Part shown: positions 1 to 64,000 of the stretch, piece by piece
How positions within the stretch are numbered: the stretch's first letter is position 1
Layout: each line of letters opens with the position of its first letter
From: Bilabrum cf. latius
Taxonomy: Eukaryota
Length of the DNA: 64,000 bases
NCBI GenBank assembly: GCA_965178125.1
Contig: OZ237744.1
Coordinates: forward strand, 372,001 to 436,000
Reading direction: 5' to 3'
Program-made: the position numbers and the translations under genes
The notes under the pieces: model-generated
What the model saw: only the letters and a program-made list of their open reading frames with translations
The model's database searches: none
What the model was told of the DNA's origin: nothing

Positions 1-2489
1 GGCCGGGCCGACCTAGCTCGGTGCCTGTCGGGCGCAAGGCGACTCGGGCAGCTCGCAAACGCAAGCATGTAGAGCTGGAGCTGCTGGAGGACAGCGATGG
101 CAGCTCGGTCGCACCTATTGATGCTGAAGGCAGGGAAGGCTCGTCGCGGAACGATTCCACGAACCCGTCCTCGGCTGCGATGGCTGCTGCTGCCGCTGGG
201 GCTGGCATGGAGACGGTGCCACCAAGCCCAGTTGCGATGCGGGGGTCGAACGGTGGGGAGACTCGAGGCAGGTCGAGAGGCGACGAGCCGAGCCCCAGTG
301 CAGGCATTGCGTTTCGTTCAGATGGGTCCGGTGCAGCGAGAGTGCGGCGGCCGACGGCCTCTCCGCCAGCCCACCCAACGCAGGTACCTCTGGACTCTGC
401 GGGTTCTCCGATCGGGCATGAGGTAGGAGCCGTCGCTGGCGTCTCGCACGGGTCTGCTGGTGAAGCAAGCGGCAGCAGCGGGGGCGCAGCAGCTGGTTAG
501 GTTAGATCAGCCTTTGCTAGCGGTGGCTCCGGCGAGTACAGTTCGGACGGCGGGGCTGGTGACGACGCCCATGCTCACAAGAAAAGGCGGGTGGGCATGG
601 GCGCTGCTGCGACAGGTTCGGTTGCTTCGATGGATGGCATCCCTTCCAAGATGGTTCTGCGGAGGTTCTAGTCCGCTCCAGGCAGTACGACGCTGGGGAT
701 GCCTGACTGGCAACGCAGCGTTTCAGACCAGGCAGATGGCCCCTCGGTTGCAGCTGGGGGCAGCAGCAACCCCCCTGTAGCTGGCGTGGCACCTCACAGG
801 CAGCGCAGCCGACGCTCCATCGCGTTTGCTGACGAAAAAGAGGCAAGTAGATTCATCGGCACGGCAGATGACAAGCCACAGCACCCTTCGGGCAGTGCAG
901 GGACGATTCCCTCCTCCTAGCCAGCCTAGCAGGCTGCTAGCTCTTCCATGGAGGGGGGCTCTGGTTCTGCCGCCATGGATGGGAGCTCTGCCCGCGGCAT
1001 CTTGAAGAATCGGCTGGAGCAATCGCCACGACTGCCCCCCGTCACGAGCTCGGCATTTTTCGGTGCGAGCAGCGAGCAGGACAGCGAGAGCAAGCTCGAC
1101 GCCTTCCTGCGCACCGGTGCGGTGGCTGAAACAAAGACTCCCTCTGGGCCTGGTGCTGTGGACGGCCATGGGTTCAGTAACAGGGTGCCTCCAAGGACTT
1201 CGATGGCTGGCAGCAGAGTCCCTCAGCATACGGGTGAGTCGGGCACGGCAGGAGCTGCTGCTCCGCGCTTGGCGCACACGGTTGGCAGCAGGGTCGGCGG
1301 TGTCGACAGGTAGCTTGCCGGCTCGGGCACGGAGTCGAGCGGTAGAGTAGCAAGGTCACTGCTGGGCAGCGGCAGCGGGTAGATGGGGCTGGATCTGTCG
1401 TCGAACGTGCTTGGCCGTGGCTCCGGGCCCCTGCTGTACCCTGGGGAGGCTGCAGCTACCGGGGGGAGCGGGCGAGTCTCCAGGCGGGCATCTGCGGATT
1501 CAGGCAGCATGAACGTAGTCACCCCGTCGTCTACGAGTCATTTGAAGCAATCTTCTAGGAAGGGATGGCTGGTGGGCGGCCCGCTTACGACAGTAGAGGC
1601 AGGCGATCCGTTCGGGCCGGACAAGCAGGTCGAGTACTCGTTCTACCCCGGGAGCGGGGACTGCGATTGCCCCGGTGCGAACGTCGTGAACGTGCCTGTG
1701 CCGCCCCTATGGCGCGCAACGAAGACGAAACCGAAGCGTCCCACTGCTTCAATCCCTGCAAAGGTAGGGCGACTTGCTGCCAGACAGGCCATCGAGGACC
1801 GACTGATCCCTGCACTCCGCGCGTTTGGTCCCGATCTCATCCTCATTTCCGCGGGCTTTGATGGGGGTTCACACGATATCGGCAACTCGAGGCCGGACGG
1901 CAAGGCTACCCCGGGCATGGATCTGAAACCCGAGGATTTCGCCCACATCACCAGCCGAATCCTGGATGTGTCTCGGTCGTGCTGCCCTGGTCGGGTCGTA
2001 TCTGTGCTGGAAGGGGGATACGGCAGGTGGAAGTTCAGGGAGCCGAAGGCAGCTGCCACTCGCGTGATCAGGACCAGGAGGGGCGGCAGCGCCAGCAGCG
2101 GCTCAAGCGGCACGAGCGAGGAAGACCCCGGGGCGGTGCATGGCGGTGCAGTGCATGGTGGTGCAGTTTCAGGCAGCGAAGCGAGCGGCGGAGGGTCTTC
2201 CGGGCAGCAGCAAATGGCGACTGATGGCGTAGAGGCAAGGAACATGGCCGATGCAGGCAAAGCGGGGCAGTTTGAAGGCGAATCAACCACCGGCACCGGC
2301 CATGATCGGGGTACTTGTAGTTCCGGTGTTGGGGGCCAACCGGCCTCGAGCGGTTCCGGTGGAGCATCTGCATCGCAGCAAGGCAAGGAGGAGCCCGAGA
2401 GAGAGTTCTACATTAGCAGGGAGAGCCTGGCAGAGAACTGTGTTGCACACATCCGCGTGCTGGCATAGAACCGGGGCACAGGAGAGTGA
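1..2489 (+). CDS. Histone deacetylase (class II-like) domain protein, 5'-partial
   Basis: ORFs 21, 699, 948 and 1383 share one frame and are separated only by TAG (498, 918, 927, 1311, 1380, 2466). First non-TAG stop is TGA 2487-2489. HDAC motifs: FYPGSG, NVVNVP, LIPALRAFGPDLILISAGFDG, GRVVSVLEGGY. Confidence 0.88.
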
Positions 2490-2530
2490 CCAACCCAATG
2501 AAATCTGAAATCTGATTTAGGGTCAAGCAT

Positions 2531-2904
2531 ATACAGAAATACATTGTTGGGTAAAGATTCCGTAAGCACCCAGATGCACCGTCGCCCCCGAGGGGGTTTG
2601 GGTGATCACCTAGATCCAGAGGAGCCCTAAAACAAAGGACTACAAGACCCCCGACCCTTTCAGGCCAAGGGCCCCCCGTTCTCAGCCTATGCCGCCGAGT
2701 ACCCATTCTTCGCCATCAATATGGTCCCCCACAGGCCCCCAGCCTGTTGCCTTCACAAGGAGAAAGCATACAGGTGCGGAGCGTGTGCCCGGCACAAGGC
2801 GCGGTCCAGTCCCACATCGGGGTCCCCGGTCGAGACCCACCATTTCCTCCTCCATGACCGTCTTTGCGTCTCACGATCCTTCAGAGAGGCGAGCATGCAC
2901 GCGC
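2531..2904 (-). mobile_element. Dispersed 374-bp repeat, copy 1 (SINE/non-LTR retroposon-like) with target-site duplication
   Basis: Near-identical reverse complement of 15122-15495. Flanked by direct repeat AAGCAT (2525-2530 and 2905-2910). One end carries a TATTTCTG-type octamer tail on the minus strand. Confidence 0.7.
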
Positions 2905-3003
2905 AAGCATAACCAATGTGCCAGTGGTGTGCAGCCTGTACCAAGAACTGCACTGCACTTCAGCGCGTCCCTTCCAAAAAATGGAGCACTGGATTTTGCC
3001 TTG

Positions 3004-4830
3004 ATGAGCAAAAGGGTCACTCTTGCATTATTTCGAAGTGCTCTGCGATTACTCAATGAATTGAAGAGTAGGCCCTAGGTTCTACATACCGCCACACTGA
3101 AGGCTTTTGGTCCTCCGCTGTCGGGTTCCAGATGGTCGTATGCCACGGCGTTATATGAGGTTCGCAAGCAGTTTCGAACCCAAGACACTTGTTGTGATCC
3201 AATTGACTAGGGTTTTGTCCAGCTTAGGAAGGCCCGCGAGAGCGTTCAATTGCTTCCTGTTGACCTGCAGGCCAGGATCCGACGAGTATCGCAAAGGCCA
3301 ATTGAGGCAAGGCCAGTTGCGTTGCTAGGGCTAGTCGGCGACATAGTCGCAAGCAGGCATAGCGATCTCGATTCGTCATCGTTTGTTGACGATGCCATGG
3401 AAAAGTGTGCGAACTTCTGTGCCTCCCGGGTCCAACAAGTACAGAACGTCGTTGCAGACAAGGTCGATGTGCTGCAGTATTGCCGGAATGAAGCCTTGGT
3501 TCAAGCACAAAAATTCAGACAAAGACAAGTAGCCATGCTTCGATAGATGCCCAAGACAGCTGAGCTTCAGCTAGCGCAGGCGTTCAGCGTGGAAGGGTTC
3601 GAGGTCCCGTCGCGCTCGAGACGGACAGATCGTGATGGCTTGAGCCTGGTGCAGGGGATGCTGGCACCATCAGAACAAGAGTGCAAGATAGTTGAAGAGA
3701 GTTTCTTTGCGTAGCTGCTGCTGCGAGCAGCCGATAACGCTGGCGTCGCTACTAGTAGTACTGAGCCTGAGGTCACAGGACGGGCTGCCGACAAGCCGAA
3801 AATCGAAGTAGGCATAAAGACAGGTGGTAGCCCCTCGTCTTTATCGTCATTAAATTATCAAATGTTGCTCGTGCATGCCCTCCGGAGGGAGACGCTCGGT
3901 CAGCGCGCTTTGGAGCTGTGCCCCACACAGTGCCACATCATGAACGAGCAGCTCATGCAGCAGCTGGGAATCGGTACACATGCTGCAGGGGTAAAGGTTC
4001 AGCGCCAGCACGATAATACCCCGGGAAGTTCGTCTAGTTCGCTGCCCCTGCTAGCCACTTCGAGAGCCACGATAGGGCATCTATCAACGATTGACATTGG
4101 TGCAGCCCTAGGACTCCCACGATCCCGTGCGAGTACCCCGAGGTCTTTGGCCTCGAATGCTCCACACACACCAGATTTAAACGGGTACCGTGGTGCTAAG
4201 ACCACCTCAAACAAATTTTACCAGAATCCACTGCCATCGAGCGCGCTTGTCCACGCTGCAATCGCGCAAGACGCGCTCAGAAGGTTGGGGTTGGTTGCAG
4301 AGATCGGCGTGCCTTCATCTGCCGGGGTCTGCTCCGTATAGCTGCCTATCGAATGGCCTAATGACGGAGGTGCTAGAATTGAATCAAGATAGGACTGGAT
4401 TTGGAATGACTCGAATATCCTCTTGGATTTGTACTCTGCTGGCGCGATCGAGACAGCGGGTTCGCTGGCGCGTCGAATGGTGCTCGCGCCTTAGAGCAAG
4501 GACCCAGCGCTTCTATCTTTTGTCAAACGAGAGACTAGCTGCTCGCGCATCGATCCGTCTGTTCTCTTGTAGCGCTACCTCAGTGCATCGGAGCGGTTGG
4601 TGAAGGAATCTGCCGCTGGCATTCACGGCCAAGCTCACGGATGGGCGAATGACGCAGGTGATGCAAGACCGCAAGCAAACGTGAGCCCTCAGGGCCGTGC
4701 TGCAAGCCATACTGCAGTAGGTCTACATGCTTACGAATCGGCTGACGTTCTGCTGGAGCGCCTGCGGTTAGCAAGGACGCAATGCTCCTCTCTAGCAGTT
4801 TTAGAGGGGCTCGATCGGTCGGTCTCTTAA
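3004..4830 (+). CDS. Hypothetical protein, ~608 aa
   Basis: ORFs 3250, 3862 and 4597 share a frame. Read codon by codon from ATG 3004 the frame has only TAG interruptions (about 8) and ends at TAA 4828-4830. No family recognised confidently. Confidence 0.7.
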
Positions 4831-4958
4831 TCCCGCACTTCCTTTGCAATTTCTTCTGCAGCCTATAGAAATGCAAACGAGATATTAACGGTACTTTATA
4901 ATTTAAATCAATTTAAATCAGGAATCCAGGATAGACTTCCGACAAACTGCGGCAAGCT

Positions 4959-7900
4959 TCACTTTTTCGTTTTCTTGAGCCTCGCCGCGGCTTCCTTCAA
5001 TGCATCGGTCGAGATGGCCGGTTTAGTACTGCCAGACCCACCGCTCCCGTGACCAGGCCCGCCTCGCCCGCGACCAGGCCCACCTCGCCCGCGACCAGGC
5101 CCACCTCGCCCGCGACCAGGCCCGCCTCGCCCGCGACCAGGCCCGCCTCGCCCGCGACCAGGCCCGCCACCCCTGGGAGCGCCTCCAGCTGCCCGACTAG
5201 AGTTCTGCCTGCTGCCTGCATCTGTAGGGCCAGCTTGATGCGCACTTGTCTCAGCCTGCGACTGAGATTGAGCCTGAGCACCATGATCAAGCGACTCTGT
5301 CGTACCTCTCTCCTGCCACTTCTTCAACTCCTGCAACAAATTGGCTCCCCCTGCAGGAACTGCAGGCCGTTTCCATTTCTTGGGCTAGGTTGTACCACCA
5401 GAAGATGCATTCAATTGCTCCTATTCCTTTCGACGCCTTTTCCTCTAGCTTGTCTCGACGAACTTCAGTTTTCTCTTTGTAGACATGTGCATCCCAAGCT
5501 GGCATGATATCCAGAGGAAGAGCTTTGCGGTGACCTGACCATCGACATGCAGCTCAGGCAGGCGGTGTGAGGCAATGACTGCCTGCAACACGGGGTCATG
5601 TCCTTCGCTTGCACTAGCAGCAGCACCCATGTCTGCAGCCCCTCCTACCGCAGCTCCCATCGATTTACCTTCCGTCGATGTCGATGGCCTGCCCATAAGA
5701 CCAACTTGATCCCGCAGAGGGTACCACTCGACGGAGGCAAGAGCACGACGCATTGCCTCACGCGCATCCTCAAGCTATTGCTCGGACAGCTTGCCAAGTC
5801 GCGCTGGAAATGGTCCCATGATCACTTCTCCGCTACAGATATCAATCGGGATGGGGCTTGCGGTCAATCGTGCCAAGCGAGGCTGGGTTTCCCGTGGCAG
5901 CGGTTGCTTCCCGTCCATTCTTGACAAGCTACTAGCAAGAGCTGCTTTGCACCGCATGAAGCTCGCCTCGTCCCGCAAGTGCTTGTCGTCATCGAGTCTG
6001 GTCATGGTCCTGTACTTCAACTTGATCACCATGTCCATTGCAGCCCTGAGGTACGCTCGTATGGCTGTTGCGATCGTGTTCTGGCGCTTCTCTTTGTGAC
6101 TCAATTTGGCACCCTCCTCTGCTGGCTCTGCGATCGGATTCATCGTATCGATCTCTGCAACCATTCCCTCGCATCCGCCTCTAGAACCCAAGCCATGTGA
6201 GTCAAACAGCTCTGCCAGCTGCGACTCAAACTTCGTACGAACTGCAGTACTCATGCAAAGCTTCGTATCAGTTTCGAGCTAGTCGTGCTTCTTCTCGGCA
6301 TTCCATGCTTCCTACAGCTTGTCGGTCTTGGCAGGTTCCTCTTCGTCTCCAGCCTGCTCCTGTAGCCTCCTTGCATCGGCCTTAAGGCGGGACAGTGCGG
6401 CTTTGCGACTGCTCAGCTCATTCTCCAGCACAGTGCGAGAGACCCCATCGATGATCGCATCCGCCTGGTGCTCCAGGCAGCGCCTGGCCAACGCCGAGGA
6501 GCTAGAATCAAGGACCAGCTCACCAGCACCGGTCGCCCTAAGCTAGTAAAAGGGATGACTCGCATGATGCTGCATGTCGGGTCCAGGGAACAGGGTGAGC
6601 TCACCAGCAATTTGCGCCCTTGCTGCACTGATCGCCTCCAATGAGGCTGGCTGGCCGCCGGCCTCGTCATCAGCTCCAGCTCCTGACGCTGGGCCAGCGC
6701 GGGGTTGACCACCGGTACTGCTCCTCTGAAGCTCTTCCAGTCGCGTCGGAACGGGTAGTTCGTTGGATTTCGGGGCGGTTGCCTTCGCCAAGTCCTCTCT
6801 GGACAATCCGAATGCACCGGGATTGCACGGGCAGTCCTCGAGAGCTTCACCCGATCCAGCCGTCCAAAACCCATAGGCAGGCACCAGGTCACTCCATACC
6901 TTAGAATCCAGGCGATTGACAGGCTCAGTACCCCCCTTAGAGTTTCTCGACTTCACTTTGCTTCCTACTTTTGAAACTGATGGAATCAGGCTCTGAAGCG
7001 CATCGCGCACACTGGCAGAGTCTCGTGCACCATCGTCACGAGGCAACCAGCAAGGCAAGTAATGGTCCTCAGGATTATCAACACAGTCTCTGCTTTCGGT
7101 GGGGCGCAGGCAAAGAAGCACCCGGCGAGTCAACCCGCGCGTGTACTCCGGTGCCTGCAGCACATCTAGCATCCTGATGGCAGCATCGACGGCTTCGAAT
7201 GAGATTCGGTGAATCGGGTCTTCGAAACGGCATTCAGTCTCTGCCTGGGATTGGAGGTACTGCGATACCACGGCCTCAGCGGCAACTTTCGGCGTGCACC
7301 TTGTGACGCGGCATTCTTCTCGCACCTTCTCGAATAGGCCCGCGTCTGCTTCGTCGAGGTTGCCAGCAGGCACCGCGTCTTTCTTGCCGTACTGATCCAA
7401 CAATTGGATCATCCTGTTGATCAGCTCCGCCTTTACACTGGAGTCTACTTTGGCGGCAATCCGGCGTGGAGTGCGGCAAGCGACCGCATCTAAGGCCTTG
7501 TACCGTGACAGCATGTCCTTCTCGGCCAATGAACACGGCCCCGAGACCTCCGACGCACGTGCGATTGCATCAGGTAAATTCAAGCCCTGCCTAAGGAAAG
7601 CCATGGTAGCGTGACGCCTCAGCAACAGCTTGGACTCTCGGTCCAGACCAGCCGGCGGGGACCAGGAAGCGATCCACGACAGGTAGTGGTCGTCGAGCTC
7701 GCGCTGCTGCATACAGTGCTGCGCAGCCTGCATAGTGCGCTGCCGGGAGAAGTCTGTTGCTTCGCGTCGCTCCTCGATGTACCTCGTCTCCACAAACTGC
7801 GCCCTCGTCCGGATCCATTCGAGCACGGCGCGAGAGGGCACCTTGCCGGGGCCCTTGGCTATCTCAAACACGTCATGCCGGTCTTTCACGTCCTCGAGTA

Positions 7901-10900
7901 GCGCCTTGAGCGCATCAATTTGCTCATCCACGGTAAGCGGCTGGCTTGATGCTGCCTCTTCGCCAGCTGACAAATCACCGCTGGTCTCGCCGGGGCTGGC
8001 TTCGCCTGGCTTCTTCGAAGAGGGGCGAACAAAGTGCCAGAAGGTATCCCAAGGCTGCAGGAACTCTGAGTCTAGAGGATCGAATTTCGGCATGTTGACT
8101 TGCTCGTTGCGCTCGTACGCTTCAATGAGAAGCTGGGCGAGAACTTCATCCCTCGGCGTGCCGCTAGTCGTCTCCGTTACGATGCGATCGGTCTCCTTGG
8201 CCAGTGCTTCGGCCTTGTTCGGCAACACCCGGTCTTCGGGGCTATAGCTCCAACCCATCTTGTCAGCGAGCTTTCGCGGAACTCGCACAGGTGCCAGCGC
8301 TGGGTCGTCGTCGACGAGTCCAGATGCAGCAGTGGCCTTCGGCTTCTCCGCAAGGGGTTCCTGCATCTGTTCGATCATACCCGTAGCTGCTTGATTGATT
8401 GCTCGAGCTAGCTTTAGTCGATCCTGCCATTTCTGCACAACCTCAGCAAGAGTCATTTGCTTGCTCATTCCCTGTATGCGCCTCAATGCTTCGTTCTCCT
8501 TCGTGAGTCGGGCAATCTCGGCATCTCCCTCGTCCATTGGGGCAGCGCTGCCACCAAAGGCGCTGCCAGTACCACTCGATCGAACAATCTCCATGGCTTC
8601 CTCAGTGGCTTTCTTGAGCTGAGCCTGCTTCGCTGCCTTCAATTCTGCGTCTTCCCTTCTGCTGTCTCGGAGAACTACCAATCGATTCAGTTCAACTTCG
8701 TGGTCCTTCATCACCTTCTCCATGTCCTCCTTTTCCGTGCTGCTGAAGGCCTCTAGCGCTGATCTTTGCCACTACTGCTGATTCTCTTGCTGCAATTCAC
8801 CAAAAGCGGCAGCAGTCCCCGAGAGGAGCCGGGGATCTAAACCCTTTTTCGCTTTCTTCAGCTGCTCCATGACCGTTTCCTTGATTTTCCCAAGGATGCA
8901 CCGGAAGGCCTTCTTGGTGTCCAAGTCCTCCACCCAGTCGTTGAGAACTCGACCAACTTCCTCCTTCGCCGTGCCAAAGGCAGCCTGCGCGCCTTCACCG
9001 GATTCGATCATCTTTTTCACGCTAAGCACGTTCCCAAGCACCCCGACCACCAAAGGTAGAGTCCTCGCGGCGTCAATCATGCCGACTCCGGACTGCAGAC
9101 CTGCGTTAGCAGCGCCACCGCGCTGCATGACCGTCTACACGGCCTCAATCAACTTGGCAGCCAGCATTGCGCACTGCATCTTGGAGTAAAGCGAGACAGT
9201 CGCCGTCACACTGTTTACTGTACTTGAGAGCTCATTTCTGATCGCAACCATGTTCTTGTTGCCACCCTTCGAGAGTAACTTGTCGTATGGTTCTTCCAAA
9301 CGAACACAAAGCTTCTGCAAGGTCTCCTGCAGTTGTTGCAGCCTGGCAGCGGCGTCCTCCAGACCGAGAGAGATGGTCAGCAGCAGTCCTGATTGGGCTA
9401 GGAGGCTGTCCTGTAAAGGATCGTCAATGATTGCTTGCAGCATCCGGAAGAAACCCGTAGTACTAGACCGCGCGTATCTCATGGACTTGTACAGATCCTT
9501 CAATCGTTTGACCAGCTGATCCAGCCCGGATCGGTGCCCAATCCCTATCGCTAGCATTGCCTTTGCCTCTAGCTGAGGGTCGTCGAGCTCCTCCTCAAAG
9601 CTGACTTCATCATTCGCGACCTCGCTGTCGTCGTCAGCAGCCTCATCTGCTGCAGAGGCACCCTGGCCCTAATCCGTGTCAATGGCGTCTTCGTTGCAGG
9701 CACTAGCTGCCCCGGCATAGCTCTGGCCTGAGCCTTTCCCCTAATCTTCGGACGCTGCCGCGCTACTCTGCGATTGTCCGCCATGAGCGCCGACTCTGTC
9801 ACGGTACAACTCGATACTGAATCTCTCCACGTGGTCTGCATCGGTGTGAGGTGGGTTCTCCTCGATAGCGGGCGTGCCACTTGCAGCACTGTCTGGGCCA
9901 TCGGACTGTGGTGGAGCTTCAACCCCAGCTTCAGCGTCATTCCGCAAGTGCTCGGGCAGCTCGTCCGCCTATGTTGTGGCTGCAACTTCTTCTGCATCCG
10001 ACTGAGCGCTTTGAGCCGCCATTTTTTGCTGCAATCTCCAATCCTTGTACGCGTCATAATCAGCCCTGAGCGCACGCCTAAAGTCAGCCAGTGCGAGATC
10101 AGAGGCCCTCTTCGCCTGAGCTACGGCATCAATTCCAGAATGGAGCTTGCGAGATCGTTGCTTGGCTGCCTGTACGAAAGCGTTCAGCATATCTTGCTCC
10201 AGCACAACGGCGGCTCGCAGTCTAGCCGGCATATCTCGAATCTCGGCCATCCCACTGTCCGAGACAGTGAGCTCAAGCTCTTCTAGCAGCCCATTGTACT
10301 CTTCCTAAGCAGCCTGGAGTCCAATCTGCGCAGCCACTGCTACTTGTTTCTAACCTTCGTTCCAGAGATAGTCGGTGAATCCCCTGCTCATCACCGAGTA
10401 CTCGACCGAGCGTGCATCCGGGGCCCGGCCAACTAGGTAGGAGCGATACAGCGGGAAGCTCACGTGACGCAGAGCGTGCCAACGTAACTACTGCGGCGAG
10501 GTAACGACAGGCTACTGACCGACGCACAAAGCACTCTTTTCGCATGCCTCGAAAAGTCGGTCGGCAGCAGGCTTGTCAACCTTAACATGCGCTGTCTGCT
10601 GCACGAGCGTCAACCAACCGGTGACATCGGTGCCAGTCCAGGCATCAGATGGCATCAAAGTACCGAGACCAGGGATCGCTAAGGGTTCGGGTTGTTGCCC
10701 AGAGGGCTATTCCCTCTGTGTTGCAGAGCCACCGGGTATACCGGTGCTGCTACTGCTGCCGGTAGTTGTACTTGGCCCGAACCAGTTGTGCTTCAGCTCA
10801 GTTATCCCCTACTCGATGCGGGACTAAATAGCCACGGTAGCCGTCCTGGCAGTACCCTGATACTCCATCAGGCGGGGAGCTACGAAGCGATCAATCGCAC

Positions 10901-13900
10901 TGCGAGTTATGAATGACACCTGGAACGCACAGAGTACAGCAAGTTTTGACTGGTCCCGCTGGTCTTCGAAATCTCTGTGGTTGTCCTCCTCGCCCTCGCT
11001 CTCATCGGTCTCACTGCCCTCATAAGAAGCGCTTGAACCAGCCGCCGCAGAGGACTTTGTACCAGTCTCCCGTTCAATGGCATCATCGAGACTCTACTTC
11101 CGCAAGTTTATATCCTATTCGCTGCAGACGGACACCAAGACACCCGGCATAGCTTCCTCGCCCTCACCACTCACAAAATCTCCGGTGGTCCTCAACCCGG
11201 CTGCATTCGAAGTAGCTGATGACCATCCAAGTATGGCATTGACACCAGCGATATACAGGCTCGACTCTCGGGATTCGGCAATTATTTTTGCGCCCTCCAT
11301 CGCTTCCTTAGCTGCATGGGGGGAGGCAGCGTCGTCAAGTAAAGCAAGCAATCTGCGTGCGTCCTCTCTATCCTCTACGACCTTTCTCCAGACCTCTTTG
11401 AGCTTGTCGACGTCCGCGCCTCGAAAATTTGCCGCTGCTTTGCGCCGGACAATGTCAGTGGCTGCCCGACTCCACGGCTGCAGCCTTTGCGGCCGGATAT
11501 TGACAGGCACACTGCGGAGCATGAGGCCGGGTCGTACCACCCCCCTCGCGCCATCAGCTACTTCGGCAAGACCATTGAACGCCAGTCCAAATGCCGGAAA
11601 AGCATGCGAAACATTTCCGCCCTACATGGCTTTGATGCTTCCAGCAGTGGCCGGCATGGCGTCGGCCTCCGGCTCGGAGCTATTGGTGCCTCCTGCAGCG
11701 GCAGTCGTGTCATCCTGCCCAGACCCATTGCATAGACGGAAAATGCTATCCAGCAGCACCGCGGGGGCCCTTGCCCCCTCAGATTTGTCCATCTGCGACT
11801 TCAACTGCTGCATCAAGTTGTTGATAGCCTTTTCTGCACCGTCGTATGCTTCCAAGCCAGCGATTCCATACTGCATCAAGCTGCTCGCAAACGATCCAAA
11901 ACGTCGCTGGGTGGCTCTTGCAAGGGACCTCGAGTGTCTCGGAACCGACGAACCCCCCTTATCCTCCTCCTCCTCCGGCCCACTGTCGTCATCATCGGCA
12001 TCGTTGCGTAGCAAGAGCCCAGACCCACCGGAACTCTTTCTCTTCGAACGACTACCAGTGCCCGCCGCTGCATGGCTGCTCTGGGCTTCGTTCCTGCCTC
12101 CCTCGGCTGCAGTGTTTGCCTCGCTTCCACTACCTTCGCCGCCATCCGAGTCGGTTTCAACATCGTCCTCTGACGAATCGCTACCGTAATTAGGAGCAGC
12201 TGTAGCTAGCTGGCTGGATCGAGTCAAGATAGTCTGCAATCGAGTAACTCCGTCGTTCAGTATCTTGCTGGCCTTTCTGACGCTTTCACCTGCCTGATAC
12301 AGAGATCGATCCAATCGAGGGACAATCGCAGGCGCTTGAGAGGTCGAAATCCTTACCAGACCCGGCCATAGCAGCTACTGTATCTGCTTACTCGATTCCA
12401 AGACGTGTTGAAGAACCTTTGCAGGGGCGGTGAGGGAGGCCAGCACGAATAGCACAGCACAGATATCGCCAACTAGCTCGCCGCCAACCAACCACAGACC
12501 ACCCTGCACTGCAGGGGATACGATTCCACCGAGCGCGACAGCCACTGCTAGAGCAAGCACCATGTATGAAAGGACAGCGAAAATACCGGCAGAGATAGGT
12601 GGCGGTCTGTAGTACGGCAGCAAGCGCGTGATATGCCGGCCGTCCAAACGTGAAGCTACAAACAAGACGCCCACGCCACCGCCAAGCACGATCGCATCTC
12701 CGCCATAATTTCCTTGCACAGCCTGGATGCCAGTTGTCCACAGGCTGGCCAGGCAAATGATGACGATGACAACAGAATCGATCCAAACCGGATGCTTGAG
12801 CTCGACCTGTACGCTATCACCGCGCTGGGGCAGGGCTGGTAGTGGCAAGTTGCTTCTGCGCATCAACAGGCGCTACACGCCCAGCTGTAAGGCTGAGAGA
12901 GCGTTCTACTGGTGCTGAACAGCCCCATCGATCGCGGCCAGCTCAACAGGATTCGTGGGACGTTCGCTCTATGGAAGCCGGAGTGGCACCATCGCATTCC
13001 CCGTGATGGCATCCCTGTCCATGTCACGATTCCAGCTGCCATCAGCCTGCATGGCTAGGTTAGAACCAACTATTTTCTATCGAGCCAGATCGTGCGTTGC
13101 TTGCAAGTCCGCAACGTACTGCGCCCTGAATACGGACTGGCTTGGTGGCCTGCCGTGCATTCCGCCAGCTCCCGGTCCATCCTCATCGGTAGCCTGTCCA
13201 GCTGCAGCGCCCTAGGGTGCACGATCTTCTGAGAGGTTCCGAATGCGCCATTTCTCGACGGCCTTAGCCTGCTCGGCGTCGTCCTCTGCTGCATACACCA
13301 CACGCCTTGCAGAGGTGCCTGTATCTTCGGCAGGCGGGTCGGCTGCACCAGCACCAGTAGCTGGTCCGACATCGTCCGCTGCATGCGCTTGCATAGCCCC
13401 ACCGGTCCGTACCGCATGGGGAGACGTGGCAATCGGCAGAAAAATCCTCCCGATCGTGCTTCCTTCCGGCAGCGGCAAGCCAAGGATTGCGCATACTCCG
13501 TACGTGACCGCCGCGGCGAGCCAACACAGAGCAGCGACGACCGAGAAGACCCCGGTTCCACTGCTCCAGATCAGAAGCAGGACCATGACGACGCAAGTGC
13601 CGATTGCGTCTTGCATTCCGCCGATAATCTCCCTGGCCCTCGTCCTCGAGGGGCCGTCCGGTTCCAGCCTTGACTGCTGGCCGGGCCCTGCAGGTTGCCG
13701 GCCGTTGGCGTTGGCGTTGGCGTTGGCGTTGGCATCACCATCACCATTGCCGCCTTCGTCGTTGTCTGGGTGCTGGTGCTCCTGTGGGGTCCTGGCAAGC
13801 AGCGCCCCGAGCATGGAATCGACCTCTGTTGGCTTGCCTGCCAGAACCTCCATCAACGCGTCGAGGCCGCCACCAGGCGATTCCTGGCCTGCGTTCTCTG

Positions 13901-14753
13901 TGCTGCTTCCACTCAATCGGTTCGAGAGTTTCTTGAGCTCCGCACCAAGGCGCAGAATGCCCTTCACGAATAGCGTTACTGCAGCGCGAGGCCTCCTTTG
14001 ATGAGCAAGCAGGCCAGCTGCCAAACCTCCCCAGAGAACCAGGTCACCGAAGCACAGCCACGTGCTCGCTGCAGTCAGAGACACCGGTTGCAACCGCAGG
14101 AGGGCCAGCATGGCACAGGCCGCGCCTGCAGCGACGTGGACGAGGGACGGCAGCAGCGCCAAGCTGAGCAGGAGGATCGAGAAGGTTGCAACCGCGACGC
14201 CTCGCAGAAGCACCGTGTCGTCGACGGCGGCATACACGGCGGCGAATACCAGCCTCCAGTGGATCGTTTCCCTTTGCATGTGCAAAAGTCGAATGGTGGA
14301 CATGTCTCGGTTCAGTTCCCACGATGCTTTGAGCAGGGGCATCAAGCCGAGCGTGATCCACGCACCAATGGTAAATGTCACCAAGACCACGGAGAGGAAG
14401 GTGACCAGACCAGATGCGTTGCCAATCCAACGCTTAGCTTCAATTGCATCGTCAAGACTAGTCCACGGGGTCCCCGCAACGTAGTCTGCCGAAACGCGCT
14501 GGGAACGAACAAAACCTGCACGAACGATGGACAAAACCATCGAAACCGGTGGTCCGAACACCGCTTGCAGAACACCTCTGCTGCCGCCGCGCCCTAAGAG
14601 TGCATCGAATGTTTCTATCCATTCTTGCCTGATGCCCTCGTCAGCTGTCACATGGCCCTAGGCAACTTCTTTTTGCGCTGTGGCGTCGACTGCGTTCTCG
14701 CTCTAAAAGGTAACTGAGGCGTCTGCAGCTATGTCTGCGGTTTCAGTGCTCAT
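4959..14753 (-). CDS. Giant single-exon protein (~3264 aa): N-terminal multi-TM region, coiled coils, C-terminal GGPGRGR repeats and WH2-like LKKT tail
   Basis: Twelve listed minus-strand ORFs (4959 to 13212) are in one frame. The gaps I read contain only TAG (about 30 in total), with no TAA/TGA between ATG 14753 and TGA 4961-4959. Confidence 0.85.
5052..5168 (-). repeat. 21-bp coding tandem repeat (~5.5 copies) encoding GGPGRGR
   Basis: Unit gaccaggcc(c/a)cctcgcccgc-type repeated on the + strand; RGG-like peptide in the giant ORF. Confidence 0.9.
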
Positions 14754-15121
14754 AACCGGCTAACCGTACACCAGAAAAATCGAGCTTGTAGCTGCAGCGA
14801 TAAACACGAGCGATACAGCTGGCATACCTCAAATCCACGAGCCAAGTATCTAGTCTATTATTCCGAATCAGCAGCAACAGCCGGTCTATTACACCAAATC
14901 TCTCTGTATCAGGTAGATTTCCTACTAAACACTGCTGAATTCAAGCTGCCTTTCAACCTTCAAGACAATAAATGGCCCTTTCTCCAGTCGTGCATGTGAA
15001 ATATGATATAATGCAGAAACGCACCCTACTATTGCAACATGGTTTGCCCGACTACAGCGACGGATTTTCAAGCCCCACGGCTTGCTAAAGGATATAGATA
15101 GGCAATGGGCCAAAGGCATGA

Positions 15122-15502
15122 GCGCGTGCATGCTCGCCTCTCTAAAGGATCGTGAGACGCAGAGACGGTCATGGAGGAGGAAATGGTGGGTCTCGACCGG
15201 GGACCCCGATGTGGGACAGGACCGCGCCTTGTGCCGGGCACACGCTCCGCACCTGTATGCTTTCTCCTTGTGAAGGCAACAGGCTGGGGGCCTGTGGGGG
15301 ACCACATTGATGGCGAAGAATGGGAACTCGGCGGCATAGGCTGAGAACGGGGGGCCTTTGGCCTGAAAGGGTCGGGGGTCTTGTAGTCCTTTGTTTTAGG
15401 GCTCCTCTGGATCTAGGTGATCACCCAAACCCCCTCGGGGGCGACGGTGCATCTGGGTGCTTACGGAATCTTTACCCAACAATGTATTTCTGTATTTCTG
15501 TA
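15122..15502 (+). mobile_element. Dispersed repeat, copy 2 (may extend 5' to ~15049)
   Basis: 15122-15495 matches 2531-2904 in inverted orientation with few substitutions. Ends in an extra TATTTCTG unit. Candidate TSD TTTGCC at 15043-15048 and 15503-15508. Confidence 0.65.
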
Positions 15503-15606
15503 TTTGCCGGGCAAACTTTGCCCTACACAGAGGGTGTTCTTGACATGCTGTAAGTAAAACTCAACTTAATATCACTCATTGATCACTCATTGCACCGGCC
15601 CGCACG

Positions 15607-17638
15607 TTACCCGCAGCGCCGCTCCACGATTCCAGCGCCCTCCTCTTCGTACTCTTTCTGGCCGATCCACAGCTGCTGGAACGTGCCGAGAGAGCTGAGC
15701 ACGCTGCCGCCGATCCAAGGCGCAAACTATCTCTCCAATCGCGTCCCGAAGACCACGCGCGGCTTGTGGGACGAAGGGATCAGCCCGCTCAGCTCCGTCT
15801 GCAGTCTGTCCGCCACACCTGGAATGAGGCTACCTCCGCCGCACAGCAGAATGTTCCTGCACAGATCAGGCCGGATGTCCACGTCGACCATGCCGAGGGA
15901 AGTGTGCACCAATCGGTGCAGCGCGTGAGGCAGAGGGGACGTTGTTCCCTGCGAACCAGTCATGCTCGACACCTTGGCGAGTCGTGTTCTCACGGCGATT
16001 TCGTAGGCGTACCTCCCTCGCTTCCGACCAAGGCCTGCACCGGCACCGGCACCGGCGCCTGACTCTGACGCAGCGGGGTCTGAGGAGGACGATGCTGCGC
16101 TGCTCCCGCTGGCACCGCCGGCAGCCGACCCCGCCTTGCCCCCAACGCCGGCCCCGGGCAGCGTAGGCGGAGCAAGGGGCACGTCAGGCTCGATGCGTGC
16201 TGGCAGCGCGGCACCGATGGACGTGTCGAAGAGGATCTCGCCCAGCTCCAGCCTCTGCGTACCCATGCTTAGTATTCGCCCGTCCGGGAGGCAGTACTCC
16301 TCCTCCTCGTCCTCGTCCTCGTCATCGCTGTCCTCTTCTTCATCCTCGCTGTCTTCTTCCTCCTCTTCCTCGTCCTCGTCCTCGCCGCCGTCGCTGCTCT
16401 TGCTCTCCGAAGCACTTGCTCCGCTGCTCGCCTGCTCGCCGTCCATCGGCGCCTGCTCGCTCCCCGAAGCACCTGCATGCGCCTTTTTGGTCGCAAATTT
16501 CTGCCTCGGAACCGCGTATTTGGCCACGGTTGCAACTGATCTCACGATGTCCTCGCCCAGGGCAGTGCGCTCCACGGCGTGGTACGAGGGTCTTGTTCCC
16601 TGGAGCAGGGCGTGCAGGCCCGGGTTTGCTTCCTACAGGGCCTTGCCGCCCCCAGGGGTCCACGAGTGCACCCCGAAGTGGGCCTCCTTCATCACGTAAC
16701 CCGGAATCGAAACAGCTCCGGCCTGAGGGTCCATGCCGCGCGAGCGAGCCGCCGAGCACGCATACCTCGGTCGGAGTGGCACTTGTGTCTCTCTCTCTGC
16801 CATTCTGCACGCGTACTCAGCCAGGGCTCGCATGCCCAGCGGGGACTACTGCACGGGCCTGTTGAGCTGGTACCCCTCTGTCACGGGGCAGACGCGCACG
16901 TGAGCAGCGCCCATGTCGACCACAAGGGCGTTCGGCAAGCCAGCGCTCATGGCTGCGCATGCACTCTGCTTGGCGAGGAAGGCGGCAGGGCAGTTCAGGC
17001 CCTCGAAAAGCAGTTCTGCCATTTTCTCTCGCTGGGCGGCTGGGATGAGCGCGTGCTCAAGCAGCAGCAAGGGGTGGTCCGACGCACTTGCGCCCAGAGA
17101 GGCCAGCGAATGCTAAAGCAGGCATTCCATGGCTTCCCAGTCTAATACTGCGAGTGAAAAGGCCTTACATGTGGTCGCTGATGCCGAGTAAGATGCTTGC
17201 GTCGAGCAGTGCCGGATGCAATGCCCATTGCTACTTTGCGGCTCTCACCGTTTCCGTCCTCAAAGATATGAACCATGTCTTGATTCGGTCTATACTTCAT
17301 TGCTACATCACCTATGTATAATGGGCTATTATCGCCCGGGGTCTTGCTATAAAAGACCCCATTTCTAGCATCACTTTTGGTCGAAGGCGTCCCTGCCACC
17401 GCCGCTCCCACCGAGCCCTCCGACTCCGAAATAACCCGAGAGGCTGCCGTCTATATACAACAATCTGGCATATCCCTCCCAGCCCATCCTACCTTAGTGA
17501 CGGCGGATCCCGTATCAATCACGATTGCTCCAGTTTCATCTGCGAAAGGGATGAATAGCAACGATTCAGGAAGACGTACAGGAAAGTACGCCCATTTTGT
17601 GCCAAAATACAATTGTGTAACATACCACCGCAGTACAT
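15607..17638 (-). CDS. ARP4: Actin-related protein 4 (BAF53/ACTL6-like), 3 exons
   Basis: N-terminus [16 protein letters not shown]; introns 17625-17540 and 17248-17148 (GT-AG). Motifs [26 protein letters not shown] and C-terminal [30 protein letters not shown]. Five in-frame TAG; ends at TAA 15609-15607. Confidence 0.9.
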
Positions 17639-17769
17639 GACGGGACAGGAGAGTCGTAGCTACGTTCAGGGCTAGTTGGGCCCGCATTCGATAAATCTGC
17701 ATTGTAATCTGCAGTCGAAAATGCACGGTTCTTTGTGGTCGCAACGGATTGGTCCATTCAGCGCTAAGA

Positions 17770-19434
17770 ATGGCGGCTTCTGATGCCGTTCCTCCTTCTC
17801 TTCCACATGGAACAGATCCAAAAGGAAGTTTTGTTGCTGATGGGCCCGCTGGTAGCGCATCAGAATCGATGTATGGGGATCCGTCGACCGCAGCGTCTGG
17901 CGCGGGGGCCTCATCATCAACTGCTTTGGAAGAAAATTCAAGATTAGCCGAGGCTTCCTCGCTTGCTGGCCTTGCTGGAAAGGGAACGATTCTGAGATTT
18001 ACCATTGAGCCTGACGGATTCATCGATCCAGTGGAGTTCCCCCTCGACTTGACTGTTCGGCGGCTTCGCGATGCCATTGCTGCAGACTTGAGCGGGCTCC
18101 CGCCAACCCACTTGGTCATCAGGTTCCGGGGAGTATTCGCACACCCTGATAAAACTCTAGCCGAGTGTGGGCTGCAGGCTGGCAGATCTGAGGAGGGTCA
18201 GATCATGATAGATTCCAACCAGCAGGGCGATGACTACTAGATGCCCGACATCCTCATCGTTGGCGTGCGGGACGACAAAACAGGAAGTTTGCAGCAAGAA
18301 TTTAGGGTCAAGATTGAAAGGGCAGAGGACAGCCGCAAGCCTTACGTGGGCGGCTTCCGTCACAAGAAAAGCGGAGCCGTCTTTCACCACGCCGCCAGCC
18401 AGACCCCGACGGACTCTGGAGCCGCAGCCGGCAAAGGCGAAGGATCGAAGAAGCCCTCGGTGGAAAAAGTATCCAGAGACACGCAGACGGTGCAGGTGCG
18501 CTCCTGCAGCATCCAGACGACGAGGGAGGCAGCCACGCAGATGGAGCGCAAGGACCTGCTCATCGACGACACGCGAGACAGGGTTGTCAAGCCGGGAAAA
18601 TATTTTTCCGCTGACGAGCTGGACGCCCTCAAGGGCGAGAAGGCTGTGCTGATCCAGAGGCACTGGCGGGGTAGCCTAGCGAGGGGCTACGCGCGGGGCC
18701 TCAGAGATGCTCGCTCCAAAGAGGCGTCCGATTTGGCAGCCGCGGAGCTCCGTGCCAGGGAGGAGGCCGCTCGACTGGAGGCGGAGCAGGCGGAGCGGCG
18801 GCTGCACCCGAAGAGCAAGAAGGATTTCGCGGTTTTGTTCGGAGAGATAGAGGCGTGGCGCGCCTCGGAAACGGCTCGCGTGCACGAGGAGATTGGCGAG
18901 GCCGAGGAGAAGCAGGAAGAAATCGCGCGTATCCTAGCCAAGGAAACTGCCATGCTGCAGACGGTCGACAGGTTAAAGACGCAGGCAGGGAAGGAAGGAA
19001 CCAAGACGAAGGTTCGCAAGCAGCTGGAAGCGATGGCTGCGCCCAAGAAATGGGAGCTCGGCGACGGCGAGGCTGCAGACGTGCACACCCCCTTCACCAC
19101 ACGAGCCAAGGAACTGCTGGATCTGTACAACGGCTTGGAATCGTGGGTGGGGCAGGACCCGCAGGCAAGGCTTGACGTGCTCATGCACACGAAGTGGACC
19201 GTGAAAGAGTTCGACTGCGGTCTGACGAGGGAGGTCGTGGAGCTGATTGACAGGGAAGCGGACCTGATCGGCCGCGGCAGGCCAACCAAGAGCCTCAAAT
19301 CCCTCCGGAAGCGCCTGCTGAATCTGTTTCTCCAGTTTGTCAAGACGCCAGAGTTCAACCCGGAGGCTGCTCGCTTCGTCAAGGTACCGCAGGACCTCGC
19401 GTCCAGGCCGCACGTAGCGCCGATAGTCGGTTGA
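17770..19434 (+). CDS. IQUB: IQ and ubiquitin-like domain-containing protein (flagellar radial spoke)
   Basis: A ubiquitin-like N-terminal ORF joins 18241..19434 through one TAG (18238). Motifs KPYVGGFRHKKSGAVFHHA, SRDTQT, IQ motif IQRHWRG, FLQFVKTPEFNPEAAR. Stop is TGA. Confidence 0.9.
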
Positions 19435-19645
19435 ATGTTGGTTTGGAGTTGCGCTCATTTCTGCCGTGCATTCTATGCCTCGTGCTCACTTGTCGCTTCG
19501 TGCACTCCACCGATCGCCGATCCGCAGCCTGAGGGGCGGCGCCGCGCAACATTGGGAGGCGGAACCTAATCCATCCAGACCCGCACGGAAATCTATCGCA
19601 ACTGCACTCAGTAGGATCCCGGGAGAGAGCATCGTATCTTGGGCC

Positions 19646-21114
19646 ATGAATGGATTGAGATAGCTCGTCGCGCCAAGAACTATTGGTTTACGCTAGGTAT
19701 TATGCGTGTCTAGGAGGATTGCGAGCGCCAGAATGGCAAGCACACATGCATACTTTCGCCCAAGCCCTGTTTAGGGTCACGTGTAGCTCGTTGTACCGCT
19801 TAAAGGTAACGATGTTGCATCATTTCCGCTCAAGCCGTGTAAGTTTGCCGGAGTAGCTGCAACGGACCAGGATGGACGCCTCAGAATCACCCCCGCCGCC
19901 TCCTTGGGGTAGCTTGCCTTCTCGCAGCATGCACGGCTGCTGAAATACAGGATATGTTGCAGAATGAGGAAGAAATAGATAGTGTAAGGTTGCTGGCCCT
20001 TGACAAAGTGAGTTCCATCGAGTCAGGTACCAGCGTAGCTGACCTGGCCCAGCACGGCTTCGTGGCCGAGGTCACCGGCAGCATAGCAGGGCAGGCGGGG
20101 ACACCCATGCATATACTTGTGGGACCCGAGCGGCTTGGATCCTCTGCTTGGACATCCAGAGACGTTGACGGGCTGTTGACGCTGCCAGAGGTGCTGCGGA
20201 AGGGCTCCTACGTCAGGTTGCGAAAGTCGCTCGCCGCGCGCACTGAGAGGCAGATCACGGTGGACGAGTACGTCGCGATGTGCGAGCGATAGGGAATTGA
20301 GCACGCGGAGGCGCTGCGATTGCTGCGAGACCTGCACAGGGCCGGCGTTGTTCTTCACTTCCGCCGGCACCACGACCAGATCGTGAGAAGCACCGTTTTC
20401 CTGCAGCCGGGCGAGGTGCTGGATGACGTCTTCGACACGCTGGGGTTCGAGGGACCCAGCCAGCGATTCGCGAGGGAGCGTCGCGCCGCGAAGGAAACCG
20501 AGCTGCGGAGGCTCGAGCAGATGCTCCGCGACAAGCAGGCTGCAAGGGAGCTCGTGGAATCCTCCGCAAAGTCGTGGGCGAGCGCCTCCACGACCGCTTC
20601 TTTCGTTGCCATGACCGCCGGTGTTGGATTTTACGCGTACTTGACGTTCGATTACCTGTCCTGGGACATCATGGAGCCCGTGACGTATTTCACCGGCGAG
20701 GCCGTGGTCTTGCTCGCCTACTTTTGGTGGCTTGCGACCAACACAGAGTTTGAGTACGAGGCCATGGAGAAAACGGTGTCGCGCTGGAGGAAGTCGCAGA
20801 TGTACAGCGGGCTAGCCACCGCCAAGCCGGAACTGCTCGCTGCTGAGGGGAACCCCGCCCAAGGTGGGGACGATCCGGAGTCGTTCGAGTCCGTCGTGGA
20901 CACCCTGCAGCAGCAGGTTGTCGCCGTCAAGGAGGAATTGGATATGCTGGATCGCACCAGGTTCGACCCCGCACTGGTGAGCTACTACGAGGCTTCTAAC
21001 CCCATGTCGCTGGAAGAGGTGGAGGCTGATCTCGCGCAGGGTCGCTCGGCAGCACCGAGGGGTGCCGGCACCACGCCCAGCGTAGAATCTCTTGAGGATG
21101 ATGCCAGAAGGTGA
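19646..21114 (+). CDS. MCU: Mitochondrial calcium uniporter, 2 exons
   Basis: Selectivity filter SWDIMEPVTYF lies between two TM helices. Arg-rich presequence from ATG 19646. Intron 19839-19927 (GTAAGT..GCAG) restores the frame. Five in-frame TAG; stop is TGA. Confidence 0.9.
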
Positions 21115-21307
21115 TGACGTGACTTGGAATGGTGAAGGCACTTTGTACATGTCCTGCAATTATTCTCTGTTGCGTAGATTTTCGATTATCTACTAACGGA
21201 ACCTTGCCGAGGTTCCGTTCCCGGCGGTTCCGCCACGGCTCGGTTCGGCCACGCGGCGACCGCACAACATTTATCCTCCTCCTCCCGTGGAATCACACCT
21301 AGCAAGC

Positions 21308-22700
21308 ATGGCCGCCGTATCGGGAGCTCCAGCAGATTCTGCGGGTGTTACACTTCCCACCATTGCCGCCTCGGCAAGCAGCTCGGAGGGATCAGACAAG
21401 CGTGTTCCCGTGACGATCCTGACGGGCTTCCTTGGTGCTGGAAAGACTACGCTCCTCAACCACATTTTGGAGGGGACGCACGGGAAGAAGTTTGCTGTCA
21501 TTGAAAACGAGTACGGGTGAGCAGGGGAATTGGCCTGCTTGCGCACCCTTTGCCTTCGTGTGAGTGAGGGACGCCACATTGCACTTGCTCGCACAAATGC
21601 AACCAGTCCGTGTTCGCAGGGAGGTTGGAATAGACGATGCCCTGGTTCGCCAAAGATTTGACACAGAAGAAGAAATATTTGAGATGAACAATGGTTGCCT
21701 CTGCTGCACGGTGCGCGGAGATTTGATCCGGATTCTCCACCGCATCCTGAAGCGAGCCAAGAAGCTCGATGGGATCATCATTGAGACCACCGGGCTGGCA
21801 GATCCCGCTCCAGTGGTCCAGACGTTCTACATGGATGACACCGTGGCGAAGCGAGCTCGCCTCGACTGCATTCTGACCGTCGCCGACTGCAAGCACCTCG
21901 AGCTGCACCTCGACGAGAAGAAAGAGGGCGGGGCCGTCAACGAGGCAGCGCAGCAGGTCGCATTTGCGGACCGAATCCTCCTCAACAAGGTAGATTTGGT
22001 CACCAAGGAGGACCAGGCCCGCGTGACTGCCCGAATCAAGGCGATGAATTCGATGGCCCAGGTGATCCCCTGCACGAAGTGCGAGGTGGACCTCAGCCAC
22101 GTCCTGGGCCTGGATGCATTCAGCCTCCAGAGGATCCTCGAGAAGGACCCTTCTTTCTTGAGCGAGGGTGACGCAGAACCCCCTGCGAAGAAAGCCAAGG
22201 TGGAGGGTGCCGGAGACGACGGGCACAAGCACGAGGGCGAGGAGGCGGGAGGGCACGGCCATTCACACGGCCATTCCCATGGGGAGGCTGAGGGCCACTC
22301 ACACGGGGATGGGCATGGGCATTCACACGGGCATGGGCATTCACACGGACACGCGCACCACCATGACGACAAGGTGGGCAGCCTGGCCGTGGTCGTTCCC
22401 GGCAGCCTTGACGAGGGCAAGTTCAACGACTGGCTCGGAGTTCTCCTGAAAGAGAAGGGGGCCGACATCTACCGCTGCAAGGGGGTGCTCGCCATGGCCG
22501 ACAGGGAGGAAAAGATGGTGTGCCAGGGCGTGCACATGATCTTCCTCGTGGAGCCCTTGGGCCCCTGGGGGCCGGCCGAGAAGAGGCAGTCCAAGATGGT
22601 CTTCATCGGCAAGGAGCTGGACAAGGAGGAGCTCAGCAAGGGGCTGACGGCTTGCGCGGCCAAGGGGGGCGCTGCGGCCAAGGCTGGCAAGTCGTCGTGA
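21308..22700 (+). CDS. COG0523/CobW-family (ZNG1/CBWD-like) metallochaperone GTPase with His-rich insert, 2 exons
   Basis: Motifs [24 protein letters not shown] across intron 21517-21619, [21 protein letters not shown], a His/Gly-rich tract and a CobW C-terminal domain. Stop is TGA. Confidence 0.93.
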
Positions 22701-23051
22701 TTGATGATGGAGCGCTCGTGGATATCTCACAGCACCGAGCCGCTGCAAGAATGAGAAACATCCGTGCCTGATACAGACTGGCAGTGGCGCTGCCCGACCT
22801 ACACCACAGAGGCATTTGGCGCCGCTGACTGCCACTGGAGTCCCTTCTATGCGCTTTGACTTCAGAGATAATGAGAGTGACTGATTGCAGAGTGCCGAGT
22901 TCGCCGCAAAGGCCACTGACTGGCCATCTGCCTGTCGTTGTTGCCCTGCTGTGTTCTTTGATGTTGCAATATAGGTATACGACATCTGTCGCATCTCACT
23001 TTCAATTCAAAGCCTCTCCCGCTTCCCACTGACACTCCCCGTACGATCAAA

Positions 23052-24721
23052 TCAGTACGTGTTTCCCTTAAGGTGACCCGCGCAGCTCTGCGGGGGCTCC
23101 GCCTTGGCGGTTTTCTTGGCAGCCACCGGCCGCACGGCCTTGGAGACCCGGTTGTACGGGCTGTGGCTGTACTTTTCGTAGATGGCGCGCAGGGCGATGC
23201 CAGCTGCATCCCTGTGGCACTGCGCGATGTCTTCGGCGCATTCGCTGAGCTCCTACTCCGCGTATCCCGTGTAGTGCTGCAGGGTGGGGGTCCAGTCCGC
23301 CTCTCCGGCGGGGAAAATGTCGGGCTTGTTGTAGCGAGCCGTGCGCCTGGCGTTGAGGATGACAGCGGCGCACACCTCGGAAGGCCTGTACTTGAGGAAC
23401 CTGTACTCCTGCAGGCTCAGCTCGCACGTGTACTTGGTGAGGTTTGTCACCAGGTCGCCCCGCTTGGCGCCAGCGGCCCGCAGGTACCGCGCCATGAAGG
23501 TCTTGGGCGTGGCGCAGCGGAGCCTGTAACCCAGCTGCTCCGCAACGCGCCGTTCCATGGCGATGATTTCCTCCCTCGAGTAGGTATTGTTGGAAATGTA
23601 GCAGAACTCGTTCACGCTCGGCGCGTAGATCTCCTCGTATTTGGAGGCGAGCAGCATGGCGGCGCAACCGAGCAGCTGCAGCCTCGCCCTCGAGATGGGC
23701 ACGTGAGTCAAATACCTATCGACGTACTGGACCTGCGAGGCAAGAAAATAAGAAGGACAGAAAAGAAATACCGGAAGTAACGGGACGGCACAGGGCACGA
23801 GAGAGACACCGGCAGCGCTTGCACCAGTCAAGTGCGGTGCCCCAATCGAAGCAAATCGGCCCTCACAGCAATGTAGAGAGTCTCCGGCATGAGCCTGTAC
23901 TCCTCGATCACCTCCACCAGCCAGTCCACGAGGATGGCCCTCATGCCGGGGTCCACGTCCGACTGCACCGTCTGCATGTAGTTCGTCGAGATCCGGTGCT
24001 GGGTCTGCGAATCGATCTTTGAATGATGAGAGAAAGGTGCGTGATATGAGTCAGGAGGGCGGCAGCACGAAGGGGTTGGGGCGTGGTTTGAGGCGCGCGC
24101 GCATGGCCGGGCGATGGCCGTGCATGCCAAACCTCACGTCGATCGACTTGTAATTCTCGTAAATGTCCTGCGCGTACGCTGTCACGTGGGCCTCCTTGCC
24201 CTCCACCATCGCGTCAATGTCACGCACTCCTTCAGGAAGCTTCGGTTTCTGCGCTGCAGCTGGGTCCATGCTTCCCGCACCCGCACCAGAGGCGGCCGGC
24301 TTGCTTGTTCTAGACTTCTTTGCCGGCCGTTCGTCGGCAGTGTTCTGGGGCGCAACTGACAAACCAGGAGCAGATGACGAGCTAGAAGAGGTAGCTGCCG
24401 ATGATGAGGATGATGAGACCTACGACGCGGTTTTGGCCGCTTTGGCGGCTCTGCGGCGGCTGCGGGAGCTCCCATCCTCCGTGGATCGAAGCGGTCCGGA
24501 CGAAGCGTCTGCTTGTACAACCATCACCGCTTCGCGGGGCCTCTGCGGCATAAGTTGAAATATAAGACAATGAAGTCTACGCTGGGAAGCTAAGCAGGAA
24601 GCTGTGGCGGGAGGACAGCAAGGCGAAGCCAACGAAATCTTGAATCGCGCCCTTTCGAAAAGCGCACCTTAGTTCCTGCTGTTGCAGCCTGCCTTGCCTC
24701 GTTCGCCTCAACCTATGACAT
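23052..24721 (-). CDS. A-type cyclin, ~4 exons
   Basis: Cyclin box [44 protein letters not shown]. Three GT-AG introns inferred. TAG at 23253 lies inside the C-terminal cyclin fold (HYTGYAE*EL). Stop TGA 23054-23052. The first exon is less certain. Confidence 0.88.
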
Positions 24722-24884
24722 TTCCTTCAATACTTTCCCATATTTTCCACGTTTACCTCCACCTCCTGGCATCGGAGAGCCTTTTTTAGACCTCAAATGC
24801 CTCGAGATCAACGGGCGCGACCAATTTAATGTAACGTGCACGTATCCCAGAGTGCCGTTGCTCCGCTTCCTCAGCTCTTCTGCT

Positions 24885-26534
24885 ATGGACGGCGATCCAT
24901 CCGTTCACTCATTGGTTCGATAGATTAATGATACTATGAGGTAAGTTGGATGGCAAAGCGTCGTCTCTACGTTGATCCCACGCTCCTCCACGAATGCAGA
25001 CTGCTGCAACAGTTGCCGTTCGCTGCGCAGGTACGAATCTGCCGTGCTGGAAGCAGAATATGAGAAATGGCGAGCTGGACAGGCTGAATTGCGTAAATAG
25101 AAGGCCATCTTGGACGACGAGGCTGCCATGTTGCGCCAAGCCCGCCAGCAGCTCGAAGCGAAGCGAGCTGGGTTCGAAAGTGAGGTCAAAGCAAAGTGGG
25201 GCGATTCATCTGGAGGGCAGGATAGAATACGAGTCAATGTAGGTGGTGAAATATTTGAGGCTACACGAGAGACGCTTTGCATGGACCGCTTTTCGCTTCT
25301 TGCTGCGCTGTGCGCCGACGTGTATCCGAAACTTGGAGACCAGCCCGCAGCGAGTGGTGGCTCTGCCTCGGCTGCTGAAGATGGGGCCGGCGATGGAAAG
25401 GGTGCAGCACGAAGCGAACAGTCGTCTGCTCAGACTTCAATACCGTTTATCGACAGAGATTGGTGGCTGTTCCGCCACATCCTTGCTTTCCTGCAAGGCG
25501 GCGACAGCGCGCTGCCCGACGACGTCGAGCTCCTTCGGCAGCTCTACCTAGAGACCGCCTATTTCAGGTTGAATTCCATGCGAGTTGCCATTGAGACGAA
25601 GGTCAGGGACAGGGCGCTCCCCCCCTCGGTGCTCGCTCCGCAGCTGCCCGGCGCTCCATCGCTGGATGACGAGGACCTGCTGCGACGGTGGGGGCGGATC
25701 GGGGGCAGCAGGGGCCCGCCTCCCAAAGGAGCAGAAGCGGCACAGAAGGCACAGGAAACAGAAGCCGCCGCCCAGCAGGCCCTGAAATGGGCGCAGTACA
25801 CGAGGCAGGTGTCGGGCCTCGCGCTCGATGGCGAGGACGAGGAGGCTGCCGCCGCCGCCGACGACTGGATGGACCAGAGGGACCTTCTGGTTGCAACCGT
25901 CCAGGAGGCCGCGGGAGGGGGCCCCTCGGGCCGTGACGCCATCGCCGAGTCGCTGCTGGGCTCGCGCGGGGCGGCGGCACGGCTGGCCGCACACGAGCTC
26001 GAAGGGTTGTCGGGGGCTGGTCCGGGGCCAGCTGAGCTCCTAGCTCAGATGCTAGCCCCTGGTGCTGAGGGTCCCGCCGGACCGTCCGGGGCGGATACGG
26101 CCGCGCTGGCGGAGGTCATGGAGCGGCGCCGCGCGCTTCGGAGGAGGTTCCGCAGGGACCGATCCCTCGGGGGACTCGCCCTAGAGGCGAGTGAGGGCGC
26201 CACGCACGAGGGTGATGAACCATGGGGCGTGCTGGAGCAGGGCAGGGCAATGGCCAGGGGGTATCTGCGACAGGGCATGGGGGCTGGCCTCGGCGGACCT
26301 GACGAGTTCGGGCTCGCTCCGGGCGGGATAGGAGCTGGCGGCGGATCTGGCTTCGGAGCAGCAGGCGGGAGAATAGGGGGAGGCGGACGATGGGGCCCAT
26401 CCCTCGATGAGGAGGGGAATAGCGTCCCTTTAGAGGTGAGGGCAGCTGCCACGAGGCTTCCCGATCCATTCGGACTGCACCCTGGGAGGGAGCGAAAGTC
26501 GCAGGAGCTGCTGGGCCGATTTGGGTCGACCTGA
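24885..26534 (+). CDS. BTB/POZ (KCTD/T1-type) domain protein, 2 exons
   Basis: Motifs IRVNVGGEIFEATRETL and FIDRDWWLFRHILAFL. Intron 24941-25030. Two TAG in the N-terminal part; stop is TGA. Confidence 0.85.
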
Positions 26535-26934
26535 CGGCTAGCCAAAGAGACAATGAATGTAGAATCCGTTTTTATTTTGTTGGACTCATTCGATGTGTAT
26601 TCATTCGCGGCACAATCGCGCTGGGGATCCGATGTTGCGACCACACACCAGGATGCGACCGCCGACACCTTGCATCGTAGGATTCAGTGCCCCGGGAAGG
26701 GATGAGCTACTTTCATTTGATCACTGCACCTTGTTTCACCAATGAATAGCCATTCCAACGCCTGGATTGCCCCTCCCTGGCAGCATCTCAGGTGGTCCCA
26801 TCATCAGAGAGCCGGCAGCGCCGACCGAGAGCCGGACCAAACTCGGAGCCGCTCGGGACCAGCGCCACGTCGTGGGTCCATTTCCGCCGCATCCATACGC
26901 CCAGACACTCAGGTACATAATTTGCCAGCGCACC

Positions 26935-29917
26935 ATGGGTATCGAGATCTCTATCGTCTCCATTGCTGCCACAAGCTCAGCCTTCAATTCCACCTACCTC
27001 GCCAACAATAACGAAGGGCTCGTCATTGGGCGCTACGACGAAGTTTCCGGGGAGGACTGGACATTTGCGTGCGATGGTTCTCAGCAGTGGGACCTTCAAA
27101 CGTTAAGAAAGGCCTGCATTTACACGGGAAATCACGACCAGTGGGGGTACTCGTACCGCGGGCAGCAAGTCCCGGTTGCAAACTACGGGTAGACCAATAT
27201 CAGGTGCGAAATTGACCAAGATTTTGGCTACGAAGCAGAGAACATATGCTCGTACGGCAATGATGCATCAAGTTGCACTGGCACGTCGAGAGGCATCTTC
27301 CTGTCGTGCGTGCCGCGAGGAGACCTGGCGCTTCCAGTGTTGGAGTTTTCCGTCCCAGAACAGAACTGCTCCGGTCCGTGCACGACCATCCAGAACGCAA
27401 CAGTGCATGCCAGACTGGGTGGATTAGAGACTGGTCCAGTATGTGGTGTCGTCACGAATCAACGCGCCGCGGACGCTCTTTGCCGTTCGCTTTCTGTGCC
27501 CGGAGCTAGCGCTGCGTGGTGGGGCGCCTCTGCCAGCACGAATGGCTCATCGTCGTACTCGATGCACGAGTTCTCGTGTCCAGATGGAGATCCGATCTTG
27601 GATATTGGCGATCAATGCCATATCAACCGGATTCCGAGCTGCTCGGCGGACCAGGCTCTGTCTCTGTCATGCGTGATTCCATCGCCGTCGCCTAGTCCTA
27701 CTCCTTCGACAACACCATCAGCTGTGAGACTTTATTTGCAATAATGCTTTATACTGTTGAATTTGAGAGCAGTGCCTGCGATGTTGGAATGGTCTCCTCG
27801 GCCTCTTTGACCTCATGTGACTTGGGATGCGACCAACTCTCCCTCTCTCGCAGACTCCAACGACCACCAGCACCACCAGCGCCACGCCCACGCCGTCGAT
27901 GACCAGCACCACCAGCGTCACGCCCACGCCGTCGATGACCAGCACCACCAGCGCCACACCAGTGAGTTCTGAGTTGGCGTGATGCCGTGGAAATTAGGTC
28001 CGACGAGTTGCATGCCATCGATCTGCAAGGTGACCGGTGACAAACCGGTGACAAAATCATGCATGCTTAGCCAGCTGTCTCATTAATTCCATCGCAGACT
28101 CCAAGCACGACGGTCACAACGACTGCGACGCCCAGTGGCAACGGAATCTCGCCCACGCCGACTGTCAGCAGCAACGGAATCTCGCCCACGCCGACTGTCA
28201 GCAGCAACGGAATCTCGCCCACGCCGACTGTCAGCAGCAACGGGATCTCGCCCACGCCGACTGTCAGCAGCAACGGAATCTCGCCCACGCCGACTGTCAG
28301 CAGCAACGGAATCTCGCCCACGCCGACTGTCAGCAGCAACGGAATCTCGCCCACGCCGACTGTCAGCAGCAACGGAATCTCGCCCACGCCGACTGTCAGC
28401 AGCAACGGAATCTCGCCCACGCCGACTGTCAGCAGCAACGGAATCTCGCCCACGCCGACTGTCAGCAGCAACGGAATCTCGCCCACGCCGACTGTCAGCA
28501 GCAACGGAATCTCGCCCACGCCGACTGTCAGCAGCAACGGAATCTCGCCCACGCCGACTGTCAGCAGCAACGGAATCTCGCCCACGCCGACTGTCAGCAG
28601 CAACGGAATCTCGCCCACGCCGACTGTCAGCAGCAACGGGATCTCGCCCACGCCGACTGTCAGCAGCAACGGGATCTCGCCCACGCCGACTGTCAGCAGC
28701 GATGGTGTGAGATATGCTTGCGAGTCGAATGTTCACGCAGGTAGAGTGTGCTTCCCCAGGCATGTCTCTTGTCCATGTCTCTTGTCCATGTGCTTGCAAG
28801 TGCTCCTCGATTGAATCTGGTATGGTTTCTCCTGTGTTCCTCGTCGCAGCCACCAAGCACGCCATCGAGCACGGCAGCAACTCCGACCACAAGCCCCGTG
28901 AGAGAACAGCCTCAGCCTGTGTTGCACAGGCGACTGCTCGGCCCCAGCAAGGACTAGGCCGTGCAGATCCACCGGGTATATCAGCAGCTGCTGTTGCATT
29001 GCCTTTGCCCGACTATGCTGCTCCCATCCTTCGCACTCTACTACACACTCCTACTCCTCGCCTCGCAGTCGGCTTCCCCGTCCACGTCCAGAGCTCCCAG
29101 GCTCCCGCCCAGAGCCAGCTCGCAGCCATCTGCTGGCGGTGAGGACGATGCAGATCAGCTCAACGAAGCCTAGACCATCGAGGAAATCCTGGAGCAAGCC
29201 AGCGGCTCCAACTCGGTGGTAGAGGTCTGCAGCGATGGTCAGAACTCGGACAGGCTTCGGACCTTGCCGGTCCTGCTGCAGTCTCAGATCCGGATCCGAA
29301 ACCGTACCGTAGCTTAGACAGGATGCCGCAGCACGGATCTCCTGCGCCAGAAGGCGGCTTCTCTTGCCGGAGCAGAGGCAGGCGATGTCGTGATGTGGCT
29401 GAGTGAAGCTCGCGATGAGTCGAGGAGGTTGCAAAGCGGCTCTGGCTCAGGCGTGTCTACAGTGGTTGGGATGCAGATCCCCGTGGCTTCCCTCGATGAG
29501 GCCGACAGCGTGTTTGCAGGCTTGCGGGCCGTCGTAACGAACCAAACGGTGCTATCTGCGCTGAGCGGCTCGACTGGAGACGCTTCCCAGGTTGAGTGGC
29601 TTGCCGACAGCCCCGAGGCGTCCTTCTCGGCTCGCAACCCGAACGCGGAGCCGGATGCGGACGACGATGGCGGCTCTGATTTGTCCGACGCGATGATTGT
29701 ACTGATTGCCTGCGGCGCGGTCCTCGTCGCCATCGTGCTGGGAGTTCTCGTGATGAGCTACTGCTGCGGCGTGTCATGCTGCTGCTCGCCGCCAGCCAAA
29801 AGTGCTTCCCCTGTAGGATAGACCGTGGAGAAGGGAAATGTTGGGCCAGGCACGAATGTCTCCGGTGGGGCGATCGGATTCAGTGCCGGTGGCAACCACG
29901 AGGCAAGCCAGGTGTGA
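26935..29917 (+). CDS. Type I membrane protein: two SRCR-like domains, Ser/Thr/Pro mucin stalk, TM, Cys-rich juxtamembrane tail (5' end uncertain)
   Basis: SRCR-like patterns EGLV..WTFACDG..WD..AC and GPVCG..AADALCRSL..FSC..C..C..LSC. Introns 27724-27853, 27962-28097, 28707-28849 and 28898-29068. TM AMIVLIACGAVLVAIVLGVLVM. Stop TGA 29915-29917. Confidence 0.75.
28138..28698 (+). repeat. 33-bp coding tandem repeat, 17 copies (SNGISPTPTVS)
   Basis: Unit gcaacgg(a/g)atctcgcccacgccgactgtcagca; 561 bp / 33 = 17 copies; no spacers. Confidence 0.97.
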
Positions 29918-30246
29918 CTGGGTTGCTAACGTGGAGCCTCGGGATGGCTGGTACTGGAGCCACGATTAAATCCGGGTGCACTTGGAATGTCTCCACGATG
30001 TTTGGGGACGGGCTCGCAGGCTACGGCCTGAATAAATCCCGAGCATGTATCACTCACTGTGCACTTCGGCACTCATGATGGCGTTTCGCCGACGAGAGCA
30101 ATTTGTTCTCATTTTCATATTCTTCAGCAGGAAAATTCAATTCTGGACAAGCGCTACTATCTTAAGGTGCGCCTTTTAATCTATTAATTGCATTAACTCA
30201 CAAGAAATCAGTGATTCAAGAGCTAGGGCGTTCGCCAGAGTTTCTG

Positions 30247-33200
30247 ATGAACGTGCAACAGAGGGCAGCTGTTGAAGCGCCGCCGGGGCCGGTCATGGTA
30301 CTTGCAGGGCCAGGTACAGGCAAAACTTACGTCATTACTCAACGGCTAATTCATTTACTCAGAATCTCAAAGAGCGTTGCCGCGGTCAAGTCAAACGGAG
30401 CAAGCCAGCAGTCGATACACCACGCGGGAGGGGCACTCGCACTTACATTTACGAATAAAGCAGCAAAGGAAATGGCCGACCGCGTAAATAAATTGTCTGC
30501 ATAGGATGACATAAAAGTTCGATGCAGGATATGCACATTTCATGCACTGTGCTGCTTTTTGCTGAGGGCTTTCGCGAGAAGAGCATTTTAGATTGCGAGC
30601 GATAAGCAGAGGAATGAAGCGATGCTCACCAGCATACAGCGATGTTATGACCATGCTGATATTTCAAGAAATCTACAAGTCTCTATTAGGACTTGCGTGG
30701 AGCGCTGGAAGGGATTTGGATTTTCCCCCGCGCAAGTGCTCGCCCATGAGCAAGTTCGAAGCTCTGTCGACCAGAGGCTCTACGCGAACGTCTACGCTCA
30801 CTACTAGCGATACCTCCACGACAACAGATTGATGGACTTTGGAGATCTGACGCTTGAATGCGTGCAATTTCTGGAGCAGTCGCCAGCCGCATGCGAGGCC
30901 ATACACCGGCGGTGGGCTCACGTGCTCGTGGATGAGTTTCAAGACACCTCTTATCTGCAGTGGAAGCTGGTACGCCTGCTTACCCGGGGTCTCATAACAT
31001 CCATTCCGCAACGCGATGTTACGAGCAGCGCCTCAAGCAGTGGAAAGGAAGAGGTCTCCGAGCCTAGCCTGACCGTGGTCGGGGACCCGAACCAGTGCAT
31101 CTACACGTGGCGCCTCGCATCTGCGAAAAATCCCGAGCGTTTCCTGCGAGACTTTCCAAGTGCCAAGCTTGTTCATCTGTCTGTAAGCTACCGCTCCACG
31201 CCCCGTATCCTCAGGGCCAGCAACGCGGTGATCCGGCAGGCCCTCCCCGCGGACCCCCAGTCGGTTGCTTCAGTCAAGAGGGAAGAGCCTGCACCAAAAC
31301 GAGCAAGAGTGGAAAGCTGTATGGATAGCGAAGGGGAAGAACACCGCGGTGAAAGAACTTCCTTTGAGACGCTGCAGCGCTTGCAGTACGAGTGCCTCAC
31401 AGCGCAGGACAGCTCTGCAGACGGCCCCAAAGTGGCAGTCATGCTGTTCTCGACTCCAGAAGACGAAGCTAAGGCCGTGGCGTCGTTGACGAGACATGTA
31501 CACGGAGAATCGTAGTATTCATGTGCCGCTCAGGGGGGCGCCACTGACCATGTGCAGGCAAACAAAGACAACTTGCCCGGCTTTTCATCATCTAGAACTG
31601 CGTTGAAGCCCCCCGACAGGATTGCAGGTGCGGCTGCAACAGTAGGATCAGCGTTCTCCGTACCATCCGACCCGCGTCACGCGTCCAGTGAATCAAGTAG
31701 CAGCAAGGAGGACCGTTCTTTCCCCGGCTCGGTCGCTATTCTGGGCAGGTATCATGCGACACTGTCGCCGATCGAGACTGCTCTCCGTGACTAGCGGAGC
31801 CCGTACAAGAGGATAGGCGTCAAGAAGGCTCTGGATCGACCGGACACCAAGGCAGCACTATCACTTCTTCGCCTTGCTTCTGGGTCTGGCACGGACGATT
31901 CCATCGCTGATGCATTTGGGGCAGTACTCTCATTTCCAGCCAGCGGAATCGGACCGGGCACAGTTGAGCTTGCGATTGAAGCTGGGTCTCAAACGTAGGA
32001 TGGCGACCAGACAATTGATGCTTATCATGCTTTTGAAAGGGTTGCACGAGGTGACGCCGAGGCACGCGGAATCGGAGCTTCCAAGCTTAGGCCGATGCGC
32101 AGCTTGGTCGCCGCCGTGAGAAAAATTCGAGAACGGTTTAGGGTCCCCTCCTCTCTCGGTCTGCTCGAATCGGCCGGTGCTCTTGCGGCTGGTGCTCAGC
32201 TAGCTTCCAGTCTCGTCATGTCGACTGGGATAGCAGCCCATGCGGGGGTTGAGGAGGCGTGGCTTGCCATGGCTGGCTTTGCCTCGGCCGTGTCCTCCAT
32301 CGGGAGCGGGGCTGAGGGCAGCGGCACATTTCCCGCTGAAGGAGCATTACCCAGGCCAGCTGAACAAATCACGTCAAAGAGCACCCCTAAAAGCAAGGCA
32401 AAAGTGCTTGAAGAAGAGAGCGACGAATCACATAGTGAGGAGTCTGATATTGATTCGGATTCCGGTGATGGCTCAGGTGTTGATCCGGACACACTGGCTG
32501 CTTTTTCGTGCCTGTTGTCGGCGGTGCAGGGAGCCGTTGCAGACTGGTGGAGGGAGTGCAAGGAAATCGAGAGCATCTCGATTAGCATGTCGCGTAGTAG
32601 CGACCCTGCGACCGCCGGTTTGACTGTGTCGCAGCCACCGCAGTTGCTGGACTTTGTGCTGGAGAGAGTCTCGCTTCTGGGTGGAGCGGACGTATCAGTG
32701 GCAAGCTCGGCTTCATGCAGTGCACCACAGATCACCTTAAGCACCATCCACGCCAGCAAAGGCCTGGAGTACGACACGGTGATCATACCCGGGCTGATTG
32801 AGGGTGTCCTGCCTCCTCGCCCTCGACGAGCCGATGACACAATGGTGCGCTTGAAAGAACCAGACGATTTTGAAGTGGCTAACCCTGATACGCACCAGTA
32901 GCAGCGGATACAGGCATCAGAGGAGGACCCTGGTCTGCAGGAGGAGCGCAGGCTGCTGTACGTCGCGATGACGAGGGCCAAGCGGATGCTAGTCCTGACA
33001 CACCACGACAGAGCGGCCCGCCACAGAAGGCGGCAACGATGTCCCCCGTCGAGGTTTTTGGCCGCGCTGGAATCTTTAGCGTTCGGAGGCAACGGCGAGA
33101 AGCGTCGCGTTGACGTGGTATTCAAGGATTGCCGCAGGGCAGGGATCAGACCTGCGAGCTCCTCTTCTTCATCCAGTGCAGCCTCGTCAGGCTCCGGCAG

Positions 33201-33618
33201 CATGGCCCTGGCAGTCGCGCAGCAGAGCGCCAAGCTGGCTGCCATGGTGCAGTCGTCGCGGCGCTCAGGACAACGCCTGGGCCAGGGAGATTTCCGCGGC
33301 AGTCTTGAGGACGTCTCGGTCCCGGTGCCTGTGCCTGGCATCCCATCGGACTCGAACGCTTCTCACGCCTCTCGCCCGAGAAAGAGAAGTCGGCTGGTGT
33401 CCACTGTCGGGACTGGTGCGACTCTCGGGGCTGGCGCACTGCCAGTGCTAGGGCTCGCCGCTGCTGGTGCAGGGTCACTGCCCAGTTTGGGTGCGTCGAG
33501 GAGATCCGGAACTGCCCTTGGCGCGGCTGGGGCCTTGCCTGGACTAGCTGGGGGGTCGCGGGCCTCAGATGGGCAGCAAGCAGAGAAGCAAACAACTTCT
33601 GGCAGAGATAGGGATTGA
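30247..33618 (+). CDS. UvrD/PcrA/Srs2-like SF1A DNA helicase (~1123 aa)
   Basis: Motifs VLAGPGTGKT, LTFTNKAAKEM, TFHALC, DFGDL, VDEFQD, VGDPNQCIYTWR, YRST, TIHASKGLEYD and EERRLLYVAMTRAK all lie in one frame across seven TAG (30502, 30589, 30805, 31513, 31792, 31996, 32899). Stop is TGA. Start codon is tentative. Confidence 0.93.
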
Positions 33619-34260
33619 TATGCCTCCAGCGCGTTGGCGTGGCCAGAGCACTTGTTGCTGTCGCAGACTTTGTCGTGTGTGCCGCGCTGCATTACAGTAT
33701 TGTTGCGATTGATCAGTGATCAATTTTTTGAATGCAGTATTTTTCTGCCAGATAGTGCCAGAATCTGGCAGATATTCTGGCCAAACGGTTCCGCTTGTCA
33801 AATATGAGTTGGTTTGGCCGATGATGTCCCTGAGATTGAGGTCTTGCGTTGGGCACATTTCCCGTTCGAGGTGCAGGAACACAGATGCGACGCAGCACAG
33901 CGGAGGAGTGGGAGCGTGGTGGCACGCCAGCCGGGGGGAGCATAAGTGGAGGAGATGATTGGTTGGGTATTTTGGTTGATGTAGGGGATAGATACGGGGG
34001 AGACACAGCCCAGGCAGGTTGAGGTGAGGGCTTGCTAGTGGTCTGGATCGTAGGGCGGCTCGGAGTGATCGGAACGGCTCCGCATGGGGTCGGACCATCC
34101 AACCACAGGCAGGTGAGGAAGCATGGAGGTCACAATAAGAATTGAGCGGCTATCGCCAGCTTTTTCTTCAGCGCTCCAGGCGCCTGCAGCTCGACGACGG
34201 AGGTCTGCATCGTCACGGTCCCGCTCCTGCACAGGGCCCTACGAGCAACTAGGTAGAGCC

Positions 34261-34530
34261 TGGTGGCTGTTCCGCCACATCCTTGCTTTCCTGCAAGGCA
34301 GCCACAGCGCGCTGCCTGACGACGTCGAGCTCCTTCGGCAGCTCTACCTAGAGACCGCCTACTTCAGGTTGAATTCCATGCGAGTTGCCATTGAGACGAA
34401 GGTCAGGGACAGGGCGCTTCCCCCCTCGGTGCTCGCTCCGCAGCTGCCCGGCGCTCCATCGCTGGATGACGACAAGGACCTGCTACGACGGTGGGGGCGG
34501 ATCGGGGGCAGCAGGGGCCCGCCTCCCAAA
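34261..34530 (+). pseudogene. Duplicated internal fragment of the BTB/KCTD gene
   Basis: Near-identical to 25461-25727. Lacks the N-terminal half of the BTB domain and the C-terminus; followed by TGA at 34543. Confidence 0.8.
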
Positions 34531-35519
34531 TGCGGTCGATGGTGAGGACGATGGTGACACGGGCATGAGAGGCCAGGCCCTGAAGGGGTTCCCCTGAGCA
34601 GGGGCGGGCTGGTCGTGTGATGGGGGCCGCACTAACGAGTGGGCCCATCGGGCAACACGGACGGGAAGTAAGCGATCTAGAGCAATGGTTGGTATCGGGG
34701 GCGCAGCAGGCGGCGAGAGGGCAATCACATAGCTTGGATTGCCCGGCATGGATCTCTCCCTGGTTTGGACAGTTGGACCGTGCGGGTGTAGGGACCTTAG
34801 TGGATGACTATGATGTTCCGTGGTTCGCGACCCCTCGTGAATGTTTCTGAATATAATAAATAGCCAAGTATTGTCCGCTGTGATGTGATTTGCTGCCGGG
34901 ACCACGGGGCTCGTCTACCCGTCGGGGGGGCGCGATCCTTGACAGCATCTACCGGAACACGGTGGACGCGCAGACACTGAATAACACACAGTTAATACGC
35001 TTAGCGTGCGTGATTGCTTCTCTGGGCACTTTTGGCTGGCGGTGGAAGGCGCGGCAAGTTTGCAGCCGGGGGCGCCCGCATCGACCAGGTGCAGCCGCGA
35101 CCATCAAGCAAATCAACGAGTCATAAACATATTTCATTACATGGAAAATATGTTGCGCTACTTAGATTTGCGCTACGGGGCCACAATTACGCCGAGCGAG
35201 CCGCTGGGCATGATTACTGATGCTCTCGTTGCGCAGAAATTTCTGCGCAATGCTGACCGATGGTTTTGATATTTGCATGTTAAGCAATACTGAAAGAAGC
35301 AAAGCACGCCTTACAGTAGTGCTACCTACGACGAATGTATCCGTTTTAGGACCGCCAACCACAATCCGACGGTCCCAACTTGAAGCATCCCGGATTCGTC
35401 ACTGGCAGGCATCGTGACCGGATCGCCGGCGGATCGTGGATGCTTGGGACGAACGCCACGTCGCCGGTCCATTGCACACATACGCTAAGACACTCAGGCA
35501 CATACTTTGCCAGCGCACC

Positions 35520-38500
35520 ATGGGTATCGAGATCTCTATCGTCTCCATTACTGCCACAAGCTCAGCCTTCAATTCCACCTACCTCGCCAACAATAACGAA
35601 GGGCTCGTCATTGCGCGCTACGACGAAGTGTCCGGGGAGGACTGGACATTTGCATGCGATGGTTCTCAGCAGTGGGACCTTCAAACGTTAAGAAAGGCCT
35701 GCATTTACACGGGAAATCACGACCAGTGGGGGTACTCGTACCGCGGGCAGCAGGTCTAGGTGGCAAACTACGGATAGACCAATATCAGGTGCGAAATTGA
35801 CCAAGATTTTGGCTTCGAAGCAGAAAACATATGCTCGTACGGCAATGATGCATCAAGTTGCACTGGCACGTCGAGAGGCATCTTCCTGTCGTGCGTGCCG
35901 CGAGGAGACCTGGCGCTTCCAGTGTTGGAGTTTTCCGTCCCAGAACAGAACTGCTCCGGTCCGTGCACGACCATCCAGAACGCAACAGTGCATGCTAGAC
36001 TGGGTGGATTAGAGACTGGTCCAGTATGTGGTGTCGTCGCGAATCAACGCGCCGCGGACGCTCTTTGCCGTTCGCTTTCCGTGCCTGGAGCTAGCGCTGC
36101 GTGGTGGGGCGCCTCTGCCAGCACGAATGGCTCATCGTCGTACTCGATGCACGAGTTCTCGTGTCCAGATGGAGATCCGATCTTGGATATTGGCGATCAA
36201 TGCCATATCAACCGGATTCCGAGCTGCTCGGCGGACCAGGCTCTGTCTCTGTCATGCGTGATTCCATCGCCGCCGCCAATTCCTACTTCTTCGATAACAC
36301 CATCAGCTGTGAGACTTTATTTGCAATGATGCTTTATACTGTTGAATTTGAGAGCAGTGCCTGCGATGTTGGAATGGTCTCCTAGGCGCACCCTCTTCGA
36401 CCTCATGTGACTTGGGATGCGACCAACTCTCTCTCGCAGACTCCATCGACGACAAGCACCACCAGCGCCACGCCTACGCCGTCGATGACCAGCACCACCA
36501 GCGCCACGCCAGTGAGTTCTGAGTTGGCGTGATGCCGTGGACATTGGCTCCGACGAGTCGCATGCCATCGATCTGCAAGGTGACCAAGCGAGGTTGTGTG
36601 CGGCAGGCATTTTTCAGAAGGTGCTTTTTCCACCCGTGGCTGCCTCGACGGTTGAAGTTCTGCTCAGCTATAACTCAACTTCCGTTGTACGCCTTCTGCA
36701 CCTAGTGTATGTTACTTTGTGCTACAGGCGTCTGTCTTTCTGCGCTGGTTGGTGCGCGTGCTCCCAACAAGGTGCCACGATTCCAGCGCCACATCTCCAC
36801 GGTCCGATCAAACCGGAACTCTCCGCGCGCTCCGACTCCCAATTTGAAACAAACCGGTGACAAAATCATGCATGCTTAGCCAGCTGTCTCACCAATTCCA
36901 TCGCAGACTCCAAGCACGACGGTCACAACGACTGCGACGCCCAGCTTCGGGACCAGCCGGAGCCCCAGCCCCAGTGCCAGCAACACTCCCAGCCCCAGTG
37001 CCAGCAACACAGTAACGCCGTCCGCGACCGCCACGCCGTCGATGACCAGCACCACCAGTGCCACACCAGTGAGTTCTGAGTTGGCGTGATGCCGTGGAAA
37101 TTAGGCCCGACGAGTCGCATGCCATCGATCTGCAAGGTGACCGGTGACAAACCGGTGACAAAATCATGCATGCTTAGCCAGCTGTCTCATCAATTCCATC
37201 GCAGACTCCAAGCACGACGGTCACAACGACTGCGACGCCCAGTGGCAACGGAATCTCGCCCACGCCGAGTGTCAGCAGCAACGGGATCTCAACGCCCCCA
37301 GTGCCATCCGCGCCGGTAAGTCGCGACCGGCTCCACGCATGAGATACATTTAGCCTGTGTCCCATTCGATTTACTATAGTTCCTGCATGAGTTTAGCTAT
37401 ACTCTCTCGCAGGCTCATCCACAACATGTCATATTCCTGGGTCCAACCATCGTGTCTAACATGTTGGATCTTGCGCTCCACGAGATCGACAATGACTATT
37501 GCCAGCTGTGCACCGGCTTGCGGGAGGCCTGGGTACGAGGGTGGCCCGCGAACCGAGGGGGTGCAGTCGAGCTTGAAGTGCGGCTGCGTGGGGGGGGACT
37601 TGCCATCGCCAATTGGACCTCGGGAGCTGTGAATGTAACCATTGGGGCAGCAACTATATGCCACAGCCCTCGTATCATCCCGAATACTACGCGCATCGGC
37701 ACAGCCACTGGCAGCGCCTCGCCATCCGCTGGCATGTCGATCGCGTGTCGAGCCAGTATGAGGAATCTTCAGCTCGAGGCTGCAGAGCTGGCCAAGAGAC
37801 CGGCACTCCGATCCATGTGGGCACTGCTGGCTGAAGATAAATAGACAGCCGATGAGGTACCGATGAATGGCCCTCCGAGCATGCCTGCTTTGGTGCCTTG
37901 GAGCGAGCGGGTGCGGAATCTGACATCGAACGGAGAATCGAGGCTTCAGGACGGAGTAGAGAGACAGAAGCTACGGGTGGCAGTGCGGGTGCCAGTGTAG
38001 GTGCAGGTGCAGGCCACAGACGGGGGTCCTCCGCTGGTCGCGTGGTCGAACGCCAGCGACGTGGGTTGGAGGACCGCGGACCAGGGCAACGGCACTGTGG
38101 GCCAGCTGTGGGTGTGGCTGCCAGCCCCCACTGCTGACTTGCTGCAAGCACAGATGCGTGCCATGGAACAAGGCGAAAACCTGTCTCTCCACAGGTGGAC
38201 GTTCCCCCCTGTTGGTGCGTTGGATCGGTTGATGCCTCTGCAAAGCGACGCAGATCTGTCAACCGCCGCGGCGATCCTGTCGACAATTGCGGGTGGCAGT
38301 GGCAGAGACAGTGGCCATGGGCTGTAGGTGCTCCCGCCCGACGGGTGGGAGGGGGACGTGGATGCCAGCGGTGAGTGGAGAGTGGTGGTCCCACTCGGAG
38401 CTCGTCCTATTGCAGCAGTGGCAAGCGACCTGGTCGGTGGCAGGATAGGCGGAGTCGATGGGCTAGTCACGGGGTGGCCGGACCTTGCTACAGCGGGCGC

Positions 38501-41500
38501 GTTTGGGGTGTATTAGAACTCCACGGCTGTGTCGGTCTCTGCCCCCAATGTCAATGCGATGGCGGGCTTGCTGCGATCCATGGCGGGGCAAGGTACACCC
38601 AGTCCTGCATCCCTGCAAACTATATGGGGAGGCAGAGGGGTTTAGACAAGAGTAGCAGCATCCGTGGACTTGGTGGGATACACACCCACGGGCCGATGGA
38701 CCCAGCTGGCTAGATCGCTAGGGAGGTTGCAGCACCTCGATGCTGCTGAGGTTAGCCCGGGTGATGTAGACGGGATGTTCAACATGACGATGGATAGTAA
38801 GCCTGGGATATTGGGGCTGTATAGCTCCGTGGATTAGCAGCTACTGCCCGAATGTCTGTGGCCGGATGGAGGGGCGCAGGCAACGACGCAGCCAGACATC
38901 GGTGCAAGCCTGACCTGCCCGGCGGTGCAGCCGTTGCCCGGCACAGCGAGCGAGGTGGAGGCATGCGGGCCCCGAGTGAAGGTCATGACCACAGTATGCG
39001 CAGGTGGTGTGCTCCGACTAGGACCCTTGTCACCCTGGGATGGACCAGCTCCTCTCAGCGATGGGCATTCGATGCACCCGCCTACCGCTGCCATGGTCGC
39101 AGGGACCGGCAGCACCAGGGACAGCGCTGGTGCCTCCCATGCCATCGGATGGCTTCCACGAGGCATCAACCTGACCATGCTGTTCGGTGAAATGTCAGAT
39201 CAATTTGATGCAGGCAGTCTCAGCACGGTCAGACCCCGTTCCACACTAAGCCTGCAGCTCATGCCACCAGCAGACAGCTCTGCGTGGAGATTCGAGGCGC
39301 TCTGGAAGGCAGTGCAGCCAGGGGCCAAGCTGGGCGTGACAGTCTCTGTTCTGGATGGGGAGCATGTCTCAGGGGTCAGCGCGACCGCCAGAGTGGTGCG
39401 CGAGAGCAGCGTGTCAGTAAGCCGCCGAGCGATAGAGAGTGCAGGCGCCCATGGGCTGCTGCTGGAGCACTTTGTGTCTCCTCGTCCTGCCCAGTCGGCG
39501 CTGGAGGACGCCAAGGCCGTGCTGCGTCAATCAAACTAGCCCGGCAGCCCCAGCCGCCTAGCTGCCACCGGCGCCACTGCTCTGTAGGCAGCTGATGCGC
39601 AGAGTGCCGAGGGCAACAGCGCAGTGTGCGTGGAGGTGGAACTGAGATTCACCGTGATGGGGCAGGACCAGGGGCCAGGGGCGGGCGCGCTTCGGCGAGT
39701 AGGCGTGTACGGATCCACTGGGCCCGGCATTACCCCGGAGCTGCTCGGCTCACCGGTGGACCTGGCCCTCTCGGAGTGCTCTTCCCTAGGTGCGGTGGCA
39801 GGGGGTGAGGGCGACGAGGGCATGCAGGTGGCGGTGCTGGAGCCGGTGCCAGATCCCGAGGAGCTGGAGCGACGGGTCGAGGAGGGCATACTGCATCCTG
39901 CGTCTATCAAAGCATCACTGCAGTTGGACTCAGTTCCCGAGAGACAGTTTCCAATGGGTGAAAGCGCGTTGGTTGCCTCTATGATCCAGGAGACCCGCTT
40001 TGGCATCGGTATCCCGGCGGCTCCGATCGACGGGGAGGGCGTGATTGTGGCGTGCAAGACGCATAGCGCTGCAGCCGCACATAAAAGGGTTGAAGCCTCC
40101 GGTGCTTCTGACCCCGGGCTTGTGGTGGTGCCTGCTGTGCAGCAGGTTTCGTTGCCTGGGTCTGCCTGGTCCAACGGAAGAATCCCTGAGATCCAGATCA
40201 GGATTTAGGCGTCAAGGGCAGCGAAATCGGGGCTTGCAATGGACCAGGCACCGATCGGCGATGGGCTAAAGACAGTATGGGCGGTGTGCGTGCTTGCAGG
40301 CACAACTGCAGCCGATGCATCCCAGATGGCCTCCCAGGCATCGTCAGTCGGTCTTGGATTCTAGCCATCCGTAGAAGCCATCTCCAGACTCTCTGGCCCT
40401 GGCCCTATGGCAACATACCAAAGCCCCATCGCGATGGCCATCCCGGTTCGACTGCAACCGATCCGCTGGCCCAAGCCCGGCGACATCCTGACTAGGCTGC
40501 CGGACGCAGTGTGGGGCACAGAGGCAGATGGCGCGCTGGACTGGAGGCCGGCACCAGGGTCTGCGGCTGAGCTGCTGGGGCGGACATCGCGGTACGTGTC
40601 GGCGTGGGGGTCAGGCGCAGGAGCACGCGGTGATGCTGGAGGGGAACCGGGCGCACCCACCGGGGACCAGAGTAGGACGAGCAGGCGACTCTTGAATCGA
40701 CCATCTAGCGGACACTAGCTATCGCCTGATATAGCTAGGCGACTATCCAATGACTCAGCCGGGACCGATAGACAGCAGCAGCTGCCGTCGAACGTATCAT
40801 CGAAAGAGTTAGTGCGAGCCAGGCAGGCGGCTCGGTCGCTCGACTCGCTCAATCCCTGGGTGGGTCCCAAGCTAATCGTCAGCGGGGCCGCGGCAGTGAC
40901 AGTGGCCTGTCCCCTTGCCTACGATGGGGTCTCCAGAGTGCCATGCTTCCCACCATCCGCGCTGGTGTTCGTGGGCGGGGTGCAAGCAACGATCCTGGAT
41001 GTGTCTCGAGAGTTTGACGTAGCGCGGGTGTAGCTGCCCGAGCAGCAGAGCGTTTGCGATGGACCGCCGGGCCGCAGCAACAGCTCCACAGGTGGGCAGG
41101 CAGAACGAAATGAAGCTAGCACAGCATGCAGCGTGCAAGCTGTGCTGATCGTCCCTCCTCCGCTTCGGACACCAGAGGGCTTCGCACACCCGTCGGTGCA
41201 GTGGCCTCCTGTCCTGGTCTTCGATGGTATCGAGCAGACTGAAGGCGCTGGTGACACTGTGGCTTCCAGCCGACGCGCCCTGCAGCAACTCAACGACACG
41301 TCTCCGCCATCCGCAATCGGTGATCCGCAGCTGGTCCAAGTGGACAGTATCACGGCTCGCATTGCCCGTGCACTGTGCGGGAAAGACGCAATCGTGCGGC
41401 AGTGGAGAACTGCAGGGGGGCGGGCGGCTGCCTCGGGGGGAGAGATACAGGGTTGCGTGCTGGTAGCTCCGGCTTCGGTATAGTCAAATATTGCTGCAAA

Positions 41501-44500
41501 GGCTCCGTCGGAGCATGAGGTGCTGCGCGTGGCAGGAACAGGGCACGAGGTGACCGACGGGGACATCGCCGCACTCGTGCTGAAGGGGGGCATCGAGTAC
41601 GTGGAGCAATGCGTGGGATATCCCGAGCCAGGGGCCCTATGCGCGGATCGAGATGCAGTCAAGGCGGGACTAGTCTGCGCCTTTGGTGCGGGTGACGAGT
41701 GCAGGCCCTGTCCCAGCGGGGCGGCATGTCCCGGTGGATTCAAGGCGCACCCCTTGCCCGGGTACTGGTCGCAGGATGAAGGCAGCGGGCTCGTGCTGAG
41801 GTGCGACACGCCTGCCGAGCAGCGATGCCTAGGCTGGGATGAGGCTGTGGAGATGTCGGTGTGCGGGGTAGGATACAAGCAGGATTCCACCGCATGTTCC
41901 AGGTGCGAAGACGGGAGGTACGCTAAGACTGACGGCAGCTGCCAGCTGTGCCCGTCCTCCCCGTCCATCTGGCTGCTGCTTCAGCCTCTTGTTCTCTATG
42001 CGGGCGGGGTGGCTGGGGCGGCGCTTGTGCTGCTGACTGCAGTGTGCGTCGTGGCTTTTTGGCGGGGCATTCCATTGAAAGTTGCCGCAACTAGAGCTGC
42101 TCAGTTCACGCTGTACACCGGTGCTTTGCTGCAGACAGTTGCGCAGGCAGGCAGGGCGGTGCAGCCAGGCCTGCCCCAGTGGTACTACACTGTGGTGCGG
42201 ATGCTGGACGTGTTCCGGTTTGAGAGCTCCGCGCTGGTGCACCCCGACTGCATCGGGGCTGTGAAATTATCGCAGGAGATGCTGGTGCTGAGCCTGTCGA
42301 TCGCGCTCGTCCTGGGTGGCTACGTCACATTCTGGTTTGCCGGGCTGCCTATCGAGGTGGAGGCGACTGCAGAGAGTGCTCCAGCGCATAACATCGATGG
42401 CAAATCGTCCAATAGTGGCGGTAGATCTGGGACGGCAGGTCAAGCGAGTCAGGGCGGGATCCAGTGTGCGCTGCAGTAGACCACTACAAGGCGTCGGAGG
42501 TCCAGCGCCAGCATACTGCTTGCCTCACTGTAGTCCTCCTCGAACGATTCAGTCGTTGGTACAAGCATGGATACAGAGCCCATTGGGACTGGGGATGCGC
42601 TGCGTGGTGACGGGTCTCCTTCCCTGGGCATCGCCTCTAGAGGAATGCTCACTGCGGCATCGCTCGTGTACGCCGTGGCATGCACCACCGTGGTGCAGGT
42701 GCTGGACTGCAGGGCGCCAGGGACGCTGGCCAGTGTGGCCGATCCCGAGGCAGTGCAGGCCGTGGTGTTGCCTGAAGAGGCACTCGGGCTGGGCGGCAGC
42801 GGGGGTGGGGGTGACAATGGGTCTACTGGACTGGGATACGGACAGTAGGATGGTGCGTTAGCGTCGCAGCGAGAGAACGCAACAGACGCAGGGTTAGAAT
42901 CGGCGCAGCTGATCGCGCAGGTGCTTGCCACCTATGGGCACTCCCTCGATCTGCGAGAGGATGGGGCCAAGCTGCTGCTGTCTGATCCTACCGTGGTGTG
43001 CTACCGTGACGGCGTGCACGTGATCGCCGTCACTCTCGCGGTGGCTACTATTCTCGTGGTCATTGTGGGGCTGCCTGCATACCTGCTGCTGGTGATCATC
43101 CCGCAGATCGACGCCACAGTGGCTGCCTCACCGGCCTCGGAGTGGCTCCGATCGACCAAGAGGCTGCTTGAGGCATCCCTGCTGGATCGCGCCAGGCGCT
43201 CGGACGCATCACGATCGTGCGGCTGCCGGCCTGCATGTGTTGGGTCGCAGTCAGCGCCATCCATGACACCCACATTGGGCTCGGAGCCTCGGCAGATCGC
43301 CCGCAAGGGCACCTCCGGGCCACGAGCCGTGGGTATCGGGGCTGCGGCTGTTGCAGCTGCTGGGCTGTCTAAATTGGATCTTAGGGACATGAAGGAGTTC
43401 CTGTCGCTGCAGCAGCTCAAGCGCAGGTACATGCTAGAGCAGCAGCTCCTGTTTCTGGAGGCGCAGGCAAATGAGGCGCTTCGGACGGAGAATCAGCTGC
43501 CCACGCACTCTGGCACCATAGAAGCTGCTACGATGCAGCACGGCCGCGATGAAGACAGGCGGTCGCACAGGGTTCCAAACTTTGCGGCTACCAGCGAGAA
43601 GCTGCGCCGTGAAACAATCAATCCCAGCTTCCAAGGCGACAGCAACGCACTAGCGCGTATGACGACCCGCAGGTCCTCCAGCCAGGGAGCCAAGCACTCC
43701 GGCATGCAACAAGGAAACGAGGACAGCGTGGGAAGCTCACTGGCCTCGCATACAGGCACGCGGGGGCAAGTACGGGCCTAGTCAGCAGGCAGATCGAACA
43801 GGTCGAACAGATCGAACAGCCAGACGCCGCGATGGAGGGCCGCACGTACAGCGCGAGGCATCACAGTGTCACCGTCACTGGCCCGGGAATTGCTCGAGAT
43901 AGTGCGAGACCACGCTCGCATCCTTCGGCAGACCCACCGACTGGCGTTTTTCGCGGACGGAGACTATCGTGCTTCGAGGGCCTGGGTGCGTGTTGTGGAC
44001 TGGATGGTGCTCGTGCTCATCGCCAGTCTGGAGCCGGTGCGTGTGCCCATAGAGCCGATGCGTGTCATCCTCACTGCATCGCTGCAGGTAACGGTCCTGA
44101 TGGCAGCCGCGCTGGTCTTCCAGCTGACGTCTCCGTTCCTGGCAGAGTTCGAATGGAAGAGGGTGGGCAAGCTGAGTACGCTGCTACTGTCCTCTCTTGC
44201 GGTGGCGCTGAATGCCGTGGCGGCACTGAGCCAGGACGCAGCGCTGCAGGCACGGTCTGGGCATCAGCTGAAGGACCTTGCCCTGGGTCTCACGTACACG
44301 GTGGGCGCGGGTAGCATCGCCTGCCTCTCTGTGCTGTTTGTCATGTTCTGGTGGACGATCTTGCAGGCAGATTCGTACCACCCCGAGGCAATCCGCCGCA
44401 AGATTGAGCTCGAGAGATGGACCAAGCTGGATGGCGATGATGACGACGAAGTTGGTAGGAAAGATCCCATCTCAATGGCAGTGAAACAGTAGACCTGTAT

Positions 44501-44900
44501 CTCTGCAGCTAACCCCGTGCTTGCGGGCAAATTGCAAGCCAAACGTGGCGGCAAGAGGCGACGTAGATCGACGAGAGACCTGTCGGCAGTGCTGGGCAAG
44601 GACCCAGCTGGATCGAACGGCTAGGCGCAGATGCGTGCTCTCGTCGGGCAGCGGAGATCCAGTCAGTCCCTGCTTGCGATTTTGGGCGAGGACAAGGATG
44701 AGGACGAGTTGGAGAACAACCGCGGTGGCCCCGGCACAGGGCGGCGCGGGGCGAAAAGCACCGTGGTGGGGACGAGGAGGATGCGGCAGAACACGATGCT
44801 TGCGATGGACAGTCTGCTCGGAATGGGGCCGGAGGAGTTGTTGAGAGAGCGAATGCAGGCTGTCAGCGGCAGGACAAGACGAGGGAGGGCGCTCGGTTGA
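35520..44900 (+). CDS. Very large surface protein: SRCR-like domains, mucin exons, long ectodomain, Cys-rich repeats and multi-TM C-terminus (5' end uncertain)
   Basis: 35520-37315 is paralogous to 26935-28200. Introns 36309-36439, 36512-36906, 37069-37204 and 37316-37412. Final exon 37413-44900 (~2495 codons) has only TAG interruptions. CRPCPSGAACPGG..PGYW Cys-rich region precedes several hydrophobic helices. Stop is TGA. Confidence 0.78.
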
Positions 44901-44953
44901 GCACTGGGAACCCTCCGCTATGGCGGTACCCTGCTGGTGATGCCTTCGTGTCA

Positions 44954-45000
44954 TGACTCGTGACTCCTGACTCGTGACTCCTGACTCGTGACTCGTGACT
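44954..45000. repeat. 7-bp intergenic minisatellite (TGACTC[G/C])x~6.7
   Basis: Directly visible tandem array just after the stop of the preceding gene. Confidence 0.9.
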
Positions 45001-45549
45001 ACTATGACCAATTGAGCACGCCGCTGAGTCTGATATGATCCGAATCAGGTTTATTTTGCTAAGCTGCAAAACATTGTGCAACAAATCATCCTATGGCCTC
45101 CTCCAGCACCTTCACGCACTCAGGGTGGCCGCCCAAACGAGCCGCCTCCGATGGACCCACCCCTGTCCCAGCCCTCCCGCCAACCGACCCAGCCTCAATC
45201 TTCTCCCCAGCTCCGACGGCTGGCCCTCACTCGCAGCTCGGAACACCCTGCCTGCGTCCCTCTTGGCCTCCACTGCCCTGCACCATCGCAGCACCTGATT
45301 CCGGCGATCAGCCTCGTCCAGAGCAAGCGTCCCCCCGTTGCTGCCAACCCCCTCACGCGGTCAAAGCAACCGCCTTGCCGCAACGCATACCGCAGCCCAG
45401 ACAGCTGATTCGCCACAAGCATTCCATCCCGGTCCCTCTCCACCTCGCCATACTCGGCCTGGCACGCGCCCCCCATGTCCAGCTCTGGAGACGCAATCGC
45501 CATCGTGTCCGGGTCCCTGCCGCCTTCGCCCAGGGGCCTCTACATGGAT

Positions 45550-46448
45550 TCCTAGATGGTGTCCATGCAGCTGGCCACGAATGCAGCCATTTGTACCAGG
45601 TTCACGGCCCCGCCCTCAGCGGCTTGGTGCATGGCGGCCACTGCGACAATGGCGACTGCAGATCGTTCCAAATGGGTGGATGGGGCTGGCAGAGACCGCA
45701 TTTGCTTCTGCGAGGAGGGCTGGCCGGCTCTATGTCAGTTAGGGCGCTTGCATGGCAGCTGAGCCTGCGAATCCATGCGAGCAAGCGGCATGCGACGACG
45801 GGTAGTGCAAGGCGGAGAACCGGGCCCAGCGCAGCTTCGTTTGCCAGTACCAGGAAGGCTGGATGATAGACTGGAGCTGCAACTGCAACGTCGAGAAGGA
45901 CCGCTGCATGCCCAACCCCTGCAAGAACAATGACCGGTGCTCCATGACTGAAAGTGGCGCTATGGCTTTTCCTACGCCTGCATTCCCACCAGATTGAGTG
46001 GTGACCGCTGCCAGGACGTTGTGGTGCAGGGGAAGCGTGCTAGCCAGGCATACGGGCAGAGCGTGTGCATCGCGGACGATTCTGATTCGCGAGGGTACAC
46101 CTGCAGCTGCGACACTGACATCTTTGAGGACAACGAGGGCCACTGCACCGTGCCCAAGCCAGTCAATGCAGCGCCAACGTGCGATGACAGTATCAAGAAC
46201 GGCGACGAGTGGGAATCGACTGCGGCTTCGAGTGCGAGGTAGACGGTACCACCTGCGTGCTGTGCGACCAAGGGGTAGACTACACACCGAGCGACAACCG
46301 CGCCGGGAATCTCGGCAGGGCTGCAGCAATTGTAGCTGTCGCAGACTTCGTGTGTGCCGCGCTGCACTACAGTGGTAGGGTCAAGGCGACCCGCAAGGAT
46401 GTCTCAGAAGACAAGGCACAACCTGCTGGTTCCGACGAAGGCAAATGA
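45550..46448 (+). pseudogene. Degenerate EGF-repeat cell-surface protein gene
   Basis: EGF-like pieces (CFCEEGW, NPCEQAAC, CMPNPCKNNDRC, YTCSC) fall in different frames. The TCDDSIKNGDE/GIDCG motif is split by a frameshift near 46210. Lost cysteines and in-frame TGA. Confidence 0.65.
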
Positions 46449-46534
46449 ATTGAAGACTTAAATAGGTCTAGTTGTGACAAAAACACGTGTGGCAACACAA
46501 TTCAATGATGCCTAGACCCCAGCCGACCACGCAA

Positions 46535-49500
46535 TCAGCGGTATGCCCTTTCCGCTGGAATTTCGCTACCAAAGCGTACTGAGCCTGATCCGAACGACCC
46601 CATCAGTGTGGATCGTGACCCATCCGTAAGTGCCTGCACCTTTTGCTGCGTGAACAACCTCTTTGAAGCAGACTGCTCAAGCCGATCCATTCCCTTTCGT
46701 GCTGCAGGGCGCGTCGTCTGAGCAGCAGCCCCGTCAGCTCGACTCGAGATGCCCAAACGGGATCGCATGCCAAGCATTGCTGAGATGGCCTTTGCATCAG
46801 CGACTTCAGATTGAACAAAATGTCCAAAGTTAGACTCTTCCAGGGTACCACCAGCCGGTGCTGCGGTTCGGTCATGCACTCTAAGGCCCCCCGTGTTGCG
46901 GTCGTCCTCCTGCATCTTCCGCGCGAGCTGAGCCGCTCCTTGGCGCCGATCCATCTCTAGCTGGACTCGGGACCACCACCCATCTGGTGTGGAGGAAGCC
47001 GCAGGGACTCTACCGGCCACTAGGAGCGAAGCTTCGTTCTCGTCTCCGATGCGGCCTCGAACAAGAGTCGGGTTTGACAGCTGCTGCTGCTTCACAGCCG
47101 CAGCGCCCGCAGTGACCGAATCTGCAGCAAGACCAGCAGAGACATGACCCGAGTCTCCGCTCGAGTCGTTCACGAGCGTCTGTCGAGCCATGGAACGCAG
47201 GGCTGCAAGGGTGGGTGCTCGGACAGGCGGGCCGGTGTCAAGAGTGAGCATCGAGCCTTCCTCCGAGATGCTTGCCATGCTAGTCCCATGACCCAGAGAG
47301 GAACGCTCCTTGAGGTGGCGGGCGTGCTTCTTCGCAAGGTCGACGGCAGTCCGATCTCGCGAGCGCTGCCGCGTGTGCCTGCCCGGGTACCTACCAACGG
47401 AGGCTGCAGCACGTGCGCCGATCCGAGATAAAACGGACTTAAACTTGGCCTCTCGAACAATCTCACTGTCATACTCAGACAGTGCAGCCAGCTCTCGCTT
47501 GCTCGTAGCGCCACTTCTTTGCTTGTAAATGGCAAGCGATCCTACAGGCGGCTTCGGGCGCATCTTCGACAAAAACCTGCCAGCCATGCCCTCGCCGACC
47601 GTCTACCCCGCGGCCCACGCCGGCAAGCTGCCGCCACCTCTTCCTAGCCGGCTGGATACCGTCCCATGCACACTGTGCGGGATCACGCTGCTGAGGGTAC
47701 CCCCCCTGGGCGCGGGCCATAAGGACCCGCTGTCCATTCGGACTTGAGGGGTACTGCGAGCGCTCAGAGGACCGTGTGTGTGACTAGCAATTCCTGCATA
47801 GCCATGCATCCTGCTGGTTAAGCTCACACCCCCACGATCTATTCTACTCTTTGTTGGTGGCAACGGCTACGTGGCTGTCAGGCCGCCTCGGAGCCGTCTG
47901 CGGCGCGGGTCCGCGTGGACATCTCCCTCAGGCACAGACCCCAGCGAGCGCAAGCTGACTTCAGCCACCTCGCCTCGCAGTGGAGGCGAATCCATCACGG
48001 TTGATCGATCCCCTCTTAGCTTCGTCAGGTCCAGCGGAGTCACTACAGGCTGCCCCTGGGGGGACACCTCGCTGCCCTCGTCCATACTGTCAGCCGAATC
48101 AATTGCTGAGATACCAGCAGCGTCCCAGTCATCGATTCCATCCTTCATGTGCATTCCAATTGCAGCAGCAATGTGCATACGAAGCCTCCGCTTTGCTACG
48201 TTGGAGCTGGCCCTGACTGCCTTGCTTGCCTGCTCGTGAGCTGCCACGCTGCCGAGCTCCATGGGCGACGGGCGATGCTCTCCAGCCGAGCACAAGATGA
48301 ATGCAGCGGCGTTCCCCGCGCTTGCGTCGAGCCGTTCCATGGTCTTCCTCTCCATGTCACGCTTGCTCTTCCTATCCTCAGCGATTGCAGCCAGGCTGGC
48401 CCGCGACTCTACGCTGCCAGCACCCACACCTGCACCTGAGAGGCCACCAGCTTTCCCGCTCGGACTTGATGCGCCAGATGCTTCCTATGAGCGAACTGCG
48501 TCCGATGACCTGGCTGTCTTTGGCAGACTGCCATAGATTGCCTCCATGAGCCTCGGATCCAGCCGAGTCAGGGCCTTGATTTTTCGCGAAGTCATGTCGG
48601 CCTGTTGCTTGGAGGCCAGCGACATCGACTTCATCCCCATGTCAGACCGAACAATGGTGTTCGACACAATCGGATCTTGTGCGATATGCTTGCTTTGATC
48701 CAGCCGGCCACGACCTGATCGCCTTGGCATTGCCCTGATCATCGCCAGCAAGCCACGAGCGAAGCTGCCAGACAAGAGACCCGCACACGCGGTCTGGCAC
48801 AGGGTGCAGCTCTTCGCTGCTTGACGAGCAGCTGGAGCGAGCACGATATTCTCATGCAATGGGACGATTCCGTGCTCGGGGGGCCGCAGAATGCCAGCAG
48901 AACCGCCACTAACAGTGGGCTCATCGCTTGCTTCGTGAGTAGCATGCAAGCCATCCTCCACACCAGCACCGAATTCTGGCCGTTCTTTCGAAGAACCAGC
49001 TGTGAGAGTTTTGTGCCTCTTCCCATCAAGCCTGTCAATGCTGTCTTTGTCAATCTGCTTCTCCAAGAGCGCCCCAGCATCAATGACCACCCCTATCGTG
49101 CTGGCTCCCGCCATCTGCAACCGGCCGCCGCGGCCGGGCACTCCCCCAAACCGAACAGTGGCGCCGTAAATGTCATTCAGAAGCATTTTAGCAATGTCAT
49201 CAGCGGATAGAAAGTACGCTTTAACGTCAGATGCTGCATGCACAGTCGTAGCACGAAGCGGAAGCTTGTGCTGGAGCAGCTAGAACCCCGTTGAGAGCGT
49301 GATCGACCCACGGCGAGATCGCGTTGGCCTCGCTGGTCCCGACGGCGCGCCATTTTCTCCCCCGCGCTGACCACCTGGAGCTGTGGCTCTCGGCGGTAGG
49401 ATCAGCCTGCGCGCCGCAGCTGGAGCCCTCACCACTGCCCCGCACACCTCGAGCATTGGAAGCAGCACATCCTCAGCCCCGATTATAGAGGCCTCGCTGG

Positions 49501-52500
49501 CGAGTGATGCTTCCGTTTCTTTCACATCAAGGTACTTGGTAGGCTTCTACGAGGCAAGACGGTGCATGAGAAGCATGGTCTGATCCGTCGGACGGGCATG
49601 GTGATGAATGGTCAGGCCCAGGGTGCCTTTCGGCTCACCGGTACCCATCGCCGGCCCGCCGTCGGATCGCAGCACGTCGCGTCGCTGGCTGCGTCCGTAT
49701 CCCCCAACTGCCTGCGCTGGCCCACCGCTGGCCGTACGGAGCTGACGTGCAGTTCCGGACATCCTCATGGATTGGGCCATCGTTGGCATCTTCCTCGAAG
49801 CGTACAGTATGTTCGACCTCGTCTCGTACTCGAAAACAGTGGTGATCTCTGTCTTGCCCTTGGAGCGCTTCTTCCGTTTTCCTTTCGGGGCCTCCGTCTC
49901 CAACAGGCGGTGGGGTGTGAGAGCTAGCGGCCCATGGCTCCCAATGGCCAGATGATTGGTTACGTGAAGCGAGCCCTGCCTTACCATCAGCAGCCCATCC
50001 GCTTTGTCGCCGCGATTCCACACGTTCTCGTGGGTACCAAACGTGACTTCCTTAAGCGCGTACGCGAGCGGTATCAGCTTGCGACTGGGCCACTGCAAGA
50101 AAGGTCCAAGGCGCCGCAGGAAGCTCAGCCTCTCCCGCACCTCGCGGCGCTTCTGGCGGCGCAGTGTCGCGACAAAGGTGTCGCGGTCGATCGCCACTAG
50201 CAGTGCCCTCGAAGCTTTCTGCACTAATGCTTTCCGCTGACCATACTGATTCAATAGATTCGCAATGCCCTCCCCTGAAAACGCCTGAGCTCCCCCCGAC
50301 ATTGCCTTGGCAAACGACATCACGGTGGCAACCGCTTTCATCGCTTTGGCAGCACCAGCCATCCTCATCTTGCGCAGCATCGTCTGATATCTTTGTAGAT
50401 CTTTGGACATGGCAGACTTTTGCCGACCAGTCTCGCCTGCATCGTCGTCATCGGAAGGATACGCATGAAGGTGCCTCGGAGAGCCGTCTGTATCCTCCTT
50501 TGCAGCTTCCTGCAGGGCCAGATCGTCCTCGCCCGACTCGGTGATGAGCACGGTGGCCTGTCTGCGGTTGTGCCACGACGAGCTCTGCGGCGATGCTAGC
50601 AGGGCCAAATCGCCGAACGTTTCGCCGGCTCGCAGAGTTGCTACGTTCTCACCAAATTCTTCGATGGGCAACAGATGCGGCTGCAGCTTTTTCTTGCGGT
50701 CTGTATGCTTCTGTGTGCCGTCCTGCTGCAGCAGCTCATTCATCACATCGCCCGTCTGGTGGGCAGACTGCGCTTCCATGAAACCTGGCGGGACTTTGAT
50801 GTATCCAGAAGTCGACGTTGACGACTTGAAGCCATACGCAAACACAGGGGCGTTAGAGCAGTCGTCCATCCACGGCTGCCCGCTGCCGCTCCTGTCTTTA
50901 GGAACACCTTCTGCCAGCTACTGTGCCAGCTCGGGGGATGGCATCATCCCACCCCCCTATCCGTCTGCAAATCGAACGCCCTGGCCGTGCTTGGTGGAAG
51001 CAATACCAGACGGGAGCAGCGCCTGCGCCCTCTTCAGTACCGCGTCTGCCTATCGTCGGTCCGCGGCTGCACTCTTGGCCTCATCGTCGTGCCAATCAGT
51101 TGTTTGGCTTGCTTCATCGTCAGAGTCGTCATCGCCGAGGAGGATTTCGTCCTCCGCGGTGAGACCGTTTTCTAGCAGCTTTCCTGCGCGACGTCTTTGC
51201 CCAGGCCGACCGCTGGACCGTGCGGTCCTCCTGTCGTTCCCAGGGCCTGCTTCCCGCTGCATGATGGCGTCGGGAGCACCGACCTAGGATTGCAAACCCG
51301 ACAGCAACGACTACCTATCTGCACTTCCGTCTCTTTTGCCAGAATCCCAAGAAAGTGACATGCCGCCTCCCTTGACAGCTGCATTCAAACGATCCATGCT
51401 CTGCCCCTCGGGGCCAAGCGCGTCGAGCTTGGTCGGGTCAACGGACAACGCGCTCATTTCAGCGGCGCGACCGATGGAGTGTGATCTGTGCAAGAGACTA
51501 GCAAGGCCTTTTCTCTTCTTTGGTCCCTTTTTGTGCTTATGCGCGAGCTGTTCGGGCGATCCCGCACTATCCGCCTCCCCTCCACCTGCATTGCGGCCAC
51601 TGCTGCCAACACTACCGCGGGATGATACCAGCCTAACTTCAGCCTTTCCTCTAACGATAAGATAAAACGCCCTACCAATGTCTCCTTGCAGCGTCACAAG
51701 CTGCCCGACGGCTGGTCGGTAGATTTTCAAGCGCTTGGCCAAGGCGAGCATCGACGCCATAGGGAGGTCTCCGAAGAGCACCGGATGCTTCTTCAGCAGC
51801 CACGCAGCCACTAATCGCTGCTCAGCAGGCAGAAAATGTGGTGGGCCCACATCTTCATCGAGCAAAGGATCGTCTCCGTCCCCGATCGCGTCGCTGGTGC
51901 TCGATGATCCACCCGACAGCTTGCTCGAGTGACGCCGGCGGGGTGCTCCAGAAGACGACCCTGGCTTTTGATGTGCCTTTCTTTGCATTGCAATCTATCT
52001 AGCAACTTCCACTCGTGTGAGTGCAGTCACAGCCGCATGCTGCAAGCCTTCATCGTCTTCCAGGAGCTGGCTCGCGTGCTAGAGTTGGTCGCTCAAGCTT
52101 GCCGTGGAAGACCGCCGTCTCCTTCGCCTGTCTGCACGGTTGCTCACTCTTAGTACATCTTTGATATTTTTAGGACCCCGCCCGCGGTTTACGCTTGCAA
52201 TGTGAGAATCTAGCGACGATGGCGGTGTTGGCTTGCGACCTGGTGGGGTGCTTCGTGGTCGCAGTGCAGAAGGGGTGCGTCGCGGCCCACCCGAACCTCT
52301 ACCCTCAGAGTGTGATGATGTGCTGTCAGCAGTGGAGGCTGCACTAGGCGCCTCTGGTTGCGGATCAATATCTCCGACTCGACCCACTAACGATTTCCGT
52401 CTCATCACTCGCTACTGCTAATCCTGTGCTGATTTCAGCAGCTAGTACGCGCTTGACTAGCTCTGCAACTACAAACCACTCCTAGTACTTGAGGATGTCG

Positions 52501-52681
52501 CCAGTGACCGCGCAAAGGCTGTAGATGGGTCAAAATTGCCGAATCCACCTCCTCGAATTGCTGCAGGGGATTCCAACCCTAGCGAAGCTCGCCGCTGCCG
52601 CATGAATCCATCAATTTGCTCCTCTCGAACATTAAGAGAGATTGATGGTGATTCTGCCGGTCTATGTTGATTGTCGCTCAT
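46535..52681 (-). CDS. Cyclic nucleotide-binding domain protein (~2048 aa, two interrupted CNB domains)
   Basis: Ten listed ORFs share one frame joined only by TAG. Motifs QGDIGRAFYLIVRGKAEV, LRAGETFGDLALL, RQATV, IDRDTF and RGDKADGLLMVRQGSL. ATG 52681; TGA 46537-46535. Confidence 0.85.
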
Positions 52682-52859
52682 GTTTGAGGTGGTTTTGTGT
52701 GCCGTACCAGAGTGCCGTTGACCAGCAGTTGCAACCGCTTTGGTGCTGACTTTCAATGATTGGAGTATAACAATAATTCCTAAGACCTGAATGCAAAATC
52801 AACGTAAAAATGTGCATAGGAGCCATTTGTTGCCCAGACGGGTTCCTGCTGGCAATCGG

Positions 52860-55800
52860 ATGAGCTCAGCGTTGACTGCAAGGCTAAGCGGACTGCCAGG
52901 CGACGACGCTGTGGTGCTTGCAAAGGCATCGAGGTCTCGCCCGAAGTCGGCAAGAGCACGTGCTGCCTCAGTAGCAGCACTAGCAGGGAGGGCTATGGCG
53001 TGGGTCAACAAGAAGCAGAAGGGGGGTAAGCGTGGCAAGGTGTAGTCGCAAGCTGAGGCTGTGGTCGCATATGCTACCAGTGGCGATGCCGCGATGGATG
53101 GCGGACCATTTAAGTTGAGACAGCTGCCGCTAGATACCTATGATCGGGAGAACTCCTCGGCTGCGCGATAGTTGCGCACTCCTCCTCCGCCACCAAGGCG
53201 ACCAGAGTCGCCGGACCGACCATACTTGACGGAGCCAGACATTGGTTTCTCCGTCGATTTACTGAAACAATCAGTACAGTATGTCCAGGCTAAATCAATG
53301 CGTTCTCAATCTGTATCAGCCGATCCTAGCCCCGCCATCATGCACCTAGCGCGTGGATTGGAGATCGCCGGTGCGGCAGACAGTCATTCAAAGCAAGATA
53401 GCAAAGACTAGACCGCATCCAAATCCAGCGTGCGACAAGTTTTGGTGTACCAGCGGCAGCTGGTCCTTGCTGCTAGCCGTTTAGATCCACATCTTGCTAC
53501 TGAGCTCGGCGCCGCATTCGTGCGTGAAGCCGAGTATCTGCGCAAGGCGGCAGAGTCTGTGGCTGATCAGGCGCAAATCAACGCCACTAGCCGTCGCAAG
53601 CTTGCATCCAGAACACGACGGACGTCGGCATCGAGCAGCTCGTCGGATGGGTCTGCTGCGGGTGCCTTCAGTCACGGTCATGAGCCCAAGGTCGACCGGT
53701 CGGGAAGATCTACTGGGCACCCCGAGGCTGCCAGTGGCTCTGCACCCTCTGACGCTCTTTCACAAACAACGCCGATGGATCCATAGGCGGCATCTCCGCG
53801 GTAGTCACTGCCGGGAGCAGCAGGGGGGAGAGACACCGGGCCTCGCAGGCTCAGCGCGATGGGCTACCGCGGCATCGTGCTCTCTGGCACGCACTAGATG
53901 GAGGGCGTAGTGAGCCAAGCTGCGCTTCATGCCGACGACGAGAGGAGCCATTCGGGCTCTCGTGCTAGGATCCATGCCGGGTTGAATGATGGTCTGCCAA
54001 TGGAGCACGTGAGGGGACCTGAGCTGGCTGCCTCCTCTGTTCACAGCGATGGAAAGAACGCGGGCCCGATAGACCAAGTCGGCAGCGCGGTCGGTTTGGT
54101 ACCGGGAGAAGGGTGGAGCGGGGGTAGTACCAATCATATTGCCGTACACATTGACGTAGGTTCGGCTTCGCGGGCAGAGCCAGTTCAGTTCGATCAAGAC
54201 AGAGAAGCTGCAATTGCACACGCTGAAAGCCACTCACAGGCCGTTGGGATGAGGGCGGCGAGTCGACCGGGTGTGGCTGCGCGTCCTTCGACAGCTGCCA
54301 CAGCCACAGCGTTAGGTAGCCATGCCTCGTAGCAAGGATAGCACATGGTTCGGTCGACTAACAGGCCAAGGTCGAGGACGTTCGTCACCGTGCAAGGGCC
54401 TGGGAGCAGAACGAATCAAAGTCATTTCCCCATGGGGCAGACAGTCGACCCAAGTGGCAAGCAGCCTTAGCCTAAGGTCGGTCAACGCGCTGGTATTGAG
54501 CTTCAACCCAAGGACGAATCGATTCGCTTTCTGCATGATGCGCCTATGCAGAGCGGACTGTGGGATTAGCAGCTTGCCAAGCGGCAGTTCGTAGATAGAT
54601 CAGATCCAGCATCTCAGGTGTACAGCAGACCGCTCGAACATTCGCCTTTGCGATCTCCTGCTGGAATACGATTTGTTAGCAAGAAGGGGCTTCGTGTACC
54701 GAGTCCGGCGCAGGTTGGTCGTGTTGGTGTCGCGCAGTAGGTGCAACCGGGCGGCTCACAGCACGCAAGACCCCCGCCACCGTCTGCTGCTGCTAAATCT
54801 TCGCGACGGCCTCGTACAGCATCTGTACGACATTCACATCGTCGACTGAAGCACCATGCGACTCATCGCGATCGGGACGTCCTTTCCAACACCCCAGCGT
54901 ACGTGCACCGCGCTACTTCCGTTGGACGGAATGGTGATACCTAGCATGCAGGGCTGAAGCAAGACGACAGACTCATCGTTCGATCGGTCTCTAAGGCAAA
55001 CAGGCAAATACGGGCACAAGAAAACATAGGAGCGAGTTCAGAGCTTGTTCGAGTAGATCAGGGCATACAGTTCAACACATACGGTGGAGGAAACATTGGT
55101 ACTCGGCTACCCGATGGTGCTGTCCAAACTGTATTCCAACGCACCATGACGAGCGTTGAGGCCCAGACGAAAGCTGCACAGCTGGGTGACAAGATTGCTG
55201 TGCAAGAACAGAAGCCAGCCCTCGAAGTGGCTATGTCGTGCACGGTCACGGGCCCTACCGCGCCGGTGGTGCGAGAGCTCAGGCGCCGGATCAGGGCACT
55301 TGAATTCGAGCTGCTTGCGTCGGAGCACGTTGCCGCCACCAGGGTGCAAGGCCTTCGCGCCAGACTAGACAAGGCTAGTGGCTACGAGGGCAAGCAGTCA
55401 TGGTCGCAGCAAGAGAGCGATGAGGTCTTCAAGCGCCTGGATTCTGTGGATGCCGTGCTCCAGGACATGGAAGGGGAGAAGGAGTCGCAGCTTGAGGCCC
55501 TCGACGAAGTGGCTGGAATCCTTCGAGATGTGGACAAGCTCACCTATAAGATGATCAAGACTCACAAAGAGGTGCGCAGCTTTGAGACGCAGACCGACGA
55601 GGCTGTGTTTGAACGGCTGCGACAGGCATAGAAGCTAGCAGATGCCGAGAAACGCAGCTAGATGCGACGAAAAGCGATTGCGGATACACCCTAGCCGCTG
55701 AAACTGCCACAGATGAGAATTGCTAGGTTTTTTAGGGACTACGCAGGACCACCTGTCCTTCTGCGGTACTTCGTCAAGCAGAAAATCGCGAAGGATGCGC

Positions 55801-58800
55801 CGGGTGCCGTAACTGGACTGCAGCTGTCAAGGAGTGCCATGTCGAGGTCAGAGCGGATCCTCCCTCTCCCCAAGCTGCTTGAGCTCATGGATCAGGCCGT
55901 GGAGCTCAAGGCGCACGAAGACGTTAAATCAGACCGGCATGGACTGCCCAGGATACCATACTGGCGTGCGTTTGTGCAGCAGATTTCGAAAGCATTCGGA
56001 TCTGGGTCCCGTGTGATGAACAGGAAGCATCTGGCCAAAGCTATCCTTACCGTCCATCGGTACCGGACCACATGCAGGCTTCCGCAGTTCCGTAGGCGCA
56101 TGTGCTATCTTGGAATGGAGCGAGCTTGCGTGTGTGGCGAGAGTCAGAGAGCGTACGGCGTGTGCGGGTGTGGTTCGTCGGTGCATTCGTGCGAATACAT
56201 GCAATCGCTGGAGCAGGCGCTGCGGCACAGTCTGTCTGCCTCGCACGACAAATACAAAGGCATATTGGGGCTAGAGGTGAAAGGTGCAGCGAACAAGACG
56301 GTAGATATGCTGCGAGATGCCACTGCCAGCATGAGCTCAGAGGCGTATGACAAGCTGGGAGGGAACCAGATTGCCCTGCGGGAGTGGCTTGCACCTGCAC
56401 AGTTACCTGCCATATCTTTGTTTGCCTACGATGCTACTGCTCTTGGGCAGACGGCTTCTCATGCCGCCTTTGAGTACCAGTCGTACGGCCTGCATCTTCG
56501 CGGTCCCGCTGTGGACGACCACCTCATCCGAGATCCCGAGGCAGAGCCGATCGTGCCCAAGCACCTGCAAAAGCAAAGGGCTGCGATTCGATCCGGTGGG
56601 ACCGCGAGCGCATCTGGCAGTAGTAGTGCAGAGGCGGGCGTTCGCTTTAAGGTTGGACTGGTTGGTTCGCCCACTGGCGCCACAGCGAAAGAACCCGGCA
56701 GTGGAAGTGGCAGTGGTAATGCTTCGCCTGCATTATCCGCAAGCCGTGGCGCCGAAGCTAGGCCGAGGCCACCGACGCATAGGCAAAGCATGCACTCTGC
56801 TGCGCTAAGGGCGGCCCATGCGGAGTCAAAAGGTAACATGGCCGCCGTCCGCGAAAGAATCCGCCGCAAAACGATGCATCAGCTTCCAACACAATCGAAT
56901 GCCGAGGAGGGTCCGTCTACAAGCGACAAAGGGAGTGGTACTCCTACGCTGATTCGAGCAGATTCAATGGGGGACGATCTGCTGGGAGGAGGGGACGCGA
57001 TGGAGGTCAACGATGATCTGAGCAACTTGCTTCTTCCTGCAGATAGCGAATCAACTGCAGCCAGCTGTCGGGCACCCGGTAGGGACCCTAAAGATTCGCC
57101 TCGCATGCAAGCTAAGGCAGTGCTTGACTCGGTCGAAGCTGATGACGCTGAATTGCTCGGAATGGTATCTGGCGACTTTGGTGGCCCGAAGGCGTCTCCG
57201 CGGCGGGTCGTCCCGATCAAGCTACCAGATAGCATCGAGCTCACAGCCGACGGTGCACGCAGCTCGCTTTCAAAGAGCCTTACGATGGAGCAAAGGGCAC
57301 TTGCAAGCAAACACAACGTGTCATTTGTGGCAGTGAAAGGCGGGAATACCGGTGTTTCTGCCGTCCCAATGCCCCCCAAGCCGATCCGCAACCGGAGCGC
57401 TCATGCAGGTGGAGATGGGGGTGCATCTCGGGCGGCACGAACCGCAGCTCGGCTCAAGGTATCTGAAGACACGGCAGTGGCTGGACTGTTGTCGGCGTCC
57501 GCAAGCAAACGAAGCGAGTAGAATCCCCGGCGGTCTCCATCTCCGCCTGCTCCTCCCTCTAACACCAAGTCAAGGTTCCCACCTCTCTAGACCGTTGGGG
57601 AAGACGGCAAGCGTTAGGGAAGCGTCCTCGTAAGGAAGACATCGGCCGGTTCGAGGCCGCCTGCACCCCCACGCTCACCAAGGACCCCGAGAGCTCCAAC
57701 CACGCCGCGAAGGCGCCCCAATCTGAACGCCTTGGTTGTTCCCGACGGCGAGGTAGGGGATCCTCTTATTCAGACTCCAGCCATTGGTGATCCATTCTCG
57801 CCAGATTCGTCTAGCCCAGGCAAGCAGTCATCGACCCGCAAGCGTTTTAGTACACATGCATAGCGCCGCAGGTCCTTGGGGCAGTCATCATCGTTTCATG
57901 CCGGAGATGGCGAAGCGCAGGATGCGAAGGACAGCTCGAGCTCTAGCTCTGCCTAGCGTCACGCCATGGGTTTGAAACGAACCGCGACGGCTGAGGCCTA
58001 CAGTAAGGAGGACAGTCAGGGTGCTGCGGGGGCTGGTCACTCAAGTAGAGTCGGCTCTGTTTCGAGAGCTCCATCCAGACGAGCGTCCATCCAGACCAAG
58101 CGGTAGTTGGGCAAGGGCAAAGACCCGAGGGCCTTGAGGGCGGTGCACGCCTCTCAGACAGTTGGTGCTCCCGTCCACTCAAGTGCACTCGCGCAGCTCA
58201 AACGAAGGTATGTTCCCCTGAGCTCTGCGCTGGCTATTGCACGAGCATTCATGAGGCCTTTGTGGAGGTACGAGTGGGATGGTGCAGGAGGATTGATCCC
58301 ACGCGGGCGGCACGCGTCTCGGTCTGGAAGTCGTCGAGGCGGCCGAAGGCAAAGTCATACTTCGTCTGCCGGCGCTTCGTCAGGAGGCGCCTCTGATCCA
58401 CTGGATTTGCCGTTTGGTCCCCATCCTGGCAGTACAAGGAGTCGGCGGTCGATGAAGAGCCAAGACTCGCCCTCGGGGAAGGGCTTTGGTGGCCGGCGAT
58501 CTGCGTTCGATTTTGAAGATGTGGACTTCGATAAGGAGGCTGGCGGCGGCATGTCTCCGAGTCGCAGCAAAGGTACGTCATCTGGGAAGCCGACCTTTGG
58601 CAGTGCCATAGCACAGGCACGAGCGGCAGATAGTGACGAAGAACGAAGCGAAGTTGCAGGCCGACTCCTGCAGCAGGCAGGTCTGCAGCCCATTCCAGGC
58701 TTGCTGGACGAGGGCACGCACCCTGCCTCTACTGATGACTTTGTGGCCGCGGCGAAGGATGACTGGGTCATGATGTACTACGCACTGCTGCGGCACGCGA

Positions 58801-61800
58801 GCTTGTGCAGGCGGAAGGATGGTCTGCAGAGCCTGAGGCTGTCCATGACTGCAAGCAAGCCGGGAGATAGCAGCAGCGCCGGATCCACCTCTGAGATTGT
58901 ACCGGTGGAGGTGGAAGAGGCCCTCGATCGCTTGGCTGCTGAACAGTTTTTGACAGCCCTGACAAAGACTCGCAAAGGCACGATCAAGCAGCTGTTTGAG
59001 GTAGTGGATGTGGACGGCGACGGATACATCGAGGTGAAGGAGTTCCGACTGCTCGTGTCTGCCATTGGGCTCGGTCTCAAGCAGCAGCAGATCGAAAGGG
59101 TTATGCGCAGCCTTGACAAGAACCTCGATGGAAAAGTTTCGTTCGCTGAGTTTGCGGGTGCATTCAGGGAGAGACAGTAGGGCACGATGGTCGTCGATAT
59201 GGAGACTGTAATCGAGTTGGTGATGCAAGCGCACGAGCGCTGCATGCGGCGCGTCGAGTACAGTTGGAGGCAAGTATTCGACGACATCGATGATGGTCCT
59301 CCAAGCCTGGGATCGCGATCTATGTCGCAGGACCAGCTCCTGGAGCTCTTGCACCGAGTGGGTGTCCTGCTAGATCCGGCGCAGGTTGCTTTGCTCTTCA
59401 AGGAGGCCAAGGAGTGGACAGGCATGCCGGAGCATGCGAGCCGAACTAGGGAAGGTTTCAGGTCCAGCAAGAAGAGCAGAAGGTCATCGTCACGAAGCAG
59501 GGGAAGAGCACCCAGCAAGACTGATAGGTCTGGAGCAGGAAACGATCCTACCGACGATGATTTTGGGAGATGGGCAGACGAAGGCAGGGGCAGGTCAAGG
59601 TCTGTAGAACGTGGCAAAGGAGGGTCTCCTCGTACACTGCATTCTAGCAAGAAGTCGTCAGAGGGCAGCAGGCGGAGGAGCTTGCATACCGCTAAGACCT
59701 CCATCAACTTGCGTTCGATCAGAGAGGGGCACGCATCGGCAAGTGCTCGAGTCAGGCGGGGCTCAAGCAGAAACCTCAAGAAGCTTAGCCACGGACGCAA
59801 GAATTTCAACGAGTCAGAGAGTGATAGCGGCTCTGAGGGTGGATTCCGAACCATGGATATCGTGCGCGAGGACTTGCGATCGAGAATACACGTCGTGGCT
59901 GCAATGGCGAAAAGCAAAGCCAAGACTGGTCGCGCGCCGGACGGCTCGCCAAAGACCGATAGCTCGGCTGGCTCTGCCAAACCGCAGCCACCCAAGTCTG
60001 TCGGAGCGACCTCTACTCTCTCCAACGCAATCAGTTTGCAGACCAAGCCAAAGCTAGATGAGAGCGGTGACCCCAGGCCTCTCCACCAGGTACCGAGGGT
60101 GACTTTTCGGCAGATCATTGCTGCGTCTAGGCAGTACAACCTGACGGCGCCGCCCACGCCGCTAGCCTGTCACTATACCCTCTTCAATGCGCACACGAGG
60201 CGACTTGTACGGTACGGAACCGAGAGGGACGCGATCGTGCATCGCGTTCCGAACTTTCAGACCGCCAGAGATGCCACTGACATTGCCGCAGTGGGACTTG
60301 TTCCGATTGCGAAGCTGCTTGAACCCGAGACGGGAACGGGTGCACCCGCAGCTTCCGCCTCTAATGATACCTCGAGTCCCGCCAAGTTGTCGATGAGAAT
60401 CACGCGACCAGGCAGCAGCCTTGGGATAGGGTCTGCAGGAGGCGGGTCCCCTGGTCTCCGCGGTACCATCGCACGGGCAGGATCCCCGGGGCTATCCTTG
60501 TCGAAGGACAAGGCGCTTTTGCAGTCTATGATTCGCGATGGAGGCTCTGTGTCACCCACATCAGCTGGCTAGCGGTCTCGCCGAAGCAGGCTAGCAAGTG
60601 GCGCATCGAACGAAGGCAGCTAGCCAGCACAGGCAGCATCGGTTGCAGAATCAAATGCATCTCGCAGGTCCTCGAGAGCAGGCTCGGCTGCGCAGGGCGA
60701 CACAACCCGTTCCGTCGATTTGAGGGGCCCGTTGTCTCAGAGCGGGGCCCGCATGAGTCGGCCGGTATCAGCGCGTCCTGCATCGGCAACGAGGGGTGGT
60801 ATGGCCGGCAGCCCAATCAGACGACAGAGACCCACGTCTGCCGTGCATCGTCGCGAGAGCTCGCCATCTGTCACTTGGAGTAGGGAGGTGGAGGGTGCTG
60901 CCCGAAATACCAAGACACTGCCTGCCGCAGCGGATCGCATTTCTGTGACCTCAACGGCTGGTGGGAGCCAAGCCGCTGGGAGCATCACTGGCCTTCCTGC
61001 AGATTCGTCCCAACATGCCGGCATGCTTCGAGTGCAGTCAATGCAGGCTGGATCCCCGAAGCGACGGCAGGTGGGCCTTCGATCGGCTTCCAGTCGTGTG
61101 GGGCGAGATTCTCTTCCCCCCAGTAGTAAGCCGCCTCGCGGTGATCTGCTGGCTGGGCTGGTACAGGGCCACGGCTTCGAGCAGCAAGGCCATCGGGAGA
61201 CTGGGGCATCTTCGCCGCTGCGGAGGCCAATGTCGGCACGACCCGCCCATCGCGCGCACTGGCTTCATGGCAGCGGCGCATCGGAGGCGGCGTCAGAAGT
61301 AGCTCGGCGGCAAACGCAGCGGCCAAACGATGCACCCGGTGGATCTGGCAGTGAAAAGGGCAGTGTGGGTGGCTGGACAGCGGATACTCCAAGCACGCGC
61401 GGAGGCAATCGGCCCCGGAGTGCCAGTCCGCGGGGCCGAAAGAGTAGCAAGTCGTCATCCATCGCATCAGAACACATGCTTGAGCTTGACATCGACATCA
61501 GGGTATAGAGAGCGCCAGGGTCAGGGCCAGGGCCAGGGACTGGAACGACAGAAATATCGTTTCTGAGCTCGCGTGATCAGAGGGCCCCGCGAAAACCGAT
61601 GCTGCGGGATCGTGATGCAGCACCAAGAGCTCAAGCAGCAGCGGTGCGCGCCAGATCGCCTGGCCGGGCTGGTGCAAGCCACAGGCTCGACAGGCTGGGG
61701 CTTGGGGAGACGAGCGGCATCGGAGGCTTGATTGGGCGCTCAAAGGAGGCTGCAGGTACACCGAAGCAAGTTGAGCTGCCGGGTGGCAACGCTGCGGGGG

Positions 61801-62108
61801 GTCACAGAGCAGTGGATCAGCCTGTGCTAGAGGATGGGGTAGCTGTCCGGACGCAGTCTGAGGCTCGAGGACAGAGGGAGCAAGCTGAGGTGTAGGAGGC
61901 AGGCGGTGGCAGGGAGCTGTAGGAAGGCGCCGAGCACGCTCTGCGCTCCGCACGGGCCATGGCCTTTGTTGATTGGCAGCGGCGGCTTGCCCACCAAAAG
62001 GAGGTTCGATCGGTTGCTGGGTCAGGAGGGGTGCGCTCGCCCAAACCGCCGGAGCGAAAGATAGAGGATCCCTTAGAGAAGACAAGGCGGATGGCTACGC
62101 CGTACTGA
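52860..62108 (+). CDS. Giant, mostly low-complexity protein (~3082 aa) with coiled coil and EF-hand pair
   Basis: Eleven listed ORFs share a frame, with gaps containing only TAG. EF-hands DVDGDGYIEVKE and DKNLDGKVSFAE (~59007-59150). Stop TGA 62106-62108. Alternative ATG at 52791. Confidence 0.83.
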
Positions 62109-62246
62109 ATTTGAAGCAAATTGAATTTGTTTGTCTTTTGAATTGTGCTGCACATCATGATGCTCGTCACCGCAGACCGTCGCCGTGGCTTGCGCCATGA
62201 TGACGCGTAGCACTCTAGTCGCACGATAGCCAAAACATAGCCAAAA

Positions 62247-64000
62247 ATGCGGATAGCATCGACCCTGATTGCAAGTCTGAGTGCCGTGTGCGCCTTCGCT
62301 GCCTGTGGTAGCAAGCAGAGCGGGTAAGGAGAAGAGCGGGTATCATTATGCTTTCGGATCCATCCAATGTTCATACGCGCCTTGGCGTACCTAAACCAAA
62401 CACCGCGGGATTTTGCAGTCCAACAGACAATCCTATTGCTACCATGTACGGAAATACTACCTTCCCATGGACGTCGAACGTGAGAAATACCTAGCAGTCC
62501 TTTTGTATACACCCCTCCCCACCGTGCAGCCGCACCGAGAAATGTTGGCTCGGTACTCCCTCCCGAATTTGCATTGCAGATGGTCAATTTTTCGTGCGTT
62601 TATAACATCAAGGACTACCAGGACGCCAACGATTAGTCGGATGACAGCGCCATTGCAAAAGCACTCAGCGACGCCTCCAAGAACTCGGGTGGTGGCGTTG
62701 TCTACCTTCCAGCCGGCAAGTACGAAGTATCTGACAACATTATGATGCCATCTAATGTAGTGGTAAGTTTGCATCGAAGTGTTGGCAACGGATACGCGTG
62801 GATTCCTAGCTGTCACAGCTATTGGTTTACGCATCGGCATTGACGGCAGAAACGGCACGTAAGGCTTTCTTTGATCATAACGTTTTGTTATCACCTGATG
62901 CAGATTCGAGGAGAGCCGACTTCAGACCCAGCGAAGCACGGGACCAGTCCTGGCAAGCTGGATCCGAAGGCTACGATCGCTTGCCCAGACAGGAAGCACC
63001 TCGGCTTCTTGAACGCGGATCCCGGGGCCAAGAACATCGGGATCGTAAATCTGAACCTCGATGGGTGTGCCATCATGCTCTGGCCAGGCCTCAAATCGAG
63101 CGCGAAGCCCACACAGCTCAAGGACTACTGGTACGAGGCGACAGACGTGGAAGGCCTCGGCTCCAACAAGGTCGTGCTCGGCAACAAGGTCTCGAACGTG
63201 GTGTTCGGGTATCCCGATCCGGACACGACATCAGGCAACCAATGGCCGTGGCGATTCAGCACCGCCATCGCCGTGTACACGCAGCTCAACTCGCTCGTCG
63301 CCAACAACCTGGTGCCGGAGGCGAGCAGTAGCGCCAAGGTCACCGTCTCGTTCAGCGGCACCGAGTTCAAGAACATCGAGTTCCCGTATGATAACAGGTA
63401 CGGCATTGATGCCGGAAGACGTGAGGGGAGACGGAGTTGCTGACCTGTCGAATTGATTCGCGCGGCCCGAAGGATACTCCGCTTGCTCGAGTCACGGTCG
63501 CTGCCTGCTGCCAACCGGCTCTCCTTTCTACCTCGCCATCATGTATTTTCCGGCGCAGTGCTGCTCGGTGGGGCCATCGGCCACTACGAGGTGAGCCATG
63601 TATGGAGGATAGCCTCCACGGTCCAATCAGTCTCTGCAATAGGCTGATTGCATGGGCCCTCGTAGCGAGCAACTGCCAGTGTGATTGTTCCCATCACTAT
63701 GCATCATTTTGAATTGTTCTCACCCTTCGCTCCGCATTTATTCCGTTGCTGATCCTGCAGGGCACCAAGTGCAAAAAGGTCTCCTCGAACGCGAACCTGA
63801 CGCCTGACTGCGCCAAGTGGTTCTTCCCCATCGGCGTGTCTGTCCGCGACAACTTCGTGTACATGAATGGGCGCGTGGGCATCCAGTGGGCGGGCGGCTG
63901 CGCCTCAAAGTTGGAGGGTGGAGAGCAGCCCGGCTGCGGTACGCAGGTCTACAACAACCACGTCGAAGTAAAGAAGGACAGCATGTGCTACTCTGTTGAC
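62247..64000 (+). CDS. Secreted pectate lyase-like/GH28-related beta-helix protein, 3'-partial, multi-exon
   Basis: Signal-like MRIASTLIASLSAVCAFAAC. YNIKDY..DDSAIAKAL..GGGVVYLPAGKY..NVV|IRGE is a typical N-terminal motif. Introns 62324-62418, 62480-62579, 62763-62903, 63421-63558 and 63591-63760. One TAG at 62634. Confidence 0.75.

Follow-up and report, generated by a model that had tools for sequence, protein, structure and literature searches.

UAG as a sense codon, most likely for glutamine, in nuclear DNA of a flagellated eukaryote

RESULTS

Gene content of the window

The stretch of DNA analyzed here (64 kb; referred to as the window) comes from the nuclear genome of a flagellated eukaryote with few introns and has a GC content of 56 to 63% (roughly 59%). 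It opens within the 3′ part of an HDAC-domain gene (positions 3 to 2489, plus strand; Pfam Hist_deacetyl, E = 2.4e-16) that has seven in-frame TAG codons and ends in TGA, followed by a 754-codon frame of no known family (2566 to 4830, plus strand; nine TAG codons, TAA stop). On the minus strand lie a giant lineage-specific gene of 3289 codons (4959 to 14828; 31 TAG codons, TGA stop), with an RGG-type repeat at its C terminus (21-nt repeat, 5032 to 5168), and the last exon of a gene for an ARP4/BAF53-like actin-related protein (15607 to 17147; Pfam Actin, E = 1.9e-74; E = 8e-48 against human ACTL6A). The ARP4 exon has four in-frame TAG codons (frame codons 44, 133, 204, and 506) and a TAA stop at the conserved C terminus; the spliced RNA contigs X5 and X7 place a further exon upstream (17249 to 17539) and introns at 17148 to 17248 and 17540 to 17625.

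Five genes with a TGA stop follow. An IQUB-like ciliary protein gene (17695 to 19434, plus strand; Pfam IQUB, E = 9.2e-52) has one TAG (18238 to 18240). The main exon of a mitochondrial calcium uniporter (MCU) gene (19928 to 21114, plus strand; Pfam MCU, E = 2e-25), which also has one TAG (20290 to 20292), aligns with MCU chains of known structure (E = 1.4e-10) across a region that takes in the WDIMEP pore stretch, and is preceded by an intron (19839 to 19927) with a GT..AG joint in X5. The main exon of a CobW/ZNG1-type GTPase (21619 to 22700, plus strand; Pfam cobW and CobW_C) has a His-rich insert, no TAG, and an upstream intron (21516 to 21618) whose joint is found in X5 and X7. An A/B-type cyclin is represented by its last exon (23052 to 23730, minus strand; Pfam Cyclin_N and Cyclin_C; E = 1.9e-30 against cyclin A2), with one TAG (23253 to 23255); more exons lie upstream, separated by introns at 23731 to 23864, 24005 to 24137, and 24543 to 24667 (joints in X5). 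The last of the five encodes a BTB-domain protein (25029 to 26534, plus strand; Pfam BTB_2), with one TAG (25098 to 25100) and an intron at 24939 to 25028 (joint in X5 and X7).

The next frame encodes a Cys-rich secreted-type protein with a weak SRCR match (26746 to 27723, plus strand; intron at 27724 to 27853). Its single TAG (27190 to 27192) is also found in a second copy (35418 to 36329, plus strand; two TAG codons) that lies inside a segmental duplication. Between the copies are a 621-codon frame of less certain gene status (28052 to 29917, plus strand; five TAG codons) that carries an 11-residue tandem repeat (33 nt × 17.1, 28138 to 28700) and a C-terminal hydrophobic stretch, and a UvrD/Srs2-type helicase gene with long inserts (30166 to 33618, plus strand; Pfam UvrD-helicase, E = 8.5e-58, and UvrD_C; TGA stop) that has seven in-frame TAG codons (113, 142, 214, 450, 543, 611, and 912). 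The rest of the window holds a 2526-codon frame of no known family (37320 to 44900, plus strand; 20 TAG codons, TGA stop), in whose translation hydrophobic stretches were read by eye; a doubtful frame at 45063 to 45866; a 2087-codon frame with cyclic-nucleotide-binding domain matches (46535 to 52798, minus strand; 17 TAG codons, TGA stop); and a 3105-codon frame with an EF-hand pair (52791 to 62108, plus strand; 27 TAG codons, TGA stop). The identities originally predicted for the HDAC, actin/ARP4, IQUB, MCU, cyclin, and UvrD helicase genes were each confirmed by Pfam. No tRNA genes were found in the window or in the metagenome contigs L001 to L003, no rRNA was found within the window, and the eRF1 gene is absent from it.

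Reading frames with TAG as sense

With the standard code, frames between stops reach 742 codons at most in the 64-kb window. When TAG is read as sense, frames of 3289, 3105, 2526, 2087, and 1150 codons appear, with 31, 27, 20, 17, and 7 in-frame TAG codons, respectively, and NCBI table 15 translates the 2087-codon frame without any stop. Reading TAA as sense (control) caused almost no change, the top frame remaining at 742 codons. Reading TGA as sense (control) lengthened numerous frames of intermediate size in each of the six reading phases, none beyond 742 codons; the sum of frames of at least 300 aa was larger with TGA as sense (31,552) than with TAG as sense (25,414). Across dinucleotide-preserving shuffles (n = 100), the longest TAG-sense frame had a mean of 403 and a maximum of 792 codons, against the 3289 observed. 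The original prediction of a sense TAG had pointed to frames of 2000 to 3260 codons with tens of TAG and no TAA, TGA, or frameshift. Such frames, here of 2000 to 3300 codons, lie far beyond the shuffles, which argues that pseudogene decay is not the cause.

The 13 confident genes contain 126 in-frame TAG codons in 16,309 codons, and 26 non-overlapping frames, some of them doubtful, contain 164. UAG occurs at about 8 per 1000 codons in genes, corresponding to about 16% of Gln codons. The two off-frames of the 13 genes combined hold 117 TAA and 644 TGA codons; the gene frames themselves are without either by definition, as TAA and TGA were used as frame limits. TAG had been noted originally in all but one intact gene. 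The CobW exon has none, and the doubtful frame at 45063 to 45866 also lacks TAG. The further claim that TAG falls inside folded domains stands for ARP4 (three of four TAG codons within well-aligned actin-fold blocks), the helicase (three within the UvrD N-terminal domain match), and the cyclin (within Cyclin_C); it does not for IQUB and HDAC, in which TAG lies outside the Pfam-matched parts, or for MCU, in which it lies just before the Pfam match and outside the part aligned to solved structures.

Transcripts and related contigs

The X5 and X7 contigs skip segments of 86 to 134 nt bounded by GT..AG (CT..AC for genes on the minus strand), which identifies them as spliced transcripts. Of the nine in-frame TAG codons in the compared region, seven are unchanged in the spliced mRNA of X5 and five in that of X7, the IQUB codon being present in both. 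The listed pieces show no other letters, and a variant is listed at none of the nine sites; two sites are without any listed RNA piece, and RNA contigs drop rare variants, which leaves room for partial editing. Because the spliced contigs, which stem from two further studies, keep TAG unchanged, neither editing nor an assembly error can account for the covered sites. Four runs, each of a different study, gave contigs (spliced in X5 and X7) that reproduce the TAG pattern, and separate metagenome contigs repeat it, so the pattern is no C-to-T assembly artifact. Neither of two observations that the original prediction had named among those contradicting it, CAG in mRNA through U-to-C editing and a systematic C-to-T assembly artifact, occurred. 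These results confirm that UAG stands in frame within genuine, expressed protein-coding genes of the window.

The metagenome contigs L001 and L002 carry orthologs of the BTB (74% identical; 379 of 514 residues in L002), cyclin (85%; 84.6% over 227 aa), and helicase (about 50%) proteins. Their helicase frame spans 940 codons with 10 TAG codons when TAG is sense and 284 codons under the standard code. One TAG of the L002 BTB gene is at the same position as the window TAG at 25098 to 25100. In the bacterial control contig L003, TAG acts as a normal stop. The TAG trait is shown here to extend to a wider clade, including the more distant relative in the metagenome contigs.

Terminators

UGA is the preferred terminator and UAA the second (11 and 2 of the 13 confident genes, respectively). 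The TAA of ARP4 adjoins the end of the alignment to human ACTL6A, the cyclin has its TGA stop at the identical residue in the window and in L002, and the L002 BTB ortholog stops with TAA. None of the window's genes requires a TAG terminator, although this comes from a single window in which TAA and TGA set the frame limits. These observations support a reassignment of TAG alone, with TAA and TGA ending genes, several of them at conserved C termini.

Amino acid assignment of TAG

Among relatives 83 to 96% identical to the window proteins, Q stands opposite window TAG at four of six sites and E at none. The Q sites are ARP4 codons 133 and 204 (relative P0001, 96% identical), codon 2019 of the giant gene (P0005, 91%), and helicase codon 543 (P0007, 83%); L and K are found in the 83% identical relative. 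Standard-code gene calls P0005, P0006, and P0007 end exactly at window CAG codons, where stop codons in the relatives are inferred from the ends of the calls; codons 352 and 2258 of the giant gene are such end points for the fragments P0005 and P0006 (91% identical). P0001 ends exactly at a window TAG. Helicase homologs (a 148-row alignment, relatives P0007 to P0009, and the ortholog in L001/L002) add the sole well-conserved UvrD column with TAG, that of codon 214, in which Q is found in 81 of 148 homologs and E in 47; the residue is also Q (CAA) in P0009 and L002.

Over 23 pooled sites, the partners of TAG are Q (9), K (3), E, R, and A (2 each), and M, G, T, S, and L (1 each). A BLOSUM62 likelihood over these sites ranks Q at the top, followed at a distance by K (−9.4 natural-log units), R (−9.7), and E (−11.1); S stands at −16.3, and L is not among the eight best candidates listed. 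A substitution table made from the same alignments (17 mid-distance sites) again places Q at the top (K, −8.9). The non-Q partners (14 of 23) fall mostly at variable positions; residues opposite window TAG in human ARP4 and cyclin A2 include D, K, R, and E, and one paralog pair has CCG (Pro). Taken together, Q in close relatives, gene calls ending at window CAG, and the pooled likelihood point to glutamine as the most likely meaning of TAG, with Lys, Arg, and Glu formally possible.

Affinities of the host

Cafeteria roenbergensis/burkhardae matches the CobW protein at 59% identity across 91% of the query. In a single-gene CobW tree of 34 rows chosen from the 120 matches listed, a choice of rows that includes no other stramenopile, fungus, or aphelid, the window is sister to Cafeteria (support, 92/73) within a four-row clade (98/93), and the path to the window is long (1.15). 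By this one gene and among the matches listed, the nearest named relative may be the stramenopile Cafeteria (Bicosoecida). According to its genome report (bioRxiv 10.1101/751586), Cafeteria has a genome of about 70% GC, nuclear genes annotated with the standard code, and UGA as Trp in the mitochondrion only. It resembles the window host as a heterotrophic flagellate with a GC-rich genome and differs from it in the nuclear code used for annotation and in its still higher GC content.

DISCUSSION

It is highly probable that UAG has been lost as a stop in this genome and now serves like any other codon, with glutamine as its most likely meaning and UGA and UAA as terminators, which is NCBI table 15. 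By analogy with known UAG-to-Gln lineages, a tRNA-Gln whose anticodon, CUA, differs from CUG by a single change would decode UAG, and eRF1, the release factor, may have lost recognition of UAG while keeping that of UAA and UGA.

Table 15 (UAG as Gln; UAA and UGA as stops) is listed for the nuclear genomes of the fornicate Iotanema spirale and, among ciliates, of Protocruzia tuzeti and two phyllopharyngean lineages (PMC11687900). Like these lineages, the window has UAG alone reassigned, most likely to Gln, with UAA and UGA as stops; unlike them, it is GC-rich, has MCU and ciliary genes, and has a CobW protein whose nearest named relative is Cafeteria, and its host is neither a ciliate nor a fornicate. 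UAR as Gln (table 6) is described for many ciliates, Hexamitinae, Streblomastix, some ulvophytes, and Amoeboaphelidium protococcarum (PMC5304391, PMC6299283, PMC11687900). The window shares with these codes the probable capture of a stop codon for glutamine, presumably via a mutated tRNA-Gln anticodon, but its UAA is not reassigned, as TAA ends 2 of the 13 genes. Table 6 was accordingly rejected for the window: the top frame stays at 742 codons with TAA as sense, and TAA is the stop of ARP4 as well as of the BTB gene in L002. Other UAG-only nuclear codes on record are those of the rhizarian exLh (Leu) and of Scotinosphaera (Ser) (PMC11687900). UAG is uncoupled from UAA in these as in the window, whereas L and S are each only 1 of 23 TAG partners in the window, with S 16.3 log units below the best candidate.

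The host might nevertheless belong to a lineage whose reassigned code has already been described, such as the aphelid Amoeboaphelidium of algal cultures, for which we see a small chance. Parts of the stretch occur in runs assigned to a number of organism codes and in others labeled "algae metagenome" or "protist metagenome," as expected of an organism that parasitizes or contaminates algal cultures, and Amoeboaphelidium reads stop codons as Gln. It does so, however, for both TAA and TAG according to the sources consulted (PMC5304391, PMC6299283), and its genomes are given as 40.5% and 39.9% GC (PMC10608142, Table 1), against TAA as a stop and 56 to 63% GC in the window; we therefore rejected it as the host. 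The grouping of CobW with Cafeteria also speaks against this possibility, and Iotanema, the ciliates, and exLh misfit the MCU gene, the high GC content, and the TAG partners pointing to Gln. Gene content, GC content, and TAA use indicate that the host is no ciliate, fornicate, or aphelid.

Stop codons with context-dependent meaning occur in Condylostoma, and UAA is described as having such a dual meaning in Blastocrithidia nonstop. A UAG that is sense within genes and a terminator near some 3′ ends, which would be compatible with the main explanation, is unlikely. In its favor, the last TAG of the HDAC gene is 7 codons upstream of TGA, and frames limited by TAA and TGA in one window leave TAG-ended genes possible. 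Against it, 12 confident genes bear TAG, and all of them but HDAC (11 genes) have their last TAG 40 to 478 codons upstream of the stop; conserved C termini, too, finish with TGA or TAA. The L002 BTB gene, moreover, has a TAG 11 codons upstream of its stop, and the sequence after this codon is conserved with the window, indicating that TAG is read through there.

UAR means Glu in some ciliates and in Blastocrithidia. That UAG is sense here but stands for Lys, Arg, or Glu instead of Gln is quite improbable, even though these residues make up 7 of the 23 partners (K 3, R 2, E 2), L002 has GAG (Glu) where helicase codons 113 and 142 of the window are TAG, and E is second commonest in the conserved UvrD column. 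Close relatives have Q at four of six sites and E at none, the likelihoods are 9.4 to 11.1 natural-log units worse, and the window CAG codons at which the calls of three relatives end differ from TAG by a single transition. In the same alignments, moreover, conservation reaches 81% for ordinary codons of E and R, yet each pairs with TAG at only 2 of 17 sites.

The absence of any code change, whether through C-to-T assembly error, mRNA editing to CAG, or pseudogene decay, has a negligible probability, since nothing was found in its favor beyond RNA contigs that hide rare variants and cover seven of nine sites at best, and contigs from four studies, separate metagenome contigs, and very long frames all speak against it.

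With UAG as a probable glutamine codon, the code itself is a known one; the lineage looks new for UAG-only reassignment. No such change in stramenopiles was found in the literature searched, whose coverage is incomplete. The earlier suggestion of an independent code change is plausible, in that the host is unlike ciliates, fornicates, and aphelids and its CobW groups with Cafeteria, and it is so far partly shown. A UAG-only change is a rare kind of genetic code change, which is seen here in a lineage seemingly without an earlier report.

Results

Under the standard code, the longest stop-to-stop frame in the window is 742 codons. When TAG alone was read as sense, frames of 3289, 3105, 2526, 2087, and 1150 codons appeared, containing 31, 27, 20, 17, and 7 in-frame TAG codons, respectively; the 2087-codon frame is free of stops under NCBI translation table 15 (UAG = Gln; UAA and UGA stops). 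Shuffling the window 100 times with dinucleotides preserved gave longest TAG-sense frames of 403 codons on average and 792 at most. As controls, the other two stops were each read as sense. With TAA, frame lengths were almost unaltered, and with TGA, many random frames became longer in all six phases, none exceeding 742 codons. The lengthening reflects the abundance of TGA, which occurs more often than the other stop triplets (848 and 862 instances on the window's two strands); frames of at least 300 aa sum to more in the TGA reading (31,552) than in the TAG reading (25,414). The GC content is 56 to 63% throughout.

A greedy set of 26 nonoverlapping frames, which includes doubtful ones such as antisense frames, holds 164 TAG codons and ends in TGA (20 frames) or TAA (6 frames). 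The 13 genes that we consider confident (16,309 codons) have 126 in-frame TAG codons, while their two off-frames have 117 TAA and 644 TGA triplets. TAG occurs at 7.7 per 1000 codons in these genes and would account for 15.9% of Gln codons if it encodes Gln. Frame lengths, shuffles, and gene counts all support the original prediction that TAG is a sense codon throughout the window. Pseudogene decay had been discounted there, and rightly so: long frames without TAA, TGA, or a frameshift are unlike decay, and the genes are real.

Pfam matches comprise a histone deacetylase (HDAC) domain, an actin-related protein (ARP4), IQUB, the mitochondrial calcium uniporter (MCU), CobW, cyclin N and C domains, BTB, a UvrD-type helicase, cyclic-nucleotide-binding domains, and EF-hands. 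The actin-related protein aligns with human ACTL6A/BAF53 (E = 8e-48) and the cyclin with cyclin A2 (E = 1.9e-30), and the MCU product matches solved uniporters, pore stretch included. It had been claimed that TAG falls inside the folded domains of such conserved genes. This was true of ARP4, the helicase, and the cyclin, where TAG sits in well-aligned domain blocks, but not of IQUB, HDAC, and MCU, whose TAGs fall beyond the regions that matched or aligned. The MCU codon, being outside the part aligned to solved structures, is therefore uninformative on the residue. The cyclin TAG is at a variable position, facing E in human cyclin A2 and A in the ortholog on metagenome locus L002.

Conserved genes are generally TAG poor (0 to 1 each) compared with the giant lineage-specific genes (∼8 to 9 per 1000 codons). 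The CobW/ZNG1-like GTPase gene (21564-22700) has no TAG and carries a long His-rich insert (HGHSHG runs) between its two domains. Within 19843-21114, the sequence just ahead of the MCU domain matches the COR-A domain (Pfam, E = 1.1e-10), an unusual pairing. A 21-nt repeat in 6.5 copies (5032-5168) encodes a GRGRGGP (RGG-type) tail at the C terminus of the 3289-codon protein, whose gene (the giant gene) occupies 4959-14828 on the minus strand. A near-perfect tandem repeat at 28138-28700 (33 nt, 17.1 copies, 99% match) is in frame within the frame at 28052-29917 and gives an 11-residue repeat. Regions 25455-28183 and 34255-37290 form a segmental duplication, with several blocks of 92 to 98% identity, that contains a BTB gene fragment and a second copy of a Cys-rich (weak SRCR) gene. 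The two Cys-rich copies have one TAG in common and differ at 27172/35757 (CCG versus TAG), and a variant contig of sequencing run X1 over 26921-27912 has letters like those of copy 2.

The 13 confident genes end in TGA (11 genes) or TAA (2 genes), with TGA strongly preferred. The ARP4 TAA stop adjoins the end of the ACTL6A alignment, the cyclins of the window and L002 both stop with TGA at the same residue, and TAA closes the BTB ortholog on L002. On the evidence of these ends, only UAG has been reassigned. The last TAG is 40 to 478 codons upstream of the stop in 11 of the 12 TAG-bearing confident genes (CobW being the one without), and a TAG 11 codons before the stop of the L002 BTB gene is followed by conserved sequence. 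In the remaining gene, that with the HDAC domain (3-2489), the last TAG precedes the TGA by only 7 codons, which bears on whether UAG still terminates. In the MCU gene, the terminal TGA is immediately followed by another in frame.

A metagenome scan with the giant protein found no relative, and a scan with the helicase-fragment alignment found three loci (L001 to L003), of which L001 is identical to part of L002. L002 (GC, 55%) carries orthologs of the cyclin (84.6%, 227 aa), BTB (379 of 514 residues identical), and helicase (∼50%) genes in the window's order. Reading TAG as sense extends its helicase frame from 284 codons (standard code) to 940, with 10 TAGs; the BTB frame, at 530 codons, also has 10 TAGs. 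L003 (1-7976) served as a control: it is a bacterial contig, unrelated to the eukaryote, with genes for UvrD, a LUD-domain protein, an SLT transglycosylase, a nucleotidyl transferase, a class IV aminotransferase, and an FGGY kinase, and TAG is an ordinary stop in it. Closer relatives (83 to 96% identity) are represented by the protein fragments P0001 and P0005 to P0009, which are gene pieces cut by standard-code callers, as befalls the genes of this organism and its relatives alike. Counting the lineage of the window, that of L001/L002, and these closer relatives, TAG is sense in at least three diverged lineages.

To assign a meaning to TAG, we compared the residues facing it, with close relatives being the most informative. 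In P0001 (ARP4, 96% identical), window TAG codons 133 and 204 are both matched by Q, and the fragment ends exactly before TAG codon 506. The two giant-gene fragments, each 91% identical, stop at CAG codons of the window: P0005, which shows Q opposite TAG codon 2019, at codon 2258 and P0006 at codon 352. In the helicase fragment P0007 (83%), TAG codons 450, 543, and 611 face L, Q, and K, respectively, and the fragment stops at CAG codon 1040 of the window, a position occupied by Q in P0008. At this close range (83 to 96% identity), the partner of TAG is Q in four of six cases, and three relatives' gene calls stop at a window CAG, one transition from TAG, the stop codon itself being deduced from the ends of the calls. 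In UvrD homologs (n = 148), the single well-conserved TAG column (codon 214) contains 81 Q and 47 E. TAG partners in the comparison with L002 (BTB, cyclin, and helicase orthologs; both directions counted, requiring identity at 5 or more of 12 flanking positions) were Q (5), K, E, R, and A (2 each), and M, G, T, and S (1 each), and one TAG is common to the window and L002.

A BLOSUM62-based likelihood over 23 pooled sites ranked Q first (K, −9.4; R, −9.7; E, −11.1 natural-log units), as did a substitution table derived from the same alignments for 17 mid-distance sites (K, −8.9). Ordinary residues in those alignments are conserved at 62% for Q and 81% for E and R. Some observations run counter to Gln: 14 of the 23 pooled partners are not Q; D, K, R, and E occur at TAG sites in distant homologs; and a paralog pair in the window has CCG opposite TAG, two substitutions apart. 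The non-Q partners are mostly at variable positions. We conclude, with good confidence, that UAG is a sense codon and that its most likely meaning is Gln.

The runs listed include 17, from 11 studies altogether, that contain at least part of a test stretch; 8 of the 17 have no less than half of its words. Runs X1 to X8, filed under four organism codes and several studies, have 67 to 100% of sampled words, two with spliced transcripts. We aligned contigs of four runs from four studies to positions 14801-28000. X5 and X7 contigs skip segments of 86 to 134 nt, whose ends read GT..AG in genes of the plus strand and CT..AC in those of the minus strand, with joints at 17147/17249, 17539/17626, 19838/19928, 21515/21619, 23730/23865, 24004/24138, 24542/24668, 24938/25029, and 27723/27854. 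The run records mark none as RNA, and X5 to X7 are RNA by conjecture; X5 and X7 were taken as transcript assemblies from these joints, which identify the contigs as spliced transcripts whatever the record. The listed X5 and X7 pieces have no letter differing from the window.

Under U-to-C editing, TAG would be lost from mRNA. The spliced contigs cover in-frame TAGs of 14801-28000 at seven of nine (X5) and five of nine (X7) sites and keep TAG at all of these. An assembly artefact (C to T) is contradicted by contigs of four runs from four studies carrying the same TAGs, the DNA-like contigs of X1 and X8 covering eight of nine and three of nine (X8 is without cover of 16561-18320). No variant was listed at TAG positions across 14801-28000 in the contigs of the four runs, although contigs hide rare variants. 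The TAGs are therefore not an artefact and not edited at covered sites; partial editing retains a narrow margin, as rare variants would be hidden and the listed RNA pieces miss ARP4 codon 506 and the cyclin TAG. Between the giant gene and ARP4, contig depth at 14801-15680 is very high in each of the four runs (744 to 2629 in X1, compared with ∼14 nearby). Short contigs, variants, and loose ends are numerous there, and the stretch is probably a multicopy repeat or mobile element.

No rRNA or other Rfam family was found in the window at gathering thresholds. Among 120 listed matches of the CobW protein, the best named one was from Cafeteria roenbergensis (59% identity over 91% of the query), and the next full-length named eukaryotes were at 46 to 50%. 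A maximum-likelihood tree was built from 34 of these matches (all clearly named ones and a sample of the unnamed), with Cafeteria as the sole stramenopile and no fungus or aphelid. The window protein and its 95% relative were sister to Cafeteria (92/73) within a starred four-row clade (98/93); P0159, which has an MMETSP label, was among haptophyte-like rows. That label was the one name obtained from the protein clusters of P0003, P0004, P0007 to P0009, P0159, and P0160, and protein-atlas comparisons of IQUB and MCU yielded no useful taxon. We tentatively regard the organism as a bicosoecid-like stramenopile, the tree being a lead rather than a placement. The presence of IQUB suggests that the cell is flagellated, and that of MCU suggests a conventional mitochondrion. 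Passages of bioRxiv 10.1101/751586 describe Cafeteria nuclear genes as annotated with the standard code, in a genome of ∼70% GC. GC content, TAA use, and the CobW tree speak against the aphelid Amoeboaphelidium, which was rejected as a candidate: both TAA and TAG are read as Gln there, according to passages of PMC5304391 and PMC6299283, and GC is 39.9 to 40.5% (PMC10608142, Table 1), whereas the window has TAA as a stop and 56 to 63% GC. The flagellate seems to be present in material under other names, as a co-culture, a contaminant, or under other strain labels.

Discussion

Nuclear departures from the standard code are rare, and uncoupling of UAG from UAA is rarer still. Passages of PMC11687900 list UAG as Gln with UAA still a stop in Iotanema spirale, Protocruzia tuzeti, and two phyllopharyngean ciliate lineages, UAG as Leu in one rhizarian, and UAG as Ser in Scotinosphaera. 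The code itself is thus already known (NCBI table 15); the lineage using it is probably new. In the full texts searched, mainly those outside subscription journals and without supplements, no stramenopile or bicosoecid with a reassigned nuclear UAG turned up, so a published description may exist; the "genetic code" passages of stramenopile-related papers concerned mitochondria, Streblomastix, or Blastocystis. Chances seem evenly balanced that stramenopiles here show their first reassignment of a nuclear stop codon, with table 15 having arisen independently in a GC-rich, free-living, bicosoecid-like clade of at least three diverged lineages, with transcripts and DNA in runs under other names.

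UAG is a frequent in-frame codon of expressed genes and exchanges with CAG/Gln. By analogy with known UAG-to-Gln lineages, the anticodon of a tRNA-Gln would have changed from CUG to CUA, reading UAG but not UAA (a property of CUA noted in a passage of PMC11687900), and eRF1 would have lost recognition of UAG. A tRNA scan of the window and L001 to L003 found no tRNA genes.

If this reading is true, UAG-only reassignment has occurred in a genome of GC-rich, not AT-rich, composition. One more case, apparently independent and in a GC-rich nonciliate flagellate, would be a data point on the capture of a single stop without its partner and would test the need for composition bias in UAG capture. As runs under at least four organism codes contain the sequence, unrecognized flagellate transcripts may sit in other organisms' data sets. 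Because standard-code callers fragment the genes, annotation, contamination screens, and phylogenomics of these assemblies need table 15. On the same reading, the organisms evidently can be kept in laboratory culture, and the rare uncoupling of UAG and UAA would thereby become open to experiment.

Follow-up and report, generated by a model that had tools for sequence, protein, structure and literature searches.

Do TAA and TAG still carry the same meaning in the organism from which this DNA comes? The question is raised by a gene for the actin-fold protein ARP4, in which a TAG is followed by 40 further codons before a TAA is reached. To our knowledge, a reassignment of UAA is nearly always accompanied by one of UAG, and vice versa. 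The sequence-only reading of this locus had proposed that here they are uncoupled, with TAG read through and TAA still terminating. We followed up this proposal across the window, by which we mean the whole 64-kb stretch of DNA analysed (59% G+C), and our conclusions about the code hold for that window. Our preferred reading, to which we assign a probability of about 0.85, is that the window comes from the nuclear genome of a eukaryote that is probably a Cafeteria-related heterotrophic stramenopile, and in which UAG is fully reassigned to glutamine and UAA and UGA are the sole terminators, the pattern of NCBI translation table 15; beyond the 64 kb covered, this genome may contain occasional in-frame TAA or genes that end at TAG.

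TAG is a sense codon within the window. The longest stop-to-stop frame under the standard code was 742 codons, and it was unchanged at 742 when only TAA was read. Reading TAG opened frames of 3289, 3105, 2526, 2087 and 1150 codons (Table 1). Across 15 frames with a total of 17,258 codons, we counted 133 in-frame TAG, no TAA and no TGA, so that the earlier statement that exons are free of in-frame TAA extends to all of these frames. TAG makes up about 0.8% of their codons and about 15% of all their glutamine codons. The two off-frames of the same 15 stretches contained 50 and 75 TAA, 170 and 148 TAG, and 275 and 377 TGA, respectively. The genes of the window also include a mitochondrial calcium uniporter (MCU) and a flagellar IQUB protein. 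A 33-bp minisatellite in the frame at 28052-29917 comprises 17 units without a single TAG/CAG swap and is uninformative on the meaning of TAG. Two repeat regions each carry one of two inverted copies, as revealed by a 45-base search.

Table 1. Coordinates of the ARP4 gene elements and of the other frames discussed in the text.
Feature	Position	Strand	Remarks
Gene without Pfam family, 609 codons from first ATG	3001..4830	+	8 in-frame TAG; TAA end at 4828-4830; X5 record 9 covers 3050-4501
3289-codon frame	4959..14828	-	31 TAG, no TAA; bounded by TGA; the relative's fragments P0009 and P0010 align
ARP4 stop codon TAA	15607..15609	-	'tta' on +; directly after ...IVERRCG
ARP4 in-frame TAG	15727..15729	-	'cta' on +; 40 codons before stop; context ...TRLER[TAG]FAPWIGGS...
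ARP4 exon 3	15607..17147	-	4 in-frame TAG; boundary 17147 from spliced contigs of runs X5 and X8
ARP4 intron, 101 nt, GT..AG	17148..17248	-	joint 17147>17249 in X5 and X8 contigs, not X1; ends GTGAGA...CGCAG
ARP4 exon 2	17249..17539	-	1 in-frame TAG; covered by spliced contigs
ARP4 intron, 86 nt, GT..AG	17540..17625	-	joint 17539>17626 in X5 and X8; ends GTATGT...CGCAG
ARP4 exon 1, coding part	17626..17638	-	ATG at 17638
SRCR-domain frame, copy 1	26746..27744	+	TAA end at 27742-27744
UvrD-type helicase frame, 1150 codons	30166..33618	+	7 TAG; TGA end
SRCR-domain frame, copy 2	35418..36329	+	TGA end at 36327-36329
2526-codon frame	37320..44900	+	20 TAG; TGA end
2087-codon frame, cNMP-binding	46535..52798	-	17 TAG, no TAA; TGA end
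3105-codon frame, EF-hand pair	52791..62108	+	27 TAG, no TAA; TGA end

The ARP4 locus itself comprises three exons with 5 TAG in total and encodes 614 residues, with an N-terminus (MYCGDETG...) that resembles the start of homologue P0006. Exon 3 is open only when TAG is read as sense. The Actin Pfam domain was matched with an E-value of 3e-75, and the alignment runs almost to the end of the model (position 409 of 410), which is reached at residue 544 of 545. Conserved actin-fold sequence continues 3′ of the TAG that lies 40 codons from the end, and the column of the TAA is the last column of all four aligned homologues that extend to their C-termini (P0002, P0003, P0006 and P0004). The coordinates and the homologue ends thus agree with what had been noticed first, namely a TAG read through for 40 codons to a TAA at a conserved C-terminus. 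Past the TAA, the frame continues for 7 more residues before a TGA, which means that homology alone leaves room for a short ARP4 extension; as readthrough would add those 7 residues only, the case that TAA terminates is built on the whole tally of frames rather than on ARP4.

In-frame TAGs might go untranslated, as assembly errors, as parts of pseudogenes or introns, or as sites that are edited to CAG in the RNA. Contigs assembled from public sequencing runs speak to this. Those from runs X5 and X8 contain three GT..AG intron deletions that are absent from X1, and retain their TAGs unaltered, which indicates that the TAGs escape both splicing and editing. We took X5 and X8 as transcripts on the basis of these spliced joints; the RNA status of both is only guessed, and X5 is also flagged as 'probably DNA'. 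Over the 3289-codon frame, contigs of four runs match at every letter, with no differing letters in the pieces listed for X1, X5 and X8. The unspliced record 10 of X5 (9,818 bases, 5139-14956) spans all 31 TAGs of that frame, again with no differing letters. Among the contig rows listed, none spans either the ARP4 TAG (15727) or the TAA (15607) (X5 and X8 over 15479-15999). TAGs occur in 15 separate frames, frames extend to 3289 codons without TAA or TGA, and the position of one ARP4 TAG is common to the window and a close relative. Nothing that we observed spoke in favour of untranslated TAGs. Given the agreement among runs and the TAGs kept in spliced contigs, we regard an untranslated origin of the TAGs as having a negligible chance of being correct.

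Glutamine is the most likely meaning of TAG, judging from the residues that homologues carry opposite it. We compared the window with a close relative, represented by protein fragments (Logan or representative proteins) that are 86-97% identical to window frames. At six aligned window TAGs, the relative carries Q four times (two in ARP4, one in the 3289-codon frame and one in UvrD), L once and K once, a comparison that is partly confounded by mutation bias because TAG<->CAG is the commonest single-base change. The UvrD contribution comes from fragment P0131, with Q, L and K opposite three TAGs; the TAG at UvrD codon 912 lies in a region that P0131 and P0132 span, falls in an alignment gap and was left out of the six. 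Four standard-code frames of the relative end inside window frames, where the next window codon is a glutamine codon (CAR) in three cases (P0009, P0010 and P0131) and TAG in one (P0001); the P0001 frame stops exactly before the ARP4 TAG listed in Table 1.

Distant homologues point in the same direction, with Q present in three conserved columns that hold a TAG. In the ARP4 column ER[TAG]F, P0002 and P0003, which represent the Cafeteria cluster, carry Q, whereas P0006 has R and P0004 has K; in the column VQ[TAG]SPLG, the former two again carry Q, and both P0006 and P0004 have R. At both columns, the Q-bearing sequences are the two closest of the four distant homologues. The UvrD column at codon 214 is one of 8 columns with at least 40% Q within residues 28-360: 81 of 148 homologues carry Q and 47 carry E, L lies outside the 8 commonest residues, and Q occupies this position in three of four solved structures. 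Two other UvrD TAG columns are of mixed composition: among the 148 homologues, 44 have R and 11 have Q at codon 113, and 51 have T, 34 V, 34 S and 2 Q at codon 142. Serine was never opposite a TAG in the six comparisons with the relative. Leucine, which a UAG = Leu code would place at these sites, appeared at one of the six TAGs compared with the relative.

TAA, judged by where it occurs, behaves as a stop codon in the window. Among 16 frame ends, 13 are TGA and 3 are TAA. The gene without Pfam family, described in the sequence-only reading as a 608-aa gene ending in TAA, indeed does so. The accompanying claim that the other intact genes end in TGA fits the 13 TGA ends and overlooked copy 1 of the SRCR-domain frame, which ends in TAA. 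The SRCR paralogues place TAA (copy 1) and TGA (copy 2) at equivalent positions with identical flanks; they differ by an in-frame 6-nt indel before the stop, and by indels of lengths not divisible by three (5 nt and 4 nt) only after it. The one TAG difference between these paralogues, CCG (Pro) against TAG, is two bases apart and uninformative on the amino acid.

When TGA was taken as the sole stop, the frames of 3289, 3105, 2087, 828 and 621 codons were unchanged, and these 9,930 codons hold 87 TAG and no TAA. As frames bounded by TGA alone are still without TAA, its absence is not circular. In the other real genes, TGA-only reading placed TAA solely 5′ of the start codon or at the 3′ end. 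Nor are A-ending codons shunned in the window frames: the CAG:CAA ratio is 552:208, so that CAA constitutes 27% of CAR, and other A-ending codons constitute 16-54% of their pairs. If TAA were used like CAA, about 50 would be expected in frame beside the 133 TAG, and we observed none. The uncoupling proposed at the outset therefore holds up within the window, where TAG is sense and TAA is found at gene ends and never in frame.

These counts bear on two further readings of the code. Under a table 6 code, both UAA and UAG would be glutamine and TAA would merely be rare through high G+C. The 59% G+C of the window is in keeping with this, and table 6 is much the more frequent variant (PMC5304391, in the portion available), but the lack of TAA where about 50 are expected, and its use as the last codon of three frames, including one whose C-terminus is conserved, make this reading very improbable. 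TAG might instead be ambiguous, encoding glutamine inside genes and acting as a context-dependent terminator of some genes, for example near a poly(A) tail. Our frame search is by construction blind to genes that truly end at TAG, and in the HDAC frame a TAG lies 7 codons ahead of the TGA. For IQUB and MCU, the X5 contigs stop 51 and 23 bases past the stop codon, which would fit short 3′ UTRs, with the proviso that contig ends are not transcript ends. Context-dependent stops occur in Condylostoma and, for UAA, in Blastocrithidia. Against ambiguity, none of six homology-anchored C-terminal regions (ARP4, IQUB, MCU, CobW, cyclin and UvrD; a sample too small to speak against rare use) ends at TAG, TAGs show no visible depletion towards frame ends, with examples 7, 32 and 40 codons away, and the ARP4 TAG is followed by conserved sequence. 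We consider an ambiguous TAG improbable on this evidence and retain the reading in which UAG is glutamine throughout and UAA and UGA terminate.

How might UAG be decoded? The sequence-only reading had predicted an eRF1 that discriminates against UAG and a tRNA-Gln(CUA) with no UUA counterpart. By analogy with the mechanism put forward for Iotanema (PMC5304391, in the portion available), a tRNA-Gln with anticodon CUA would read UAG and would be unable to read UAA, since C34 does not pair with A. By the same analogy, eRF1 would have lost or weakened its recognition of the third-position G of UAG and would still recognise UAA and UGA; the N-domain motifs for stop recognition are GTS, NIKS and YxCxxxF, and the residues corresponding to human T32 and L69 are also named (same source and portion). 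Since a single frame holds as many as 31 TAGs, we infer that decoding would have to be near-complete at each site. Within the 64-kb window, ARAGORN detected no tRNA genes, Rfam gave no matches, and the eRF1 gene is not among the genes present. The same code could operate with no dedicated tRNA-Gln(CUA), if tRNA-Gln(CUG) read UAG as a near-cognate with a first-position mismatch and eRF1 did not compete at UAG. The lack of tRNA genes in the window is compatible with such decoding, the CUG anticodon would likewise leave UAA unread, and readthrough of stops by tRNA-Gln has been described in standard-code organisms (PMC13192750, in the part accessible). However, the 31 TAGs of the 3289-codon frame need a near-complete decoding that near-cognates rarely reach, and other UAG=Gln lineages with genomes possess tRNA-Gln(CUA) (PMC5304391, as far as its available text extends). 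Near-cognate reading is an unlikely route, and a dedicated tRNA-Gln(CUA) is the one we would predict.

The window is cellular, as it carries spliceosomal introns and genes for ARP4, a cyclin and MCU. Its host is probably a Cafeteria-related stramenopile, a placement drawn from the named homologues of two genes. For both genes examined, ARP4 and CobW, the best named match was Cafeteria roenbergensis, a stramenopile. The ARP4 match, P0003, is 39% identical and belongs to a cluster that includes a Cafeteria protein; the CobW match to Cafeteria is 59% identical, against at most 50% for the next named matches. DNA of the organism appears in runs that bear the labels of several different organisms. 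Cafeteria-type flagellates host giant viruses, and this lineage could also be a host type of giant viruses that use the same code. In the literature searched, which included the accessible part of the review PMC11412368 and had most subscription journals and supplements outside its scope, we found no report of stop-codon reassignment in a stramenopile nuclear genome. We tentatively suggest, at somewhat less than even odds, that this is the first variant nuclear code in a stramenopile, an independent change of UAG to glutamine with UAA retained, in a G+C-rich, intron-poor, Cafeteria-related flagellate that is possibly a host type for TAG=Gln giant viruses.

Each change of UAG alone is a natural experiment on how eRF1 discriminates UAG from UAA and on the origin of tRNA-Gln(CUA). 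Few eukaryote lineages have been described with UAG as glutamine and UAA as stop, namely Iotanema and three ciliates (PMC5304391 and PMC11687900, in the portions available). A stramenopile would add a new and distant lineage, whose long contigs and RNA-like public runs would make the predictions for eRF1 and the tRNA directly checkable. There is also a practical consequence: standard-code gene calling fragments the proteins of this organism, and annotation needs table 15. The database entries of the close relative (P0001, P0009, P0010, P0131 and P0132) are such standard-code fragments.

Among known codes, the closest are those of Iotanema spirale, a member of Fornicata (PMC5304391, available portion), and of the ciliates Protocruzia tuzeti, Hartmannula sinica and Trochilia petrani (PMC11687900, available portion), all of which use UAG as glutamine and UAA as stop. 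As in these four, UAG in the window is sense and matches glutamine in homologues, UAA and UGA are stops, and UAA is absent in frame. Unlike them, the window comes from a Cafeteria-like lineage, with 59% G+C, long multi-gene contigs, and MCU and IQUB genes. Phyllopharyngean ciliates have gene-sized chromosomes and Iotanema is an anaerobe, features that would argue further against either lineage for the window. TGA predominates as the stop in the window, at 13 of 16 frame ends, in contrast to the ciliate cases, where UAA is dominant (PMC11687900, in its accessible text).

Table 6 is used by many ciliates, some ulvophycean green algae, hexamitid diplomonads, Streblomastix and Amoeboaphelidium (PMC11687900, same portion). 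The window shares with that code the reading of UAG as glutamine, with a mutated tRNA-Gln as the likely route, and differs from it in that TAA accounts for none of 17,258 in-frame codons and ends three frames. UAG encodes leucine in the organellar codes of tables 16 and 22. Further cases in which UAG alone has changed are the rhizarian exLh (UAG=Leu; PMC5304391), TARA ciliate MAGs (UAG=Leu; PMC11687900) and Scotinosphaera (UAG=Ser; PMC11687900), each as given in the available parts of these sources. In such codes, as in the window, UAG and UAA differ in meaning and UAA is still a stop, but here TAG corresponds mainly to Q, with L at one of six comparisons with the relative and S at none. Alternative codes are also known from giant-virus MAGs (PMC13524828), from which the window differs in being cellular DNA. 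The uncoupling of UAG from UAA described here is of the known table-15 type and not a new kind, in what seems to be a new host lineage.

Read with the standard code, the 64-kb window has a longest stop-to-stop frame of 742 codons. Reading through TAG opens frames of 3289, 3105, 2526, 2087 and 1150 codons; reading TAA in place of TAG changes none of the longest frames. Fifteen frames were counted as genes: an HDAC, an uncharacterised gene, four giant low-complexity proteins, ARP4, IQUB, MCU, a cyclin, a BTB protein, two SRCR copies, a repeat protein and a UvrD-type helicase (Pfam). Their 17,258 codons include 133 in-frame TAG, no TAA and no TGA, and the same stretches read in the other two frames hold 50 and 75 TAA, 170 and 148 TAG, and 275 and 377 TGA. 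If TAA were synonymous with TAG, about 50 would be expected beside the 133 TAG, judging from a CAA:CAG ratio of 208:552. The absence of TAA is not an artefact of frame cutting, since five frames, with 9,930 codons and 87 TAG in total, stay equally long and free of TAA when TGA is made the sole stop; TAA then appears in the other genes only upstream of the probable start or at the 3′ end. The sequence-only reading had met no in-frame TAA in the exons it covered, and this holds for all 15 frames.

The four giant frames are intron-free, 2,087–3,289 codons long and rich in Ala, Gly and Ser. Recognisable domains are almost nil: one C-terminus has an RGG-type repeat, and the only other matches are an EF-hand pair and a cNMP-binding stretch. 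At 52791 and 52798, a few bases apart, two of these frames start back to back. Elsewhere, a putatively coding open frame (28052–29917) holds a 33-bp minisatellite of 17 near-identical units, read as QQQRNLAHADC.

Features of the window, with window-relative positions
Feature	Position	Strand	Remark
ARP4 in-frame TAG	15727-15729	-	40 codons ahead of the TAA
ARP4 TAA	15607-15609	-	same frame as the TAG, 40 codons apart
ARP4 exon 3 acidic insert	16287-16400		
CobW/ZNG1-type GTPase	21286-22700	+	one 103-base intron (21516-21618, GT..AG), His-rich loop, GC3 0.78, no TAG
SRCR segmental duplication, two copies	26851-27924, 35442-36510		
Giant frame	4959-14828	-	
Giant frame	37320-44900	+	
Giant frame	46535-52798	-	
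Giant frame	52791-62108	+	
Minisatellite	~28150-28700		
Dispersed repeat, inverted copies	~2550-2870, ~15050-15480		identical 45-base stretch at 2566-2610 (-) and 15416-15460 (+)

Both ARP4 codons lie in a frame that encodes the C-terminal portion of an actin-related protein (Pfam Actin, E 3e-75), with model position 409 of 410 reached at the second-to-last residue. In contigs from the public sequencing runs X5 and X8, two segments of this gene, 101 and 86 bases long and bounded on the minus strand by GT..AG, are deleted; the DNA-like run X1 shows neither deletion. Together with the reading frame, these deletions give a model of three exons and 614 codons, with an ATG at 17638, five in-frame TAG and a TAA stop. 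Four homologues in alignment A1 extend to the C-terminus (...DRCCG, ...DRRCG, ...QRFP and ...KKCP), and each has its final residue in the same column as the window protein, confirming the earlier claim, with its coordinates, that a TAG precedes by 40 codons a TAA at the conserved C-terminus. From the off-frame TAA rate, the probability of a TAA falling by chance at exactly this column is about 0.4%. A TGA lies 7 codons past the TAA, so ARP4 alone is compatible with a short extension. The long acidic Glu/Asp insert of exon 3 is encoded by a GAG/GAC-rich repeat, at which contigs from all four runs are broken (loose ends and false joints, 16351–16393).

The two SRCR copies are 96% identical (39 mismatches in 1,064 columns), and at one position with identical flanks TAA in one copy stands against TGA in the other. 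Upstream of this position the only indel spans 6 bases; downstream there are two, of 5 and 4 bases. This pattern, judged from sequence, marks the end of coding constraint. Among 16 frame ends, 3 are TAA and 13 TGA, and no TAG terminates any of the six genes whose C-terminal region is anchored by homology (ARP4, IQUB, MCU, CobW, cyclin and UvrD). The conserved ARP4 terminus, the SRCR swap and the frame ends bear out the proposal that TAA still terminates, uncoupled from TAG. From these 64 kb, we assign a probability of roughly 0.85 to the whole picture, in which TAA and TGA are stops and TAG is not. Inside the window, the change of code is both real and clean.

Going by homologue comparisons, TAG is clearly best read as glutamine. 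Protein collections hold a close relative as fragments from standard-code gene calling (P0001, P0009, P0010, P0011, P0131 and P0132; 85–97% identical). At six aligned window TAGs, the relative has Q four times (two in ARP4, one in a giant frame, one in UvrD), L once and K once. Four of its fragments end within window frames; three of these ends are followed in the window by a CAR glutamine codon and the fourth by TAG. As TAG↔CAG is the easiest mutation, distant homologues weigh more. At two conserved ARP4 TAG columns, the two closest homologues (P0002 and P0003, the latter's cluster containing a Cafeteria roenbergensis protein) have Q, and the other two, more distant, carry R or K. The UvrD TAG at codon 214, one of eight columns with at least 40% Q in residues 28–360, aligns with Q in 81 and E in 47 of 148 homologues, and with Q in three of four solved structures. 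Another two TAGs of UvrD align to variable columns, in which R and T respectively are commonest; several ordinary Gln codons of the query lie in equally variable columns. Leucine, serine and other residues are without support.

X5 and X8 contigs track gene units and are letter-identical to the window. Three intron deletions occur in them, two in ARP4 and one in the CobW-type gene, and because of these spliced joints we took both runs as transcript-derived; their RNA nature is a guess only, X5 being labelled 'probably DNA'. One X5 contig of 9,818 bases spans 5139–14956 with no joint and no differing letter, including all 31 TAGs of the largest frame. Among the contig rows listed, the last 400 bases of ARP4 are uncovered. 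Because the TAGs persist in the spliced, letter-identical contigs of this putative RNA, splicing does not remove them and editing does not alter them. Reading of UAG by ordinary tRNA-Gln(CUG) as a near-cognate is argued against by the number of TAGs per gene, and context-dependent dual use of TAG, a less probable alternative, finds no support here. The likeliest mechanism is that argued for Iotanema (PMC5304391): a tRNA-Gln with anticodon CUA would pair with UAG and not UAA, and an altered eRF1 would no longer bind UAG. In Iotanema, the eRF1 change is a substitution in the GTS motif (PMC5304391). The 64-kb window contains no tRNA and no eRF1.

The window has 59% G+C; its introns are short, with GT..AG ends, and some very long frames have none. 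Its proteins include flagellar IQUB and mitochondrial MCU, and it contains no rRNA. For both genes searched, the best named match is Cafeteria roenbergensis: ARP4 is 39% identical to P0003, clustered with the Cafeteria protein, and the CobW-type GTPase, the clearest taxonomic match, is 59% identical, with the next named matches at 50% or less. These two matches point only loosely to a bicosoecid-like stramenopile as host. The stretch 15001–25000 has a high word share in runs from different studies labelled as several different organisms, and a small one where the label is protist or algae metagenome, which would fit a flagellate living in other organisms' cultures. The dispersed repeat lies in spacers beside the uncharacterised gene and ARP4; its X1 word depth of about 2,200–3,800, vs about 41 elsewhere, suggests some 50–90 copies per genome.

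In a giant-virus catalogue, some MAGs are better annotated with alternative codes (PMC13524828), and since Cafeteria is a giant-virus host (PMC6972860), a Cafeteria-like flagellate with this code would be a candidate host type for giant viruses that share it. Our literature search, of limited coverage and with a stramenopile review included, found no report of stop-codon reassignment in a stramenopile nuclear genome. UAG is glutamine with UAA as a stop in Iotanema spirale and the ciliates Protocruzia tuzeti, Hartmannula sinica and Trochilia petrani, leucine in a rhizarian and ciliate MAGs, and serine in Scotinosphaera (PMC5304391, PMC11687900). The window shows every defining feature of table 15 (UAG as glutamine, UAA and UGA as stops) that was tested, and lacks the in-frame TAA that defines table 6, so its code belongs to an already described type, in what is probably a new lineage.
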